The notes beneath the pieces were generated by a model. That model ran no database searches and was not told the DNA's origin. It was given only the letters and a program-made list of their open reading frames with translations. A stretch of 64,000 nt of DNA, taken from the IMG/VR virus record IMGVR_UViG_3300021255_000054. One strand, written 5' to 3'. Positions within the stretch are counted from its first letter, which is position 1. Every line of letters starts with the position of its first letter. Origin of the DNA: a virus. Its lineage: Duplodnaviria > Caudoviricetes. Shown piece by piece: positions 1-64,000 of the stretch. The translations under genes and the position numbers were made by a program.

Positions 1-543
1 GACATATATAAGTCAATACTTGCCGGAATGGCAATTGCATTAGGCTGCTGGATGTATATGGCGGCGCCGAATCCAATAGTAGGCGCCTTCCTTTTCTCCT
101 GCGGACTATTATCAGTACGAATTTATAAATTAAATTTATTTACCGGTAAAATCCAATTTATGGTTACTAAGCAATATCCTTGGTATTTTTATTTAATAGT
201 ATTTCTTGGAAATATTATAGGAGTATCACTAATGGCATTACTTGCGCATAATGATGCTTCCGCAGCAATAGCTGCTACAAAAGTTACTCAACCGATATGG
301 GAAGCGATGTTTAAAGGTATCGGATGCGGTATGCTAATGTCATTAGCAACTTATGAAAAATCACCATTATGGATGTGTATTTTATGCGTAATGGGTTTTA
401 TCCTTAGCGGCTTTAATCACTGTATTGCAGATGCATATTATATGATTGCGGCTGGAACAGTTGGAATCTCATTACTTGGAACTATTATTGGAAATTTATT
501 TGGTGGTATTATTTTTAGTAATCTTGTGGAATCTAATGTTTGA
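1..543 (+). CDS. Formate/nitrite transporter (FNT) family protein, 5'-partial
   Basis: Frame open from base 1 (DIYKSILAGMAIALG); hydrophobic; motifs LNLFTG and SGFNHCIAD are typical of FNT channels. Confidence 0.75.
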   Translation, partial: DIYKSILAGMAIALGCWMYMAAPNPIVGAFLFSCGLLSVRIYKLNLFTGKIQFMVTKQYPWYFYLIVFLGNIIGVSLMALLAHNDASAAIAATKVTQPIWEAMFKGIGCGMLMSLATYEKSPLWMCILCVMGFILSGFNHCIADAYYMIAAGTVGISLLGTIIGNLFGGIIFSNLVESNV

Positions 544-568
544 CTTTTTCCCAGAAATCTGTTATAAT
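540..568 (+). promoter_or_regulatory. SigA/sigma70-type promoter
   Basis: TTGACT-17 nt-TATAAT with TG extension, upstream of ATG 595. Confidence 0.75.
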
Positions 569-594
569 TAATTATCAAAAGAATAGGTGATGAA

Positions 595-1629
595 ATGATT
601 TATCTTATATTGATATGTTTAGTTATAATCGGATTTCTGGGATTTAAACTTTATTAGAAGAAGGTTGTTGATACTCAATTAATGAATGAGTATTAGGCAT
701 AGATACAAAAGGTTAAAGAACAATTAGATTCTGATCAAAAAGCTTTAAATTAGTATAACAGTCAGCTGGTAGATGTTCGTATCAAAGTTAATACTGAGTA
801 GCAAAAGCTAACTGATTTATATAATTAGTTAGATAGCGTTGAAACTAGCTTAAAAGATTCTCGTGATGAATATCATCATTTAATAAATAATAAGATGAAA
901 GAAATAGACGAAACAATTAAGCAATAGCGGTAGACACGTCAGCAAGAATTAGATGCTGAATTTGATACTCGTAGATATGATCTTGAATTACAATTATCTT
1001 AGGCTTTACGTGAATATGATGAACAAGCAGAAGATGCAAAGAGTGTAATGGCAGATATAATTAAGCAATGTCAAGATAAGTGTAATGAGTATTAGAATAA
1101 AGTTATTGATGCAGAACAACGATTCGAAAGTATTGAAAGAGCTTTAGCTTAGTATGAAAAAGATAAACAAGCTAAATTATTCTATACAATACAATTACCT
1201 GAAGAGTTCAGAGATGATATTGAGTTTTTATTAACTACTGTCGCCGCGAAAGTACAGCATCCAGATATTATTAGTAAGTTAGTTTGGGCTGAATATGTAA
1301 AGCCTAACTTAGATAATACATTTAAGAGAATTGAAATTAAGGCTGAACCAGGAATTTACAAATTGACTAATATAGATACTGGTAAGTGCTATATTGGAAA
1401 AAGTACTAATGTAAAAACTCGTATAGCCGATCATTTCAAATCTTCTATAGGAATTAAAAGTATTGCGGATCAAGCCGTACATCATGCAATATTAAAAGAA
1501 GGATTCTGGAACTGGTCAATTGAAGTAATCACATATTGTGATAAAGATAAATTATCTGAATTAGAAAAGTATTATATTGAATTCTTTAAATCATAGGAAT
1601 TTGGTTATAATAAAAATAGTGGAGGCTAA
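595..1629 (+). CDS. Membrane-anchored coiled-coil protein with C-terminal GIY-YIG nuclease domain (TAG=Gln)
   Basis: 344 codons read by eye, 12 in-frame TAG and no TAA/TGA until 1627; N-terminal MIYLILICLVIIGFLGF; GIYKLTN..CYIGKS..R..H..LEKYYI..GYN. Confidence 0.8.
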
Positions 1630-1630
1630 T

Positions 1631-2047
1631 ATGAGTGAATACCTTGAAGCACGTTCAAATCTAGATTTAAATATAGAGCCAGCAGAAAAATTATCTGTAG
1701 ATGAGCTAATCGAACGTTTTGCCTAGGTGCAAAAAGTTACTATAGAAGAAGCAAAAGAATTAGTTGGCGCAGATACTGAAGAAGAAGTAATGAAAAAAAT
1801 TACTGATTTTACAGTTAATAAAATTCATTCATAGCTGCCTTTAATGAATAGAGCACAGCGCCGTGCTTTGAAGAAGAAGGTTGGCGCGAAAAAGTATGCT
1901 GAAATGGTTGCCAATAGTGGCGATGAGATTAGCATGATAAATGAAACTGCGGAAAAATTAAATTACATAGATTTAATTCAAAAACTAAGAGCACTAAATG
2001 AGAAAAAGGAGAAAGAAAATGGCGAGACAACTACTGAAGACGACTGA
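1631..2047 (+). CDS. Hypothetical protein (TAG=Gln)
   Basis: GGAGG RBS at 1621, ATG 1631, two in-frame TAG, joins ORF 1844..2047. Confidence 0.7.
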
Positions 2048-2228
2048 CCTATGGCTAGTAGATACTGAAGAAGAAGCGATGGGAATGATTGAAGAAGCTA
2101 AAGATAAGCAGGCAGATAAGGGATATTCTCTTACAAAGTCTGGATATACGATGAAGACTAAGAAGTCTAAGGGAGAAATTGTAGAAGTAACTTATAGAGT
2201 TTCTCTTGAAAAAACTTTTGATCTATAA
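2019..2228 (+). CDS. Hypothetical protein
   Basis: AAGGAG RBS before ATG 2019; tightly packed in the operon. Confidence 0.65.
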   Translation: MARQLLKTTDLWLVDTEEEAMGMIEEAKDKQADKGYSLTKSGYTMKTKKSKGEIVEVTYRVSLEKTFDL

Positions 2229-2233
2229 GGAGA

Positions 2234-3016
2234 ATGAGTATGGATGAAAATATGGAATCCTTTGTTAATGCAATTCAGTCATTAACAGAGATAAAAGAAG
2301 AAAACTTGACTGATGAAGTTATGGTAACAGTCCAAGAAAATTTTAAACAGCAGTTATCACCCCAGATGGTAAAACAGGCTGTAAATGAAATGATTAAGAA
2401 TATGGAAGAACAAGGACTAACTAAAGAAGAAGCCGCTGATGCAGTTAAGGCAATTAAAGACTTAATGAATGAAATGGTATATGGCGAACAACAATATACT
2501 GGTAATAAGAAAAAGCTTATTGATGATATTATTCAATCTACTTATAGCATCTTTGATCAGGCAGTAGATCAGTATCATAGCTATAGTATCGTATTACCTA
2601 TGACGTTAGCTGAAGGAGCTGTTGAGCCAACTTATGCGCACGAAAGCGATGCCGCCGCTGATTTATATGCACTAGAAGATACAGACCTTAACGCTCATAC
2701 TTATGGCAATAAGATTCGTACAGGAGTTAATATTCAACTTCCTGAAGGTTGGTTAGCTATGATTCTTCCTCGTTCCAGCATTGGCGCAAAAACTCCATTC
2801 CGCCTAAGCAATAGTGTTGGACTAATTGATAGTGGTTATCGAGGCGAATTAGGTGTTCTATACGATAATACTTCTGATACTAACTCTTTTATTCATAAAG
2901 GCGATCGTATTGCTCAGCTATTAGTAATGCCATCATATCGTTTTAAAGCAGAGATAGTAGAATCATTGGAAGACTCTGATCGTGGTACCGGAGGATTCGG
3001 GAGCACTGGTGCTTAA
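2234..3016 (+). CDS. dut: Trimeric dUTPase with ~120-aa N-terminal extension
   Basis: dUTPase motifs AAADL, PRSSIG, GLIDSGYRGEL, GDRIAQL, RGTGGFGSTG. Confidence 0.92.
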   Translation: MSMDENMESFVNAIQSLTEIKEENLTDEVMVTVQENFKQQLSPQMVKQAVNEMIKNMEEQGLTKEEAADAVKAIKDLMNEMVYGEQQYTGNKKKLIDDIIQSTYSIFDQAVDQYHSYSIVLPMTLAEGAVEPTYAHESDAAADLYALEDTDLNAHTYGNKIRTGVNIQLPEGWLAMILPRSSIGAKTPFRLSNSVGLIDSGYRGELGVLYDNTSDTNSFIHKGDRIAQLLVMPSYRFKAEIVESLEDSDRGTGGFGSTGA

Positions 3017-3765
3017 TGAGTACCATTAATATATATACAGTATAGAACGCGCTCGAAACTGAAGGTTGGAAATTAGTAAGTGATACTTATAAAAATTTAA
3101 AAACGCCATTAGAAATGATTTGTCCTGAAGGCCATAAGTAGGAATAGACATTTGAACAATGGCGCAAACATAAAATATGTGATATATGTATGGCCGGTGA
3201 TCCTTATAAGGTCAAAAAAAATAAAGTGCCCAAAAAGGGCACTGACGTTTCGCGCATATTGGCGCTTGATGCGGCAACAGGAGTTACTGGTTATTCAATA
3301 TATGATGATAAGGTACTGGTTGGTTATGGTACTTTTAAAACAAGTGCCAACTTACATGCTACCGAAAGAATTAATTAGGTTAAAAATTGGCTTAAAGCCG
3401 CATTAAAGGAATGGGAACCTGATTTCGTAGGTGTAGAGAATATATAGCTACAAAGTTACGGTCCGAATGCGACACAAGTTCAAGTAAAAACATTCTAGAC
3501 TTTAGCTAACCTATAGGGTGTAATATTAGATACATTATTTGAAGCTTGTATTGATAGTGAGTTAGTATATTCAAGCGAATGGCGCTCATATTGCGGTGTT
3601 AATGATGGTGATTCGCATAGAGAGCCTAAAAAGAAATAGGCGCAAGCTAAAGTTAAAATTTGGTATGGTATAGATTGCTCAGAAGATGAATCCGATGCAA
3701 TTTGTATAGGAAAGTATTTTTGCGGCAAAATTAAAACGCAAGTAAAATGGGGAGAAGATATATGA
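3016..3765 (+). CDS. RuvC-like Holliday junction resolvase with N-terminal Zn-ribbon (TAG=Gln)
   Basis: 8 in-frame TAG; CPEGH..CDIC; ILALDAATGVTGY, VGVENIQ, SEWR, EDESDAICIG. Confidence 0.8.
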
Positions 3766-4145
3766 TTACTGTAAAGATTAGTGATTTACTAAATGCAACT
3801 GAAGTTCTATAGGAACTATCTAAGAAATAGTTAAAGGCGCGCTTAGCCTTTGATGTATCTCGTTTATTAAAGGCAGCAGATACTGAAGTTACTCAGTTCA
3901 ATGAAGCTCGTATGAAGGTTATTAATAAGTTCGGTGAGAAGGATGAGAATGGTGAACTAAGCACTGATGAAAATGGTAATTGCCGCATCGTTCCTGCTAA
4001 TATTCCTGATTTTAATAATGAACTAAATGAACTAATTAACGCAGAAGTTGAACTTAATGCTAACAAGATTAAGATAACTGCGCTAGAAGATCTAGACTTC
4101 ACACCATCTGATATGGTTGTATTAGAACCATTTATTGAAGTATAA
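3762..4145 (+). CDS. Hypothetical phage protein (TAG=Gln)
   Basis: ATGA overlap with the previous gene; two TAG; joins ORF 3912..4145. Confidence 0.7.
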
Positions 4146-4187
4146 AAAAGAGGCCCGTACTCAGAAATGAGTACGGGCCTATTTTTT
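4144..4187. terminator. Bidirectional intrinsic terminator
   Basis: AGGCCCGTACTC-6-GAGTACGGGCCT with A-run and T-run, between convergent genes. Confidence 0.85.
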
Positions 4188-7100
4188 ATTGTGGTTCTTC
4201 TCCTGCAGAAAAATAATATATATCGCATAAGGTTCCACCATGTACTTTTAAAGCCTTCTCTGAAATTTTAATTTCTTTAATAAAAGCATAAACAGAATCA
4301 TTACCAGATTTCTCCTGGGGTTTTATCCATACTTTCCTACTAGTTGTGGAAGCATTTGGGCGCATATTATATGCAGAAGCAATATTTTTATAATGAAAAG
4401 TATATTCAATTCGATTACTTTTATTTGCATAGCCCATTACTGATCGAGTTGCCTGATCTTTAACTACAATATATCCTGTATTATTTCCACTAGATCCTTC
4501 AATATACATTTTAAACCTTACAGCAGAAAAAGATTGCTAAGTAAGGTTACTACTAGCGACATTAAATTCTGCTTTAATAGTTATATCATAAATATAAGGA
4601 GCATCTTCACTTCCTGTTCCATCTGTGATATATAATGAAGTATCTCCATCATAATTTATTACGCACTAATGTGCTGCTGTAGAAGAATCAATGTCAGTAC
4701 CCTAATTTACGCTTACATACATTTCGCTGACATAAAAATCTGCACTTACATTCGGATTCGGCCGAATCCAAACCCAGTCTCTATCAGAAGGATAATTACT
4801 AGGTGTAGTAAGAGAATAAAAAATATCATCTCTTGCCCAGACTTCTTGATCGTTTATTTTAATACGGGAACCTTTAATATCAATTCCACTACTATCCATA
4901 TGAATATAATTAGTTGCACTATTATCAAGCTTAATATGGTCTTTAGTAATAGATAAATAAGAATCATCTAATGCACTATTAGCTCCTTTTAGTACATGTA
5001 ATCCATAATTAGCGCCTAATACTAAAGCAGTTGTTGAGGTTAATTCTACAGTATTTGTTGTATCTGAACCAGATGTAGTTATTTTACGTGTACCAGTACT
5101 TAAACCATCTATCGTAAAAGGTTCTGGACTATCACCGTCTTCTCCATCTTTTCCATCTTTACTAATATAACTTATATCATATACAGTTGAAGTAGCACTT
5201 CCTATAGTACTTGTTATCTTAGTATGTAAATATTTTCCTTGCTATCCAGATAAGTTCGGTGCTGTAGTAGACCAACTTAAATCTTTATCAGTAGAACTAG
5301 TATAAGCCGTTGAAGTAGTATTAATTAAATAATATTTAGTTACAGCATAATCATTTTGAGCCAACGTAAAACTAGTAGCCGTAATTTTTCCTGTAATTTC
5401 TAAGCCATTTTTTATAGTATACTTTAAATAAGGATTGGATGATGCTCCTAATCGTAAAATTGCATCAGTGGACTAAGCAGAAGTTTTAGTAGTGTCTAAA
5501 AGAAAATTAGTAGTATCTACTGTTAATTTTTTATTTGATGCAATCACAATTCCATCATTATTTAAAATTATAGCCTCTTGATATTGATTAGAATTATTCA
5601 TTGCTCCAATAGAAATTGATCCTCGTGCCTAAATAGAAATATTTGCTGTAGATTCAATTGTTAATTTATTATTTTCTATTGTAATACCAGTAGTCTTAAT
5701 TTTAGTAAAACTGGTCTCACCAGACATATATTTCCCTAATGAAGTATTTACTTCCGCAGCAGCACCATTAGCATCATATAATTCATTTGTAGTTTTACTG
5801 CCAATATATAAATTATTCCCAGATGTAATTTTAAGATTTCCAGCAGCACTGATTTCTCCACTAGAATTAATTGTTAGAATAGCGTTACCTGAATTGTTAT
5901 AAAAACCAAAATTACTCGCTTCAACTTTCATATACCCATTATTAGATTTAGCAATAAAACTACTTGCGTATATACTACCTGATACAAATAAATTATTATT
6001 AGTAAATACCAATCCAACCCAAGGTTTAGCACTACTTCCTAATACTGGATCACTATTAGCAATTAAACCTGTAACAGTTGAGTCTGCAGTAATATACTAT
6101 AAATTATGACCTACCGCGAATCTTGTACCTAATCCAGTATTTGTCTATAACTTAAAATTATTCATATTAACATATAAATTAGCTAAAGAACCTAATTCAA
6201 TTCCTTCGCCACTAATACGTGTATATGAACCTCTTGAAGCACGTAAGTTGTTATTATTATTGCTAGTAGTAGGCCAAGTAACATTTACTGAACCGCTGCC
6301 TATTGTTATTCCATTTTCATTCATTAGAATAGCATTAATATTATTTCCAGAACCAGTAGCAAATCCAATACTATCTTTAGTAAATTTTGCACCAATAAGG
6401 CCACCATTTACCCCTGTAACATTCTAATTACCAATTGCGGCAGAACCGGAAGCAATTACTACTTTATCTTTATCCAATTCAATAGCATTACCGGCATTAG
6501 TAGAAGTATTCATATATCCTAAAATTAAATGTTGATCATTTAACTCTACTGAAGCACCAGCAGCATTAGCTTTTGTTAATTCATTCGTATCCGCGTTATA
6601 AGAAAAGCCACCGCTAAATATTCTTACTCCCTTTCCGCTACCAATCCATACACCAGTATCTGGACTAATTTCAATTGCAGAAGTACTGTTACTATTTATA
6701 CGAGAAGTAACCATCTAAATCTTATTAGCTCCGCGCATTAATATATCAGCAGATCCCATCTCAATTTTTTTTGGATTAATTAATACTTTAGAAAAATTAG
6801 TATCTCCAGTAGAACTACCTACTGATGTATAAGTAGTAGCTATTAAATTAATACTACTAGGAGTTTCATTAGCAGCTGCCGCACCCAAATTTAAAGTAGG
6901 GCCGCCTATATTAACTGATTGTTCACCTGTAATATTGACGTCATGTCCCACTAACTTTAATAGACCATTGGAACGTAATAATAATTCCTTCTAAGCTTCA
7001 ATCGTAATATTACCATCTTCAGCATCTATATCTAAATGTGCGCCCTTTATCTATGCTAATGTTCCATCACTAGTCTAAACCCAGCCACCAAAACCACTAG

Positions 7101-10100
7101 TCTCATTAGAATTAGCAGTAGCAATATATCGCGCCACTTCTTGGCCATCGCTATTTAACTCAATCCAAATATCACCTATTTTAAAAGTTGTAGGTCTAGT
7201 TTGAGATCTATATATAGAACCAGTTAATTCACTTTGTATATCTGAAGCAAAATTAGCTAATATTCCAGCGTTCGCAGTAGTTAATGAATGTATATTATTT
7301 AAACTACTCTAAGAATCTGCTAATATCTATCCCGCCTCAGTGAATAAACTTGTTAATTTATTTTGTACTACTTCACTACTATCAAAATGCGCATCTAAAT
7401 AAGCATTTAGTATTGAAGTATTACTCGCTAATGTATCAGAAAAACCTTTATCTGATAAACCAACTGAACCAGACAATGCCGCTCCTAATCCACCTTGCGC
7501 GCGCTTCATTTGTTCAGTTTGTGCTACAATTGTAGAAAATAAATCTTCAAATTTAGTTTTATAATTCTTAACTTCAATAGTATCATTCTATGGAGCATCT
7601 AAATCTAATTCCATATGAGATATATAGCCGAATGTATTTTCAAACTTCAATTCAGTATCATTTATCATTAATAATTGCGCCAATCTGCTATATAATGTAT
7701 GGGATACTGCTGGATTTAATAAATTTGTTGTAATATCATAAGAAACTTTAGGATAAGCATTTTCATGTGATACTTCAAGTGCATCTAGATAAATTGTTGT
7801 ATTAGCATTTGAAATTATATAATTTACTTTTACTTTTCGTGCAATACCACCACCACAATATCTTAACATGGATTCTGGTTTTAAAGTAATAAAGTATTCC
7901 ATATAATTAGTATCGCCACGTTTAGTATCACGCGTATTTACATAATAATCTTCAAACATACTTAATAACTAATTATTATACTATACAGTAATATCATCAC
8001 TCTAAGTCTTTAAACTAGTAGAAGAAAATCTAATACGCGGCATTACTATCTTATAATCTGCGGTTTCTAGCCACTTTACATTTTGAGCATTCTTAACAGT
8101 TAATGCATTACCAGTAATAGGTAATGTAAGCTCTCCTATTTTAGCATGACCATAATATTTACTATTATCAGTATTTTTCATATTTTTAATCTAATCATCA
8201 GTTAATGATTTTGCGCCAACTAATACTAATGCAGGAATTATTTTATTGGAACTATTTTTTACAAATACGGGAATAGCTTGTGAACCTACTGCAAAATACT
8301 ATTGATATTTTAATCCATTTGGATTAACCGTATCATTCTTATAATTAGTATTAAAATATATACTATACTTAGTAATATCATCCATTAAAATACCGCCAGG
8401 AATTTCTATCATAGGATAATATTCTTTAATTTTCTTTACACCTTTTTCATAATATAACTTCTATTCACCCATAAATAAATGAGAGTCACTTTCGTCACTA
8501 GAAGTGTCAACATCCCAAATAAATGTAGCTTCTTGTTTTAAATCTGAAGTTAAATCATTATTTTCAGCAGTAACAGTAGTAGGAATAGGATTTATATTAT
8601 ACTCTTTTGTATCTCCATAATTTGTATAATCTTCTGGTTGCCAGTAACCTTCACGCAAAGCAGGCCCCATCATGCGTTCAAAAGCTTTAATGCATTTATT
8701 CTTCTCTGTCATTAAATCTTCAATACTTTCATCAACAGTTTTTAGCTCTGCATAAAGTCCCGTCGCAGCAGTGTCGCCTTCCTATTTCTTACCTAGTTTA
8801 TTTTCAAGTTCCAATGCTTCCTTAGTATCAGCATTTAATTTATCTTGCCAATCTGCAATTACTGAGTCATAATAAGAAGAAGGATTATAATTATATGTTA
8901 AATATACTCTATTTACCTTCTCACTATCATAAGGCAAATTAGTTAATCTAGTAATATCATTGGTCTTTTTATCATATTCAGGAACAAATCCAGTAATTTC
9001 ATTAGCAGTAGTAAATGTCCAAGTCTAATTTGCAGAATTATAAGTCCCTGTTTTATAAACATGAACTGTATCTAATATAATTCCTAAATCATTCCTTAAA
9101 GAAATATAACCCGTGGTATTATCTCCACTATTAAAAATCTATTCCTAAGCAGGTTTTTTATTATCACGAGTCATTAAAGTATTTTTAGAATTACCATATT
9201 TTTCTAATAAAGCAGTCCTTAATGCTCCTGTCGCATCTACTTGTTCCTAGTCTAATTTTTTAGAATTTTCTGCAATAGCTAACTACGCTTTTACTTCAGT
9301 AATTTCATTACTCAAAGTCGCGCTCTTCTATTGTAAAGGAATTAGTTTTTCATTAAATCCCTTCATTTTCTTTTCATACACAGGAATTTCTGCGTACTAC
9401 TCATCAGATATTGTACCTATACTATGTAAATAATCAAAATTTAATATATAATCTTCTTTAGTTTTATTTGCTTCACTATCCATTATAGTATGATAGCCCT
9501 ATAATGTAGTATCATCATCTACATTTAGTACGTATAACTTAGTAGTTAAATCAGTGCTATCCATTCTGCGGCTAATCTCTGTCGCGCTATATGGATAAGT
9601 TAAAGACATATAACCTTCTTCTTCTTTAAAATAATTATTATAAAATACTACAGTACGAGATATAATCTAATTATTCTAATCATGTCCATACTCATATGTG
9701 CAAAATACACCAAAAGTCTCCGCGATAGTCTGTGTAATATTATATATATTACTATTCTTCGCATCAACCATTCTTTGCTTAATAGCAAAACTTTTTGTTT
9801 TTGTGGGCACTAAATCATCATTCCAAGCAGTAGTATATGTTTCTTCATATAACTACATAGATGAACGACCATTCGCGCCCTACTCAAATGAATTCCAATT
9901 CATTTGTAATCTATAATACCAAGTATTTGGATTTAAATTATTTTTATTATCTTCGTAGCTTTCTAAGCCCGCTTTGCGGCACCAATAAGCTATATCGGCG
10001 CGAGGTTCATTACTAACTTCTGAGGGCTTAGCTGGATCAGGATCTTTACCAGTTTCACACCATTTTTTATATCTTTCATAAAATTCCTCAAAAGATAATA

Positions 10101-10563
10101 CTAATTTATAACCTATCTTACCTAATTCATGAAATGCCAATCCTTCGCACTTTACTTCGCAAGTAAGCATATCATTACTATGAGTTTCTTGGATATCTAA
10201 AATAACAAATTCAAATACCTATTTAACAGTTTCATCTTTATTAAAAATAACTTTAATCTTGCGCAAACCTGTCATTAAATTATTATTTAACGTATTGCGC
10301 CAATTAGGATTTTCTATTAATACTCCATCTCTACGATAATACATTGGAATACTAAAGCTAAATTCCTAAGTACCATCAACATCCAAAATCATTTTAGGAT
10401 GTTCTATTCTTCCTTTTTGCTCCACATCGGACCACTTTAGGACAGTAATAAAACTGTCCTAAAGAGTCCATAGGGAGACTTCATAACTACGAATTTCTTT
10501 CTTTTCAATACCATATTGTCTATGCTATTCTATAATTAAGTTTTTTTGTTTATCCGTAATCAT
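4186..10563 (-). CDS. Large tail tip / host-specificity protein, ~2125 aa (TAG=Gln)
   Basis: All nine minus-strand track fragments share one frame; AAGGAGG RBS before ATG 10563; follows Dit; WSTTAP..GKYLHTK..KDGKDGEDG fibre-type segment near 5130-5280. Confidence 0.75.
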
Positions 10564-10584
10564 GTGTCTACCTCCTTTTACTCA

Positions 10585-12300
10585 TTATAAGTACATATTT
10601 TTATATGTTATTGTTAAATTAGTTAAAGGTACATCAAAATCATGATAAATACGATGCGATAATGAACGATCAGTTTCTGACCAGTTAATAATGCGGCCAT
10701 CAGCATTTGGATGATTTTTTTCCCTTATAATTATGTAATTAGAGTTAAGCATATCACCTATATCTTCTTCTACTGTTTTAACTTCTCCAAAATCTTTCCA
10801 GTCATCCCATTCAGCAGGATCAGAAGAAACATAAGGATGTCTGTAACTTATATTTCCAATTGCCTCACCATACTAACTATTAAATCTTAACTACATTTTA
10901 AGCAATGAATAAGAATTTTCTTCATTGCTCATTCCATATAAGAAATATGACATTGCAGTAATAATTTTATCAATAGAATCTATATGTGCAGAATCAGCAT
11001 TATCTTGATTTGCTGCTTGAGCTTTAGCAAAATCAATAATTTTAATTGCCCATTCGCGCGCGCCCTAATGTCGCACACTATCTCTAATAGTTGCACGTAC
11101 ATCTTCCCATGTATATTTATATTTTTCATTTTCAGTGATATTAATCATCTTTTTAAAAATTGATATCGCTTTATTATAACTTGTAAGAATATTAGGAGTA
11201 GTTAACTACATAATCTATTTATTTGAACTTTCAACAATAATACTATTATATGGCGTATTTGAATCAGTAAAAGAATTTCTAGGTACACTTACATAACCTT
11301 CACTATTTAGCTATGGTGTAATATCAAATTGAATAATAGTATATGCTGGCGCATTTCCTGCATAATAAAAATATGCATAAGCGCCTCGTGATAAACTAGA
11401 GATACCATTGCCGCTAGCATCAATGATTGCGCCTGCAATTGTACCAGTTAATCCATCCCCAGCATCAATACATGCTGTACCTTTTACTAAATCAGGATCA
11501 TATATACGTGATTTTAAATCATCATCAATACTAGCATATACGCCATTGCCCAATAGCATATTACTACCAACCATACTACCAAGAGGGATACCATCTTCAT
11601 ATAATATTTTTAAAGCATCCTAAGAAGCGAATACACTAACATAATCACTATCATCAGTTGAAGTTGGTGGGCGCCAATAATCAATATATCTAATCGTACC
11701 ATTCTGTTTAACTTTTCGCCCAAGTATATTCTAAATAGCATACCAATGTGGCTCATCCATTACTAATTTTAAGTGAATGTCACCTTTATATAACGTTGTT
11801 TTAGTTTTATATTGCACACTATTTATAGTAATTGTTACATCATCTTCAAAAGGTAATAGGGAGATTTGCGGCGGTTCCGCTACGCGCGCGAGAATCGCTC
11901 TATTGGGATGCTCCGCTAAAATCAATTCTCGTGTTTCACCTGCGTGAAACCAATATAAAAATTCATCTAACTTAGGCTAATCAATACCATCAGTTGATAA
12001 TGTGAAATTTAACTAATTAGTTTTATAATGGGTGCCCCAATAATACTATCCATCTAAATTATCATATGTAGTTGTAGTATCATTAAAAGAAGCATATCCA
12101 TCGCGCTCAATTCTATCATTATTAATTGTAGCAATTAAATTAAAATCTTCAATATGCTTTCCGCCATATGTAAAACTAATAAAAGAGCGATTCATCAGGG
12201 AAAGCCGAAGCTCTCCCCGATGAGTTGCTTGATAGACCTAACCCCTACGAGTTAGGTCTACCTCTATATTTGCATTTGATATATCTCTATATTCTGGCAT
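10585..12300 (-). CDS. Distal tail protein (Dit)-like, 571 aa (TAG=Gln)
   Basis: Position after TMP; SFTYGGKHIEDFNL, LDGQYYWGTHY, RELILAEHPNR; fragments 11311 and 11731 in the same frame. Confidence 0.7.
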
Positions 12301-12306
12301 CTCCTT

Positions 12307-15300
12307 TTACCTCCCTATTCTATTTTGTGCTATTGTCTTACGAGCAATACCCATAATCTTATCTAACGCCTACTCGCCAGCGCGCTGTGCATCATAATCA
12401 TTAGCAATCTGATGTACTTGCATTATTACTTCTGCTTTTTCTATGGTAATACCATTATCATAATTGGTATTAATATTAGAAGTATCAGCGAGACCAATAA
12501 CGCTATCGCGCCAAGCTGATAGTAATGATAAGAGTGAATTTGGTTTATTACTTAGAATTTCATCACGTAAGATATGAGTTTGAGAAGCGTTGAGAACAGC
12601 TTCAGGATCAGTTTTAGTACCATGAAGTATTGATATACCTGTATATTTATTTAAACCGCCTTGTTCATAAGCTTGTGCGTCATGTACAACATAAGAATAA
12701 TTTTTACGCTTAGCAATTTTTTCTTCTCCTAGAGCCTTCGCCGCGCTTTTTGCGGCTTCAGGGGTATCTCCAACGCCATATCCTCCTAATGATGTTGTAT
12801 TTCCAGCAGAATCATATACAGTATATGTTGCTTTATATTTAGTATCAGAACCACTAGAAGTACTTTCAGCTACTCCATCTTTGCCATCCCAAACACCATT
12901 TTCATCAAAATTCCAAGTCTTGCCATCAATACTCTAAGTGCCAGTTACCATAGCGCCATCCGCGCCTAAATAATACCATTTTCCATCAGAGCCTTGTACC
13001 CAGCCAGTTTGCATATAGCCTTTATCATTAAAATAATAATCTTTTCCATCTATATTTTTCCAGCCAGTTGCCCAAGAACCACCATTATATTGATACCACC
13101 AACCAGTATCATCACTCTTCCAAGTACCACCAGTATTACTTACAGTGCCGCTCGCAGTACCTTTAGTTTCACTTCCACTAGAATTATTAGACTTACTACC
13201 GCCATTTATCTCATTAGTAAAAGCTTCAGCTTTTTCAGGATTATCTTCTATACCAGCTTCTGTATCTGTAAAATGATTAACTAATGCCTATAATCCACCT
13301 TCAATTTTCTCGTATTCTTTATAATACTACGTTTTAAATAAATTTTCTCTATCAAGTTTCATCTATTCTGTTGGAGATTTGCCCCACATACTAGAATTAT
13401 TTTCCTTGATATATGCCGCAATACCTTCGGCATTATTACCGTGCATAATATCATATACTTGGCTCCATAACAACCCATTTTCCTTTTCATATGCAAGCAT
13501 TTCTGTTTCAAGATCAATTTGTTGCTATAATTTTTCTAATTCATTATTAGAAGCTTCTTGTATAGCATCAATTTGTCTCTATTGTTCTTCAAAGTAATTA
13601 TCTTGCTATTTCTAAGTAATTTGTGCCTGTAGACTTGCCATTTCAGAAGTACTTGCACCGGATCTCTAAAGAATACTTAACTAGCGTTGTAACTTAATAA
13701 GTTCATCTTTATTGTCCTATGCTTCATACATATCACGCTCATTTTCAAGCTGTTCCTATAAGCCATCAATTAACTTATTAGCGCTATCTTCAATAGCATC
13801 CTTAGTATTCTCTAATTCTTCTATCGCGCGCTCACGGCTATCAACTAAAGCTTCATATACTGCATTTTCAACATCAATCTAATTATCTTCAATATCCTAT
13901 AATATCTCATTAACAGATTCCATGTCAGCAAGGATATTAGTTTTGCCTTCTTCAATGGCATCATATAATGATTGCATTTCTTCATTATCTGAATCAATCT
14001 TATTCCAGAAATTTTCAACAGCAGTAGCATAGTCTTCTTCTTTCCAAGTTCCATCTTCATTTTTTTCCCATTTGATCTTTTCGCCATTCTCATTATAATT
14101 CATCCATTCGGCGAATTTATCATTCATAGCAACAATTTTGTTATACTATTCTTCAGCTGTATAATTAGCTTCACCATATTGATTAGTGCCCATTAAATCA
14201 GATAATGCTTCAAACTAACCTGGTTGATATTTTAATTGCCCTTGTGCATCAAATGTATATAAGGTACTAAATGGACTTTCATTATTTAATTCATTTTTAC
14301 GTTTTTCAAAATATTCCTATTGAGAATTAACTAAGTCTTGACGTACTGCGATGGATTGTTCTAAGTCTTTTAATGTCACCATCTAGCTTTGTGCATAGTC
14401 CTATCCATGCGCCACCATATCAGACTAAATCTTAGACCGTAACTATTCTTGATAAGTGATATCTTTTTCTAACTTAGCAATTTCTTGTAACCAGTTATAC
14501 CATCTTTCTAATTCTTTTAAGAAGGCTTTATTAGCTTCGGAATCACTTCCACCACCACCGCCACCGCCAGAACCACCAGCGCCGGCGAGATCTTTAGCTG
14601 ATAGATTCTATAGCGATTTCCACATTGCACGTATCTTTTTAAGTGTACTAATTGCAGACTGCACGGAAGCTCTTGCTTCACCGCCATTCCAATTACCGGT
14701 TGCAAATGATACGGCATTCTTTTCATTAGTAGTTGGAGTACCACGAGAACTAGTACCAGTAGACATTAATCTTCTAGTCTATAAATGATTAAATACAATC
14801 GCATCATCTGGTAAATTTACAAATTCAGCACCATTACGACCTGCAATATAATAATGGCCGCCAGTAACATAAAGTTCAGGGCCAAGCTCACCCATGAGGG
14901 TACCTTGAGCCAAGGCTACATTACCTTTAGAGCCTGCTACACGGCCAAATTCATCTATTGCATCATCACGATTATTATTAGATAAACTATTAACTACTCT
15001 AGTAGTAATTGTCTAAGTTACTCCGCGATTAGCAATAGCAATATTTTCTAATAATGCTGTTTTTACAGCATTTTCGCCAATATTTATATCCTAAGTAACT
15101 GGATTTTCTTCTCCTAATTGCTTATTTCCGGGAATATCATTATCTGCAACTTCATTTGTCCCAGATTCTACGTCCTGAGTCACCTTATATTCTTTAGCAG
15201 CAGTGATTGTAGCTTCTTTATGAAGCTCCAAATCTTTCATAAGATTCTAAGTATCACCATCTATCTATGCTTCTAATGGCGGAACATAAGTAATTTCTCC

Positions 15301-18300
15301 TGTTTCAGTATTTACAGTAACATCTACAACTGCACTCGCGCCCTATTTAATTCTAAAAGAAATTGTACTATCTGTGTTCTGTTCATTTGAATTTTCTAAA
15401 TCTGTACCTGTAATTAACGCATGAGTCTTAATACCCAATGCTAATCCTGTACGATCCTATGCTGTGATTGTATAATTATCATTTGGAAATGTTGTTATAT
15501 ACTATTGACTATTAATATCATATTCGACCGTAGTATCAATAGCACCATGATAAGTAACCTTGCCAGTGTCATCAATAATATAGTCTTTAGATAAAAGATT
15601 CGTAAAAGAAGCAGCGGCCATTGCACGAACAGCAGATTCTTCTTGACCTTCTCCAAACTATGATTCTTTTCCGTCAATTATATATTTGCCATTTGTATTT
15701 AACTATAATACTTCATTGCAAGAAAATACTAAATGTAAATCGCCTAAATCATAGCTCCCAGTTAAACCCTTACCGGCAAGTTCGGTTCTTATTGAATTAT
15801 ATAAATCATCATTATCCCAAGTATTAGATTCCGCAGCTGCACGATAAGCTTTTAGAATAGCGGCATACGCATCTCCCAGGCCATCTTCTGCATGGCTGCT
15901 TAATTCATTAGGATCCATATTGATCATATCTTCAATAGTAAATACTTCAGATCCTTTTAATTTTATCTTGCCATTTTTAATAGCATTAGCTAAATCCTCA
16001 TTATAATTTTCACTCTTTTCATCAATATGATCTTTGACATATTTAATAAAATTATCATAATTTTCATTAAATTGAGTCCAATCAATTTCCCATGCTTGCG
16101 TATCTGCATTAAATGTTTTTAAAAATAAATCTCCAAAATCTAAGCCATTTTCATCTACATCAATGTCGCCAAGCTATTCCATCGCCGCAATAGTTTCAAG
16201 TAAACCAATCATACTATCAAGCATTTTAATTTGCTCATCAGCAAATTTATCAATGCCAGCATCAACATTTTCGGATAAGCCATCAATGCCTGAAGCAAAA
16301 TTAATACCAAATTCGCTTAATGTTACTCCCATATCGCCAGTCGACATATTGGATAAAGTCCCTGATGCACGTAACAATAAATCCGCCGCATCTTGCATAT
16401 TAGATAATGTTTCCTTACCAAGCTAAATTGGGATATTACTTAATTCAGCAATTTTGCCCATTTCAGTGACTATATTATAAAAATCTTCATATGCCATTAA
16501 GCCTTTATCTGCACCGCTGGTAGTAGCGCGCATTTTTTCAAATGCCGTAGTCCAATTCTTCCAATAATTTAATGGATTATTTTGTCCACTTGGAATTTTA
16601 TTTTCCATAAATTTGAAAGAATCATCTTCAGTAGTAGCACGAGCCATATTGATTCTTTCAGCTAATAATAATTCATGTTCTAATGCTTGAATACGTTCTC
16701 CATTATCTGGGGTTTCTTTTCCTTGACGCACTTTTTCCCAAGCATCACTATTATTATGTAAAGCATCTTCCTCAGCACGTAATTCGGCAACTGTAGTAGT
16801 AGCAGCATCCTTAACATCAATTAGCATATTCTTAATATATTTGCCATTAACTTCTAAGCCTTGCTTATCTAAATCCATTAATGCCTATATACTAATTGGA
16901 TTTTTTGCCATTAAGCTATCAAAATACTAGTTTAATTCATCTTCAGATAGTATTTCTTCTGGTTCTTTAGCCCATTCAGGAACAGGAGTCATTAGAATGT
17001 GTGCCTCAGTCTCACCCAAATTAACATTTTCATAAGCAGTACTTAATAAACTTGAATGAGTTCCATCAGGATTATCAATCCATGGACGAGCATACATATT
17101 AACATTTCCACGTAGCCCTTCAAATGCAGCAATATATGGTTGTTCACCATTTTGTAATTTATCATATTGCTTCTAAGCTTCAACTAATTCTTTTTCATAT
17201 TGTAATTCCTCTTTTAAAGATTTTACATATGCTGAATTACTTGTAGCATCATTAAATTCTTCACGAGTCTCTTTATAATAGTCAGCCAATTCATTAAATA
17301 AAGAATCGCCGGAAAAACTATTAAGTGTAGATATTTTATCAATTAATGCTTCTGCAGATTCGTTAGCTAATCTAAAACCATCGACAGTAGGCTCAAAATC
17401 AAGTTGGCCTACACCATTATCAGTGGCCCATTGCTATAATTTAAATGTATCAGCATTCTTTAAATTACCACTAATACCACCACTAATTAAAGAAGTGATT
17501 TGAGATAACACATCCGCGATTGTGTCAGCTAATTCCGCCATTTGTTCTGGAATTATTGCGCCAGCTTTTGCGGCAGCCTCAGCTACCTTCTAAATTAATC
17601 CAGGGATATCCGCGCCAACATCTAATTGATAAATACCATCCTGAACTCTTTGTCCATAGCCTTCCATCAAAGATTCAAGCGCATCTTTACCAAGTACACT
17701 TTCTAAATAGGATACATTAATAGCCTTACCGGGCTTCGCTTCAGCTAATCCTTTAATCTATTCAACAGTATTATCTATAATAGTATTAGTACTATTATAG
17801 AACTCGGTCATTGCATCAGCATATTCATTACGTAATTGATAATATTCAGAAGACTAAGCATTTAAACCTAATGAAGCAAGAAATGCGTCAATATCAAAAA
17901 TACGGATGCCCCCAAAACCAGTCAGCTATGCTGCTGGTCCCTTACCGCTCCAATCTGTTAATAGACCTTTTAACTAAGTTTCCATGTCTTTACCATAGCT
18001 ATTATATAACTATGCTAAAGTATCAAAAGACATATTTGCGGCATTTTGTAATGCTTCTTGTGCATCAATACGGCCTTGGTCATTTGCAGTTAAAAGTTTA
18101 GCATAAGCATTATTTAAATCTGCCTAAGTACCGCCCGCAGTCTCTTTCATTTGTTGATAAATAGCGGCGTAGACGTCTACCATGCCTTTTACAGAAGTAA
18201 CTACACCATTTTTATCTACCATCTTAAGAGAAGCTAATACTTGTCTTAATTCACCTGTAACTACAGATCCAACTACGACATTCTCAACTTTATCTAAAGC

Positions 18301-21300
18301 ATCATTCCAACGATTAATCGCATTAGAATAAATTTCTGCTAATTCAGATTCTGTTAAATTAGGCTTTAATGCTTTAGCAATATTTACTGCATCCTATCCG
18401 CCACGAAGTAATATTTGAATATTATCTTGAACCGTAGAAATACTTTCTTCAATTGATCCTCCATAACTTTCTAAAAGAATCTATATTGCATGTCCTAATT
18501 TATTAACATCATCTTGCGTTCTATCACTAGATAAGAAGCTACTAATATCAATATTCTCTTGTGCAGCTTTAATAGTATTATCTTTAACCCACTAATCAAT
18601 CTTAGATTTGGGTAAAATACCAATATCTTTTAACTATTGCGCTTGCGCTTCAATATACTCTTTAATATATTCAGGCCGTATAGTAAAGGCGCCAAGAATA
18701 TCATCATAATAACTTACATTTTCAATTTGTAAGTTTTTATTAAGTAACTAATTATAATTTTCAACAAAAGATCCTAAATCTGCTAAATTATTAGTGCCAC
18801 TAGATAATAAGGACACACCAGTAGAAATATTCTATAAATAAGAGTCACCAATCGCAGCAATTTCCTACTAGAATAATTCATTAACATCGTATCCGACTTG
18901 AGCTAATCTTTTATTTAAACCAGCTAAATCTACTCTATTATGACCCCATTCATCAGTATGAATAAATTCTCTAATATTAATGCCCCAATTTGCAAATGCG
19001 GTTTGGAATGCGGCGATAGATTCTTCAGATAAATCTTGATAATTAGAAACTAAATCTTGAACAGCATTATATTGCTTATTCTGAATTGAATAGCGTAAAT
19101 TATTTATCTATGCTATTAAATTGTTATATTCTTCAGGATGAGATTGAATATCTGGAAGAGCATTAACAAATGCCAATAACCTATCGATATCTTGCTAAGA
19201 ATTAATAACAAATTCTTCAGTCCAATTATTATATTCAATACCTAATCCTTGAAGCTACTGTACTGCTGTATAAGGATCTCCACCATAAGCAACTAGCAAG
19301 TTTTCTACGTCAGATAAGCTAAATCTTTCTGTAATAATTTTAGAGGTTGCAGCATATTTATTACGTTTAGATACAATATTTTTATTTATATCATTATATA
19401 CATTAAGTAATGCTTCTTTTCCTTCTTCATCATAAGCTTCGACTGATGACTTTAATAATAATAAAAGATTTTCAGTCCTTGCTGTAGATTCAACAGTGAA
19501 TGTTTCTTGTGTTAAACTAGTAATATAACCATTATCAAGTAATACTTGCTTCATATTATCGGTTAATGAAGAAATATTAACTTCATCCCCGATTTTTGCA
19601 GAAGATAAATTCTATAACTAAGAAGCTATCTACTTACCTTTATTATCTTTTGCACGCTGGGCAATTTGGCTATCAATAGTTTCAGTTGCAAAATCTGTAA
19701 AGTCTTCTAATTTTACACCAAATGCAGCAGCGAGCACAGTTATAATCTATTCCGCACTTGCATTTGCATTTGCTTCAAAAGTATCTGTTTCTGGATTATA
19801 ATGATAAATAGCTGCAAGAGCACTGTTAGTAAAAGTATTTGTTGTTTCATCAAAAAAGTCTGATAATTCTAATTTATATTGATTAGCATATGATTCTAAT
19901 TCACTAACAGTAAATCCGCCCTATACCATATCAATTACTGCTTTTTCTTTCCCCCCTCCAAGATTAGTTGTTATAGAATCAGCAATAATTTTATTATAGT
20001 CCTCAAGAGTAAATAATACTCCATCTATCATACTACCAATATGAGCACGTAAATTATTGATTACTTCATTAAAAATTTCTGGATCTTTTAAATCTGTCTA
20101 AGTATAGCCCTATTCTTCTAATAGCGCAGTAGTAGTTTCACTTAAAGAAGTAATACTGGGATCTAATAATTCTTTTAATGCCGTATGATACTATTCAGCA
20201 TTTGCTTGAATGGACGCTTTCTATGCAGCTAAAGAAACTTGAGCATCAATGCCTGCTTCAGATAACGCTTGATTTAAACTAGAAACATCGCCTTCTAATA
20301 AATCAGCCCAATAATTATTAATATTAAGTCCAATCTATTTTAGCTATGCAGCTAATGTATCCTTTAAATAATTACCTTCGCCGTTAGCAATTTTAGTATA
20401 GTCTAAAGATACGATAGAAATACCAATAGAATTCTTTACAAGAGATTGATACATATCTTCATTAACTTGCATTAATTTTTCATAATTATCTTTTTGTTCT
20501 TGAATATATATATCCCAATCAATAGAGCCATCATATCCTTCATAAATCTCTTGCATCTAAGTTAAATATGCTTCAGCCTCAGATTCAGAAATTCCAAAAG
20601 TTGTCTTAAAAGAACTAACTTGTGATTTACGCCAATCCTCATCTGCAAAATTAGTAACATATTTCTAATTAAAATATGAACTATCTAAGAAGTTATACAT
20701 AGTACTTGCCTATGTTTTAGCATCTTCAATTTCTTTTGCAACATCCGCAGACTACTATGATAACTATAATTCTAGTCCTCTTCTAGTTAATAAATATCCT
20801 CCAACAGCTTCATTATATTGATATATATCATCAAATACTAATTCTTCTGTTCCATCATATTTAGTTAATATATCTGCCGCATTCTTATATGCTTCAGAAT
20901 ACTTAACTCCCTTACCAGCATTCTCTGCCGCCTTCTCAACATTTTCAATAGTTTCCTACAAAGAAGCCTATAAGCGTTGAGTCATCGCGCCAACATTGTA
21001 CATTAAGCGAGTTGCGGCATCATTTAATTCATTAACTAAATCATCAAAACCGCCCATGCTTTGTAATTGTTCAGCAGCTTTTGTTAGGGATTCTGAATTA
21101 GTAAAGTCTAAAGAAGAAATTATTGGAGCAATCTATGTCTATTTAAATGAGTCTAAAGCACCAATTTGATTAAATACCTAATTTAAACTATTTAAATATG
21201 CAGAAGCCGCTGCGTGCTAACCATCCTTAATCAAATCCTAATAATGAGTTAAGCCCGCACGTAAATATGAAATGTTCTAAGTAGTTAACTCACCATCTTT

Positions 21301-24300
21301 TTCTTCTATCTTATCATTAAATAGATTTTTAAATAATTCTGAATTTATACCAAAAATATTATTTAACTATTGAGATAATCCATCAGTTGCTTCTTTGCGT
21401 AATTTTTCAAACTATTCTTTCCATCCAGCATCTACAACTGAACCTTTTACGCCTTCAAAATCTTTATAAAAATCAATCATAGAACGATATGAATTATAAT
21501 CAGCTTGCATTAAACTAGAAGCTAATGATTGATGCTAAGATACCCATGTAGCAATCTCATTGCGATATTTTGTATTATCTCCTGCATTCATGTCTATATA
21601 AGAACCAAACTTAGAATCAAATACAAATGATATAAAAGAACTATAATCTTTAATCTAATTATATAATTGTTGCTCTATAATATCTGGTGAATTTTTTAAT
21701 TGATCTAAATAACTATTTACATCTTTTTTAGTCTTTTCATATTGTAAAGTATTATCTATATTCTCATAGGTTTCTGTAATAGAATTAATATGTTCTGAAG
21801 CATGTTGCTAAATAACCTTAATTAATTCAATTAATTTTTCCCCTTTTAAATCAAATAATAAATTAGTATCAAAATTTTCTATTTCAGTTAATTCATCCAA
21901 TGAAATATTCGTTGCTTTTGCAATTTCATTTAAATAATAAGATAAATTTGTAGCAATAAAATTGTCATAGCCACCAAATTCATCTAATGAAGATGTCATA
22001 GATTGTGCCAATTTCTAATAAATATCAATATAATTAGTAAAAATTGCTTTCTGCCAGAGTTTTGAATCTCCTGAATTTAATACAGAAGTGAAATCTCTAC
22101 CCGTCTATTCTCCATACCATTTTAATAAATTATAGTCATATCCAGCATGGCTCTCTGTAGAATCATATCCTTGATAATGATCTTGTAGCCATCCATGTAT
22201 AACATTCTAACTATTATTATAATCTTCTGAAAAACCTAAATCAAATAATCTATTATAAGCTTCCTTTTGGGTTTCTAATTTTTTTAGTTCTGCTTCTATA
22301 GAACCTATCGTAGCAGTAGAAGTTTTCTATCTCGCTGCGGCCAACTATTCCTCTAAAGTTTTAGTAGTAATAATAGCATTACCAGCCTAATCAATACTTT
22401 CTACTAATGAAGGATAAGAATCTCGTAATTGATTCATCTAATCTTTATAAGCCTATTCAGCTTCAATAGAATCATATCGAGCGGCTTCAAGTTCTTTTAA
22501 CTAATTATAAGCTTGACTTAAAGCTTTTTCTTCTCCTTTTGCACGAATTACTTCTTCCTATGCCTGTGATGCGGCTTTATCTGCTAATTCTATCTATCTA
22601 GATATAGAAACATTCAGCATTTCATGTGCAGAAGTTAAAGTAGCAAAATTTTCTACTAATCCAGAAGTTAATCCAGTAATACCGCCAATAATTGCTGCCG
22701 GAACTGTAAGAATACCGCCACTTACAGCAGCTCCCCCTGCTCCTCCCATAGCAATACCACTGATTGTCTTTCCTACTATTGAAAGTAATGCACCATTACG
22801 TGTAGTAGTCCCGGCGGATCTATCTTCATCTGCATTAGTACTTGAACCATATTTAGATAATCCTTGTAAGGTTATACCACCGCCTATTAAAGATAAACCA
22901 CTACCAATAGTAGATAGAACAGAGCGTATTGAACCAGTTAAAGTATTCTTTAAAGTACTGCCCATAGTTTGAGTAGCATTATTAAACTAAATACTAAACT
23001 ATTTTCCAGCTTGAGCGCCACCATCCTAGGCCACTATAACCATTTTGCTAATCATATTAGCAAAATTATCAGAAACTGAACTTAATCCATTAGAAATATG
23101 ATTAAGAATTATAGTCGCTGCACTTTTAACTATTGAAATTAATGATCCAGCTACAGCAATTGCTAAGCCTGGAATTTTTCCAAATACTTTAGGTAAACTA
23201 TTACCAGCACTCACAACATTAGTAATAGTATCTAATATATTTTTATATAGATCCTAAATTCCAGAGCTAGTATAGAACTCTTGAATTGTAACTTTCATTC
23301 TTTCTATCTTAGCATCAATAGAATCTAGAGTTTTTAATGTCTATAAATCACCAGTTCCAGCTGCATCATTCGCAGTCTATAATGCTTTCCTATACTCATC
23401 AACATTACTAACCAAAGCTAAGAAACGAGATTGCTGTCTATTACCAGCCATTAATGTAGCAATATAGCGTTGAGATAGAGAATCTAGGCTATCCCATTTT
23501 TCCATTAATTCAAGTAAAACATCATCAAAATCTCTAAATTGTCCTGCTGTATCATGAATAGTAATACCAACTGTCTATAACGCTGCGTCAACGCGGTTTA
23601 AGCTCATTTCTTCGCCTTCGCTGTCGCGTAATGCAGTAGGGTCTGCGGTCATTTCACCATAACGAGAAATAACAGACTTTAAAGCAGTACCAATATTGGT
23701 TGCAGATTCACGAGTTGTAGCAATCATTGTAGCCATCATAGCAGTTGTAGCTTCAAAACTTGAACCTACTGCTTCAGCAGACGCAGCAGTTTTACTAATA
23801 GCAACAGCTAATTCCTCAGTACTAGAAGCAGTTGTAGCTGCTAAAGCACTAAATACGTCTGTAACATGACCAGCATCTTGCATTTCTAGCTTGAAACCAC
23901 GAATAGCTGTAGTCATATAGTCTGCAGCGGTAGCGTAATCAAGGCCAGCAATACGTGCCATCTTTAGCGTTTCTGTAGTTAATGTCATTACATCATTAGA
24001 TTGTAAACCCTATTGATAGTAAATCTAAGAAACTTCATAAACACCCTTAATAGCTACGCCATATTGACGTGCAATTTCACTGTATCTACTAATCTATCCC
24101 CATAAATCATCCTGAGACATATTAGTAACTACAGCGATAGATGTCATAACGGTATCCAATTCTTGGATATGTTTTTTCATATCATTAATAGCTGTTTTAG
24201 TTAGATTTAATACTTGCCAAAATCCCATCCAACGATCTACAGCCATCTATATATTACTTAATGATTTCTATTTCCTTTCTAAATTAGTTAAAGAATCGAT

Positions 24301-25878
24301 ATGCCCGCGAATTGCTGCAACAGCCTATTCATGTACTCTTATTGCATCTTCGTTGCTTCCTGCATTTCCAGCAGCTGCAGCTGCCTCTTGCTGATGAGCT
24401 TCTGCTACATCATGAAGTGCTTTCGCCGCGCCAGATGCTGCTTCCTAAGTTTTCTAATAATTTTCCGCGCGTTTATTATTAACTTCATCTGAATTAACTG
24501 TATTATCTGCTTCATTTAGTTCCTTTTTTTTCTCGTTTAAATCATCAAGGGTCTATTTAGTAGTATCAGCTTCAGATTGTACTCTATCACGATACTATTC
24601 CATTACTTTATCAGTATTATCTAATAAAGCAGATAAATCAAATCCCTTAACTATGGCATTCGTAATTGCGCCAATTTCTTGTGAATTTAAGTTTAAACCA
24701 GAATTTTTTAATATATTAGAAACCTAAGATTTAAAAGCACTAGTATTAATATTTGTAGTTAAGTCAGCATTATCAAAAATATGCTAAATTCCAGCAACCA
24801 TATTAGTCTATAACTAATTAATGGTACTTTCATCCATTAGTCCAGTATCAACAAATAATGTCTTAAATCTTGCTTTAATTGCTCCAAAATATTTGGCATA
24901 ATTCTAACTAATATCAATATCTTTAAATAAATCTTCAACATTATATTGCTTTAATACATTTTGAATGGCTTCTTTGCTAGCATTCGCAGAAGGCGCAGTT
25001 TTATATGCATTTAATATTTCTTGCTATAATTTTTGATATTCTGGTATTCTCTGCCGCATTTGCTCGCAGCCTTTAATAATAGCATCGACTTCTGAGTTAA
25101 TAAAATCTTGTACATTGCTGCCAGCTTTAATATTATTTGTTTTCTGTCCAGAATAATTTTCAAAACCACTATAAAAATTCTTTAATAACTCCTAATAATC
25201 TGTAGTATCAGTTTTAAAAGATTTACCAGTGGTTGCAGCATCAAAAGCTTTCTAAATGTCATCACGTATAGTAGAAACTTTATTAGTACTTAAAGTATTT
25301 AATTGTCCCTATAAAGACTGTAATTTTTCTTCAGATTTTTCGATCAACTTGTCTACTTTTGACATTTCTTTTTCAAAGGTAGAAGATAATCCTGAAAAAG
25401 TTAAATTTTCTATTGATAAACCTAATTTTTCCGCTGCATGTTTTACTTTATCAGCATTCTAAACAGTAGAATCATCAAAAAAGTTGCCAATAGTTCCTTT
25501 ACGTAGATTTGTTAAATCTTGTTGTAACTATTTAATTTTATCTCTAAGTTCATCTATCTGTTTCTTTTCGGTATCTGTTAAAATAAAGTCATCTAAATTA
25601 AAAGTGGAAAATTTCTCAGTTGCAGTTTTTAAATTAGTTAATAAATTTTCATAATCCTTTAAATACTTTTTAGAGTCAGAAGAGGTTTTAAATGCGCTCT
25701 CCATTTTTCCTTTTAATTCATCAGCTCTATTTTTTAATTTTTCTAAAAAATCATTAGTAGTCTTAAAAGCAGTAGAATCCATTTGAACTGATTTTAATAA
25801 TGTTTCTCTCAAAGACTAAATTTGTTTCTATGCTTCTTGCAATCCTAATGAAACCTATAATTCTAATGAATTTGCCAT
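12307..25878 (-). CDS. Tail tape measure protein (TMP), ~4523 aa (TAG=Gln)
   Basis: Eleven track fragments in one frame; TP901-type TMP core (GLDYATAADYMTTAIRGF..DVFSALAA) at 23575-24200; GELGPEL..VFNHLQT and LHGTKTDPEAVLNA motifs; RBS before ATG 25878. Confidence 0.85.
12880..13130 (-). repeat. Choline/cell-wall-binding repeats within the TMP C-terminus
   Basis: TGWWYQYNGGSWATGWKNIDGKDYYFNDKGYMQTGWVQGSDGKWYYLGADGAMVTG. Confidence 0.8.
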
Positions 25879-25903
25879 TATCCTTCATCTCCTTTCCCGC
25901 ATT

Positions 25904-25941
25904 AAAATAAAAAAAGAGCCACTTTCCGAAGAAAGTGGCTC
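25904..25941 (-). terminator. Intrinsic terminator upstream of TMP
   Basis: GAGCCACTTTC-TTCG-GAAAGTGGCTC followed by a T-run on the minus strand. Confidence 0.8.
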
Positions 25942-26812
25942 AAATATCACTATCTATATCATCCTATAGACGTATGATTTCCAATATCAAATTTTTCTTA
26001 TTCCCAACTGTTTCTGGCAAACCTACAATATTAAATGTAGAAACAGTAGGATCGGCCCTTTCTCCCAGTCGTAAGTTAATATTACTTACAACCCTAACTT
26101 TCGGCATAAATAATACATTCGTATAATTTAAACCTTCATTCTCATCTTTAGAATAAAATTTAGCTTCTAAAGTAAATAATCCATTAAACCGCTCTTTCTA
26201 TACTGAGTATATCAGAGCTTCCTATTCATATTTATAGTAGTAATCAATAACATATTTTCTACTATTATCTGCGGGGGTTTCTAAATTTTTATCATCAAAA
26301 ATTTGAACGTATGGAAGAAAATGACCAGGATCTAATGGATCCTCTTTATTTGTAATTAATTTTCCGTACTTTTTTTCTTGTACAGCTTCACGATCATAAT
26401 CAAAAATAAATGATTTTTTAATAGTATGATCAACAGGCCAATGCTTTAATATAACACCGCCATTAACATCTAATGAAAAAGGGCCTTCTTTCATTGGAAC
26501 ATATAATGGTTCATCTTTAGTCTAAGTAGTAACATTAGCACTTAATAGAATACTCATACCAACAGAAGACATAACGCCCTCAGTCATTTGAAATGTAGCT
26601 TCTGTGCGCTCATCCCATATAACACGTGGCATATTTGCCCAGCCGCCACGAGCAAACACAGGTCTATTCTATTCAGATAATAATGACATATTTACATTAT
26701 TAAAATATAATACTGGCTCTTCAGATTCAATTTTCCTACTGCCAAATTGCATAGGAGTTTTCGCGCGAAGAATGACTTCATACAACTCCTTATGCCCAAA
26801 ATATTCATCCAT
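25940..26812 (-). CDS. Major tail protein paralogue, 290 aa (TAG=Gln)
   Basis: Joins 26669 and 26222 fragments; FGHKELYEV..VLYF..ARGGWANMPRVIWD and KVRVVSNINLRLG..DPT align by eye with 26882..27829. Confidence 0.7.
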
Positions 26813-26828
26813 TATAGGCTCACCACCT

Positions 26829-26859
26829 AAAAAAAGAAAGGGGCTCTCATAAGAGAACC
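26829..26859 (-). terminator. Terminator after major tail gene
   Basis: GGGTTCTC-TTAT-GAGAGCCC plus TTTCTTTTTT. Confidence 0.7.
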
Positions 26860-26881
26860 CCATTATATTTATTTAATTAAA

Positions 26882-27829
26882 TTACTCTGCGATAGAACCG
26901 ATGTCATCTTCAGTCTGACCCGCAGTACCACTAGCAATATTGTAACGAACTAGCTTCATCATTTCGTTTTCACCAGCATCGTTAGTAGAACGTAATACGT
27001 TTAGAGTCATTTCAAATGTAGAAGGATCGCCTTCAGCCTGTAGAGTAATAGTAACATTGCTCTGTACCTTAGCCTTGTTAATAACGAACTGGAAGGGTTC
27101 ATCCTTACCAGTTTCCTGAGAACGCATAAAGGTATCACCAACAACTTTATAAGTTCCAGGGAAAGTATCAGGAGAAATTGTTACTTCAATAGCAGTTTCC
27201 TGGCCATCATTGCTTGTTAAGACTTCATCCCAGAAAATACGAATATGGTCGCCTTGTTTAGTAATCTGGTCAATAGGCTGATCAGAAGAATTCTTACCAA
27301 TCATTGCTGGATTTCTAAAATTAATAGCCTTCTGACCAGTAATGCTACCAGTTGTTAACTGTGTACGCCATCCTTGGCTTACATTAATTAAACGAATTGG
27401 ATGATCAGCACTAGCTGTGGGAGTTAATTCTACATCAGTTAAATGATCATGAGGCTTTGGCACTACACCATTAGCTAAACATACAACTTCTTCTGTATGA
27501 CGTACAATAACTGGTTTATTAGCTGCAGGCTTTTTAATAGCACCACCTAACATGAAACGTAAAGATTCTAGAGACATTAGAGCATCTTCTAGAGTAATAT
27601 TAATTTCCTTACCATAGTCCCACTGTACTAGACGAGGATTGCCCCAACCACCCTGGGCTGCGACATTCTCGGCAGTGGTCTCAATGGTGGAAACTTTTAA
27701 GGTATCAAGGTATAGCACAATGTCTCCTTTATAAACGCCAGCAGCAATATCATCTTCTAGCGCTTCAAACTGCACATTAGCTACCTCTTTAATGCCATAT
27801 CTATCAAAAATATTAACATTCTCAGCCAT
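26882..27829 (-). CDS. Major tail (tube) protein
   Basis: Intact 315 aa, no TAG, strong RBS, position between neck genes and TMP; GGWGNPRLVQWD and AEGDPSTF. Confidence 0.75.
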   Translation of the reverse strand: MAENVNIFDRYGIKEVANVQFEALEDDIAAGVYKGDIVLYLDTLKVSTIETTAENVAAQGGWGNPRLVQWDYGKEINITLEDALMSLESLRFMLGGAIKKPAANKPVIVRHTEEVVCLANGVVPKPHDHLTDVELTPTASADHPIRLINVSQGWRTQLTTGSITGQKAINFRNPAMIGKNSSDQPIDQITKQGDHIRIFWDEVLTSNDGQETAIEVTISPDTFPGTYKVVGDTFMRSQETGKDEPFQFVINKAKVQSNVTITLQAEGDPSTFEMTLNVLRSTNDAGENEMMKLVRYNIASGTAGQTEDDIGSIAE

Positions 27830-27850
27830 AAGAGTTTACCTCCTAAATAA

Positions 27851-28627
27851 TCATGATTTATCGGAGCTAGCAATTGAGCGCATCCAATGCTTAAGCTACG
27901 ACTTCTTCAATTTTGCTCCGGCGAGCGCCGCCGAATTATTTATATTAAACTAATCACGCCATCCCATCCGCTTTAGTTGGTCATGAAAAGCATAATAACT
28001 AATATCCCAAATATTGTGTATATTTAGGCCGCAATTATTTATTGTAATACTACCAATAAGATCAGATAATTTTAAGTCCGTGCCATCTTTGGCACTCTAT
28101 TTAGCTTTTGCTCTACGTACTTTTTCTCTATTTTCGCGCATTTTTTGTTTTAACCGTTTAGTAGGTAATGGATCATCTGGATAAATAATAATCTCATCGC
28201 CCTCAACTTCAATAAAATACATTCTGCGTAATAATCGCTGTAAATCATAGTATAACTCTTCAGTTATAATACGTTTATCAGTAAGCGGGCCGATAAATAT
28301 ATTCGGGGGATCTAGAGAAAAAGTAATTTCTTCATGAGTAAAGAACATAAAAGCTTCTTTCATATTTGTATTAATAGTTGGATCTAAACTTGCCATCAAT
28401 AGTATAAACTAATAGTCTGTTAAATCATCCATTAACTTCTACATTTCTTTATCTTTTTCTTTTCTAATAGGCTTAGTAGATGTAAGTACAGATAAATAGG
28501 TCTAAAACTTATCATATCCTAAATCAACAATCTATCCTAAAGTTGCAGGATAAACTGCACATACATCTTCTAATAACACTGGACTGCCTTTTAAAAACTT
28601 TAATACTTCGGTATCAGTTAAATTCAT
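27851..28627 (-). CDS. Hypothetical neck/tail-region protein (TAG=Gln)
   Basis: ATG 28627 to TGA 27851 in frame with fragment 28097..28399. Confidence 0.65.
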
Positions 28628-29120
28628 TAATCTAATACACCATCGAATAACCGCCTATCCAAGGGGTTAAAGTTAAGGCATCCGCGCGCACAAAAGATAA
28701 AGTACCAATTCCTGCCATCTGCGCCTAATTGAATGTATTATCAATTTCCTACATTAATAGGTAAGGGCGCAATGAATGTTCACTTAGCATCCATTCTTCA
28801 TATGGGCAAGCAATATCAAATCGTAATGTAGAAATTTTAAAATCTGGATTTAATGGATTTACAATAAAATTAGAGAACACAGCTACAATGTAGGACATTT
28901 TCTCTGTACTATCATCAAATACTTTTGGCACGATTAATATTTGTTTTCCTAATAAATCCAATCCATCAATATCAGGATACTTTTCTTTATCAAAAGGATC
29001 CCGCACCTAATATTTAAGTAATCTACAAATATTCTGATTCTTCATAATTTTATTGGCAATATTAAAAGCATTTGTACCCATTACGGCGAATCTTCTCTAA
29101 CTCGGTTGCTAAATAGCCAT
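28614..29120 (-). CDS. Putative tail completion/terminator protein (TAG=Gln)
   Basis: GAGGTG RBS, ATG 29120, includes fragment 28749..29006; function from gene order only. Confidence 0.55.
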
Positions 29121-29130
29121 ATTATTCACC

Positions 29131-30375
29131 TCACCATAATGGAACTATTTTTATTGTTTTTGAATATTCAATATTGTTGTAAGTGGCATGTAATATTACT
29201 GTTCCTAATCTATTATGATTATTAGCTTTAATTATGCAACTATTATTTAATTGCTAGCCACTATTATTACGATTAGGCTCGATAGTTACAATCTTTTTCT
29301 TCTTATCTTCTTCAGATAAAAATTCAATAGTAAAGATTCCTTTGTCTAATAAGGCATCTAAACCAATACCATTACCCTATTCATCACTTAAATGATATTC
29401 CTATTGTCGATCTAGTTTAATCGAATCTGGACCATCAATATAAGCAACAAATTCTTCATTAGGTTCATCAATTGTAATCTAAAATTCTTTAGTAACAGCT
29501 TTTCTATCTTTCAGCCGCATAATAACAGTAATTTCTCCTGCTGCTGCGGCATACCACATACCATCATCATTCTACTTTATTAATTCAGATCCATCTTTTG
29601 GCAATAGCTCGATTTCCCATTCATTAAAAGTATTTTCTCCAAAATCTGGAATTAAATAGTCCCCAACTGTATACAGCGGATTAAGAGTAGGAAATGCTAA
29701 TTTATCGGTATCAGCAACATCTACTTCTCTATCATCATACTAATAATTCACTTTACTTTCAGTCAAAGACATATATAAAATACCTTTAACACTAGTAAAA
29801 TCTTGTTCAACCATTTGCCAACCTTCATCTTCAATAATAAAGTTTGTACCACGATTAATTTCTCTTCGTGGCATAATAATTTCGGCATACTTATTTGGCT
29901 ATGGCGTAATTAAATTATGCCAAGTTCTAAAGTTGCCTTTAATTTTATCATCAGTAGAACTACATACATAAGACCAAGATTTTAATAATCTTCCTTTCTC
30001 ATTAATCCATTTAATCTCATAATTACATTTAATAATAGAGAAAGACTAATAAGTGGCATGTACTTTTTCTTCTTTAGATAATAATATCCATTTATTTAAA
30101 GTACCATCATCCTAATACCAATTTAAAATATCACCAACTACAATTGGAATATCATTGGCAACATGTAGTTCCATTAATTTCTTTTCATCTCTATCTTTAC
30201 TAGTTTCTATAATACCACTAAAATAGATTCCTCTTTCAACTGACAAGTTCCATACAGTACAAGGGGAAGATGCCATCCATTTTTCAAAAGCTAAGATGCC
30301 ACTATTTTTTACTCGATCCTACGGATTATCGCCGAAAAAATTTACTCTTGAAAAATAAACATCAAGATAATTCAT
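29131..30375 (-). CDS. Putative head-closure protein with C-terminal beta-rich extension (TAG=Gln)
   Basis: Absent from the track; ATG 30375 with GGAG RBS to TGA 29131; VGDILNW..IIKCNYEIKW..KIVPLW. Confidence 0.6.
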
Positions 30376-30697
30376 CTGGCTACTCCAAGCCGCCAACTAA
30401 ATTAATGCACTCAAAGATATTCTTTCTGAAATATTCATAAGAAAGATATCTAAGCGCACATAATTTACCCATTAGCGGCCACCAGTTAATTGAATTCGCG
30501 CCCAAACCTCTTATTTCTATAATGATAGAATCTAAAAACTTCTACCATTCTCCATCCTTTTCGCGCTCACATAATAAGCCATAAAGCCGCCCTTTTAGCT
30601 TATTCTTATAGCTATCAAAAGTAATATCAGAGATATTGCTTTTTCCCAGCTAATTTTCTAAATATTGTGGCGGGATTCTTTCCACGCGATCTATCAT
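30362..30697 (-). CDS. Hypothetical neck-region protein, start uncertain (TAG=Gln)
   Basis: YKNKLKGRLYGLLCERE..FRKNIFECINL; fills the gap between neighbours. Confidence 0.55.
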
Positions 30698-31121
30698 AGT
30701 CGTCGACACGATCTTGCGTCTCCAAACGTACTGCAGCTTCAAGCTTATTTAATTTATCTAAATGATTTGCGGCGGAAAAGTCTTTTGAGGTATAGAGCTG
30801 TCCAATTTGGTCCCAACTTGCTACACATCTTTTAATCCATTCATGTTTCATAAAAGTAGCAAGTACCTAAATTTCATCATTCGTAAGATCTTCTTTAAAC
30901 TAGTAAAGTTTTAATCCACCACATTCGCCATCCTCGCTATCATCAGCATCGACTTCTTCAAAGTCTAAGCTAATTCGTGGATACTTAAAACGACCTATAG
31001 CCATTTTGAGAAGTTCTTGCCAGTCTCTTTCGATTATAGCTAACTCTTCTTCTAGCATCCATTCATCAGCGGTTATTCGCGCGAGGAAGGCATCATATAC
31101 TTTTAAGAAGGGTGTTGCCAT
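30627..31121 (-). CDS. Putative head-tail adaptor (TAG=Gln)
   Basis: Joins 30900..31130 and 30627..30851 through TAG; TPFLKVYDAFLARIT..DLTNDEIQVLA..KDFSAANHL. Confidence 0.65.
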
Positions 31122-31126
31122 ATTTA

Positions 31127-31567
31127 TCACTTCTCTTCTGCGTCATGCTTTGCAGCAATTGCTTTAATTACATCAACATCGCAATATCTTTTAATTAGGG
31201 CCACAATACCCGCATTGGTGATCTTATGCTCTACAGCAAGAGTAACAGCACTTTCTTTTTCTGCTTCAGTAGCATTAGGAATAAATTTAGCAAAAGCAGT
31301 TACATCACCTTTAACTAACATTTTTTCAATTTCAGAAGCCTCTACTACATTTTCTACGACTTCTACTTGCTATTCTTCTTCAATACCAGTAATTTTTAAA
31401 TAATGTCCATTTACAAGAGACATAAAACCAGGGTCAAAAGTCAGTTCTTCATATTCTTCCTGTGATACAGGAATTTCACGTCCCGGCATTAATTCACGAT
31501 TAAAATGAATATTTGGAATATATAACGAAACTAAATTCGTACTAATATTTTTAATTTTAATAGACAT
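31127..31567 (-). CDS. Hypothetical protein downstream of capsid gene (one TAG)
   Basis: AAGGAGG RBS, ATG 31567; joins 31370 and 31127 fragments. Confidence 0.7.
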
Positions 31568-31635
31568 ATAATTTCCTCCTTTTATCTCCAAAAGAAATCT
31601 GGGAGGGAGAAAAAGCCTCCCTCCCATTATATTAC

Positions 31636-32727
31636 TTAGTTAGTAATTTCGTTTTGAGCTACTACAGCAGCATTTTCGGTTTCCCAACCACTACCCTGAG
31701 ATAAAGAAGCATTGTAATAAATACCCCAATAGTTAGGAGTAGTGAATAGACCTACACCAACCTTTACATAACCCTGTAAAGTGAAGCTATTATCACCTTC
31801 GTGATCATCCCACTCACGGAAGTAAGGAGAACCTTCGAAAGCCATCTTGATAATCTTTTCCTTACCAGCAGGTAATACATAAGCAAAGGCAGGATTGAAC
31901 TGTAGTTTAGTATTAGTTTCATCGGTCCAAGACTGTGGCATTACTACAACAGGAGTGCCATAGAACTTGCCGATGTAGCCGCGATCGCGAACTTCCTGCA
32001 TATCAACATCAGATAGTTTAATGTTGCTAGAATTATAAACTAGAGCATTAACCATTTCTGCCGCAAATTCAGGAGTGCAATAAATAATTGGGCTACCATA
32101 AGGAGCAACAGTGTTGCATAATTTCTTCATAGCAGTAGGATTGAACTGGTTGGTCGCAACCTTATTACGAGTTGGACGGCCAGCAGCATTCCAAGAATTT
32201 AGTAAGCAACCCTGTACCATTTCAAATAGACGATCAACAATACCATCCTGAATGACTTCATAAATATCAGTCATAGATTCTAGACCATCGAGATAACGTT
32301 CGAAATCTACATATCCAGCACCGCCAATAGCCTGAATATATAAATCAAAACGATCACGGTCTAGACGGAAAGTTTCATAGTTACCAGATTCGGTGGCGCG
32401 AGTAACAAACTGCTTACCACGAACCTTACCACGGACTACGCGGAACTCTGGGCGCTGACCCTGAGCATAATTCTTTACTTCAACGAACATATCAAGAGCA
32501 CTCTTGACGTTCTGTGGTAAAACTTCCTGTAGATTTTCTTCTAATAGTTCAAATACATCTTCCTTATTGCGATTGAAGACGTGACGATTGAAGTGTACAC
32601 CATCCTTTGTCATTAGCTTAGCTAATTCATCACGGAGAGCGGCTTCGTAATCATAATTTTCTACTGCAAATTCAGCAGGAACGGCACGACCAAATACGCC
32701 GTTCATTAATATATGTAGCTTATTCAT
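31636..32727 (-). CDS. Major capsid protein
   Basis: Intact, TAG-free, ~363 aa; GGAGG RBS before ATG 32727; follows scaffold and decoration genes; GYIGKFYGTPVVVMPQ segment. Confidence 0.8.
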   Translation of the reverse strand: MNKLHILMNGVFGRAVPAEFAVENYDYEAALRDELAKLMTKDGVHFNRHVFNRNKEDVFELLEENLQEVLPQNVKSALDMFVEVKNYAQGQRPEFRVVRGKVRGKQFVTRATESGNYETFRLDRDRFDLYIQAIGGAGYVDFERYLDGLESMTDIYEVIQDGIVDRLFEMVQGCLLNSWNAAGRPTRNKVATNQFNPTAMKKLCNTVAPYGSPIIYCTPEFAAEMVNALVYNSSNIKLSDVDMQEVRDRGYIGKFYGTPVVVMPQSWTDETNTKLQFNPAFAYVLPAGKEKIIKMAFEGSPYFREWDDHEGDNSFTLQGYVKVGVGLFTTPNYWGIYYNASLSQGSGWETENAAVVAQNEITN

Positions 32728-32741
32728 AAGTCGCACCTCCA

Positions 32742-33380
32742 TTATCCTAGACTTACGATCTGATACTTAACGCCTAAACCGCCGTTAGGTATAGTGTAGA
32801 ATTTAACAACTTTTGCATAAGTTCCAGCAGATGGCTTGGTAGCAGTAATCTGAGGAACAGCAGAACCAGCAACAGCCTTTACATATAAAGGAGTGGTACT
32901 GATAGCTTTTAGAGCATCAATTAATACTTCTTCAGCAGTCTTCTGATTATCACCAGAAGTAACAGCTGCAAATTCAGTATCATCATATTGTAAGCAGTTT
33001 GTAGTCACTGTATCACCTAAGCCGAAGATGCCAACACGAGGATAATCTCCCTTAATCTTGCGGCCAAAGCGTTGTAAACCGTAGTGCATAATATCATATT
33101 CTTTTTCAGTGGTATATACAATACCAATAGGAGAATCAGTTGCAGCAGCAGGGGGATTAATTGCGCCTGCGGCCTTATCAGCAACTACCCACATACCGTT
33201 TTCACAAGGGGTTGCCTTAGTGAAAGCGTCTCCTAGAGGGGTCTGAGAAACAACCATACCAGTCTTTGGGAAGGCTACTTGGTTTAGTTCGAGGCTGGCA
33301 TATAGCTTTTCATCAGGATCGCGATGCTGATCTACTAAGTCACCTACGACATTAGTGATCGGAAATCTCTTCATTCCCAT
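32742..33380 (-). CDS. Putative head decoration / minor capsid protein
   Basis: TAG-free 212 aa between scaffold and capsid genes. Confidence 0.55.
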   Translation of the reverse strand: MGMKRFPITNVVGDLVDQHRDPDEKLYASLELNQVAFPKTGMVVSQTPLGDAFTKATPCENGMWVVADKAAGAINPPAAATDSPIGIVYTTEKEYDIMHYGLQRFGRKIKGDYPRVGIFGLGDTVTTNCLQYDDTEFAAVTSGDNQKTAEEVLIDALKAISTTPLYVKAVAGSAVPQITATKPSAGTYAKVVKFYTIPNGGLGVKYQIVSLG

Positions 33381-33394
33381 AGTTTTTTTCCTCC

Positions 33395-34669
33395 TTAGTT
33401 CTTGCGATATTTTTCCATAAATAACGCGAATTGATCAACAGCGGGCTCTGATAGTGGTACTATTGGTTCTTCACTACCAGCCATTTGCTTATTAGCATAA
33501 CAAATTGCTAATTTACTTTCCAATTCATCATAGCTGAAGTTTGCAGCAGCTTCACGAATTGGATTAATATCTTCTTCTGTTAATAAAACTTCATAACGCT
33601 CTATTAAAGAATTTCTGCGCTCTTCTTCTGCATGAGCGCGTTCTGCCGCATAAGTCGCAATCTCATTACGTAAGCTCGTCTCTACTTCAGATGCGGATGT
33701 TATCTGAGCTTCGAGTTCAGCAATACGATTTTGAGCCTGCTCGTAGTTCGCGGTTAAGCTACGAATTTGTTCTTGAAGTTCATTAATCTGAGCTTCAAAA
33801 TCTACTGCGGGTTCAGCCGCAGGTTCAGGCTCCTCCCTAGAATCATCCTGAGGTTCAGCTGCAGGTTCCTGTGCGCTATCCTCTTCATTAGAGGCAGGTT
33901 CCGTGTTAGCTTCTTCTTCAGCATTGAATTCAGCAGGAGCAGCGGGCTCCTGAATTGCAGGTTCATTCTGCGCAGGAGTGGACTCATTTACTTCGGGATT
34001 CATTTCATTTTCCATTTGATGTTCCCCTCCTTCTGGTTGTCTTTCAGCCTCTTCTACTTGTGCTTTTAAATCAGCCAAAAGTGAAGAGAACTTATCATAT
34101 TGAGATTTATACTGTTCATCCTATTTTGCGAAGAAGGATGAAACAGAGAAACATGGCTCATGTGCTCCGATAATACACAGACCCATGATTTCAGCTTTAG
34201 TATAGACAAAATATTCTTGTCCATCTATATCGGCCCAATCACCTTCGATAGAATTAATATCTAATTCCATAGATTGATTTGAGCCTTTAATATAATTAGC
34301 TTCATCGAAATATTTATTAAATAGCACTACAGAGAATACCGCATAATCGCGAGTGACTCCATCCTTATCTGTAAAAGGTTGCCATCCTTTAAAACTTTCA
34401 ACGTAGCCATAGGCGCTAGCGAGCTTTGGTCCAGTGTGGCTTGCCCATCCTTGAGATTCTGGATCAAAGAATCCAACTACTGGAGTATCGCCCATACTTG
34501 CGCTAGTAATTAACATATCTGCAACATCATCTTTAATATAAGATCCATTGCGATTACCATATTTAGTAAAAACGCCAACATCTAATCTATTCATATTAGA
34601 TGAACCAATTCTCTCAGGAGAAGACATAATTACGGCGTTGTCAAAATAAATTGGTATGTCTCTTTTCAT
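33395..34669 (-). CDS. Prohead protease fused to acidic scaffold (single TAG at 34121; internal start at 34015)
   Basis: GNRNGSYI, NQSMEL, GLCIIG..EPCF protease-type motifs; in frame through TAG with the E/P/A-rich coiled coil; internal GGAGG-ATG. Confidence 0.75.
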
Positions 34670-34680
34670 AATTAGCCTCC

Positions 34681-36222
34681 TCATTGCATTGATTCAATAT
34701 TAGCTGTGGTTTTTTCCGAACGCTCTTCAACACTAAGCGCTGGTCTTCCACCCTTATTATTTATGTTTTTTACCTAAACCGAACCACTACTATTTTTTTC
34801 TCCAGAATTATTTTTTTTGCTAGAATTTTCGTCACCGGATTGAGTATAAGATGATAAAAGTGGTTTCATTTTTTCATCAAGATTTAGGAACTCATTTTCA
34901 AAGTCAATACTGCTAATAAGATTGCGCTGTTTGATACCTAAAGCAATACCAGCCTAGAATTTAGAATAACCATATTGAGCGCCAGATAACCATTGTTGTT
35001 GATATTCTTTTAAATTAAATACTGTTAATGGCAGAATCTCAAAGTCAAATCTTAATCCGGTGCGGCTAAAGCGCGAATTGATTAAATAGCGTACCCAAGT
35101 ATTATACTTCTCTAAATATGTATTCATTAAAGCTTCATTCTTTCTAATTACATATAATAAAGAAGAACTATTATTAGCATTAAATAATAATTGACTATTA
35201 CCTAAAGCCATCCAGGCATTATTATTATATTTCTCTAAGCGTTCTGCTGACTAAGTTGCGGCAGAATTCTCTTGTAAATTTTCTAATGTGGTATCACCAA
35301 ATGTAGTTAAAACATCTACTGTATCTACATCAGCTAACATCTATGCTACACCAGCGTGTATCTGTTCTACTTCATCTAACTCAAATACTAAATGCCCATC
35401 ATTATCAATAGGCATACGCTAAATTAATAATTTATACATTTCATTATCATCACGCTTTTCTTCTCTACCAACAGCATTCTTCTGTTTTAAAATTTCAGGA
35501 ATACTAGCTAATAATAATGGAGTCTAATCAGCAGTAATAGTAAAGGTAACGCCGCCAGAAGAAGAAGGAACCATTACCCACGGATCTTGTTTCTTATTGG
35601 CTTTCCAACGTTTCCACGCATTCTAAATTACTAGAGGGAAATGTTTAATTTCAGCATCGCGCATTTCATCAGTATCATACTTAGTTTCAAAATAACGTAA
35701 GTTAAATTCTAGCACATTTAAATTATTAAAATCTTTATAGCGCGTGCGGCAGAACTCTAAAGGTAAATCCTACATTACTACTTTGCCGTTCAATTCCTAT
35801 AAAATACCATAATATATGCCCGTCTTGAGCCATTCTCTTGTTATATCTCTAAAAGTATTACGTACATCTAATGCTTCAACAAAATTACAAGCATTATAAA
35901 ATGCTTTAATTATTTGTGCTTTTGAACCCTTGCCCTATTCAAATAATGGAGTAACCAATGTATAGTATAATGGTAAAGATGCGAAAAAATCTATATTATT
36001 ATGATATACACCATTAGTACGATAGTAGAAACGAGAAAGTTCTCTCATTGCCGCAAGGTCACCACTACGAATAATTGCGCGAACCTCTTCTTCGGTAAAA
36101 TCTTCATATCGTACAGCATTATTTGTATGGTACCCATATCTGGAGATGCGTTGCCGAGAATCAAGCGGAACATAGTTAATCTTAAACTATGGCGATTTAT
36201 ATAACTATGCAAAATTATCCAT
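34681..36222 (-). CDS. Portal protein, 513 aa (TAG=Gln)
   Basis: Between terminase and protease; AGGAGG RBS; LPLEFCRT, PLLSSYTQSG, GRPAL tail. Confidence 0.75.
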
Positions 36223-36227
36223 AAAAT

Positions 36228-38006
36228 TCACCTCCTATTTTTAGGAGTAAAGAAAGCGTACTAAACAATACTTTTTCTTTTTCTTTTGAAAATTTCTTTA
36301 TCTTCATAATATTTAACCCTATACAATCCATATTCAAGAGCAGAAAAACGGTCTTTTTCTATAGAACGAGAAATTCTTTCTACTTTATACTTATTTTCTA
36401 CCCCAGTAGGCTTAAGCCGCAAATTATTTAATTCATCCATTAAACGTGAAGTCATTTCATATGGTAATAAAAATACACGTCTATCATAAGGTGTCATTTT
36501 CTTACCCTTTTTAGTAGCCATTAATTTATCCTTTACAATACGTTCATGCGCCAAAAATGAAGTAGAACCATTATTGACCGCGCTAAGGAATGCCGCGTGT
36601 ATCTCATCTTCATTAGTCGCACCAGCTTTAATATCATAGATAATAGCATTATATTTAGCTATTGGGTCATCTGCAGGGTCATGCATTTCTGGTGGTAAAT
36701 GGTGATCATTATTAAAGGCAAAATATGCGGGAAAGGTTTCACCTGTTTTTTGATCAAAAGAAGGTAATGCCATTGCATCTAATAAGCCAATACCTGGTCC
36801 ATTACCGTCAATTACAATCTCTCTTGGCTAATATAACTAAATCAATTTTTTAAGACGAGGTGCCTATTCAGTTATATAGTTCGCGCCATTAATGACTTCA
36901 GTATATACGACTTTCTTAGAAAACCGCTATTCACCTGGTAGTACCTTAATAACCATAATAGCTGTATTAGCAGAATAACGAGCAACGTCGCAAGATATTA
37001 AGTACCAAGCATCTTTACAATTCTCATTAATAGTTGCTTGACGTTCACACTTTAATATAGAACGATGTTTATTTAAGCGGCGAGAATCCAGCCACGCATC
37101 TTTACTATTACCAGACCAGATTGATAATGATTCGCGCGCGAATGAATCTTCACTTACGGTATTAGAATAACGTTGATCCATTAAGGTAGCTTTATCCAAT
37201 AATCCATAATGTAAAGGTACCTCATAAGATAGCCCCCACGAGAAGTATTCTTTTGGGCGCAATACTGCATTTACAGTAATTTCAATTAATTTCTAGTACA
37301 TAAATACAGTACGTTCAGCCGCGGTTGTTATGAAAATTTGCGCGGCAGAAGGCTCATTTGGATTCAAGGTACCATCAACTTCGCGGCGAGCAATATTCAT
37401 TTGCGGCCATAAGACTTCGTTGAATGGTATTTCTTCAATTAAGGCAGCTTCTTCCAAAATTGCAGCGGTCGCGCGCAAACCTCTTGAAGTATCTTTAGAT
37501 ACTACAGAAATCATACTTCCATTTTTTAAGAAAATTTCATAATAGTTAGAACTGGATTTAACACCGGTTTTACCATCATCAACTCTCGTAGCTAATTCTT
37601 TACGCAAGAGAGGCCAATGGCGAAATATTTCTTCAAACTTAGCTTCTGCAATTTTAATAACCGTGCCTTTAGTATCAGAAGCAATCATAATAGTAGAACG
37701 TGGTAATAACATTGCGCGCATAAAAGCGCTAAGATACGCAGTAAAGGATTTAGAAGTAGCACGGGTAGCTGTCCAGAAATGATAACGATAGCGCATACTC
37801 GCGCGCAAACTAATTCTCTAAAATGGCATTAAATGAAAATTTTTTGCGTCTTCCTAATCCTAGATCATATCTAATAGAAGGTCAGGATAACGGATCCATA
37901 AATCTAAATATTTAGTAAATAATTCCTCGTTATTATCTAAATATTCGCGCGTTAATACTACACCCTTCTCTATAGGTATACCATCACGCATATACAAATC
38001 ATTCAT
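36228..38006 (-). CDS. terL: Terminase large subunit, 592 aa (TAG=Gln)
   Basis: ATRATSKSF Walker A-like, RGLRATAAILEEA Walker B, SCDVAR, IDGNGPGIG, KDRFSAL; three track fragments in frame. Confidence 0.88.
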
Positions 38007-38943
38007 CTATACCCCCTCCCATCAGTTCGGCGGCAAGATCATCATCACCTTCATATTCAATATCGGCGGTTTCATCAAATTCAACTTTTTCATTTTCAAT
38101 TTCTTCAAGCCGTTCTGTCATATTATAGCGAGCGCGCTTTTCTTCTACTTGTTCTGCAAAGTTGCCTTCATTCATTACAAGTCGTTTTAAGTAGTTCTAA
38201 ATATTTTCCATCATAAAGTCGATGGAGTCTTGTGGTTCTGTATGCCAATTGGGATGCCATCCTTTTTTGCCGTAGTAAACCATTAGTTCTCCAACAGATT
38301 CAAAGTCTGCCGCAGATTTGGCATTAGAAGCTTCAAAATGATAGGTCTTAACAATATCATCAGCTTGCTTCATCATTTTAGAAACATCAACACCCGCGCG
38401 TAAACCTTCTTTAATATGTAACTAAAGTTCACAGAAATCTCGCGCCTTTTCCTATAGAATGGGAGTGGAGACGTTCTAAGTAGCTACAATCTAATTATAG
38501 AAATTATCAAGCCATAATAACTACTCGGGCTTATATGCGGCGCTCCATACTTTCTTTAATTTTTTTAACTTACTCTCAGTTAAAGTTTCAATCTCTTCAT
38601 CAATTGTGCCTTCTTCGCGCGCAAGGCGCCATCTTTCATTTTCATCTTGCCACTATAGTGCGCTATAATGATCATCATATAATAAATTAAAGTAGGCAGA
38701 TAATGTACGCTCCTTATGTTGCGCATAAAGTTGCGTCCATTTATTAAGATCAAAGGGCAAATCTAGCCATCTCATTAACCTATCAACTTCACCTAAATTA
38801 TCCTACTTAACCATTATCTATAAACAATTAGTACAAAATAGTGACCTATGGCCGGGAAAGAAATTAGAAGGCGTATACTAAAATTTTTCTACTGGCAAAT
38901 CCTATCTACATTTAAGGCATTTGCGCAATTTTTTCTCTTCCAT
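37999..38943 (-). CDS. Zn-finger protein upstream of TerL, possible small terminase (TAG=Gln)
   Basis: KCLKC..FCTNC, WLDLPFD, LKKVWS; absent from the track; function from position. Confidence 0.55.
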
Positions 38944-40216
38944 CTATTAACTTCACCTTTCCTTTCTTGACTCTAATTGCGCGATCGCATTCTTTGCATA
39001 GGCGTGATAAGCCATTAGTACGGGCTTTATTTTGGCTAAAGAATAAGGTGCTTGGCGGCAAGAGACGCTAACAGTGTGGGCATAGTACCAATTTATTCTT
39101 GGGGGTATCTACAAAGGCGTTATTCTTCGCGGCCGCAAGCGCAATTTTGCGTGGAATCTCATCCATAAATACAGTTGAAATGTGGTTAAGGTGGAATGAA
39201 ATTCCAAATTCGCGCAATATTATGTCAATTATGTCTTCATATGGGTATTTTTGTAACTTCAAATCCAACATATAATTTTTTAGAGGAGATAAATTTGCGG
39301 CTTTGCGGTATCTATCAAAGTCCCAGAATAATGTTTTACTATAGGTATCTACTTTTTCGTGTACTTGTTGGTCAATCTCACTATAGAAGTTAATAAAAGC
39401 TTGGATATGTTTGGTATTAGTCCAATCAAAATTATGCCTATAGACAACCCACTTAACTTCGGTACCATTAGGAGTTTCGCGCGTTTCGTAATCTGATAGG
39501 TTGCGCGAGATGGTATGGGTGTAGGAGTGATCAACGCGGCGCTGCCACTCTTCAATTGGAATCCAATAGAAGGAGTCGCCGCATAGGTCATAGAATTGGG
39601 TTTTTGGATGGTCTAGGGATTGAAACTTTAGTACTGGTTTATATGAATCTAGAAGATCATACTGGTTGCGGCGAATTTCAACTAGTTGATGTTTTAGGCG
39701 ATACAGACGATAGCTGTCTTCAAAAAGTAGGGTGTTTTCGTCTGGCGGAATTTTTCCTTCTAGCTACATAATCCATTTGTCGAGGCGGTCAATGGTATCC
39801 CACACTTCGGTCATACCGGGTACATCGGAGTCGCCTGGGTCTATTAGTTCTCCAGTTTTCTTATCATAGCGGGGCCGGCGCACGGTGCGTACTGATTTGT
39901 TATAGGGACTGCGCTTGTGCGGCGACTTCAACTATTCGTGGTCGAAGAGGGGATTTTCCATAAGCTCGTCAAGAGATAGGACACGTTCGGATGCGCGCTA
40001 AAAAGTGTTGTAACGGCGCATACCATCATCTGTGGTTTCGCTCCTTTCAATAGAGTTTTTTCCATTCTCATCTTTACCATATAAGATATAAGATGCCATT
40101 TGTTCAAGGTCGGTTTGGTTAGGGTCGGTTTCTAATCCGTCTAATATTGATTCTACGGCATGAAGGCGATCAATGTCGCGTTCTATGCTATAATCTAGTG
40201 AATATGCTTTTTTCAC
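38912..40216 (-). CDS. Hypothetical protein with C-terminal Zn finger, first gene of the structural operon (TAG=Gln)
   Basis: GGAGGTG RBS, GTG start; joins 39998 and 39068 fragments; CPHC..CKEC. Confidence 0.65.
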
Positions 40217-40238
40217 ATATAATCACCTCCATATTTAC

Positions 40239-40268
40239 ATTTTAACATTTTTGGTTTTGCGTTGTCAA
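40239..40268 (-). promoter_or_regulatory. SigA-type promoter of the structural operon
   Basis: TTGACA-18-TAAAAT with TG extension. Confidence 0.6.
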
Positions 40269-40378
40269 GTGTTTGAGTAGTAAGGTTAATTTTAAAAAAG
40301 TTGGTGGAATTTGGGGAGGCCCGGGTGGCGGAAAATAGTTCGGTACCGAAATATCCTGATTGTACGCCCGGGGATATG

Positions 40379-40409
40379 AAAAGCTCCCGAACGTTTCTGT
40401 TCGGGAGCT
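40379..40409 (-). terminator. Terminator of gene 40424..41221
   Basis: AGCTCCCGAAC-6-GTTCGGGAGCT-TTT. Confidence 0.7.
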
Positions 40410-40423
40410 GACCTATTTTATTT

Positions 40424-41221
40424 TTATTCGCCTAACAGCTGATTTAAACTTGTAAACCGTCCGCTATCAATCGCATCAATAAACATGTAATAACGTGATT
40501 CATTTGATTGAGATTGAATATTGTTTCCTTTTTCCGCGATTCCCTTTCCGCGCGACAAGTTATCCATATCGGACAAAAAATTATATTTATTGGTCCATAC
40601 TCCGCAACGTTTACCGATAAAAGCGAGCGCCTTTTCATAGTCACTTTTTTTCATATAATTAAACACTTTTTCTCTGTCCATATCGGAAAACATACCATAT
40701 ACAACGGTTGAAAAATCGCCATTCATATAATCAAAACGGGACGCGCTCGCCCACGTTTTTCCGTTGTGACCAACTTCAATCTTTCCATACTTTTTCGATA
40801 TGATATCGGTTATACCTTGTCCTTGTACTTTCAAATGATAAACACGGAGCAAATGAATATTTTTCAAAAATTTTACGCGGACAAGGACTTCTAACAAGTC
40901 ACCAAATGCTCCATAGTCCCCGCGCAAAAATTCGTCTTTTTTGAGTTGAGCGTAAAATCTCAAATATTCAAGCGGCTTTACAATTCCATAGTTGACAGCC
41001 TTTTCTGCGAGCTTATAGCCTGTCCATGCAATGACAGGTCCCTTTTTTTCGTCTGTATAGGCTTGCGGGAAAAGTTCATGTAATTCGGAATAAATGTTTT
41101 CCGCGATAATACCTAACGTTTCCATGTTTTCGCACTGTTCAATGTTTACCTTTTCAAGTAAAATTTTAACGTCGTTTTTGTCAAGTGTCGTCAATGAGTA
41201 ACGCGTGACTTTGTTTTCCAT
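40424..41221 (-). CDS. Hypothetical protein, possible PD-(D/E)xK-like fold
   Basis: Intact 265 aa, TAG-free, own promoter (41274-41301) and terminator; weak motif GDLLE..TDIISKKYGKIEV. Confidence 0.7.
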   Translation of the reverse strand: MENKVTRYSLTTLDKNDVKILLEKVNIEQCENMETLGIIAENIYSELHELFPQAYTDEKKGPVIAWTGYKLAEKAVNYGIVKPLEYLRFYAQLKKDEFLRGDYGAFGDLLEVLVRVKFLKNIHLLRVYHLKVQGQGITDIISKKYGKIEVGHNGKTWASASRFDYMNGDFSTVVYGMFSDMDREKVFNYMKKSDYEKALAFIGKRCGVWTNKYNFLSDMDNLSRGKGIAEKGNNIQSQSNESRYYMFIDAIDSGRFTSLNQLLGE

Positions 41222-41711
41222 GGTAAACCTTCCTTTCTGTTAGGGCGATGATTTTTTTTATGCCCTATATAATAGTATAATGATTTTTTTCGTTCTGTCA
41301 ATCCCTTTTATAATGTTTTTTATGTTTTTATATGCAATTTTTATATGAAACGTTTCATGAAAACTATGCATATTTTTCATGAAATACGTTCATCAACACG
41401 CAATCGTTTTCGTGTCGTTTTGTTAACGTGTTCAATAATCAACAGAACGCCAGAAACCCTTATTTTTCAATGGTTTCAGGGCTTTTAGATGTGTCACATC
41501 CAACTTAAGTCCTTGCAGTTTTCCGACACTTGCGATATAATATGTATATGAAAAGGGGGGTTATGTAACATGAAACCGTTTCTGTGTTCAATAATTGACA
41601 AGTGTACAAAAAGTGCCATCTGGGGCGGATCCGCCGATCCGCAAGCAAAAGAGCGCACGCACGGCGCGCACTGAGCGTACACATGCACGCGCGTATACGC
41701 GCGTACGGGAT

Positions 41712-41778
41712 AAGCTGGAAGCTGGAAGCTGGAAACGCGCAGGCAAGCTGGAAGCTGAGAAAGGAGCTGACAAGCTGA
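41712..41778 (+). repeat. AGCTGGAA/AGCTGA cluster
   Basis: AAGCTGG x3 in tandem, a fourth copy and three AGCTGA variants. Confidence 0.75.
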
Positions 41779-41910
41779 ATGAATACAAGACAAACAATCG
41801 GAGCAGGGATCATGATGATGGGACTATTGCAAAGCGCGCTTTTAGGAACACCGATCTTTCTATTGGGATTTGGAGCACTTGGGGCGCTATGTATGATCCG
41901 AATTCATTAA
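41779..41910 (+). CDS. Small hydrophobic membrane peptide (43 aa)
   Basis: AAGGAG upstream; MNTRQTIGAGIMMMGLLQSALLGTPIFLLGFGALGALCMIRIH; hairpin directly after the stop. Confidence 0.55.
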   Translation: MNTRQTIGAGIMMMGLLQSALLGTPIFLLGFGALGALCMIRIH

Positions 41911-42035
41911 GGGCGCGAGCCCTTCTTATAAAATTGGATGTTAAACATCCAATTTTCTTAGTTGACAGATAGATAAAGATATGATAATATATAATCGTTC
42001 CAAGGGAACGAATAAAGAAAGCGAGGTAAACAACA

Positions 42036-42308
42036 ATGACTATTACCAGCAACAACGGGCACAAATACGCACAGTCTAAAATTATTCGGTATGACAACGG
42101 CGCGATGTCTATGATCTCTTATACCACGACGGTATGCAAGGTTGATCCGAACGGATGGTTGACAGTCAACGGGCTTTATTCCCGTACAACCATCAAACAC
42201 ATCGGATGGTTCATGAGGGAATTAGGATTGACCTATCAGTTGGCAAAGGCGCTTTATATGGATGGTTTACAGTACAACTTGCACACGGGTGAGGTCAAGG
42301 CGCGGTGA
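42036..42308 (+). CDS. Cassette hypothetical protein
   Basis: Own promoter, GAGG RBS and terminator between palindromes. Confidence 0.8.
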   Translation: MTITSNNGHKYAQSKIIRYDNGAMSMISYTTTVCKVDPNGWLTVNGLYSRTTIKHIGWFMRELGLTYQLAKALYMDGLQYNLHTGEVKAR

Positions 42309-42406
42309 GCGCCTTTATATTTTTAGATGTTAAACATCCAACTTTTCTCTTGCTTTTTTCTAAAAACTATGTTATACTATTATCATCAAAGAAGGAGGTT
42401 GGAGCA

Positions 42407-42547
42407 ATGAAAACTATTTATGAAGTATGGAATATTCGACATGAGACAATCGCCAAATTTTTAGACTTTGATCTCGCTAAACAGTTTATCAAAGACCATG
42501 GAGCACAAGCACGCTTTTGGTTTATTGTAGAATATAAGGAGCGGTGA
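42407..42547 (+). CDS. Cassette small protein (46 aa)
   Basis: AAGGAGG RBS, ATG 42407. Confidence 0.7.
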   Translation: MKTIYEVWNIRHETIAKFLDFDLAKQFIKDHGAQARFWFIVEYKER

Positions 42548-42587
42548 CTCCTTATAAAGTTAGATGTTAAACATCTAAAATCATATC

Positions 42588-42616
42588 TTGACAATCTAAT
42601 ATAATACGTATATAAT
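42588..42616 (+). promoter_or_regulatory. Representative cassette promoter
   Basis: TTGACA-17-TATAAT starting 9 nt after the palindrome; same layout at most cassettes. Confidence 0.9.
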
Positions 42617-42645
42617 GGTATCATCAAATGAGGGAGGGATTTCCA

Positions 42646-42837
42646 ATGACTATCAATTACACCATCACCGTTATCTCTAATGACGATCACGACATTCTGT
42701 TCCGCGCAAGCGGTACGCGGGAAGATTATAGCACGCCCACCTATATGATGAATGAATTGGGCCACCGCTATATGGATAGCACTGTTATCTATCATGATTT
42801 GACCAATGGTTTTAAAGTTGAAAAGTCCTTTGAATAA
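42646..42837 (+). CDS. Cassette hypothetical protein
   Basis: GGGAGG RBS, ATG 42646. Confidence 0.75.
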   Translation: MTINYTITVISNDDHDILFRASGTREDYSTPTYMMNELGHRYMDSTVIYHDLTNGFKVEKSFE

Positions 42838-42944
42838 AGGACTTTTTCTTATGTGTTTTTAGATGTTAAACATCCAAAAATGCCTATTGACAAATGATCT
42901 TTATAGATATATAATTGTATCATCAAATGAAGGAGGAACGAGCA

Positions 42945-43259
42945 ATGATCAACATTAGGAGCATTCGCAAGTTGGCTAACAACGACGGACTTACACTGAA
43001 AGCAGGAAAGATTATTAACTATAAGAGCGGCTATCAGGTCGCAGACTATGGGTACGAGCTGACAACAGCTGAAGAGGCTATCAAATGTGTGCGCAAGCTG
43101 AAAGGAAATTGTGGTATTTGGTATAGTGAAGGAATTTATTATATTGATCATTCCTTCCGTGTTAGTACAAAAAGAGAAGCAATCAGAATTGGAATTGAAC
43201 ATAATCAAATCTCAATTCTTAAATGGAAAGATAAGTCTCTTATCTATTGTACTCCATAA
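42945..43259 (+). CDS. Cassette hypothetical protein
   Basis: AAGGAGG RBS; stop codon in the loop of an 11-bp hairpin. Confidence 0.8.
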   Translation: MINIRSIRKLANNDGLTLKAGKIINYKSGYQVADYGYELTTAEEAIKCVRKLKGNCGIWYSEGIYYIDHSFRVSTKREAIRIGIEHNQISILKWKDKSLIYCTP

Positions 43260-43382
43260 TGGAGTACAATTTTATTTTTAAAAGTTAGATGTTAAACATC
43301 CAATTTTTACCTATTGACATATAAGACCGGACATGTTATTATATACTTGTCCAAAGGGACAGAAACGAAAGGAGCGATTTCA

Positions 43383-43631
43383 ATGATGACCAAATGGATT
43401 TCCGTCAACGTTAGCAACTTTGCTAATGATCCGGCCTGCAATAGCGGAACGATTTTCTATGAGGATAGCACAACCGGATTGAAGCTGCATTTGCATGTAT
43501 CACAGGAAGAAGGAAAAGAAGTATTAAAGCAAGCTGAAAAGTTGCTCAACAAGCGAGCGGAATTCAATGTCAATCAGTTTAATCCTTCCATAACTTATTA
43601 TGAAATCAATGGATTTATTGACTGGGATTAA
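43383..43631 (+). CDS. Cassette hypothetical protein
   Basis: AAAGGAG RBS, ATG 43383. Confidence 0.75.
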   Translation: MMTKWISVNVSNFANDPACNSGTIFYEDSTTGLKLHLHVSQEEGKEVLKQAEKLLNKRAEFNVNQFNPSITYYEINGFIDWD

Positions 43632-43733
43632 TCCCAGTCTTATTATTTTAGATGTTAAACATCTAATTTATAAGACTTGCGAGACTCTAAAAGGTATGAT
43701 ATAATTAGGTATCAAATGAAGGAGGGATTCGCA

Positions 43734-43898
43734 ATGACTCAAGTTTATCTCGTTTGGTACACTCCAACTAATCAGACTATTGAAGCACTTTGGGGCGTAT
43801 ATGCAAATCGTAAAAATGCAGAACGAACCGCAGATTTTATTTTACTTAACCATTACGGCACAAATATTAAAATCAATGAAGAAGAAATAATGGACTAA
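43734..43898 (+). CDS. Cassette small protein
   Basis: AAGGAGG RBS, ATG 43734. Confidence 0.7.
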   Translation: MTQVYLVWYTPTNQTIEALWGVYANRKNAERTADFILLNHYGTNIKINEEEIMD

Positions 43899-44037
43899 AA
43901 TGAATTGCCCGAAACCGGGCAATTTCATTTTGAATATTTAGATGTTAAACATCTAACTTTATCTCTTGCAATATTCCCGAAAGTATGCTATTATATACTT
44001 GTCCGAAGGGACGAAAGAAAGAAAGGGGATTTGAAAC

Positions 44038-44205
44038 ATGATCGAGTATTATTGGATGCACAAAGAGGACGGTTACATCATTCCCGAAAGTCGGCTTGAA
44101 GATGATTGCTATCTCAACGGCTATGATGATGTGATTGACCCGTGTTCGGTTGAGTACGGCAATTTCAATCTCTATTATGAAAAGACCACCTTGCGCGTAA
44201 AGTAA
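44038..44205 (+). CDS. Cassette small acidic protein (55 aa)
   Basis: Below track cut-off; AAAGGGG RBS; MIEYYWMHKEDGYIIPESRLEDD. Confidence 0.7.
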   Translation: MIEYYWMHKEDGYIIPESRLEDDCYLNGYDDVIDPCSVEYGNFNLYYEKTTLRVK

Positions 44206-44335
44206 AACGCGCGCATCCCGAAAGGGATGCATAAAAGTTAGATGTTAAACATCTAAATTTCCCTATTGACTTTCCTATATAAAGTGATATAATGATATTG
44301 TCCTCAGAGAGAGGATAAGAAAGGAGATTAGCATT

Positions 44336-44572
44336 ATGTGGTTGTTCTATTGTGACAATAGCGGATGGATTCCTATGGGGAACGATGGACAGATGAAAGT
44401 CCCGGCCCGCATCAGCACGCGCAAGCTGCACCAGCTGGCGGAAGCATTGCTCAGCGGACGAGCTGGAAGAATTTACCTTATGACAAGCTGGACCCAGCAG
44501 ATGTCCGAGCTTGGTCCGCGCGCTTTTGAAGAATATATCCAGCGCAATGGAAAAGTAGTGGTTCATTCGTGA
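44336..44572 (+). CDS. Cassette hypothetical protein
   Basis: AAAGGAG RBS; fills the cassette. Confidence 0.75.
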   Translation: MWLFYCDNSGWIPMGNDGQMKVPARISTRKLHQLAEALLSGRAGRIYLMTSWTQQMSELGPRAFEEYIQRNGKVVVHS

Positions 44573-44689
44573 ACCACTATTTCATTTTAAAATATTTAGA
44601 TGTTAAACATCTAAAATAATATGTTGACATTTTCCCGATACTATGCTATTATATAATTGTCCAAAGGGACAGAAAGGATGGTAACTCAA

Positions 44690-44875
44690 ATGGATACTCG
44701 TTATATGATGACTACTACCTATACTGATTTCTCCACCAAATGTGAACGCAGTGATGATTTTTATACACTTATGCGAGCTGCATCTATTTACTGGGAAGAC
44801 CCAAGCTGCGTATATATTCATATTTGGGATAATGCGCTGGAAAAAGATATATTCTCATATGAACAGCCCTGTTAA
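44690..44875 (+). CDS. Cassette hypothetical protein
   Basis: AAAGGA RBS; fills the cassette. Confidence 0.7.
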   Translation: MDTRYMMTTTYTDFSTKCERSDDFYTLMRAASIYWEDPSCVYIHIWDNALEKDIFSYEQPC

Positions 44876-44949
44876 GGGCTTTATTATTTTAGATGTTAAA
44901 CATCTAAATTCATCTCTTGACTTCTCTTATAATATATGATATTATACTA

Positions 44950-45122
44950 CTGTCGAAAGGGGGAAGGGAAGATGATTCCACCGGGTTAGTAGTCCCAAGG
45001 TCACGGGTTGGTACCGGACTGGCGGGATTATATGACGCAACCAACTGCCGCTAACTTGCCGTGGCGAAGCAAGCTGGTGAAATTGAGCCAATTGGCGGAT
45101 TGATCACCCGCCAATTCTTTTA
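44950..45122 (+). ncRNA. Putative structured small RNA cassette (alternative: 43-aa ORF 44972..45103 with TAG-TAG)
   Basis: Promoter and terminator present; GC-rich; CCAC/GTGG, CGGGTTAG/CTAACTTG and AGTCC/GGACT pairings. Confidence 0.45.
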
Positions 45123-45236
45123 TGTAAATAATTAGATGTTAAACATCTAAAACTAACCCTTGACTTCTTCTCTTCTTTATGATATCATATAATTGTTCCA
45201 AGGGGAACGAAATAAATATGAGAGAAGGACACGAAC

Positions 45237-45476
45237 ATGACAATGACGATTGAAAAGAAACTCCGGGACTTCAACTTCTGGGGCGGTGCCGCTACCAACG
45301 CCGCGAAACTGACTCCTGAAGAGCTGGACACACTGGAATATCAGCTGGAAGAAATGATTGGCATTGACGAACCTTGGAGCACCACGGAGGTTAATGACTG
45401 GATGTGGTTCGACTTTGAAAGTATCTGCAACGAGTGGCTTAGAATTGATTATGAAGAAGTAATGGCGAGGACATAA
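45237..45476 (+). CDS. Cassette small acidic protein
   Basis: D/E- and W/F-rich 79 aa; fills the cassette. Confidence 0.8.
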   Translation: MTMTIEKKLRDFNFWGGAATNAAKLTPEELDTLEYQLEEMIGIDEPWSTTEVNDWMWFDFESICNEWLRIDYEEVMART

Positions 45477-45598
45477 TCCTCGCCTTTATTTCATTATAGA
45501 ATTTTAGATGTTAAACATCTAATTTTATAGTTTGACATTCTCCTTAAACTATGCTATTATATACTTGTTCCAAGGGGAACAGAAAGGAAGTATGAGAT

Positions 45599-45820
45599 AT
45601 GCTTAAAGTCACAAAGACATATGCGCGCACATTGTACGATATGGGAAAGCCCGTAATGATTATTCCGAATAAGATGCGCACTGATTCTTTTATGGCGTGC
45701 TGGCAAATAAAGCCGTTTAATGATCCAAACGCCAGCTTTGATAAGCTGGTAAATGCGATTAGCTATTATAATTGTTCTCCCGAAACTGGTTTGGGACTTG
45801 CATATTATACACAGGAATAA
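45599..45820 (+). CDS. Cassette hypothetical protein
   Basis: RBS, promoter and terminator present. Confidence 0.75.
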   Translation: MLKVTKTYARTLYDMGKPVMIIPNKMRTDSFMACWQIKPFNDPNASFDKLVNAISYYNCSPETGLGLAYYTQE

Positions 45821-45942
45821 GGGCCTCGCCCTTATTTCATTTTAAAAAAGTTAGATGTTAAACATCTAATTTATATGATTGACTATTTCCTAATACTATG
45901 TTATAGTGTACTTGTCCAAAGGACAGAAAGGAAGTAAGAGCA

Positions 45943-46413
45943 ATGACAGATGAAGTTATCAAGGCTATGCAAGGCGACAAGAAGAAACACAAGGCGCGCA
46001 AATGGTGGCACAAGAACGGTTACAAGGTCATGCGCGTGATCCTGTTCCCGATCTGGATTGGTAGTATCCTGCTTGAAAAAGGGCGCAAATGGCTCAACAA
46101 TCAGCAGGAATGGAGCGAAGAACGCGCCACCGAAATTCTCAACTACTACATCCCGCGCGCGTCTAAATGGGATGATAAAGACAAGTGTCTTTACTTCTTC
46201 GACAATGGTATGGGCTGGAATTACAAACTTGCAAAGCGGTATCTCAAAAGGAAAGACCGCCGTTTCTGGAAAGTGCATTGCACTTGGTGGGGCGGCAAAA
46301 TGCGTACCCTGTTGATGGAAAAATTCGAGCTTGAAGGATTCACAAAAGAGCTTGGCAACTGTTCCGAAGGTTGGACAGAAATTTCTTTCGTACTGAATGA
46401 GAAAAAAGGTTAA
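45943..46413 (+). CDS. Cassette hypothetical protein (basic, Trp-rich)
   Basis: 156 aa, fills the cassette. Confidence 0.8.
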   Translation: MTDEVIKAMQGDKKKHKARKWWHKNGYKVMRVILFPIWIGSILLEKGRKWLNNQQEWSEERATEILNYYIPRASKWDDKDKCLYFFDNGMGWNYKLAKRYLKRKDRRFWKVHCTWWGGKMRTLLMEKFELEGFTKELGNCSEGWTEISFVLNEKKG

Positions 46414-46567
46414 CAAACCCTTTTTCTGTGGATGATAATTGTTAAGGCGCGCGGGCGCCTTTCTATTTTAGATGTTAAACATCTAACTTTTACCATTGAC
46501 TTTCTTATATAGGTATGATATATTATACTTGTTCCAAGAGAGAAGGAACAGAAAGGAAGTATGCAGT

Positions 46568-46822
46568 ATGACTAGAGTTGGGCCGTATCTGTGGGAAATT
46601 GATGTACAGGATATGAAACTTGAAGAACTTGACGCTCTACAGTCAATCGTCAATGATACGATCAAACAGCGCAGAATGGAACAGTGCTATGAAAAGAAAC
46701 TGCATGACCTGATTGATGAAGCCAAATCCAAGGGCGTATGCTTTAACTATAATGGTCTTTGCACTTGGATTTGTCTTACTGAAACACAGGACAAGATTTA
46801 CGCTTCTCCTGACGGGGATTAA
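46568..46822 (+). CDS. Cassette hypothetical protein
   Basis: AAAGGA RBS, ATG 46568. Confidence 0.75.
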   Translation: MTRVGPYLWEIDVQDMKLEELDALQSIVNDTIKQRRMEQCYEKKLHDLIDEAKSKGVCFNYNGLCTWICLTETQDKIYASPDGD

Positions 46823-46940
46823 TATCCCCAATTTTATTTTATTTTAAAATAAATTAGATGTTAAACATCTAACTTTCTCTGTTGACTTTCCTGTTACTAT
46901 ATGATATACTTACATCATCAAAGAAAGGGAGGCCACCACG

Positions 46941-47246
46941 ATGGAAATGACTTATCACGTAAAGGTTCAGAGGGCAAACCGGGTACAGCATATCATTAAT
47001 GATATCGGTATGGGCCAGATTGTTAAGGAGAAGTTTGTAAACAACTGCTACACCTGTATTACTGATACTGGCATTACCATTATCAAGTCAGCTGACAAGC
47101 TGAAGATTGTAACTATGTATGTTACAACCTACAGAGAGCTGGTAAAGGTTTATGAAGGAACCAAGCGGATTCCTCCGTACCTGAAGAAGCGGGTTGACCG
47201 CAATCAGTCTAAATATACTAATGATGGGAAAACAATTTGGAGGTAA
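46941..47246 (+). CDS. Cassette hypothetical protein
   Basis: GGGAGG RBS. Confidence 0.8.
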   Translation: MEMTYHVKVQRANRVQHIINDIGMGQIVKEKFVNNCYTCITDTGITIIKSADKLKIVTMYVTTYRELVKVYEGTKRIPPYLKKRVDRNQSKYTNDGKTIWR

Positions 47247-47252
47247 GCTGAA

Positions 47253-47585
47253 ATGAAGATCGCAGTTACTCAATGGTATGAATTGACGGATGAACAGGTA
47301 CAAGAGTTAATTAATAATATGTATGAAGACTTAGACTCTGTACCAGCTATGAATTATGTTGAAGAAAGGTTAATGGATTATTGCGCTTCTATGTTCGCAG
47401 ATACTTTTGAAGTTACTAACAGCGATGATGAAGTTGAAGAAATCTACAATGAAGTTAAACGCAGGATTGAAAGCGACGTTAAATTACAGTTAAAGCGTAA
47501 AATTGCAGAACTTGAAAAAGAAATTGCTAAGAGTAGAGAAGAATTGAAAACCGCGCGGGAAAAACTTTTGAGAATGGACGAGTAA
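47253..47585 (+). CDS. Cassette acidic/coiled-coil protein
   Basis: GGAGG RBS; second gene of the cassette. Confidence 0.75.
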   Translation: MKIAVTQWYELTDEQVQELINNMYEDLDSVPAMNYVEERLMDYCASMFADTFEVTNSDDEVEEIYNEVKRRIESDVKLQLKRKIAELEKEIAKSREELKTAREKLLRMDE

Positions 47586-47679
47586 TCGTCCATTATTATA
47601 TTAGATGTTAAACATCTAATTCTAATATTTGACTTAATTTCATTTTTATGATATTATATCTATGCAAGGAGGGGATAAG

Positions 47680-47832
47680 ATGAGTAAGAAACAGAAACCC
47701 ACCCCTAAAACTTGGGTTGAAGTATTTCAAGGAGAACGGAAGGAGTTTCCACAGGGATATTGCGTCACTCGTATTATCCCAGACAAGCGCAAGAAAGCAC
47801 CAAAACATAAGGAAAGGGAGTTTGATGACTGA
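47680..47832 (+). CDS. Small basic protein (50 aa)
   Basis: AAGGAGG RBS; first of a four-gene cassette. Confidence 0.65.
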   Translation: MSKKQKPTPKTWVEVFQGERKEFPQGYCVTRIIPDKRKKAPKHKEREFDD

Positions 47833-47999
47833 TGCCTTGGTGGTGGGATGTTCGTAATGTAATCAATAATAAGTTGATTCGCTTTCTGTTAAATCGTTGT
47901 GTGATTGATAGTTGCACCCTTCGTAAAATTGTTTATAAAGTATCTAATTATGAATTACAGCCAATTATGGACGAGAAGGAAAAGGAGTTTGACGAATGA
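47832..47999 (+). CDS. Small protein (55 aa)
   Basis: TGATG coupling; GGGAG RBS. Confidence 0.55.
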   Translation: MPWWWDVRNVINNKLIRFLLNRCVIDSCTLRKIVYKVSNYELQPIMDEKEKEFDE

Positions 48000-48157
48000 A
48001 ATATAAATGGGTTATCATGCAGGAACTTGAGGATAGTGGTTGCGCGAATCCTTATTTGATTGTAGATACCGAAAAGCGCGCCGAAGAACTATGCTATAAG
48101 TTAGAATCCGAAAACCCGGGCTTTATCTTCTGGTCTTATATGTGTAAGGAGGAATAA
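47996..48157 (+). CDS. Small protein (53 aa)
   Basis: ATGA coupling; AAGGAG RBS. Confidence 0.65.
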   Translation: MKYKWVIMQELEDSGCANPYLIVDTEKRAEELCYKLESENPGFIFWSYMCKEE

Positions 48158-48158
48158 T

Positions 48159-48368
48159 ATGAATATTGTTACTCGTACCTATTACATCCCCCGTAACCAG
48201 ATTGGGCGCTATGTAATGAATTATATTGTTGAAAAGGTTGGTTGCTCTGTCGGTGAATTTAAGTTGAATCGTCAGGCCGAAACTATTCGTTTCTCTATCA
48301 CTTGCAAAATTAACGATGTACCTACCGTTGAAAAGATTTTGCGGCTTTATGATATGTTAGGGGAGTAA
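48159..48368 (+). CDS. Cassette hypothetical protein
   Basis: AAGGAGG RBS. Confidence 0.7.
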   Translation: MNIVTRTYYIPRNQIGRYVMNYIVEKVGCSVGEFKLNRQAETIRFSITCKINDVPTVEKILRLYDMLGE

Positions 48369-48445
48369 TTTCCCCTTCAAATAATTAGATGTTAAACATC
48401 TAAAACAAAGCGTTGACTTTTCCCGAAATTTGAGTATAATAATAA

Positions 48446-48526
48446 TTGTTCCGAGGGACGGAAGGCGATGGAACACCGTGGCAAGTGCCGGCTTACCCAC
48501 AACTTGCGCACCGCCCCTCGAACAAA
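48446..48526 (+). ncRNA. Putative small hairpin RNA
   Basis: Follows TTGACT-16-TATAAT; ends pair (TTGTTCCGAGGGACGG / CCGCCCCTCGAACAA); no ORF. Confidence 0.45.
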
Positions 48527-48654
48527 AAATTTTCAGACTAATACTTGACTTTCAAGTAGAAATCTGATATAATGAAGATGTTCCAAGGGAACAAAAATAA
48601 AATTGTGCAGGGCGGTCTGCCGTAAACTAAACCGCAGAGAAAAAGGAGTAAATT

Positions 48655-49146
48655 ATGAAGACTGCTGAAATTATTTCTAAGATCATGGAAATCCCCGGTG
48701 CTACTATGGGTCGTGCGAACAAGACCAACTTTATCGTTGTTCCTACTGAGGACGGTTACAGCAAGGTTAGCGTGACTGCCGCTCTGGCTAAGGACACCAA
48801 GAACCACAGCGCTTTCAATTATGAAGCCGCTGTTGCCGAGTACAAGGCTTGGGAAGCCGAAGCCGCTCTCCGCGCCGCTGAACGTGCTAACAAGCCCGTT
48901 AAGGTCAAGGGCCCCAACCCCGAAGCCGAAGCTCGCCGTCAGGCTCTTGATGCCGCCATCACCGCTCTTCCTTCCTTCACGAATGCTACTGCGACCGATG
49001 TGTTTAATATGTTTGCCGAGGGTGAACAGCCCAAGACCGTTATGCTTGTCGGTTCTGCTCTTAAGCGTCTTGTCGAAGCGGGCGTTGTAGTTGCTACCAA
49101 GTCCGAGGACGCCAAGGACAAGAAGACCTATTACACTAAGGCGTAA
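48655..49146 (+). CDS. Putative DNA-binding protein with C-terminal winged helix
   Basis: ATATDVF..VGSALKRLVEAGVV..KKTYY; strongly biased codon usage. Confidence 0.65.
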   Translation: MKTAEIISKIMEIPGATMGRANKTNFIVVPTEDGYSKVSVTAALAKDTKNHSAFNYEAAVAEYKAWEAEAALRAAERANKPVKVKGPNPEAEARRQALDAAITALPSFTNATATDVFNMFAEGEQPKTVMLVGSALKRLVEAGVVVATKSEDAKDKKTYYTKA

Positions 49147-49297
49147 TTCCCAGCCCCTAACGGGGCTTTTCTTTTTGGGATTCTTTTTAGATGTTAAACA
49201 TCTAACTTATTGTATTGCAATTTCATTTTAAATATGATATTATACTTATGTAAACGAAAGGAGAAGGATACTCCCTAAAACCAGAAAGGAAAATGTT

Positions 49298-49585
49298 ATG
49301 AAGATTTGGACAGTTGAAGAATATATTGTTCTAGATGAGATTAGTTACTGCGTTAGTCAATTTTATGGTCATTGGGAATTTTCTACCAAAGAAAAAGCAA
49401 TTCAAGCAGTATATAATCATCTGCGCGAACTTAATATTGACGAAGAAGACATTAAAAATCATATTAAAGAATGGGATGAAGATGATGAACTACATCATAT
49501 GAGAACTAAATTTGATAACTATGATATGTATGATTGCCGTTATGATATTCGGATGATCGAACTTGATCAGAAAATCGAAATTTAA
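49298..49585 (+). CDS. Cassette acidic protein
   Basis: AAACCAGAAAGGA leader. Confidence 0.75.
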   Translation: MKIWTVEEYIVLDEISYCVSQFYGHWEFSTKEKAIQAVYNHLRELNIDEEDIKNHIKEWDEDDELHHMRTKFDNYDMYDCRYDIRMIELDQKIEI

Positions 49586-49725
49586 GGGCTTTGCGCCCTT
49601 TTCATATTTAGATGTTAAACATCTAATTTCATTTTAAAATTGCCTATTGACTTTCCTATTACTCTATGATATACTTATTCCAGAAAGTGAAGGAAAACAC
49701 TTAGAAACCAGAAAGGGATTGACTG

Positions 49726-50172
49726 ATGACGATTTGGTTTGATATGGATGGAACTATTGCGAACCTGTACGGCGTTGACGGTTGGCTTGATATGCTTCGA
49801 GCTTATGACCCGAAGCCCTACGCAGAAGCTGAAGTTATGCTGAATATGAGTGTGCTTGCGCGATATCTGCATAAGGCACAGCGAGCTGGAATCTCTATCG
49901 GGATTATCAGCTGGCTCAGCCGCTCCTCTACCCCTGAATATGATGAAGCTGTTGAAGAAACTAAGCTGGGCTGGCTTGCTGAACATCTCCCCTCTGTAGA
50001 TTGGGATGAAATCAACATTGTCGATTATGGTACCGATAAGTCCATCTTTATGAATAGTGATGAAGATATTCTGTTCGATGATGAACCCAAGAACCGTGAA
50101 AACTGGGATGGACTCGCTTTCACTCCCGATGAGATTATGGAAGTCTTGAAGGGACTGACGAAAGGGCGGTAA
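49726..50172 (+). CDS. HAD-superfamily phosphatase (5'(3')-deoxyribonucleotidase-like)
   Basis: FDMDGTIANL motif I, IIS motif II, K, ILFDD motif IV. Confidence 0.8.
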   Translation: MTIWFDMDGTIANLYGVDGWLDMLRAYDPKPYAEAEVMLNMSVLARYLHKAQRAGISIGIISWLSRSSTPEYDEAVEETKLGWLAEHLPSVDWDEINIVDYGTDKSIFMNSDEDILFDDEPKNRENWDGLAFTPDEIMEVLKGLTKGR

Positions 50173-50293
50173 GCCCTTTTTATTATAATTAGATGTTAAA
50201 CATCTAATTATATTCGTTGACAATTTTATTTCAATTTGATATACTACTTATGAAAGTTGAAGGAAAACAACTCAAACCGGAAAGGGTACTCGT

Positions 50294-51052
50294 ATGTATG
50301 TAATGATCTTTGATACTGAAACTACCGGACTGGACAAGCCTTTCTGTTATGATGTAGGCTATTTTATCGTCGATACTGATAGGCATTTTACTGCAGAACA
50401 GCGGCATTTCGTTATTGAACAGGTTTGGCACAATCTGCCGCTTTTTGAATCTGCGTACTATAAAGACAAGCGTCCGCAGTATGTCCAGCTTATGCGCAAA
50501 CGTCTTGCCATTATGGACAAATGGGGTTACGTTATGCAACAGATTAAGCGCGATCTGCGTAAGTATAATGTAACTGACGCTTATGCTTACAATTCTGATT
50601 TTGATGACAAAGTGTTCGCTTTCAACTGTGATTGGTTTAAATGCAATAATCCTCTTGAAGATATCGCAATTCACGATATTTGGGGCTATGCCAGTCAGTA
50701 TATCACAAATACTCCCGAATATAGGGCTTTCTGTGAAACACATAGTTTCTTTACTGATACGGGTAACTACAAGGCCAGTGCAGAAATTGTCTATCGGTAT
50801 CTTTCCGGTGTAGTGGATTTTGAAGAAAAGCATATGGGGCTTTATGACGTAGGGATTGAAGCGTTTATTCTTGATGAATGTATTCAACTTGGAGCAGAAT
50901 GGAATCTTGACTATAAGGTCAACCGCATTCTCCCCAGACAGATTGAAAAACCTTTTCAGATTTTCGTAGACGGCGAATGTATTGTATCGGACAATTATAT
51001 TAAGAAATATGTTCGTAACGATGTATACAAATTCACTACGGCCCAGTCCTAA
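50294..51052 (+). CDS. DEDDh 3'-5' exonuclease
   Basis: FDTETTG, AYNSDFD, HMGLYD. Confidence 0.85.
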   Translation: MYVMIFDTETTGLDKPFCYDVGYFIVDTDRHFTAEQRHFVIEQVWHNLPLFESAYYKDKRPQYVQLMRKRLAIMDKWGYVMQQIKRDLRKYNVTDAYAYNSDFDDKVFAFNCDWFKCNNPLEDIAIHDIWGYASQYITNTPEYRAFCETHSFFTDTGNYKASAEIVYRYLSGVVDFEEKHMGLYDVGIEAFILDECIQLGAEWNLDYKVNRILPRQIEKPFQIFVDGECIVSDNYIKKYVRNDVYKFTTAQS

Positions 51053-51307
51053 AACTGGGCCTTTCTTTCTTAGATGTTAAACATCTAAAACAAGTAATTG
51101 ACTTTTCCTAAAATTGTGATATACTTATAACTGTCAAGAGGAGATGCGAGGTAGAGAAAATGAGAAGCGCGCCTCTGAGTTCGAGAGACAAGGGCAAAAG
51201 AAATTCAAAAGAATTTCAAAAAACCTCTTGACAACTTCCCAAACTTATGATATACTTAATACGAAAACAGGGGAAGGAAAACCCCACAAACCAGAAAGGA
51301 TACTATT

Positions 51308-51646
51308 ATGAAGAAGACTTCTATGGAAAGACTCGTTGGTTACATCAATGACAATGCCGTTACTGACCTGTTTGATATTCGTGATGAGATGACGGCCGAA
51401 CTCAAGAAGAACAAGGATAAGGCGGACGCTAACCGCGCCCTGTATGAGGAAGCGCACGATATCGTGATCGACGCTATCCCGACCGAAACTCCCGTCACCG
51501 TTGCCGAACTGTTTGAAGCGATTGAGTCCGAACTGCCGGAAGGCTTCACCAAGGCTAAGGTGAATTACGCTCTTACCCATTACTGGGAAGAGGATGTGAA
51601 TAAGATTCCCGGTAAGGTTAACTCCTATACCCGTAAGGTGAGCTAA
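51308..51646 (+). CDS. Putative winged-helix DNA-binding protein
   Basis: PVTVAELFEAI..KAKVNYAL..GKVNSY; paralogue of 55523..55852. Confidence 0.65.
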   Translation: MKKTSMERLVGYINDNAVTDLFDIRDEMTAELKKNKDKADANRALYEEAHDIVIDAIPTETPVTVAELFEAIESELPEGFTKAKVNYALTHYWEEDVNKIPGKVNSYTRKVS

Positions 51647-51803
51647 TGCTCACCTTTTTCTTTTACAAGGAATTAGATGTTAAACATCTAAAATTGTATA
51701 CAGTATTCTTTTAAAAAAATGCTTGACAATTTTTCAAATTTATAGTATACTTATTCCAGAAACGGAGAAGGAAAACTCCACAAACCAGAGAGGAGCAATG
51801 CTT

Positions 51804-52214
51804 ATGAATAAGGCACAGCTTGAAACCGCTATTCGCAATGACTTTCTTGATTCTATTATGAAGTATATCTCTGAATCCCGTGAAACTGATGTGCTCCCTG
51901 TTAGCGCAAACGAACTTGCCGTTCCTTGTCTGGATGCTGAGGGCAACGAAAAGTGGGTTCTGATTAAGGTTTCTATTCCTCGTGGTAGCCGTAACGGCGA
52001 AGGCGGATACGAACCTTATGATGGTTATTCTGTCGCAGAAGATTACCAGTTTGACCTTGCTGATAAGGCAAAAAAGAAACGTGTAGCGGAAGAACAGAAA
52101 GCCAAGAAAATCGCGGCTGATGAAAAGAAGCGTGCGGAAAAGAAAGCGCTTGCCGAAGCGAATAAGAATCTGAAAGAACTCCGTAAGATTAAGGTTACTC
52201 CCGAAAGGGAGTAA
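51804..52214 (+). CDS. Hypothetical protein with Lys/Ala-rich tail
   Basis: Paralogue of 52342..52722 (DAEGNEKWV vs DLNGIERYV). Confidence 0.75.
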   Translation: MNKAQLETAIRNDFLDSIMKYISESRETDVLPVSANELAVPCLDAEGNEKWVLIKVSIPRGSRNGEGGYEPYDGYSVAEDYQFDLADKAKKKRVAEEQKAKKIAADEKKRAEKKALAEANKNLKELRKIKVTPERE

Positions 52215-52341
52215 CCCAATTTCATCCCGAGTTATTAGATGTTAAACATCTAATTATTCTATGTTGACATTTCCCAATATCTATGCTATACTATCCACGA
52301 AAGGTGAAGGAAAACACCAGAAAACCAGAAAGGAAATTGAA

Positions 52342-52722
52342 ATGCCTAAGATTTCTAAGACTGTTGTTGACAAGGCTCTGCGTGATGGTATTTTCTTTGA
52401 TATGTTCCAGAATGATTGTGGAATGTATGACTATGTAAAAATCAATGACCGCCAGTATGGCACTATCATTACCGATTTGAACGGCATTGAACGCTATGTG
52501 CGCATTGGCGCGATTGTCGCAGAAGAACGTGAGGATATGACTGCGCGCGAACTTATGCAGAAGGAAATTGATGAGTATAAGGCCAAGCAGGCGGAAAAGG
52601 CCGAAAAGGCTAAGAAGAAGGAAGAAAAGATTGCCAAGGATAAGGCCAAGCGCCAGAAGGAACAGGAACAGGAAGAAGAAGATGACCCTAACCAGTTTCT
52701 TCCTAATGAAGTGACGGTTTAA
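52342..52722 (+). CDS. Hypothetical protein with Lys/Glu-rich tail
   Basis: AAACCAGAAAGGA leader, ATG 52342. Confidence 0.75.
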   Translation: MPKISKTVVDKALRDGIFFDMFQNDCGMYDYVKINDRQYGTIITDLNGIERYVRIGAIVAEEREDMTARELMQKEIDEYKAKQAEKAEKAKKKEEKIAKDKAKRQKEQEQEEEDDPNQFLPNEVTV

Positions 52723-52740
52723 TAGAAAGGAATGATAATA

Positions 52741-53010
52741 ATGTTGAAAGTCACAACCTATCCTCACATTGAAGATTCTGAAATTGCTCGTCTGTGCGGT
52801 GAAGATGTAGCCGAACATATGTCTCTTCACTATGAAGCCAAAAATGGTACAAGTGAAAGCTTTTGTGTTCTGACAGAAGAAGAAATCAAAGAACTTGAAG
52901 AAGATGAAGATGATTGGTTTGATGAAAAATGGAAACTTGGCCTGACTAAAATGTTACTGGAAAATGGCTTCAAGCACGGCGATAGAGTATATATTGATTT
53001 CTTTTGGTAA
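52741..53010 (+). CDS. Acidic hypothetical protein
   Basis: GAAAGG RBS. Confidence 0.7.
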   Translation: MLKVTTYPHIEDSEIARLCGEDVAEHMSLHYEAKNGTSESFCVLTEEEIKELEEDEDDWFDEKWKLGLTKMLLENGFKHGDRVYIDFFW

Positions 53011-53027
53011 GAGTGGAGGAAAAGAAA

Positions 53028-53219
53028 ATGCCTGATGAAAAATGCCCCAATTGCTTATCGGGAGAATATGATGTTGATAATTACTGGGATGATTTTGATG
53101 AAGACGGTGGTATCAGAGTATGGGAATGTATTTGTTCCTCCTGTCATAAAAAATTTGATATCACATATGAATATAAATGCATCAAAACAACAGTTGAAAT
53201 AGAGGTTAGCGCAAGCTAA
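53028..53219 (+). CDS. Small Zn-ribbon protein
   Basis: CPNC..CSSC; GGAGG RBS. Confidence 0.7.
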   Translation: MPDEKCPNCLSGEYDVDNYWDDFDEDGGIRVWECICSSCHKKFDITYEYKCIKTTVEIEVSAS

Positions 53220-53354
53220 CCTCTTTCTTTATATATTAGATGTTAAACATCTAATTCTTTCCCTTGCAATTTCCCTATAACTATGGTATTATATCATTGT
53301 TCCAAGGGGAACACGAAAGAGGAAGGATACCTCACAAACCAGAAAGGTTACTAT

Positions 53355-54341
53355 ATGCGCAAAGAACTCCGTTATATGGTTTTGGACACTGAGACCGCCA
53401 CTCTTCCCTTTGCTAATGAAATTGCCCAGAATAATCCTGAGAAGAAGAAAAAAATTGCTATCGCTCGCCCTCTTGTGTATGATATTGGTTGGACTATCAC
53501 CAACCGCAAGGGCGAGATTTTGGATAAGAAGCAGTTTCTGATTGCCGAAACTTTTGCCGTTCCCGCCGTGTTCAATACTGCATATTATGCAGAAAAGCGG
53601 CCGCTCTATCTGGAAATGTTGAAAGAGAACAAGACCTCTATCAAGCCGTGGGGCGAAGTGATGGAACTCTTTGTTGAAGATCTTCAGCAGGTCGATGCCG
53701 TTGGGGCATACAATGCAATGTTTGACTTCAAGAAAGCAATTCCCTTTACTGAACTGTACATTAACAAACTGTACAGCCCTGATTATCAGAATTGGGAGTT
53801 CCTTCAGCGCAAGATGTGTACTAAGATTGCTAACGAGAAGTATCAGAAGAAGGAAGAAAAAGAATTTGATGGTGATTTCTTCACCTTCCGTGGCAAGTCT
53901 TATCCTCTGTTTGACCTTTGGGGACTTGCGACCAAGCACCTTTTGAATAACGCCACTTATAAGAAACAGTGCCTTGACCATAATCTTTTAACCGCAAGCG
54001 GAACATTCTTCAAGACTAGCGCCGAATCTTCTTTTCAATATCTATGCGACCGCTATGATTTTGAAGAAAGTCACACCGCACTTGATGACGCTATGATTGA
54101 AACCCATATTCTTTCTTGTGTAGCCAAGAAGCACGCTATCTCTACTGGAATTACTTTCTTCCCCTTCCGTGAATTGGGTACTACTACTGAATTTGTAATG
54201 CGTAGGAAAACTCCTCACATTAATGAAGTAATGGTAGTATATGAAGCAATCATAGCATATATTGAAACCAAGGAAGAATCTCGGTACGTGGTTGGATTGC
54301 GTAATATGTTGAAAGAATTGGAAGAATATATGGCGGGATAA
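53355..54341 (+). CDS. DEDDh 3'-5' exonuclease (second paralogue)
   Basis: LDTETAT, AYNAMFD, HTALDDA; shares AYY..KR..Y and DxWG with 50294. Confidence 0.85.
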   Translation: MRKELRYMVLDTETATLPFANEIAQNNPEKKKKIAIARPLVYDIGWTITNRKGEILDKKQFLIAETFAVPAVFNTAYYAEKRPLYLEMLKENKTSIKPWGEVMELFVEDLQQVDAVGAYNAMFDFKKAIPFTELYINKLYSPDYQNWEFLQRKMCTKIANEKYQKKEEKEFDGDFFTFRGKSYPLFDLWGLATKHLLNNATYKKQCLDHNLLTASGTFFKTSAESSFQYLCDRYDFEESHTALDDAMIETHILSCVAKKHAISTGITFFPFRELGTTTEFVMRRKTPHINEVMVVYEAIIAYIETKEESRYVVGLRNMLKELEEYMAG

Positions 54342-54473
54342 CCGCCATATTTCATTTCAGATTATTAGATGTTAAACATCTAAAAAGAAATATTGACTTT
54401 CTCCTAAAATTGAGTATAATATAATCATCAGGTGAAGGAAAACACCGAAACACCAGAAAGGAAGTTTAAAACT

Positions 54474-54683
54474 ATGAAGAAGCCGATTACCGTTCGTGTC
54501 AAGAAAACACTGACTTTTGATGAAACTGACGTGTGTAGCATCGCCAAAGATATGTCATATACTTTCTGGAACTCAGGATATTTTGAAGACATTGAACCCA
54601 GCGATATTGATGATGAAGATTTCGCAGGTCTGGTTCGCGCCATCGCCGATGAGTTTCAGAAAATTGTGGAGGAAGATAAATAA
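54474..54683 (+). CDS. Small acidic protein
   Basis: CCAGAAAGGA leader. Confidence 0.7.
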   Translation: MKKPITVRVKKTLTFDETDVCSIAKDMSYTFWNSGYFEDIEPSDIDDEDFAGLVRAIADEFQKIVEEDK

Positions 54684-54786
54684 TATGGAAATTAATGTGC
54701 GTGCGAAACATATATTCAATGAGGACTAATAGTCCTCTTTTTTATTTATAATAATTAGATGTTAAACATCTAATAAAAAATGGCGC

Positions 54787-55050
54787 TTATCGCGCCAACT
54801 TCAGAATCCGTTTGAACCAACTAACTTTCTCTTCGTAAATAGGTTCAACAGTAATTTCATAGATAATCTTATGCTTTTCTCTATCCATCAAATACAGACG
54901 AGGACTTCCCATATAATACCATACAGTTTTTCCTCTCTCGTGAACAAAATCCAAAATAGCTTTATCAGGAATATGTCTATCAAATTCCTGACCGCCATAC
55001 ATAATATCCAAACCATCTTTCTTAGGGATATACACAAGGCGCTTTTTCAT
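54787..55050 (-). CDS. Hypothetical protein (inverted cassette)
   Basis: TAATG coupling with 55050..55205; terminator at 54775-54797. Confidence 0.7.
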   Translation of the reverse strand: MKKRLVYIPKKDGLDIMYGGQEFDRHIPDKAILDFVHERGKTVWYYMGSPRLYLMDREKHKIIYEITVEPIYEEKVSWFKRILKLAR

Positions 55051-55205
55051 TATCCAATCACCACCTGAATTTCCATATTCTCTCCACACTTATACTGAAT
55101 CAAATCATTAGCCCGCTTTTCCGCTTCTTCCATAGTATTAAAAACTTCATTGACCTCAACAAAATAACCAAGGGGCCAGCACGTACCAGTCAGACGATAC
55201 TTCAT
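55050..55205 (-). CDS. Small protein (51 aa, inverted cassette)
   Basis: Minus-strand TTGACT-16-TATAAT at 55237-55264; GGGAG RBS. Confidence 0.65.
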   Translation of the reverse strand: MKYRLTGTCWPLGYFVEVNEVFNTMEEAEKRANDLIQYKCGENMEIQVVIG

Positions 55206-55522
55206 TCCATCATCGCTCCCTTCATTTGATAATTACATTATACTCAGATTTTCCTAAAAGTCAACTACCATTATTAGATGTTAAACATCTAACTATTAGT
55301 GGTTGACTTTTCTCTAATTTGTGATATACTTATAACTGTCAGAGGGAGAACGGGAGCGGAAACAAATCTCCTTGGAAACAGAAGACCCGATGTTTCTCTT
55401 GACCGAAAATAAAAGGGAGAAAATTTTCGGAAACCTCTTGACAAGCTTCCAAAACTGTGGTACAATAACCACGAAAGATGAAGGGAAGGAAAACCCTAAA
55501 AACCAGAAAGGAAATGAAACCT

Positions 55523-55852
55523 ATGAAAAAGACTACTATGACCGCCATCGTTACCGCTCTGACTGCTATCGACTCTGAGAAGTATTCCGACCTGATCGCC
55601 GAAGTTAATGCCGAACTGAACAAGGGCGCGGAGCAGAAGCAGAAGAATGCCGATGCCTATGAGTCCATCCACGATCTGGTTGTTGGCAATCTGGGCGATG
55701 CTCCTTGCACCTGCGCCGAACTGTATGAAGCCATCAAGGATGAACTGCCTGATGGTATGGGCAAGGGCAAGGTTCAGTATGCTCTGACTCACCTGTGGCA
55801 GGATGAGATTGTGAAGATTGAGGGTAAGCCGAATACCTATCGGAGGGCGTAA
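55523..55852 (+). CDS. Putative winged-helix DNA-binding protein
   Basis: PCTCAELYEAI..KGKVQYALTH..GKPNTY; paralogue of 51308. Confidence 0.65.
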   Translation: MKKTTMTAIVTALTAIDSEKYSDLIAEVNAELNKGAEQKQKNADAYESIHDLVVGNLGDAPCTCAELYEAIKDELPDGMGKGKVQYALTHLWQDEIVKIEGKPNTYRRA

Positions 55853-55861
55853 GCCCTCCAC

Positions 55862-56208
55862 GGGTTGTGCGGTAAGACATCGGCTCGCACAGATACGTAG
55901 AACATCGGTGGATTAAGCGTATCAACCACGAGGAGATTTCTGAAGGTTTACAGTGTGGCTAAACAACTAAAGCCTTCCCACGAGGGTTTCCAAGGGCTTT
56001 CAGTGTGGTTAAACAACATAAGCCCTTTTATATGGCGATGGAGGGACACGGCCTACCCCACAGTTAGCAAGTTCGACTCTTGCCGTTGCCACGACTTACC
56101 TAGTGGCAGAAGCCCTATCCACTTAAAAACGTGGGCGGATGAAGTAGACCATCAAAGCAACTACAGTGAGGGCGCTTACCCCACAACCGCCTTCGGGCGG
56201 TATTTTTA
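55862..56208 (+). ncRNA. Putative ~340-nt structured RNA with tRNA-like domain
   Basis: Closing stem GGTTGTGCGGTAAG/CTTACCCCACAACC; twin hairpins; acceptor-like stem GGCGATG/CGTTGCC with T-arm GCAAG-TTCGACT-CTTGC (56034-56091); terminator ACCGCC-TTCG-GGCGGT. Confidence 0.55.
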
Positions 56209-56311
56209 TTTTCAATTATTAGATGTTAAACATCTAATTAAAGGTATTGCAATTTTCCTATAATATGATATAATAGCATTGTTCCAAGAGGAACGGAAAG
56301 GATGAAGTAAA

Positions 56312-56515
56312 ATGGAAAAACCTATTCGCAAATTTCAGTACATCAATGCATATGGTATCAAGAAACAACTTAATGTATATGAAATGGTCAATAATAAGTA
56401 TCCAGTAGAACTGTGGGCAACTAGATATGGGGAATATTGTGGGTCAGGTGAAATGACGAAACAAGAACTTAACGATTATTTAGAGCACTTTGGTATTACG
56501 GAAAGGATGGAATAA
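56312..56515 (+). CDS. Cassette hypothetical protein
   Basis: AAAGGA RBS. Confidence 0.7.
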   Translation: MEKPIRKFQYINAYGIKKQLNVYEMVNNKYPVELWATRYGEYCGSGEMTKQELNDYLEHFGITERME

Positions 56516-56516
56516 A

Positions 56517-56759
56517 ATGAAAATTTATGAAGTTATCGAGTATGTAGATAATGCAGAAAATGCTTTTGGCTACTATTCTTCTCTTGAAAAGGCACAGCAG
56601 GGAATTTTGACACGAGTAAAAGATGCTTATACAGATGAAGAGATGAAAGCTTTTCATTTTGATGAAGATGGATATGGCTATTCGACCACAGAAAATGAAT
56701 GGGTAGCCGCTTGTGATTATGTAATCTTTGAACACGAATTGGATAAGGAGATGGAGTAA
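56517..56759 (+). CDS. Acidic hypothetical protein
   Basis: AAAGGA RBS; ATG 56517. Confidence 0.7.
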   Translation: MKIYEVIEYVDNAENAFGYYSSLEKAQQGILTRVKDAYTDEEMKAFHFDEDGYGYSTTENEWVAACDYVIFEHELDKEME

Positions 56760-56760
56760 A

Positions 56761-57015
56761 ATGCAGACAATTAAAAACTGGTTCGGCATTGAAACTTCCT
56801 ATAAGTTTGAATGGAATGACCTTCGTTGCGGCATTACTATCTTGAATGTAGTTCTGATTATGCTCTTTGGCTTGCAGGTATCTTGGTTCGGGCTTGCAAT
56901 CGCGCTCTTTGGTGTGTGTAAAGACCTCTCCCAGCATCGGCATATCAATGATATTCTTATGCACTTGTCTAGTGTAGTATTGAATGTATACTTCCTTTCC
57001 CTTCTGTATAGGTAG
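56761..57015 (+). CDS. Small membrane protein ending in TAG
   Basis: Three hydrophobic segments; TAG 57013-57015 lies in a terminator-like hairpin. Confidence 0.7.
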   Translation: MQTIKNWFGIETSYKFEWNDLRCGITILNVVLIMLFGLQVSWFGLAIALFGVCKDLSQHRHINDILMHLSSVVLNVYFLSLLYR

Positions 57016-57127
57016 GCAATGCCTATCTTCCATACTTAGATGTTAAACATCTAAAAGTTTCTCTTGCATTTTTTCCAAAGTATGATATAATTATATCGTT
57101 CCAAGGGAACAGAAAGGATGATTGAGA

Positions 57128-57403
57128 ATGCGTGAACTATATGAAAAATACTACACTATCAGATTGTGGTTTCAGCCCGATGACCGTGTGACCCCAGACA
57201 TCATTGACCTTGAAGGCGAGTATGATTCTGAAGAAGAAGCAATAGTATTCGCGCGAGAACACATTCCTCTTACTTTTGGATGGGAACATATTATTGTTCC
57301 TCATTATCGAAAACTTTCAAATTTAAAGTTGACAAATACTCCTAATGGTGATATAATGATGATGATCTCGAAAGGAAAGGAAAGGAGTAATGAGAGTGAA
57401 TAA
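57128..57403 (+). CDS. Cassette hypothetical protein
   Basis: AAAGGA RBS; 3' end overlaps internal promoter 57329-57357. Confidence 0.6.
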   Translation: MRELYEKYYTIRLWFQPDDRVTPDIIDLEGEYDSEEEAIVFAREHIPLTFGWEHIIVPHYRKLSNLKLTNTPNGDIMMMISKGKERSNESE

Positions 57404-57560
57404 CATCATTCCGATTGATTCTGAGGAAAAGGAACTTTGTTGTTTGTGTATATTAGGTCTTGTGCTTTATGATTATATGACACCTTCGGCAAGACAATTA
57501 TATGATACTCTTACTGAAGAAGACAAGCAAGAGATTAAGAAAAAATTTATAAAAGGATAA
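57390..57560 (+). CDS. Small protein (56 aa)
   Basis: AAAGGAG RBS; own TTGACA-17-TATAAT promoter. Confidence 0.55.
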   Translation: MRVNNIIPIDSEEKELCCLCILGLVLYDYMTPSARQLYDTLTEEDKQEIKKKFIKG

Positions 57561-57648
57561 TGAGTATGAAGTATCAGTACTACAAGGGAGAGTAAAACTC
57601 TCCCTTTTATTTTTAGATGTTAAACATCTAAATAAAAAAGTATGCACA

Positions 57649-58197
57649 TTAGTGCATACAATTCGTGAAATTACAGTAGCCAGCCGAACAAGCATAATCT
57701 ACAACTACTCCCTTTCCCTTATACATACCCACATTCCAAGCGTGCAGGTCACACATATATTTCTTCAGGAAAGCCCGTTCATCATCATCCCAACCATACT
57801 CCATTTCAGCATAATCATAGTTCCCAACATGATTGACTTTCCGCATAGCATAATAATACTTTCCGTCAATCATAAAGCGGTACATAGGCGCGAGAAGATA
57901 GGAATAAGGAGTCCGACTCAGCTTCTGGTAAACTTTATATTCCTGTTCGCATCCACCAATACGGCCGCAAGCCTTATCATCATAATCTATCTTAATCACA
58001 TAGTCCGGCCCAATCAGGCAGATACGCGCGCTCCCATAATCCATCTCAATATGGCGATGATATTCCATATTAAAGGACTCTACTCCTTCTTCTACATAGC
58101 CACGGCGATCATATTTATTCATTATATCAAAATCAGGAATATATTGCGCAAACTGCTTCATAAACTTTTCAGCCCGAATCTGCCAAGGATTAGCCAT
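57649..58197 (-). CDS. Protein kinase-like fold enzyme
   Basis: YGSARI (P-loop), YVIKI, E helix, DLHAWNVG catalytic loop, VVDY. Confidence 0.75.
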   Translation of the reverse strand: MANPWQIRAEKFMKQFAQYIPDFDIMNKYDRRGYVEEGVESFNMEYHRHIEMDYGSARICLIGPDYVIKIDYDDKACGRIGGCEQEYKVYQKLSRTPYSYLLAPMYRFMIDGKYYYAMRKVNHVGNYDYAEMEYGWDDDERAFLKKYMCDLHAWNVGMYKGKGVVVDYACSAGYCNFTNCMH

Positions 58198-58307
58198 CTC
58201 TCAAACACCCCTTTCTTGATTACGGGATAAGTATATCATAAGTTAAGAAAAGAGTCAATAGGATATTTTAGATGTTTAACATCTAACTTACTGAGGGGCT
58301 TTCGCCC

Positions 58308-58751
58308 TCAGTCGATAATATCTTCAACAGGAACATTATACCATTCCTTAATCCGTTTATACAACATCCGTTTAGTACCACCAAACATCCAACTATCCTC
58401 AGTTTCTACTAACTGATTAGTATCAAACAAAACAATATCAAGCACATCACTATAATAGCCATTCTGCTCATTGTAACACGGCACGAAGAAAGACCGCTGT
58501 CCGCATAACCTAATTCCTGCTCTCCTTCTCCACGCTACTTCTTCAATTCGCAAATCAGAAAAATCTGTATCCATCAATCCGGCTTCATCTTTAATATAAT
58601 CCCAATTAGCATATACATTCTCACAGCAATCCTGACTATGAGTATCGATCAGAAGCCACCCATTATCAAATAAAATACCACCATTGGCATCAAATGAAGT
58701 CTTACTCAGAATCTCATCACCATCATAAACAAACCGCGCAATCTTAACCAT
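58308..58751 (-). CDS. Hypothetical protein
   Basis: HSQDCCENVY and YNEQNGYYS motifs; own promoter and leader. Confidence 0.75.
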   Translation of the reverse strand: MVKIARFVYDGDEILSKTSFDANGGILFDNGWLLIDTHSQDCCENVYANWDYIKDEAGLMDTDFSDLRIEEVAWRRRAGIRLCGQRSFFVPCYNEQNGYYSDVLDIVLFDTNQLVETEDSWMFGGTKRMLYKRIKEWYNVPVEDIID

Positions 58752-58868
58752 AACTTACTCCCTTCTGGTTTCTAAGGTATCCTTCCTTTTATGTATGTAT
58801 TATATAATAAAGTAATAGAAAAGTCAATAAGGAATTTTAGATGTTAAACATCTAACTTCTCAAGACCG

Positions 58869-59273
58869 TCAAACGGTCTTGCAATAGAAACACCATTTAA
58901 TATCAAAAATATATTTCAATTCAAATCCTTCTGATTCAAGCAGATGCCGCATTCCCGCATTATCATCCCACGGAGTTGCCCCAACATTACCGTGTACAAT
59001 TTTAGTAATTTCTTGTAGAGCATATCGAGCGATACCTTTACCTTGATTTTTCTTATTACAAATACATAATCTTTTAATAGCGGTATAATTATATTGCGGT
59101 TCGGGTACAAGCGAAACAGTCGCCAATACTTTCTCGTTATCCGCAACAACATACAGCCGCCGCTGTCTATAATCCAAGTCCACTTGTGCCGGAGTAAGAT
59201 ACGTAAGATGCTTATATCTTAAAGCATTAATAACTTTCATTAAATCTTTATGTGTTGCTAATCTCAATTCCAT
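58869..59273 (-). CDS. GNAT-family acetyltransferase
   Basis: IKRLCI..NQGKGIA acetyl-CoA motif; N..MRHLLESEGF. Confidence 0.82.
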   Translation of the reverse strand: MELRLATHKDLMKVINALRYKHLTYLTPAQVDLDYRQRRLYVVADNEKVLATVSLVPEPQYNYTAIKRLCICNKKNQGKGIARYALQEITKIVHGNVGATPWDDNAGMRHLLESEGFELKYIFDIKWCFYCKTV

Positions 59274-59373
59274 ACCATACGCTCCCTTCAGGTGATAGCT
59301 ATATTATAGCATGAATAGGAGAAAAGTCAAGCGACATTTTTAGATGTATTACATCTAAATTTATAAAGAAGGC

Positions 59374-59988
59374 TCACGCCTTCTTCTCTGCAATTATTTT
59401 AAATATAGCCGGATTACTAAATGCTTCACATAATTTATAATAAGCAGTTTCATTTACATAAAACCATTCATTAGCTCTCTGAGCTTTAGCATAAGCATAT
59501 TTTTCTAAATATTGATGGCAAAAACGTTCTGCTCTATCCGACTTTGTAGTTTCATAATATCCACCAATATATAGCATAGGATTATATGTAGCATAAGAAG
59601 ATACACGAGAATAAAGATTCTTCGCTCTTCCAACCTTAACCAAATAATATTTCTCGCCAGCGGGATTGATTCCAATCATTCCAAGAAAGTACACTCCCTC
59701 TGTACAAGGCAGCTCATCTGTTTTGGCACAATTGATTTCTAATGTAGGAATTTCATCTTTTAATGTTTCATCTTTTTTATGCACTCCCGCTTTATCATAT
59801 ACATAATGAAATTCTAAGCCATATCTGGCATTTGCACTCAAAGGGGAACGAAAATCATGATAAATACATTCCAATGTAGCTTCAGAAATATTTCCATCTT
59901 CATCTGAAAAGAACTCAACCATATTATTCCAGTGATATGTAGCAATACGTTCTTCAATTTCCTGTTCATATTTATACATTCTTTCCAT
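59374..59988 (-). CDS. GIY-YIG superfamily (T5orf172-like) protein
   Basis: GVYFL..VKVGRAKNLYSRV..AERFCH..NEWF. Confidence 0.7.
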   Translation of the reverse strand: MERMYKYEQEIEERIATYHWNNMVEFFSDEDGNISEATLECIYHDFRSPLSANARYGLEFHYVYDKAGVHKKDETLKDEIPTLEINCAKTDELPCTEGVYFLGMIGINPAGEKYYLVKVGRAKNLYSRVSSYATYNPMLYIGGYYETTKSDRAERFCHQYLEKYAYAKAQRANEWFYVNETAYYKLCEAFSNPAIFKIIAEKKA

Positions 59989-60066
59989 TCTCCCTTCACT
60001 TCATGAGTACATTATATCAGAAATTTATGAAAAGTCAATAATATAAATTAGATGTTATACATCTAA

Positions 60067-60480
60067 TTTCACTCCCTGTCAAATATTGTATCCAATATCC
60101 AGTATCCAGTATCCAAAATCCCGCATCCAGTATCCAATCGCATCTCGCGCCCACTGTCAAATACTTGACAAGCTGGAAAAGCTGGAACTTGCCGCGCAGA
60201 ATTAACTAAGCAAATTAAGCTGGAAGTTCTATTCCTACCGAGCTGGAAAAAAATTAATCCCACGAAATTTTATATTACGAGAAGCTGGAAGATTCCCGTA
60301 TGAGATAGGAATACAAGGAGACGCCGCAATATGAAACTCCGTGGGAGCTGGAAATTTGCCGCTAAAAATCCGCTGAGAAGCTGGAATTGGATACTGTATA
60401 CAATTTGAATTTAAGCTGGAATTGTATACAAAATACTGGATACAAAATACTGGATACTGTATACAATTTCATCTTAAATT
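60067..60480 (+). repeat. Non-coding repeat-rich block
   Basis: TCCAGTA heptads 60090-60135; eight AGCTGGAA 60171-60421; TGGATACTGTATACAATTT twice (60388, 60451). Confidence 0.75.
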
Positions 60481-60489
60481 TAATTAAAA

Positions 60490-60747
60490 TTAAACATCTA
60501 ACTTCTCCATTTCTTCCCAGCGCCAATCTTGTACATCTTTTCGATATCCATGATATTCATCAAGTTCTACTTTTGGCCCATCAATAACAACACATAAACC
60601 TATACGAGGAGCATAATAAAAATCTTGTGTCATTTTATATGAAGGAAAATACCACTGTTCCTTATATAATGTAGCTATTTCTGTTAACAAATCTATTGGA
60701 GCCTCAATGTCTAAAATTTTTAACCATTTTGCGTGCTTACTATACAT
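60490..60747 (-). CDS. Hypothetical protein
   Basis: AAGGAGG RBS; stop codon lies in a palindrome half-site. Confidence 0.65.
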   Translation of the reverse strand: MYSKHAKWLKILDIEAPIDLLTEIATLYKEQWYFPSYKMTQDFYYAPRIGLCVVIDGPKVELDEYHGYRKDVQDWRWEEMEKLDV

Positions 60748-62101
60748 TATTTAATCCCTCCTTAGCTGCTAATAATGCTTCAAATTGTTTATCTACTAAT
60801 TCTGCATCGTGCCATTCACCCGTAATATAATAACACTATGTCTATTTCCCATCAATACGCTTTCGCGCGGATTCAACATTATATCCTGCCATAGGTAGCA
60901 CATCTTTTAATTTATTCCAAGTCATAATACGAGACGTGCGCTTCCTATTATCATCTACATCTGCGACTGCCATTTCTTCTGCCAGTTCTCTGCACTCTCC
61001 TACTGTTAGCCAACGCTCACGATATTTTTCTGGAATAGTCGGCACCCATACACGGATGTGCCGCTAGTAAGGAAACGTCATACGTGCCGCCTGAATTCGT
61101 TCATCACTGCGGAAAGAATTAACAATTAAATGACTAAAACGTTCATCATCTATGGTAATACCTTCACGTAAAGCTGCATTAACGACTACAAAGTTATAAG
61201 GCGGTGGAATAATATGGTCTTGTATAATTGATTCTAATACGCGCAATTGTTCTTTATCCATAGGCTTTTCTGTATTACTTCTTGAATGAATTTCAATAGC
61301 CTTGAATCCTTGTCTATTTGCGGCAGCTACGATTCCTTTATTAGGTTCAATAAATGGAGAATAGCACCAATAGCATGCTCCATTATCAGGATCTAAAGTT
61401 TTAATATGTTCTAGTATATTAGTAAAATAAACATCTTGAGTTAATCTATATCCTGCATCAATTTTACCTTTATAGCTCGCGCTAGTTAATAAATTATAGT
61501 ATTCTAGTACGCGTTTTGGAGTTGCGGACATACCAATACAATATATATCTTCATGTTGAATAATCTTTTCCCAAAAGCCTAATAAAATTAAAGGCATATA
61601 TTCTGGTTTAGAAGAAGAAGCTTGTATATGTACTAACACTTCACTACTAGTAATATCATTGCGCGCAAAATCAGTACTGCGCGCCTAGTTAAATGCATTT
61701 ATCGCAAAGTCAAACACAGCGTCACATTCGTCCCAACAAATGACATCTAACTCTTTTAAGAAATCCATATCTTTTGCTTTAAGTAATTTAAATCCAAAAC
61801 GCTGGTAACACATAATACCAATTTTATTGGGCGCCTCACCCCAAGTCTTTCCGGGCTGCCAAAATTCATCTGCATCACAGCACTGCGGATATTCTGCTAT
61901 AATCTAATCGCGCAATATCGTAGTAGGAACTAAAATCAGAATACGATTATATTGTTTATCGCGCGTAAAGTCTATTAACCTATTTGCAGCCCAGTATGTT
62001 TTGCCAGTCCTTATGCCACAATCTAGGATATTAAATAAGCCCTTCTATAAAGTAATTTCTCCTTGTAAATACTTGTCATCTACTGTTACCATTGGTAACA
62101 T
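60737..62101 (-). CDS. SF2 (DExD) helicase-like protein, 454 aa (TAG=Gln)
   Basis: CGIRTGKT, ILVPT, WDECD, MSAT, LREGITI, QAARM; GGAGG RBS; promoter TTGACA-17-TATAAT at 62125-62153. Confidence 0.82.
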
Positions 62102-62325
62102 ACTACCACCTCCAGTATATAATTATTATATTATAAATTCAAGAAAATGTCAAGTGTTCATTTTCTGTCACTAAAATGTAAAAAGCAACTCACTCAATGA
62201 GTATATTTTCTTCACAGGTAATAAATTTTTAACTAAAATTTTTGAGCTGATTTTTGACGACACCCCCCCCCCCTATAATGTAATAAAAAAAATACTCACT
62301 TTTTATAATAAAAAATTCCCTTATA

Positions 62326-62382
62326 TAATTAATAAATGGGATGCGGAGCGCCGAAGGCGCGGAGCGTGCCATTTATTAATTA
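62326..62382. other. Long inverted repeat beside an AT-rich tract
   Basis: TAATTAATAAATGG..GCGCC-GAA-GGCGC..CCATTTATTAATTA; near-pure A/T at 62407-62480. Confidence 0.6.
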
Positions 62383-62814
62383 GGCGACGCGCAGCGGCGC
62401 CCAACAAATAATTTTAAATAAATTATCAAATTTCATTTTTAATTTTAAAATAATAAAATAAATTAAAATTTATTATTTAACTTGCCCGAAAACAACCCCT
62501 ATTTTATTATGTCAAATACTTGACTTGAAGTAATTTTGTATGATATAATAAGATAGAAAAAGAAAATCCTATGTTTTTAACTTATACGTGAATGTTTGAC
62601 AAAAGTAGCAAATTTGGCACGTACCCATATTATCCCTCTCTCCACCCGCAATTTCGTATCTCCCCTCAATCCGTCTATCTCCCACACCCTCCCTTCTACG
62701 CCAACCCCTATTCTACCCCTATCCTTTCCTTCTTTTTAACTATGTCTCGATGTTCCATTTTGTTTAAATGGAATTTTGTTTTTAACCATAAATTCACCAC
62801 TGAGGTGATTCAAT

Positions 62815-63105
62815 TTGAATTTAAAATCCCAATTGAAATATTTAACGGACGAAGACGGTCCAAATATACCATTACGTACCCTCGCACTCTATTGCGCGGT
62901 TTCGCATACCACGCTAAGTAAATGGTTAAATGATAAGATTAATGTGAGTGAGGAACTATAGTAGTAGATATAGGATGGTATTAAGGATTTCGTACTAGAT
63001 GTATGCGGAGTGATGGATGACAATGACAGGTTTTATTATAGATACCTACAACCCGAGGAGTATGAGAGATAGAAATTGCGCGATAAGTACGTTCTAGGTA
63101 AATAA
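62815..63105 (+). CDS. XRE/Cro-like HTH protein with TAG-TAG-TAG run (TAG=Gln)
   Basis: GAGGTG RBS, TTG start; IPLRTLALYCAVSHTTLSKWLNDKINVSEEL then TAG TAG TAG ATA TAG. Confidence 0.65.
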
Positions 63106-63253
63106 GAGTTAGTATGCAATTAAAGAAGTAGAAATTGGATTGGATGGATTGCCGCAAATCGACTAGGTAATTGGGCAAGAGTTCCCATTAAGTATTTTTA
63201 AAGTGTACAACAGTGTCGAAGAGGCAATGGAGTATGTAAGGAAGGTGAGATAA
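63017..63253 (+). CDS. Hypothetical protein (TAG=Gln)
   Basis: GGAG RBS; three TAG; TAA abuts ATG 63254. Confidence 0.55.
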
Positions 63254-63961
63254 ATGGCAACTACTAAAACTTTTTCTTATAGATATAATTTTACAAATAA
63301 ACCCGCTACTTTTAATTTGCCTACTCCTTTAAATTCATTACGAATGAGTAACTATTTTAGTGTAATTTCTAATTATACAGTTAGTTGGAATATAAATGTT
63401 TCAATTCATAATAGTGGTAGTAATGTATCTTCTAGTGTTTGGCTACTATTTGGTTCATCTTAGCCATAGCCTATAAGTTCTGGTACATATAAAGCATCAT
63501 TTTCAAACTTAGCAGGTAATAGTACGACTACTCTTAATATTACAGGAACTATGGGTTCAAAACCTTCAATTACTGATTTTTATAATTTAAATTATACAAT
63601 AGGATTTGGAAAAGCATCGTCATATATAACTATAAATAGTGCATCAGGCTATATAATATGGTCTTTTACTATTAATAACTTTCCAGCTAAAGGAGAAATT
63701 ATTTCTTCTTCTGAATTAGATGCATATAATAGACTAGTTACTATAAGTGATCATGATTTTAATCATACTGGAGTTATTACTACTGCGCATGGAAAAGCTC
63801 CATATAATAATACTAATACGACAAATGGTGCAGGAACATTTTATTTAACTTCTGGTTCATCATCTGGAGGTTTAGGTTCAGATTCAGTTTCTGATCCTAT
63901 TTCAGTTACTCCATTAAATAATTTAATTAATATAATACCAACCCCGCGTGTTTTTACGTAA
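63254..63961 (+). CDS. Ser/Thr/Asn-rich protein, possibly a virion fibre (TAG=Gln)
   Basis: Joins 63254..63463 and 63551..63961 through two TAG. Confidence 0.65.
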
Positions 63962-64000
63962 AAGGAGAATTTCATTATGGAAATGAATGTTTGGAAGCTT

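Follow-up and report, generated by a model that had tools for sequence, protein, structure and literature searches.

Recoding of TAG to glutamine (Gln), with a bias towards late genes, has been described in phages (bioRxiv 10.1101/2021.08.26.457843), and peptide evidence has proved that Gln is inserted at TAG in crAss-like phages (PMC9523058). The phages that use this code, code 15, include the crAss-like phages, Lak and the Firmicutes clades of Borges et al. In these, in-frame TAG is found mostly in genes for structural and late functions, with the early and replication genes following the standard code. In addition, they encode a tRNA(CUA), have very close relatives that use the standard code, and have low-GC genomes in which TAG is rare as a stop. 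A related recoded group is represented by phAss-1, for which the name Phassvirus has been proposed (PMC10607447; 'Caudoviricetes code 15 clade' at NCBI). The code 15 phenomenon is thus already established from gut phages, and the phage described here, which shares these genomic features, is a clear new example.

The window is a stretch of 64,000 nucleotides from IMG/VR virus record IMGVR_UViG_3300021255_000054, and the genome from which it comes, 189,572 bp long, is complete and has direct repeats at its termini. By gene order, the phage belongs with the SPbeta-like siphoviruses that infect Bacillota, and its origin is probably the rumen. The only match from a host scan using one genome per species was a contig of 2.7 kb, assigned to a rumen MAG of the Bacillota. 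The late gene order (YonG-like, TerL (YonF-like), portal, protease, capsid, tail, giant tape measure protein (TMP)) is shared with Bacillus phages Thrax3 and PBC2, Brevibacillus phage Sundance and Geobacillus virus E3. These SPbeta-like phages use the standard code and their TerL proteins are 30–36% identical to the one encoded here; no GenBank phage TerL exceeds 36% identity. The portal protein, too, is homologous to that of the SPbeta-like group. Much closer are sibling phages in which TAG is a true stop, with standard-code and recoded siblings at 70–78% TerL identity.

phAss-1 resembles this phage in being related to large Bacillota siphoviruses, in having TerL, portal and TMP genes where TAG encodes Gln, and in possessing a suppressor tRNA-CUA and no dedicated aminoacyl-tRNA synthetase. 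It differs in having a 136-kb genome, a human gut origin and three CUA tRNAs, as opposed to 190 kb and one CUA tRNA here. With a TerL identity of 32%, the two are only distantly related and this phage is not a member of the phAss-1 genus. The clade to which it belongs also departs from other code-15 phages: its members are SPbeta-like siphoviruses of ~180–190 kb with 127–167 TAG codons in single ORFs, and their most abundant virion proteins are systematically TAG-free. The term capsid is absent from 10.1101/2021.08.26.457843 and PMC9523058. Finally, Lak and some Agate phages carry an RF2 gene and this clade does not.

The sequence argues strongly that TAG is a sense codon meaning Gln in this phage. 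Between positions 595 and 40,216 there are ~271 in-frame TAG codons across 21 genes and no other in-frame stop. Genome-wide, 563 in-frame TAG occur in 114 of 241 genes and make up 26% of all Gln-type codons. With TAG as sense, the stop codon of every gene is TAA or TGA, and the longest stop-to-stop frame in the window lengthens from 376 to 4525 aa; reading TGA or TAA as sense gives 376 and 461 aa, respectively. Alternative frames across the TMP gene are at most 133 aa. Coding density for the whole genome rises from 0.678 under code 11 to 0.917 when TAG is read as sense, but only to 0.715 when TGA is, and four complete relatives show the same jump. TAG codons are distributed over the length of ORFs and do not accumulate near the 3′ end (a 5′ bias is marginal, p = 0.046), and the distribution of the base 3′ of TAG matches that following CAA/CAG and is unlike that following real stops.

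These results bear on several claims of the first-pass annotation, which was made from the sequence alone. The 12 in-frame TAG codons that it reported for gene 595..1629 were counted exactly, with no other in-frame stop before the terminal TAA. The fragments of TerL, portal, Dit, TMP and tail tip, said to join across TAG only, do form single frames in which each non-standard step is TAG. The comparison of coding density that it proposed gave a gain of 24 points for TAG as sense. Its statement that recoding runs across metabolic, packaging and tail genes holds for the packaging and tail genes, but the first gene encodes a GIY-YIG nuclease-domain protein and not a metabolic enzyme. Recoding affects most of the genes in the span but not uniformly, as four genes lack TAG and the gene at 33395–34684 has a single one (Table 1).

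Table 1. Genes of the window, with positions in the 64,000-nucleotide stretch and numbers of in-frame TAG codons.
Feature	Position	Strand	TAG codons and remarks
GIY-YIG nuclease-domain protein, 344 aa	595..1629	+	12 TAG, TAA stop; N-terminal membrane/coiled-coil part, C-terminal GIY-YIG
dUTPase	2234..3016	+	no TAG; 14 CAA/CAG
RuvC-like resolvase	3016..3765	+	8 TAG; residue 167 is the LANL-TAG-GV column
PHROG 1401 protein (function-less family)	3747..4145	+	2 TAG
Tail-tip/fibre-position protein, 2125 aa	4186..10563	-	39 TAG; role from position only
Dit-like protein, 571 aa	10585..12300	-	12 TAG; weak Sipho_tail match below Pfam cut-off
Tape measure protein (TMP), 4523 aa	12307..25878	-	129 TAG
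Virion structural protein	25940..26863	-	5 TAG; PHROG 2729
Major-tail-protein-like	26882..27829	-	no TAG; PHROG 2729
Head/tail-joining genes (three)	27851-28627, 28614-29129, 29131-30459	-	7, 6 and 11 TAG
Small virion-module genes (two)	30627-31130, 31127-31627	-	2 and 1 TAG
Major capsid protein	31636..32742	-	no TAG; PHROG 4088
Capsid-stabilising/scaffold-position protein	32742..33380	-	no TAG
Prohead-protease-position protein	33395..34684	-	1 TAG, 21 CAA/CAG; PHROG 3313
Portal protein	34681..36231	-	12 TAG
Large terminase (TerL)	36228..38006	-	9 TAG
Small-terminase-position protein, YonG-like by position	37999..38943	-	11 TAG; PHROG 3314
Sigma-factor-like protein	38912..40216	-	4 TAG; PHROG 5767 only
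Small-gene block, nearly TAG-free	40424..60300		11 TAG in 20 kb, as against ~271 in the preceding 40 kb

The names given to the capsid, TerS-position, sigma-like and 2125-aa tail proteins are based on PHROGs or gene position. The capsid and TerS-position proteins match nothing in Pfam or NCBIfam, and neither database has a family match for the 2125-aa protein. PHROG 4088 is the family of the gene at the matching position in Enterococcus phage VRE9_4, and the capsid role was assigned by gene order against Thrax3. The sigma-like protein has no Pfam, NCBIfam or PDB support, its PDB matches being those expected by chance. The TMP has a PhageMin_Tail domain (residues 608–803) and choline-binding repeats near residues 4270–4313. 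In four complete relatives, the TMP is 5012–5369 aa long and contains 127–167 TAG codons.

The identity of the residue was assessed from alignments in which TAG was always masked as X, so that there was no bias towards Gln. A TerL search of a large protein database returned matches that were all from the same clade and had already been translated with Gln at TAG; as these could not provide an independent test, comparisons were made with raw DNA sequence from relatives and with standard-code phages that have been cultured. In 80 related IMG/VR loci, the codons opposite 68 TAG columns were CAA (23%), TAG (21%) and CAG (7%), and Gln was the best fit with a mean log-likelihood of -2.32, followed by Glu at -3.46. 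In eight sibling phages that lack in-frame TAG, Gln occupied 132 of 298 cells opposite TAG (44%), against a Gln background of 2.8%; true Gln codons were themselves conserved at 42%. In six cultured, standard-code SPbeta-like phages, Gln was found opposite TAG in 15.5% of cells compared to a background of 3.9% (p = 9e-12). The fourth set consisted of four complete relatives, which covered 444 of the 563 genome-wide TAG columns. Here too Gln was the best fit, although conservation was somewhat lower, with Gln making up 27% of sense cells at TAG columns versus 46% at ordinary Gln columns.

Individual columns agree with this assignment. TerL residues 63 and 381 align to Gln in all six standard-code phages, and portal residues 154 and 271 do so in four of five. 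Both motifs in which the first-pass annotation had placed TAG where Gln would fit are present, VFNHL-TAG-T at TMP residues 3695–3701 and LANL-TAG-GV at residues 163–169 of the RuvC-like protein, and their TAG columns contain only TAG or CAA in the four complete relatives. The RuvC-like column was judged against these relatives and not a curated family, as PDB sequence matches were at chance level only. Opposite TAG, CAA is three times as common as CAG even though it lies two mutations from TAG, which places the match at the level of the amino acid and not of mutational proximity. Gln, which had earlier been inferred, is therefore supported by four masked alignment sets and no other residue fits the TAG columns.

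That TAG is sense but specifies a different residue, be it Ser, Leu, Tyr, pyrrolysine, Glu or Lys, is very unlikely. After Gln, the residues seen most often opposite TAG are Glu and Lys, but in the TAG-free siblings these reach 10.7% and 5%, respectively, with Ser at 5.7%, Leu at 1.7% and Tyr at 1.3%. Per cell, the log-likelihood advantage of Gln is ~0.9 to 1.2 nats for the locus sets and ~0.6 nats for the four genomes. The remaining points in favour of another residue come from the suppressor tRNA. The genome encodes one tRNA(CUA), found by ARAGORN at genome positions 165,546–165,630, 52 kb past the end of the window, and this is the only tRNA-like CUA stem-loop present. It is 85 nt long with a 19-nt variable region (on its face a class-II Ser/Leu/Tyr trait) and G73, which make it superficially similar to a Ser tRNA, and it has a compact D arm. 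It scores below the Rfam tRNA threshold, its best match is tRNA-Sec (34 bits), and ARAGORN labels it as pyrrolysine. Folding of the tRNA alone by minimum free energy did not reproduce a cloverleaf T arm.

Other features of this RNA point to Gln. It carries U1-A72 and G73, as in Gln tRNAs, and the loop of its variable arm, CUCUGAA, resembles the Gln anticodon loop. The corresponding sequence, YUCUGAR, is found in the extra-arm loop of 14 of 14 long CUA tRNAs and in none of 23 other long tRNAs, which argues against a Ser tRNA. No published description was found of a Gln-anticodon-like loop in the variable arm of a suppressor tRNA. In relative G002, the suppressor and the phage's own tRNA-Gln(UUG) share the 5′ acceptor strand AGCCCCU, G73 and the CCA end. 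A class-II Ser/Leu/Tyr suppressor was therefore rejected, given this loop and the composition of the TAG columns, as was pyrrolysine, given that PylS was not found in the genome and Lys is infrequent opposite TAG. In E. coli, the supE-type amber suppressor tRNA-Gln(CUA) inserts Gln and combines a CUA anticodon with G73 and weak pairing between positions 1 and 72. The phage tRNA shares these three structural features, its weak pair being U1-A72, and differs in its compact D arm and in the 19-nt extra region with the second, Gln-anticodon-like loop. In addition, supE suppression is partial, whereas decoding by the phage tRNA must be near-complete.

A second alternative, likewise very unlikely, retains Gln and assigns its insertion mainly to the host, either because TAG would be a sense codon there or by read-through with the host's tRNA-Gln, leaving the phage tRNA with some other role. 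In its favour, a targeted search detected no CUA tRNA in relative G003, which is rated complete and has 487 in-frame TAG, so that a phage tRNA may not be strictly required. Suppressors were also detected in only 40% of TAG-recoded phages (Borges et al., 10.1101/2021.08.26.457843). However, a conserved CUA tRNA is present in this phage and, of the four complete relatives examined, in three, and TAG serves as a true stop in the sibling phages. Avoidance of TAG in early genes would be pointless if the host already read it as sense, and near-cognate read-through would provide no usable yield across the 129 TAG codons of the TMP.

That TAG is still a stop, with the fragments being pseudogenes of a defective element or artefacts of sequencing or assembly, has a negligible probability and is already refuted as far as sequence data allow: the late region under code 11 does look like a field of broken genes (density 0.31–0.54), but over 4523 codons the interruptions are TAG alone and never TAA or TGA, CAA/CAG and TAG replace each other at homologous positions, the pattern recurs in four complete genomes that were assembled independently and in dozens of contigs, and the genome is complete with its terminal repeats.

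The use of TAG follows gene class. Hardly any TAG occurs in the replication and early blocks or, across the clade, in the genes of the most abundant virion proteins, capsid and major tail. The capsid gene is TAG-free in 37 of 39 relatives, the major-tail-like gene in 24 of 26 and the scaffold-position gene in 47 of 47. Use is heterogeneous among late genes (p = 3.6e-8), with TAG reaching up to 70% of Gln codons in the neighbours of these TAG-free genes. Separately, in five genes the sole TAG falls within the final 15% of the ORF, where it may still be a stop.

The tRNA is the only decoding machinery identified in the phage. No gene for a release factor (including RF2), GlnRS/GluRS, GatA/GatB or PylS was found in the genome: there were no matches to RF-1, PCRF, tRNA-synt_1c, GatB_N, Amidase or PylS, and control genomes were positive in the release-factor, GlnRS and amidotransferase searches. 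RF2, a GlnRS-type synthetase or an amidotransferase, as in Lak and some Agate/Jade phages, was thus tested for and is absent here. The search of the rest of the genome for tRNA-CUA, RF2 and GlnRS that the first-pass annotation had proposed therefore yielded the one tRNA(CUA) and neither of the proteins. Upstream of this tRNA is a promoter-like site, TTGACT-17-TATAAT, a near-consensus site of the sigma-70 type.

Taken together, it is highly probable that TAG is a Gln sense codon, and the proposed system is one in which late translation would be gated by a tRNA that the host charges with Gln. Early genes would be translated under the standard code of the host. The suppressor tRNA, behind its sigma-70-type promoter, would accumulate and be charged with Gln by host enzymes, which its extra hairpin with the Gln-anticodon-like loop may lead to accept it. 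The TAG-rich late genes (packaging, portal, tail and sigma-like factor) could be produced only after the tRNA has accumulated, so that recoding would serve to gate late functions at translation. The timing in this model is taken from gene content. An ORF with 129 TAG requires at least ~98% decoding per TAG for even 7% full-length product, and host RF1 would thus have to be outcompeted almost completely, by means invisible in the sequence.

A joint reading of these features is offered more tentatively, and we hold it to be somewhat doubtful as a whole. Here, CUCUGAA would replace the variable arm as a spare Gln anticodon loop, through which the host's Gln-charging enzymes would still recognize a tRNA that reads a stop. 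A separate, unseen phage factor would neutralize host RF1, a step made necessary by the 129 to 167 TAG in one essential ORF, which need ~98–99% decoding per codon. On this view, the price paid for the system would be visible in the capsid and tail-tube genes, from which TAG is missing across the clade.

Standard-code annotation makes one-third of this genome resemble junk, and translation of TAG as Gln turns it into a complete and ordinary phage of the SPbeta-like type, so that any use of such rumen viromes depends on applying the right code first. The clade is also a clean natural experiment. Standard-code and recoded siblings exist at close TerL identity, abundant virion proteins are TAG-free beside neighbours that use TAG, and more than 100 TAG codons occur in a single ORF in a phage without its own release factor or synthetase. 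These features sharpen the question of how a cell with the standard code is brought by a phage to decode TAG almost completely, and the key to this is likely one small, testable RNA, the tRNA(CUA).

The window corresponds to bases 49,718-113,717 of one virus record of 189,572 bp (35.6% GC), which has direct terminal repeats by its IMG/VR class and is 100% complete according to CheckV. Translation of window 595..1629 gives exactly 12 in-frame TAG codons and no other internal stop, as the first-pass annotation had stated, and ends at TAA. Reading TAG as sense turns minus-strand positions 4186-40216 into a gapless late operon (see table). The non-standard steps in its frames are exclusively TAG, which confirms the earlier view that the fragments of the large terminase (TerL), portal, Dit-like and tape measure protein (TMP) genes join across this codon alone. 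Stop-codon controls exclude that such frames arise by chance. Within the window, the longest frame measures 376 aa under the standard code (code 11) and stays at that length when TGA is made a sense codon; treating TAA as sense extends it to 461 aa, and treating TAG as sense to 4525 aa. The comparison of coding density that had been proposed as a check gave the same picture, as whole-genome coverage in a greedy gene call goes from 67.8% under code 11 to 91.7% once TAG is sense, and to 71.5% once TGA is. In the late region, coverage rises from 31-54% to 98-100%. Genome-wide, 563 in-frame TAG codons occur in 114 of 241 genes and account for 26% of Gln-type codons; the terminators used are TAA (168 genes) and TGA (73 genes) and no other. 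TAG is spread evenly within open reading frames, with no pile-up at 3' ends, and the base following it is distributed as it is after CAA and CAG, unlike that after real stops.

Features of the phage genome, in window coordinates unless marked as genome or L001 (the locus around the suppressor tRNA)
Feature	Location	Strand	Details
GIY-YIG-domain protein, dUTPase, RuvC-like resolvase, function-unassigned protein	595-4145	+	profile matches
Tail-tip-position protein	minus-strand late operon	-	2125 aa, 39 TAG
Dit-like protein	minus-strand late operon	-	571 aa, 12 TAG
TMP	12307-25878	-	4523 aa, 129 TAG
Portal	minus-strand late operon	-	12 TAG
TerL	minus-strand late operon	-	9 TAG
TerS-position protein	minus-strand late operon	-	11 TAG
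Sigma-like protein	minus-strand late operon	-	4 TAG
Capsid-stabiliser-position gene	32742-33380		no TAG
Early genes with one near-terminal TAG	41595-41984	+	
	52222-52830	-	
	genome 49,041-49,541		
Promoter-like site	L001:556-584		TTGACT-17 nt-TATAAT
cow-rumen-4 match	L001:587-654 (genome 165,086-165,153)		Rfam, 63.7 bits
tRNA(CUA)	genome 165,546-165,630		first tRNA of array
cow-rumen-3 match	L001:1136-1280 (genome 165,635-165,779)		Rfam, 100.6 bits
tRNA-like element	L001:14517-14588 (genome 179,016-179,087)		Rfam tRNA, 43 bits
Interrupted tRNA-Gln(UUG)	genome 179,695-179,727 + 179,813-179,852		beyond the window

The residue inserted at TAG was addressed with four sets of relatives. TAG was masked as X ahead of each alignment, so the tests are free of bias towards Q. 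The first set comprised 80 related IMG/VR loci around TerL, nearly all with 70-88% TerL identity and one with 53%. Here, the codons opposite 68 query TAG columns are CAA (23.4%), TAG (20.8%), CAG (7.4%) and GAA (6.9%), and Gln is present in 59 of the columns. When the TAG-column profile was scored against substitution profiles of the 20 residues from the same alignments, Gln fitted better than Glu (-2.32 vs -3.46) and was best for 37 of 67 columns. The second set consisted of eight related loci with zero in-frame TAG across 1,200-4,400 aligned codons, that is, standard-code siblings. Opposite query TAG they carry Gln in 132 of 298 cells (44.3%), compared with 42% conservation of true Gln codons in the same pairs and a Gln background of 2.8% (p about 1e-119); Ser reaches 5.7%, Lys 5.0%, Leu 1.7% and Tyr 1.3%. 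The third set was six cultured standard-code phages (about 30-36% identity). Opposite TAG, their commonest residue is again Gln (15.5% vs 3.9% background, p = 9e-12), and the columns aligned with TerL residues 63 and 381 are Q in all six. Finally, Gln was the best-fitting residue in four complete relatives of 179-188 kb, which covered 444 of the 563 TAG columns. Two motifs in which the first-pass annotation had judged Gln to fit, VFNHL-TAG-T in the TMP and LANL-TAG-GV in the RuvC-like gene, hold only TAG or CAA at that column in these four genomes. Opposite TAG, CAA outnumbers CAG three to one, even though it lies two mutations away from TAG, which indicates equivalence at the amino-acid level. 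As judged from these alignments, TAG in this phage would clearly encode glutamine, as had been proposed.

No tRNA was found in the window. The genome carries 25 tRNAs in a single array, and the search for a tRNA-CUA suggested earlier succeeded with the first of these, the sole CUA stem-loop with tRNA context in the genome. It has U1-A72, the GatCAB determinant, and G73, both features common to Gln tRNAs. Its D arm is compact and its extra region is 19 nt long. The tRNA falls under the Rfam tRNA threshold, its top Rfam match being tRNA-Sec at 34 bits, which fits the statement by Borges et al. that detection misses many suppressors (bioRxiv 10.1101/2021.08.26.457843). A near-consensus sigma-70-type promoter-like site lies about 460 nt upstream; downstream of this site, the cow-rumen-4 and cow-rumen-3 matches flank the tRNA, a placement beside the code-switch tRNA that may be meaningful. 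In one complete relative, G002, the suppressor and its own tRNA-Gln(UUG) share the 5' acceptor strand (AGCCCCU), G73 and the CCA end. In another, G003 (179,225 bp, rated complete; loci L160-L168), a tRNA(CUA) was sought with ARAGORN and by a stem-loop pattern scan, and none was found; this genome is recoded, with 487 in-frame TAG and a density that goes from 0.70 to 0.91.

Two further elements were seen in the query genome. A tRNA-like element with a poor acceptor stem and no ARAGORN call has the anticodon UUA, which would pair with TAA, the main stop of this genome. In Lak phages, TAA-type suppressor-like tRNAs are reported to be universal, with no recoding of TAA (PMC8346664). Separately, the tRNA-Gln(UUG) carries a ~85-nt insert that breaks its anticodon loop, and both halves were matched by BLAST with intact tRNA-Gln genes of two relatives.

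The anticodon arm of the tRNA(CUA) is ACGGU-CUCUAAA-ACCGU, and the region 3' of it holds a second small hairpin, whose 7-nt loop, CUCUGAA, is the anticodon-arm loop of a tRNA-Gln(CUG). A YUCUGAR loop occurs in 14/14 distinct CUA tRNAs of the long type (85-93 nt), all taken from viral contigs, and, at that place, in 0/23 other long tRNAs, 0/175 short tRNAs and 0/8 short CUA tRNAs. Among the long CUA tRNAs the loop stays constant while acceptor stems and discriminators differ, and in other phages the hairpin stem covaries (UGGC/GCCG, UAGC/GCUG, UAUC/GAUG). The query stem has two G-C pairs only, which makes this hairpin marginal by itself. The extra hairpin may serve as an identity element for Gln charging by the host. 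A full-text literature search returned no publication describing the two-hairpin design in its title or abstract.

The RF2 and GlnRS genes for which a search had been recommended did not appear: the query genome gave no match to an RF-1/PCRF domain, a GlnRS/GluRS catalytic domain, GatB, GatA or PylS, and positive controls worked in each case. Charging of the tRNA and competition with RF1 must therefore come from host factors or unrecognised phage proteins.

The distribution of TAG is uneven. Over the 35 kb of the replication/early part (genome 10-45 kb) there are 25 TAG; the count is about 271 for the late block (window 1-40 kb) and 11 for the adjoining cassette block (window 40-60 kb). Use also varies within the late block (chi-square 66.8, 16 df, p = 3.6e-8): TAG is absent from the capsid, capsid-stabiliser-position and major-tail-like genes and occurs once in the protease-position gene, and in low-copy neighbours TAG makes up 46-70% of Gln codons. 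The avoidance extends to relatives, where the capsid (37/39), capsid-stabiliser-position (47/47) and major tail (24/26) genes are TAG-free. On the simplest reading, TAG decoding is costly and selection does not tolerate the cost in the most heavily translated genes. The TMP, which bears 127-167 TAG per open reading frame in relatives, sets a floor on decoding efficiency, as 129 TAG in one essential frame would leave, by arithmetic, a full-length yield of 0.13% at 95% per codon, 7% at 98% and 27% at 99%. We infer that decoding late in infection amounts to full reassignment and goes beyond leaky suppression.

A small number of early genes contain TAG only once, a few codons ahead of TAA or TGA, and this near-terminal TAG may still be the stop early in infection. 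Across the eight standard-code sibling loci, 4 of 52 gene ends have a genuine TAG stop, in every case backed by TAA or TGA 3-4 codons further on, which looks like a tandem-stop arrangement. Siblings L037, L069, L070 and L080 stand for this use of TAG, their late genes being free of in-frame TAG.

The late module is of the SPbeta-like siphovirus type by PHROG, Pfam and NCBIfam matches and by the gene order of cultured relatives, several gene names being based on position alone. The order is YonG-like small terminase (TerS)-position, TerL, portal, protease-position, capsid-stabiliser-position, capsid (PHROG 4088), head-tail joining genes, major-tail-like, giant TMP, Dit-like and tail-tip-position. 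Among GenBank phages, the best TerL matches are just 30-36% identical and belong to Geobacillus virus E3 and to Alicyclobacillus, Enterococcus, Brevibacillus and Bacillus phages, the hosts of which are all Bacillota. Choline-binding repeats near the TMP C-terminus are a further pointer to a Gram-positive host, and together these similarities point to a host in Bacillota. Origin in the rumen is probable, given the cow-rumen RNA matches and a contig from a rumen MAG. The TMP, at 4523 aa here and 5012-5369 aa in relatives, ranks with the longest tape measure genes; its size implies a very long tail or else a multi-domain injection protein. The 595-1629 (+) frame combines an N-terminal membrane/coiled-coil part, with weak Rz/LysB-like spanin matches, and a C-terminal GIY-YIG homing-endonuclease domain, and represents either an unusual fusion or two genes joined through a read-through TAG.

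The first-pass annotation had taken code-15 gut phages, in which TAG is read as Gln, to be established knowledge, and the literature bears this out. Late-gene bias, phage suppressor tRNAs and very close standard-code relatives have been described (bioRxiv 10.1101/2021.08.26.457843), recoding is established in Lak phages (PMC8346664) and peptide proof exists for crAss-like phages (PMC9523058). The published phAss-1 group (PMC10607447), placed in the NCBI "Caudoviricetes code 15 clade", likewise comprises recoded Bacillota-type siphoviruses, to which the query phage is distantly related. TerL proteins of the clade are already in the public protein collection, full-length and with Q at TAG. The phage thus adds an example to a phenomenon that is not new, and is a solid further case of it. 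The sigma-like gene adjoining the packaging genes, annotated from PHROG 5767 alone, also contains TAG; if it encodes a late sigma factor, the suppressor tRNA would stand above late transcription too. The query phage contributes a large mixed-code clade, extreme TAG loads in single open reading frames, avoidance of TAG throughout the clade in abundant virion proteins, and a further instance of an unusual suppressor tRNA.

Follow-up and report, generated by a model that had tools for sequence, protein, structure and literature searches.

The early "host-takeover" regions of large phage genomes are more variable and less well understood than any other part. In T4-type phages, a hyperplastic region holds small genes, mostly ORFans, that are bordered by PeSLs (promoter-early stem-loops), i.e., modules of a terminator and a strong host-type early promoter; recombination between modules has added, removed or replaced cassettes in related phages (Arbiol et al. 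2010, PMC2839356; Comeau et al. 2014, PMC4122927). Such exchange relies on homology of the promoter and stem-loop themselves, with no separate perfect palindrome, and cassettes of this type are also excised as circular DNAs (mini-circles). Cluster O mycobacteriophages carry more than 30 copies per genome of a 17-bp dyad, TGTTCGG-N3-CCGAACA, with invariant arms and a variable 3-bp centre, which is mostly intergenic and located genome-wide at no fixed distance from promoters (Cresawn et al. 2015, PMC4351075). The same study describes another 17-bp repeat, a direct one, which flanks gene 14 of Corndog and is single in the relatives, a comparable repeat-bounded gene indel (PMC4351075). The stoperators of L5-type (Cluster A) phages are asymmetric, orientation-dependent 13-mers bound by a monomer of the immunity repressor of a temperate phage; such repressors occupy more than 20 sites genome-wide, some at promoters and others in intergenic spaces that lack one (PMC9283540). 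The SPBRE repeats of Bacillus phage SPbeta occupy early-gene promoter regions at approximately 10 sites, and were predicted in silico decades ahead of the finding of their binder, the recombinase-fold repressor MrpR; this phage is temperate, and its repeats have no role as cassette joints (PMC10516654). For the Hin/Gin invertases and the integron attC/IntI pair, a cognate recombinase and flips in context are expected.

The window examined here, i.e., the whole 64,000-nucleotide stretch of IMG/VR record IMGVR_UViG_3300021255_000054, carries a palindromic box TTAGATGT-N3-ACATCTAA of 19 bases in an 8-3-8 layout, of which the N3 centre is A/T. It was found at 35 sites, 27 perfect and the others with 1–3 mismatches, against a chance expectation of 0.09. 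All of them lie at 41485–60066, and the remainder of the complete 189,572-bp genome contains 0. Approximately 580 further copies were located in about 25 related IMG/VR contigs, and the family-wide total used for the spacing statistics (window and relatives) was 614 copies. The region 54000–58000 gave no blastn match to deposited phages, and Rfam and tRNA scans of the window gave none. A host regulon was rejected as the source of the palindrome, as 118 stretches of genome_contigs, a collection of 596 billion bases, contain the 16-base palindrome pattern, which is approximately the chance level, with multi-copy matches only in three short MAG contigs. These three contigs resemble binned phage pieces. 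The late genes of the phage are TAG-recoded, and the promoters are Firmicute-type. The array cassettes are directed rightward except for 54774–55273 and the block 57632–60047 on the minus strand, as the initial annotation had recognised. The whole array and the features between 54,721 and 60,066 are as follows.

41485–60066, no strand: whole array, 35 copies bounding about 34 early-gene cassettes in the standard genetic code.
54721–54737, plus strand: intrinsic terminator of the rightward cassette 54384–54754 (script and independent scanner).
54755–54773, no strand: palindrome copy at a convergent junction, terminators on both sides, without promoter.
54774–55273, minus strand: inverted ORFan cassette with genes 55050–55205 and 54787–55089, promoter 55264–55237 and terminator 54797–54781.
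54781–54797, minus strand: intrinsic terminator of the inverted cassette (script and independent scanner).
55274–55292, no strand: palindrome copy at a divergent junction, common to leftward and rightward promoters.
55303–55330, plus strand: palindrome-linked promoter P1 of the cassette 55293–56218, TTGACT-16-TATACT with TG.
55438–55466, plus strand: internal promoter P2 without palindrome, TTGACA-17-TACAAT with TG.
55523–55852, plus strand: PF0 gene, 109-aa winged-helix protein (predicted DNA-binding fold), with a paralogue at 51308–51646.
55862–56208, plus strand: non-coding stretch with twin hairpins, ending in the terminator 56186–56201; candidate structured RNA.
56219–56237, no strand: standard palindrome copy, in the order terminator, palindrome, 9 nt, promoter 56247–56274.
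57036–57054, no strand: standard palindrome copy, promoter 57064–57091, TTGCAT-16-TATAAT with TG.
57584–57606, plus strand: intrinsic terminator closing the rightward part of the array (script and independent scanner).
57613–57631, no strand: palindrome copy at the second convergent junction, terminators on both sides, without promoter.
57632–58267, minus strand: PF8 cassette, gene 57649–58197, phrog_4301.
57640–57659, minus strand: intrinsic terminator of the leftward PF8 cassette (script and independent scanner).
58268–60066, minus strand: leftward cassettes, with copies at 58268, 58837, 59340 and 60048 each 9 nt upstream of a −35; genes include GNAT (58869–59273) and a T5orf172 protein (59374–59979).

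The palindrome is phase-locked to sigma-A promoters. Among the 614 copies, 83% adjoin exactly one promoter; 432 boxes are separated from the −35 by 9 nt, 54 by 8 nt and 26 by 10 nt (together 94%). In two minor classes, at 17–21 nt and 28–31 nt, the box is displaced by about another 10 or 20 nt, and the added length is filled by UP-like A-tracts or by a second palindrome. The fixed −35 spacing, from which a transcriptional role had been argued for the window, is hence real throughout the family and fits such a role. The distance from terminator hairpin to box is loose (4–19 nt). Nearly every border consists of a terminator, the box and then a TTGACA-17-TRTGnTATAAT promoter, which is a module of stem-loop terminator and strong host-sigma early promoter met at the borders of small genes. 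The proposed rule of one copy per boundary stood, although a copy is not present at every promoter: the internal ones at 51228, 55438 and 57329 lack it.

Junctions at which transcription changes direction follow the same rule. Among 41 convergent promoter pairs, 26 have one copy, 2 have two and 13 have none; the copy-less pairs were regarded as spurious because all are less than 410 nt apart. One common copy serves 26 of the 30 divergent pairs, and the other 4 hold 2–3 copies with undetected promoters between them. A single copy is present at every clean change of transcription direction (26 convergent and terminator-flanked, 26 divergent). In the window, the copies at 54755 and 57613 indeed sit between facing terminators, 54721–54737(+)/54797–54781(−) and 57584–57606(+)/57659–57640(−), which were found by script and confirmed with the independent scanner. 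The single copy at 55274 is common to two promoters as had been described, with the leftward −35 (55264–55259) located 9 nt and the rightward −35 (55303–55308) 10 nt away. Cryptic promoters, considered initially for 54755 and 57613, were not found there: no sigma-A promoter occupies the canonical position, and nearby sequences give only 9/12 background matches at a frequency seen in shuffles. In total, a box without any promoter is present at 29 convergent junctions, and the arms are perfect in 28 of these 29 terminator–terminator junctions. The perfect 19-mer is kept in 15/26 promoter-less and 353/511 promoter-linked copies, and the former are as well kept as the latter. No convergent junction without a box was found among the window and its relatives, and some persist with both flanks orthologous at 86–91% identity. 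A sister array, L183, possesses an unrelated dyad box (GTTAAnTT..GCCGGC..AnTTAAC) located 10–11 nt upstream of −35; its only convergent junction, which lacks a promoter, has one box, and so does its divergent junction. It is thus the architecture rather than the sequence that is conserved, because this unrelated box obeys the same border rule.

The box arms are 97–100% conserved, while the centre is variable. When windows were anchored on promoters, arm conservation was bimodal (410 perfect, 30 with 1–2 changes, 2 with 3–4, the others siteless), whereas the identity of genes between relatives is only 65–78%. The central base, read in promoter direction, is A in 291, T in 180, C in 25 and G in 15 copies, and no asymmetric motif extension was found in the box flanks. 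The central triplet is genome-specific, being homogenised within genomes, which on sequence comparison points to concerted evolution of the copies. In contig 3300028888_000066, either arm can have A or G at position 5/15, giving 12 double, 11 hybrid and 14 canonical copies. As the two arms vary nearly independently at this position, the half-sites appear to be read separately, as expected for a protein dimer rather than a hairpin.

Comparison between relatives identified 7 independent exact cassette indels or replacements, for which the crossover is inside the palindrome and the box is the sole real homology; one crossover is confined to an 8-bp arm and the others to 19 bp. Junction 1871 of 3300001485_000145 joins the left flank of junction 3135 (98%) and the right flank of junction 3744 (96%), both of 3300021400_000239, and the switch point is in the right arm of the box. 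High-identity breakpoints fall in the box or within 5 nt of it in 31% of cases versus 5.9% at random, i.e., approximately 5-fold enrichment. The orientation variation expected from the initial annotation is present, as the PF8 cassette occurs in at least 8 contexts among relatives and is inverted in 3. Orientation changes always coincide with a position change, which fits insertion or relocation in either orientation, not a switch. An in-situ inversion, i.e., an X-Y-Z triple with only Y flipped, was not found among 601 cassettes of 24 contigs, and close relatives exhibited only indels and replacements, with no clean inversion joint. The window's own inversion cannot be polarised because no relative of the 54787–55089 protein was found in IMG/VR. 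Judged from these alignments, the palindrome is the exact point where relatives gain, lose, move and flip cassettes, though survivorship bias could inflate the apparent precision of crossovers if only box-preserving rearrangements are viable.

The present array shares with the PeSLs the terminator–promoter modules, the small and mostly ORFan genes that they border, and the inter-module recombination. It differs in having a distinct 19-bp dyad box phased to −35, which, being symmetric, permits insertion either way round and leaves copies at junctions without promoters; the phages also belong to another group, TAG-recoded with Firmicute-type promoters. The Cluster O repeats resemble the box in copy number, arms, centre and intergenic position, which is a likeness of form with no sequence relation, whereas the box is limited to one early array at 9 nt from −35 with one copy per border. 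Like the stoperators, it recurs at more than 20 sites, both at promoters and in intergenic positions that have none, but it is symmetric, orientation-indifferent and restricted to the early array of a phage without integrase. SPBRE is similar in being a conserved repeat of early-gene promoter regions in a large Firmicute phage. Unlike the SPBRE/MrpR phage, however, the present genome has no detectable tyrosine-recombinase-like protein. Neither the cognate recombinase nor the in-context flips of the Hin/Gin and integron systems were found here.

Candidate proteins for recombination and box binding were sought in the phage. The 100%-complete genome gave no match to tyrosine recombinase (PF00589) or serine recombinase (PF00239), for which control genomes were matched, and none to the ParB/KorB N-terminal domain (PF02195), so that an operator-centromere of ParB/KorB type was rejected. 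Searches for RecA, RecT and Erf found none in the phage; a Sak4/AAA_24 recombinase is present (E = 5e-47). The phage lacks an integrase and looks virulent. An Xre-type HTH protein (G000, 23.1 kb) was rejected as the binder since it is absent from a complete box-bearing relative. For the PF0 winged-helix family, a binder role was not supported despite the suggestive fold, since its recognition helix does not co-vary with box type; the homodimer prediction for PF0, with a score of 0.11, counts neither for nor against it. Among the other early families, PF3 has a weak RNase-toxin-like fold, and no PDB sequence relatives were found for the core families PF2, PF4 and PF6. In approximately 14 Bacillaceae species, a small HTH_DeoR gene has the same 8-3-8 palindrome upstream of it, which can by analogy be a precedent for such a palindrome as an operator. 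The HTH_DeoR protein itself was rejected as the phage binder, its homologue being absent from the phage.

The palindrome is probably an operator-like site of a putative regulator, whose symmetry also makes it a joint for shuffling cassettes in either orientation, with the promoter-less copies as by-products. We infer a sequence-specific, two-fold-symmetric (dimeric) binding protein, probably phage-encoded, that would act on host sigma-A RNA polymerase at about 35 early promoters. Its site would be centred at approximately −54, or 1–2 helical turns further upstream with A-tract (UP-like) filler or a second operator, and the −54 position is unlike that of a simple steric repressor. An activator seems unnecessary because the array promoters are already near-consensus. 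The phi29 p4 protein represents shut-off of the alpha-CTD contact type at strong promoters. By this analogy, we slightly favour shut-off of the early genes, with the polymerase alpha-CTD either contacted or excluded, over activation; the sign and the mechanism of regulation are both guesses. The box would also be the crossover point because it is the only sequence common to all borders and reads the same on both strands. Cassettes would be deleted, inserted, replaced and re-inserted either way, most likely via general recombination of the phage on 8–19 bp of identity, a length that is short for ordinary homologous recombination. A cassette inserted or inverted between two boxes would necessarily generate one terminator-box-terminator and one promoter-box-promoter junction, which matches the 54755/55274 pair exactly, and 57613 can be explained in the same way. 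Copies without a promoter would thus be topological by-products of such events, kept perfect by continual exchange among copies and/or by a secondary role (roadblock, cooperative binding). That they are well kept and that boxes occur at all convergent junctions may reflect a function of their own, which is treated here as secondary.

The strongest competing explanation is a stoperator-like roadblock, by which a bound protein stops or insulates transcription at borders and cooperatively silences the 18-kb early arm, so that copies between facing terminators are fully functional and recombination at the box is incidental. The L5-type precedent, the box following nearly every terminator and present at all convergent junctions, the perfect arms of promoter-less copies and the persistence of some convergent junctions with orthologous flanks are consistent with it. 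The loose terminator spacing speaks against it, whereas that to −35 is fixed and stepped by helical turns; moreover, divergent junctions have a box where there is no transcription to block. A lysogenic silencer is also not expected because the phage has no integrase and looks virulent, and a roadblock alone leaves the crossovers inside the box unexplained. We hence consider this explanation unlikely.

A doubtful variant of the operator model assumes a dual-role binder in each clade of these large rumen phages, which would control early promoters from a fixed helical position and also synapse pairs of boxes, so that cassettes would be excised and re-inserted either way round on no more than 8–19 bp of identity. 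If this were true, each clade-specific box with its matching binder would form a recombinase-independent, integron-like system whose attachment site is the operator itself, and the promoter-less copies would be functional attachment or roadblock sites rather than relics.

It is quite improbable that a specialised recombinase or invertase of the phage (integron- or Hin-like) uses the palindrome as its core site, with the promoter link being secondary. Crossovers confined to 19 bp and once to the 8-bp arm, cassettes landing in both orientations, the central spacer homogenised within genomes and a T5orf172/GIY-YIG-like gene within one cassette would agree with such a system. Against it, neither a tyrosine or serine recombinase nor ParB is encoded in the complete genome, the T5orf172 cassette is not shared by all members of the phage family, and in-situ inversion polymorphism was not found; recombination alone also predicts neither the 9-nt phasing nor the +10/+20 classes. 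Of the initial proposal, the symmetric recombination joint is therefore retained, with crossovers inside the box and enriched breakpoints, and the dedicated invertible or site-specific system is not. A nucleic-acid structure, i.e., a DNA cruciform or an RNA hairpin serving as back-up terminator or processing site instead of a protein site, would suit the perfect dyad symmetry, the loop-like variation of the 3-nt centre and the position directly after terminator U-tracts, but this purely structural reading is highly improbable, as it is contradicted by the independently varying arms, with mispairing hybrid copies as common as symmetric ones in 3300028888_000066, does not predict the −35 phasing, and would involve a weak A/U-rich stem with a 3-nt loop that is rarely transcribed because it is located between a terminator and the next promoter.

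With the palindrome as a probable operator that doubles as a cassette joint, the analysis presents, at base resolution and in about 25 genomes, a short symmetric box as the common control point of approximately 35 promoters and the joint for gene swapping. What emerges is a concrete rule, a single box at each border and 9 nt from −35, together with a testable account of the promoter-less boxes. Once found, the binder would open the timing of early genes in TAG-recoded rumen phages to study, and would also offer a portable, orientation-free cassette-exchange site for phage engineering.

The window corresponds to bases 49718–113717 of one viral record of 189,572 bp (G+C 35.6%) with direct terminal repeats and a completeness rating of 100%. 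An 8-3-8 dyad, hereafter called the box (19-mer TTAGATGTTAAACATCTAA, near matches included), was detected at 35 sites against a chance expectation of 0.09, all of them within 41485–60066 and none in the remainder of the genome. When the copies were aligned in register, a constant module appeared: intrinsic terminator, 4–19 nt, palindrome, 8–10 nt, −35 (TTGACA/T), 16–17 nt, and extended −10 (TRTGnTATAAT), often followed by a 5'-terminal hairpin and then by a strong Shine-Dalgarno sequence and 1–4 small genes. Judged by their sequences, these promoters and ribosome-binding sites are of Firmicute type. A conserved hairpin (GTTCCAAGGGGAAC or GTCCAAAGGGAC) was located directly after the −10 in many cassettes (e.g., 45560–45580, 53300–53315, and 56282–56296), which is the predicted mRNA 5' end, and may serve as a 5' stabilizer of early transcripts. 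In-frame TAG codons were observed in array-flanking genes (36228–40216, 60842–62100, and also 62815–63100). The flanking genes and the terminators discussed below are as follows:

36228–38006, terminase-like gene with 9 in-frame TAG codons
38912–40216, sigma-factor-like gene (434 aa) with 4 in-frame TAG codons
another array-flanking gene with 11 in-frame TAG codons
54721–54737 (+) and 54797–54781 (−), facing terminators around the box copy at 54755
57584–57606 (+) and 57659–57640 (−), facing terminators around the box copy at 57613

The array genes follow the standard code, with no in-frame TAG and a TAG stop in only 1 of 39. The array is thus the early region, read by the host polymerase, of a phage in which the late genes are TAG-recoded and the early genes retain the standard code. 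Of the six leftmost copies (41485–43303), five were variants or weakened forms of the box (TTGGATG...CATCCAA, ...CATCCAA); affinity may be graded at this end of the array, which adjoins the late genes. Directly to the right of the last palindrome, 60070–60480 is a dense non-coding repeat region containing ~9 AGCTGGAA units, TATCCAG/ATACTGGATAC repeats, and TGTATACA palindromes in inverted arrangement. This region may be a replication origin or a control region, and an isolated right half-site (AACATCTAA) was seen at ~60492. Several box copies were also found on short contigs (L073, L104, and L135) in Acutalibacteraceae, Oscillospiraceae, and Bacillota MAG bins, which are likely pieces of phage genomes and point weakly to an Oscillospirales host.

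The exact 19-mer was found in 56 stretches from ~25 IMG/VR contigs (≤175 kb long), giving 614 copies together with the window. Exactly one promoter was flanked by 83% of these, while 26 lay between two terminators and 18 between two promoters. For a test independent of the palindrome, every promoter-direction switch inside the arrays was taken as the starting point. Convergent promoter pairs (n = 41) held one copy in 26 cases, two in 2, and none in 13; the last were all spaced by <410 nt, too short for two converging genes, and are hence ascribed to spurious promoter hits. Among 30 divergent pairs, 26 shared one copy, and the other 4 held 2–3 copies with undetected promoters lying between. Hairpins flanked both sides of 29 listed convergent junctions, in 28 of which the arms were perfect. 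The rule of one palindrome per boundary, promoter-less convergent junctions included, which the initial annotation had proposed for 54721–57660, thus holds family-wide. Its individual junctions were also reproduced: a script and an independent scanner agreed on the facing terminators around 54755 and 57613, where the promoter scan gave no promoter at the canonical place and only 9/12 background matches nearby, so that the cryptic promoters sought there were not seen. Copy 55274 is common to a leftward promoter at 9 nt and a rightward one at 10 nt.

The fixed spacing to the −35, initially described as 9–10 nt, extends over the family at mostly 8–10 nt (9 nt, n = 432; 8 nt, n = 54; 10 nt, n = 26). 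Nearly all remaining distances fell at 17–21 or 28–31 nt, one or two helical turns further, with the filler being a UP-element-like A-tract or a second palindrome (TTGTATACAGTATACA). Assuming the usual geometry, the box center would be located near −54, −64, or −74. The distance from terminator hairpin to box was loose (median 8 nt, interquartile range 7–15). A second palindrome, TTGTATACAGTAT(A/T)C, at 51693–51710, separates the main box from the −35 in the PF2 cassette (gene 51798–52214). It is kept in the orthologous cassettes of three relatives (L049:~727, L047:~2385, and L032:~5493), recurs in the repeat region near 60.4 kb, and may be an operator for a different factor.

The box also marks points of exchange. 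A single 590-nt cassette distinguished two ~97% identical phages. In 3300001485_000145, junction 1871 matched junction 3135 of 3300021400_000239 on its left side (98%) and junction 3744 of the same contig on its right (96%), and it retained the central triplet of 3135, indicating exchange within the right 8-bp arm. Six further independent events had the same form, including a five-cassette block and one replacement, the parental flanks being otherwise unrelated. High-identity blocks ended in or ≤5 nt from a box in 31% of cases, compared with 5.9% for random positions. The favored central triplet differed by genome (window, TAA in 90% of copies; a second genome, TCA in 74%; a third, ATT), which reads as a signature of copy-to-copy exchange within a genome. 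A Sak4-type recombinase is encoded, and no integrase, resolvase, or ParB was found in the complete 189,572-bp genome. A segment placed or inverted between two symmetric boxes necessarily creates one terminator-box-terminator and one promoter-box-promoter junction, and the pair 54755/55274 is exactly one of each. On balance, we favor a putative regulator-binding box that doubles as a cassette crossover site, the promoter-less copies being by-products of insertion in either orientation. The promoter-less copies may also act as roadblocks. An invertible switch is not supported. Orientation does vary among relatives, since the PF8 cassette (57632–58267), always bounded by two boxes, occupied at least 8 different neighborhoods and was inverted relative to both neighbors in 3; but no genome pair among those compared shared a run of three cassettes that differed solely by inversion of the central one, which argues for relocation or insertion either way. 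The inverted cassette 54774–55273 had no relative anywhere in IMG/VR. The initial interpretation, a symmetric recombination or structural site with an added transcriptional role, is partly supported.

The box is probably a protein site. When sequences were anchored on promoters, all 16 arm positions were perfect in 410 cases, with 1–2 changes in 30 and 3–4 in 2, and otherwise there was no site; the arms are near-invariant, whereas the genes of these phages share only 65–78% DNA identity. The three central bases vary freely within an A/T-rich composition, and the flanks contribute no asymmetric base and one symmetric base at most. A base-paired hairpin is contradicted by contig 3300028888_000066, in which the two arms carry A or G at position 5/15 nearly independently of each other (14 canonical copies, 12 double, and 11 hybrid), the opposite of what pairing predicts and fitting a dimer that reads two half-sites separately. 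The same palindrome (TTAGATGT-N3-ACATCTAA) precedes a small HTH_DeoR gene in ~14 Bacillaceae species, which shows this palindrome to be an ordinary type of operator. At these loci (L081:667–1042 and ~14 others of Neobacillus, Bacillus, and Priestia, L077–L134), it lies just downstream of the −10 and of a CodY-box-like AATTTTCAGAAATT, and is probably an autoregulated host operator unrelated to the phage, in which no homologue of the HTH_DeoR protein was found.

Among candidate binders, an Xre-type HTH at 23 kb was rejected, being absent from a complete box-bearing relative, and PF0 is not supported, as its recognition helix does not track box type. PF0, the most abundant array family (51308–51646 and 55523–55852), has a predicted winged-helix fold (pLDDT 93.7). 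Between its gene and terminator lies a ~350-nt non-coding stretch (55862–56208) with two near-identical hairpins (fold z-score −2.45) and no Rfam match. PF3 (46941–47246), the most conserved array protein (63–80% identity across the family), folds confidently with weak resemblance to CdiA-CT/colicin D/RelE-type RNase toxins, making it a candidate host-takeover nuclease. No informative relatives were found for PF2, PF4, and PF6. Outside the array, the complete genome carries two paralogous three-gene modules (G000:C1:23100–23900, L057, and 117600–118400, L058), each encoding an Xre HTH, a DUF5659 protein, and a winged-helix (HTH_36-like) protein, with a TAG codon in one module.

The closest known systems are the PeSLs of T4-type phages, modules of promoter and stem-loop through which cassettes are shuffled (PMC2839356, PMC4122927), the 7-3-7 dyads of unknown function repeated in Cluster O mycobacteriophages (PMC4351075), L5-type stoperators (PMC9283540), and SPBRE/MrpR of SPbeta (PMC10516654). 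From each of these four, the phage box differs in being an invariant dyad of its own that keeps a fixed phase to the −35, occurs once per border, and doubles as a joint usable in either orientation; the 19-mer itself was not found in the literature searched. A sister early-cassette array in L183 and L186 carries a ~30-bp dyad box centered on GCCGGC. In L183 (a distant relative; 1–10345, Logan SRR12711452), this unrelated box, GTTAAnTT..GCCGGC..AnTTAAC, lies 10–11 nt upstream of the −35, and the sole leftward gene has one box between two terminators and the other common to two promoters, so that the sister array obeys the same one-box-per-border rule. Between the two arrays, the architecture is conserved and the box sequence is clade-specific, which would be the expected look of a co-evolving regulator/operator pair.

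Follow-up and report, generated by a model that had tools for sequence, protein, structure and literature searches.

In the 64,000-nt stretch of phage DNA analysed here (the window), positions 62815-63105 encode a small helix-turn-helix (HTH) protein, P0001, in which four of five consecutive codons are TAG. We favour, with a probability of roughly 0.6, the view that P0001 is an accessory regulator, probably dimeric, acting on its own two-gene module or on the rightward operon; that its gene is transcribed by the host and yields full-length protein only with the phage tRNA(CUA); and that the TAG run is a by-product of codon usage. A preliminary description of the sequence had read the run as a possible sensor of the switch in genetic code and the protein as a candidate binder of palindromes in the early cassette array.

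TAG is read as glutamine in this phage

The window corresponds to bases 49718-113717 of a single 189,572-bp contig, the ends of which overlap by 108 bp; the 189.6-kb genome is thus circular or terminally redundant. When TAG is read through (table 15), ORFs of at least 100 codons cover 0.89 of the contig, against 0.62 under table 11. ARAGORN detected a tRNA with anticodon CTA, tRNA(CUA), at genome positions 165546-165630, the first of an array of 25 tRNAs. Opposite TAG, six helicase orthologues showed the strongest enrichment for Gln (8.4-fold), with Glu and Lys next, and TAG was paired with CAA or CAG across orthologue pairs of the window and a syntenic locus, L001. The phage reads TAG as Gln by means of its own suppressor tRNA and is of the type surveyed by Borges et al., who described stop-codon recoding as a translational timer in TAG- or TGA-recoded phages (bioRxiv 10.1101/2021.08.26.457843). 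Their preferentially recoded genes are lysis and tail genes (bioRxiv 10.1101/2021.08.26.457843), and the assignment of TAG to Gln has been shown experimentally in crAss-like phages (PMC9523058).

In the whole genome, 126 of the 223 ORFs of at least 80 codons contain TAG. The genes behind most consensus sigma-A promoters have no in-frame TAG. Over all TAG-bearing ORFs the TAG share of Gln codons is 0.37, and it reaches 0.46-0.73 in large late genes. Promoters of the TRTGnTATAAT type and GGAGG ribosome sites suggest a Firmicute host.

A small HTH gene that requires TAG read-through

The gene and the elements around it are as follows (window positions).

62520..62549, plus strand: host sigma-A-type promoter (TTGACT, 18-nt spacer, TG-extended TATAAT; 11/12 match)
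62593..62629, plus strand: conserved leader/intergenic block (TTTGACAA, about 9 nt, then AAATTTGGCAC..ACCCATA), invariant in seven aligned loci
62630..62735, plus strand: C-rich, G-poor leader tract, predicted to be unpaired (leader fold z = -0.24)
62753..62784, plus strand: terminator- or attenuator-like hairpin (arms TTCCATTT and AAATGGAA, 5-nt loop, then a T-run)
62802..62807, plus strand: Shine-Dalgarno sequence GAGGTG, 8 nt upstream of the start; GGAGGT at the aligned place in relatives
62815..63105, plus strand: coding sequence of P0001, from TTG (62815) to TAA (63103-63105), 96 aa with TAG as Gln
62872..62928, plus strand: helix-turn-helix motif (helix 2, residues 20-27; recognition helix 3, residues 31-38; pLDDT 93-96)
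62959..62973, plus strand: TAG-TAG-TAG-ATA-TAG, codons 49-53, in the first turns of helix 4 (residues 46-67)
63017..63253, plus strand: partner gene of about 77-78 aa with three TAGs, read in a different frame from the HTH gene, whose final 89 nt it overlaps
63070..63072, plus strand: fifth TAG, codon 86, an out-of-frame reading of a conserved Asp-Arg (GAT AGA) of the partner gene

Table 11 yields a 48-aa ORF (62815-62961) and table 15 the 96-aa protein. The in-frame TAGs lie at 62959-61, 62962-64, 62965-67, 62971-73 and 63070-72 (codons 49, 50, 51, 53 and 86), with ATA at 62968-70; the four amber codons in five had been reported with exact coordinates and sequence. The TTG start is backed by an aligned ATG in three relatives and by the Shine-Dalgarno sequence.

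An orthologue from an ENA metagenome, P0002 (95 aa), is 70% identical to P0001 from end to end. The 90% cluster of P0002 further includes one protein of 101 aa and a pair of 48 aa (P0004 and P0005), both of the latter being this gene truncated at codon 49 by gene calling under the standard code. Three DNA loci (L001-L003) are syntenic with the window: a ResIII-type helicase lies divergently upstream, and the same small genes, including the partner gene, follow downstream. Between the window and L001, pS is 0.75 (saturated), and pN rises from 0.18 ahead of the TAG run to 0.29 beyond it (codons 49-69). Because pN is so far below pS, the segment after the run is both translated and constrained. 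With orthologues, conserved synteny and purifying selection past the run, the earlier claim that the ORF track had missed a gene dependent on TAG read-through is borne out.

An exhaustive search of 1.84 billion representatives returned 12 further small relatives (51-78 aa, 22-47% identity), among which the 51-aa length of P0015 suggests a stop at codon 51. A paralogue lies in the same genome 5 kb downstream, just beyond the window edge. All family members with DNA sequence translate only with TAG as Gln. No match to deposited phages was returned by blastn with positions 60000-64000, and a related-locus search of IMG/VR with P0001 as query found no relative. The P0001 family is unnamed and narrow, and is found so far only in TAG-recoded phages.

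Other ORFs in the region were rejected as genes. The ORF at 62592-62921 (plus strand, 109 aa) starts at an ATG inside the conserved block that is missing in relatives, and its product is of low complexity. The antisense ORFs at 62736-63023 and 62981-63178 owe their similarity to the shadow of the sense genes.

An overlapping partner gene

HTH gene and partner are paired in five lineages of the HTH family, with overlaps of 13-35 nt in the four others. Within the overlap the N-terminus of the partner is the better-conserved reading; residues 73-96 of P0001, outside the family core of residues 1-72, are therefore a clade-specific tail. For the same region, TAG86 cannot count as independent evidence on TAG use, since it is an out-of-frame image of the Asp-Arg codons of the partner. 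The model of the partner (pLDDT 87.9) predicts a small domain of beta strands plus helix, for which Pfam, PHROGs, Foldseek PDB and VIA-wide comparisons gave no convincing match (best Z 3.6).

P0001 is predicted to be a four-helix HTH protein

An AlphaFold2 model built on a 15-sequence alignment has a mean pLDDT of 83.6, is less certain after residue 70 and places helices at residues 3-11, 20-27, 31-38 and 46-67. The best Foldseek rows are all HTH domains: the MuB N-domain, DdrO, PurR, C.Esp1396I, CylR2 and P22 c2. Probabilities were 0.96-1.0 with an rmsd of about 2 A over 52-57 columns; E-values were weak (0.2-0.9), as is usual for so small a domain. Model and matches agree with the HTH fold that had been claimed. 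Pfam profiles agreed, though each score fell short of its curated cut-off: LacI gave 18.5 bits against P0001 (cut-off 27, E 0.0017) and HTH_3 gave 13.9 bits (cut-off 23, E 0.057), and 22.2 bits against the paralogue (cut-off 23). The best sequence-profile match of the family profile was to residues 6-45 of the Lac headpiece (E 0.002). There is no second domain of the kind that binds the effector in LacI, P0001 ending at residue 96. By its model, P0001 is a four-helix HTH protein of the Xre/LacI-headpiece kind.

Because helix 4 (residues 46-67) belongs to this domain, the TAG run lies inside the HTH domain and not after it. The host code does stop translation at 48 aa, as had been proposed; the product would, however, stop short of helix 4, which the run opens within the HTH domain.

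The homodimer was modelled with the orthologue P0002 and an alignment of database relatives, not with the P0001 of the window. Its score was 0.67, compared with 0.01 for the best of three controls, although the value may partly reflect likeness to solved HTH dimers, which are common in the PDB. The score mark used was reached by 20 of 30 proteins solved as one-chain pairs and by 1 of 23 solved as single chains. At least 56% of the contacts were common to the runs, with pLDDT of at least 77. The predicted interface comprises residues 1-22 and 56-72, half of it downstream of the run; since residues 56-72 follow the run, a product stopped at codon 49 would lose that half. P0001 is thus probably homodimeric. 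The model backs this part of the earlier proposal of a dimeric regulator made only under strong recoding, while the idea that its appearance is a dedicated switch remains unsupported.

Promoter, leader and hairpin

The promoter at 62520-62549 is of the early-cassette type, except that it lacks the 19-bp palindrome described below, and it is kept in L001-L003 and in distant family members. It leaves a leader of 265 nt, compared with 21-55 nt for most promoters of the genome. A sigma-54 reading of a TTGGCAC sequence was discarded, there being no TTGC at -12.

The conserved block at 62593-62629 is single-copy in the genome. A similar block occurs at the syntenic place in two relatives (G002 and G003) that have no HTH gene there; the block therefore belongs to the intergenic region beside the helicase and not to the HTH gene. 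This intergenic region also contains a poly-C run and GC-rich hairpins. In the tract at 62630-62735, composition is conserved in relatives but sequence is not. A pyrimidine run followed by GATGT is also found in the leader. RNAalifold found no shared RNA fold across seven leaders, which argues that the conserved leader blocks are sequence elements rather than a common structure. Rfam at E <= 1 over 62050-63300 gave two chance-level rows, and no T-box or other leader family.

The hairpin proper (62753-62773) has nine pairs, is A/U-rich, lies 42-62 nt before the start codon and is unique in the genome. In L003 one of its pairs is kept through a double change from C-G to U-A, altering both arms, although the protein has the same recognition helix. 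An RNA terminator or attenuator is therefore the more likely reading of the hairpin, and an operator the less likely one.

The TAG run and codon usage

Nowhere else in the 189.6-kb genome do four of five successive codons read TAG; the cluster that comes next in density has three in five. P0001 also ties for the top TAG density, with 5.2 per 100 codons (median 1.43); the only higher value belongs to an ORF overlapping a tRNA gene. The densest cluster and the top density speak for the hypothesis that the run was selected as an ultrasensitive gate, through which a dimeric regulator would appear only above a threshold of suppressor and would then drive or shut off a later step. On the comparisons that follow we consider this hypothesis unlikely, and TAG use at the run does not rise significantly above the background share.

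Given the peptide QQQIQ, the probability that all four Gln codons are TAG is 0.14 when the gene's own TAG share (5/7) is shuffled, and 0.02-0.06 at the genomic share of 0.37-0.5; the all-TAG peptide is nominally unusual but not significant given about 126 recoded genes. The TAG share of P0001 itself, five of seven Gln codons, compares with the genomic 0.37-0.5 at p 0.07-0.2.

The relatives tell much the same. TAG49, TAG51 and TAG86 are TAG in L001-L003 too; these loci have their third run TAG at codon 54, and the window has its extra ones at codons 50 and 53. The only TAG of the paralogue aligns with codon 49. The conserved Gln51 is TAG in P0008, P0016 and P0019, and P0011 has TAG at codon 50. 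P0007 reads Gln51 as CAA and has its TAGs at codons 13, 36 and 57. Hence TAG is found at codons 49-51 in seven of the eight family lineages (paralogue included), as the sole TAG in three of them, a point in favour of a gate; a TAG share of 0.5 predicts about 5.1 such lineages (P about 0.14). Conservation of the run, which the preliminary description had named as a check, is consequently partial: TAG49 and TAG51 hold in the three relatives, and the paralogue shares codon 49, while relatives have Glu or Gly at codon 50 and Lys at codon 53. It had also stated beforehand that CAA or CAG at these codons in relatives would speak against a sensor, and such a codon is found in part, at Gln51 of P0007.

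Retention does not separate the run from its surroundings either. Across nine neighbouring orthologue pairs, a conserved Gln that is TAG in the window is also TAG in L001 in 8 of 15 cases, against 3 of 3 in the run (p about 0.15). Within the family, TAG makes up 12 of the 16 Gln codons at positions 49-54 and 9 of 19 elsewhere, a difference that is not significant. By these tests a gate is indistinguishable from codon usage.

The yield of full-length protein had been described as steeply dependent on suppression efficiency. In this genome, at least five TAGs are found in 29 genes, at least ten in 13, and 129 in the gene of a 4525-aa virion protein, so near-complete suppression is needed anyway. 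Moreover, each additional TAG lowers the yield, irrespective of how the TAGs are spaced; the exponent is set by the count, and a five-TAG gene is among the less demanding.

Several observations would suit a gate. Three to four TAGs are kept in the run through lineage-specific gains; a host-type promoter means that transcription need not await late functions; half of the predicted dimer interface lies downstream of the run; and the general idea has been published for lysis genes (bioRxiv 10.1101/2021.08.26.457843). Against a gate, the family is absent from a complete recoded relative (G002, below) and is thus not needed for the switch, and in P0007, with CAA51 and with TAGs inside the HTH (codons 13 and 36), a bare-HTH product is not conserved. 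The gains themselves would be expected on the polar face of a helix: a single change can turn GAG or AAG into a Gln codon only as TAG or CAG, and the latter is rare in so AT-rich a genome. This mutational path would explain the lineage-specific gains; selection for a TAG gate would also give TAGs gained lineage by lineage, in a sample that is small. The run is best read as a Gln-rich polar patch that opens helix 4, written in the common Gln codon of the phage, and a sensor is not supported beyond what holds for any recoded gene.

The more specific form of the gate is somewhat more doubtful still: an output rising with about the fourth to fifth power of suppression would combine with obligate dimerisation through the downstream helix into a sharp threshold detector of the code switch that times the rightward operon. 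Were it true, P0001 would be the first demonstrated case of a transcription factor that reads a change in the genetic code. Even the general form of the gate would provide a concrete case of a code switch coupled to transcription, an open point of the published model.

Another way to give the run a function is to assume two products: an early 48-aa fragment (helices 1-3) would have a role of its own, for example as a monomeric competitor or dominant negative, and the full-length dimer would follow after the code switch. The host-code stop at codon 49 is certain from the sequence, and its position is common to the close clade and the paralogue. P0001 also resembles the Lac headpiece (E 0.002), and LacI-type headpieces of about 50 aa can fold alone. 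However, the conserved and confidently modelled domain includes helix 4, as do the fold matches (52-57 columns); a product of 48 aa would thus probably be missing some of the core. In other members truncation would come at codon 13, or at 50-51, and no uniform fragment is conserved. We regard two products as quite improbable, and we retain the reading of the run as codon usage.

The 19-bp palindromes

The TGT-N3-ACA palindromes to which the preliminary description had tied P0001 are the core of a 19-bp perfect palindrome, TTAGATGTT-A-AACATCTAA, that precedes early promoters. The motif TGTNNNACA has 46 matches in place of 13 expected. The 34 near-perfect 19-bp copies all lie at 91.6-109.8 kb of the genome, most of them 9-10 nt upstream of consensus -35 boxes, and arrays of the exact 19-mer are present in some 25 IMG/VR contigs. 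In four large relatives the palindromes stand beside a helicase orthologue that is 54-57% identical and contains 9-19 TAGs.

If P0001 bound this palindrome, it would connect the cassette array, whether by activating it or by shutting it off, to the change of code. In favour of this, the palindrome is a genuine motif in strong excess, a dimeric HTH protein (as modelled) suits such a site, the promoter of P0001 itself is free of it, and the pentamer GATGT, also present in the half-site, lies about 60 nt upstream of all family members. The distribution of protein and site in genomes tells otherwise. The genome of one relative, G002, is complete at 166,678 bp (it has terminal repeats), contains 22 or more exact palindromes and encodes a 56%-identical helicase with 9 TAGs, yet the HTH family profile has no match in it even at E <= 1; where synteny would place the HTH gene, the conserved intergenic block is followed by another gene. 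Elsewhere in the five palindrome-bearing genomes searched with the profile, marginal and distant HTH matches appeared in two, and the distant HTHs found in G003 and G005 were not detectably related by BLASTP to one another or to the paralogue. The reverse case is L001: the recognition helix of its orthologue is one residue away from that of P0001, but its 15 kb contain no palindrome, not even in the 2.7 kb next to the helicase, a segment that has four copies in the window.

A site that is kept identical to the base calls for a binder that is itself conserved, and the two phyletic distributions disagree; binding of the 19-mer by P0001 is therefore contradicted, and we hold it to be the least probable of all the proposals. 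P0001 is thereby removed as a candidate for an array common to many large phages, the binder of which is still to be found.

A proposed role for the HTH module

The HTH gene, which comes first, and its overlapping partner form a conserved two-gene module at the edge of the early-gene array. Host polymerase would transcribe the HTH gene from the sigma-A-type promoter through the 265-nt leader, where the hairpin may attenuate transcription. Only once the phage tRNA(CUA) is active could full-length HTH protein be made, as for about half of the phage genes. Without suppression, translation would stop after helix 3, and the resulting 48-aa fragment would have neither helix 4 nor half of the predicted interface. 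The most likely role of the full-length protein is local regulation, either of the module to which it belongs or of the rightward operon; this role, the DNA target and the timing are inferred.

As the evidence stands, the locus documents a small HTH family with an overlapping partner, so far seen only in TAG-recoded phages. It also shows a practical consequence of recoding, in that standard-code gene callers truncate the P0001 family to 48 aa in public data.

Comparison with known systems

Control of synthesis by the decoding of a special codon is known from bacteria. The bldA tRNA(Leu-UUA) controls adpA in Streptomyces, and the in-frame UGA of prfB senses RF2; each involves a single, strictly conserved codon, with experimental proof. 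The logic would be the same for P0001, in that synthesis hinges on the decoding of one special codon, but the analogy is purely functional: here the codon is an ordinary Gln codon at shifting positions, and P0007 has no TAG at the conserved site.

The headpiece of LacI and PurR is the best sequence-profile match of P0001, which differs in staying below the Pfam cut-off, in having no effector-binding domain and in being only 96 aa long. With C.Esp1396I, the N-domain of DdrO, CylR2 and the N-domain of P22 c2, P0001 shares the layout of helices 1-4, an HTH made of helices 2 and 3, and a predicted dimer formed through the helix after the recognition helix. It is set apart from the Xre/Cro proteins by an HTH_3 score below the cut-off and by a family-specific loop, DGPNIP, which connects helix 1 to helix 2 within the predicted interface; we know of no operator for the P0001 family.

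A further parallel is offered by the phages in which recoding serves as a timer (Borges et al.). Their published cases are lysis and tail genes, whereas the gene described here encodes a small transcription-factor-like protein whose preferential recoding is not demonstrable statistically. What this phage has in common with them is the suppressor tRNA, TAG-free early genes, TAG-rich later genes, and in-frame TAGs that block synthesis until the code has changed.

Neighbours of the HTH gene

The HTH gene (62815-63105, + strand, 96 codons when TAG is read as Gln) is followed by an overlapping partner and, just beyond the window, by a second gene of the same type:

63017-63253, + strand: partner ORF of 78 aa with three in-frame TAGs
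67902-68102 in window-equivalent numbering (genome 117619-117819; L066:1462-1662): paralogous HTH gene, 66 aa

The partner shares the final 89 nt of the HTH gene, and the pairing of the two genes is kept in five lineages. Its product is modelled with confidence (pLDDT 87.9) as a small beta-plus-helix fold; no match to this fold or family was found in Pfam, PHROGs or the PDB. The paralogue scores 22.2 bits against HTH_3, just under the 23-bit cut-off, and has a sole TAG, which lines up with codon 49 of the HTH gene, the first of the TAG run. It has its own TG-extended sigma-A promoter (12/12) and a 122-nt leader, and is followed on its 3' side by genes for a DUF5659 protein and a 142-aa HTH_36-like protein.

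The upstream region

The HTH gene diverges from a helicase gene across an intergenic region with several elements conserved in the syntenic loci L001 and L003 of close relatives:

60737-62101, - strand: ResIII/DEAD-type helicase gene, seven in-frame TAGs
62153-62125, - strand: helicase sigma-A promoter, perfect (12/12)
62100-62520: helicase-HTH intergenic region
about 62227-62243: run of 11 C, then TATA, conserved in both loci
about 62335-62400: two GC-rich hairpins, conserved in both loci
62593-62629 (also L073:3365, L074:3466): conserved block, TTTGACAA, about 9 nt, AAATTTGGC(A/G)C..ACCCAT

Very AT-rich stretches of 62100-62520 are likewise conserved in L001 and L003. The region had no match in Rfam; possible readings of it are an origin, a packaging site or a structured RNA. 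The conserved block, present once in the genome, stands 5' of every HTH family member examined, and also at the syntenic site of the relatives G002 and G003, both of which lack the HTH gene. It matched neither sigma-A nor sigma-54 promoters. Helicase orthologues of relatives carry 9-19 in-frame TAGs. Since the helicase gene itself combines a perfect sigma-A promoter with seven TAGs, a host-type promoter with TAG-dependent translation is not exclusive to the HTH gene.

The palindrome array

41934-60066 (genome 91651-109783; loci L007-L062): palindrome array

The perfect 19-bp palindrome TTAGATGTT-A-AACATCTAA has 34 near-exact copies in the genome, none of them outside the early cassette array, which is free of TAG. 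Arrays of the exact 19-mer are also seen in viral contigs of IMG/VR, about 25 in all and 12-175 kb long. The preliminary description had proposed the HTH protein as a candidate binder of the TGT-N3-ACA palindromes, for which it is not a good candidate.

Gene calls and the suppressor tRNA

Public protein collections hold 48-aa truncated versions of the HTH gene (P0004 and P0005, from loci L002 and L003), products of standard-code gene calling. Such calling systematically mis-annotates the small genes of recoded phages.

Genome 165546-165630, outside the window: suppressor tRNA(CUA), 85 nt

ARAGORN labels this tRNA 'Pyl' because of its anticodon only. Its long extra arm and 3-bp D-stem are atypical of Gln-type tRNAs, whereas its U1-A72 pair and G73 are those of E. 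coli tRNA-Gln.
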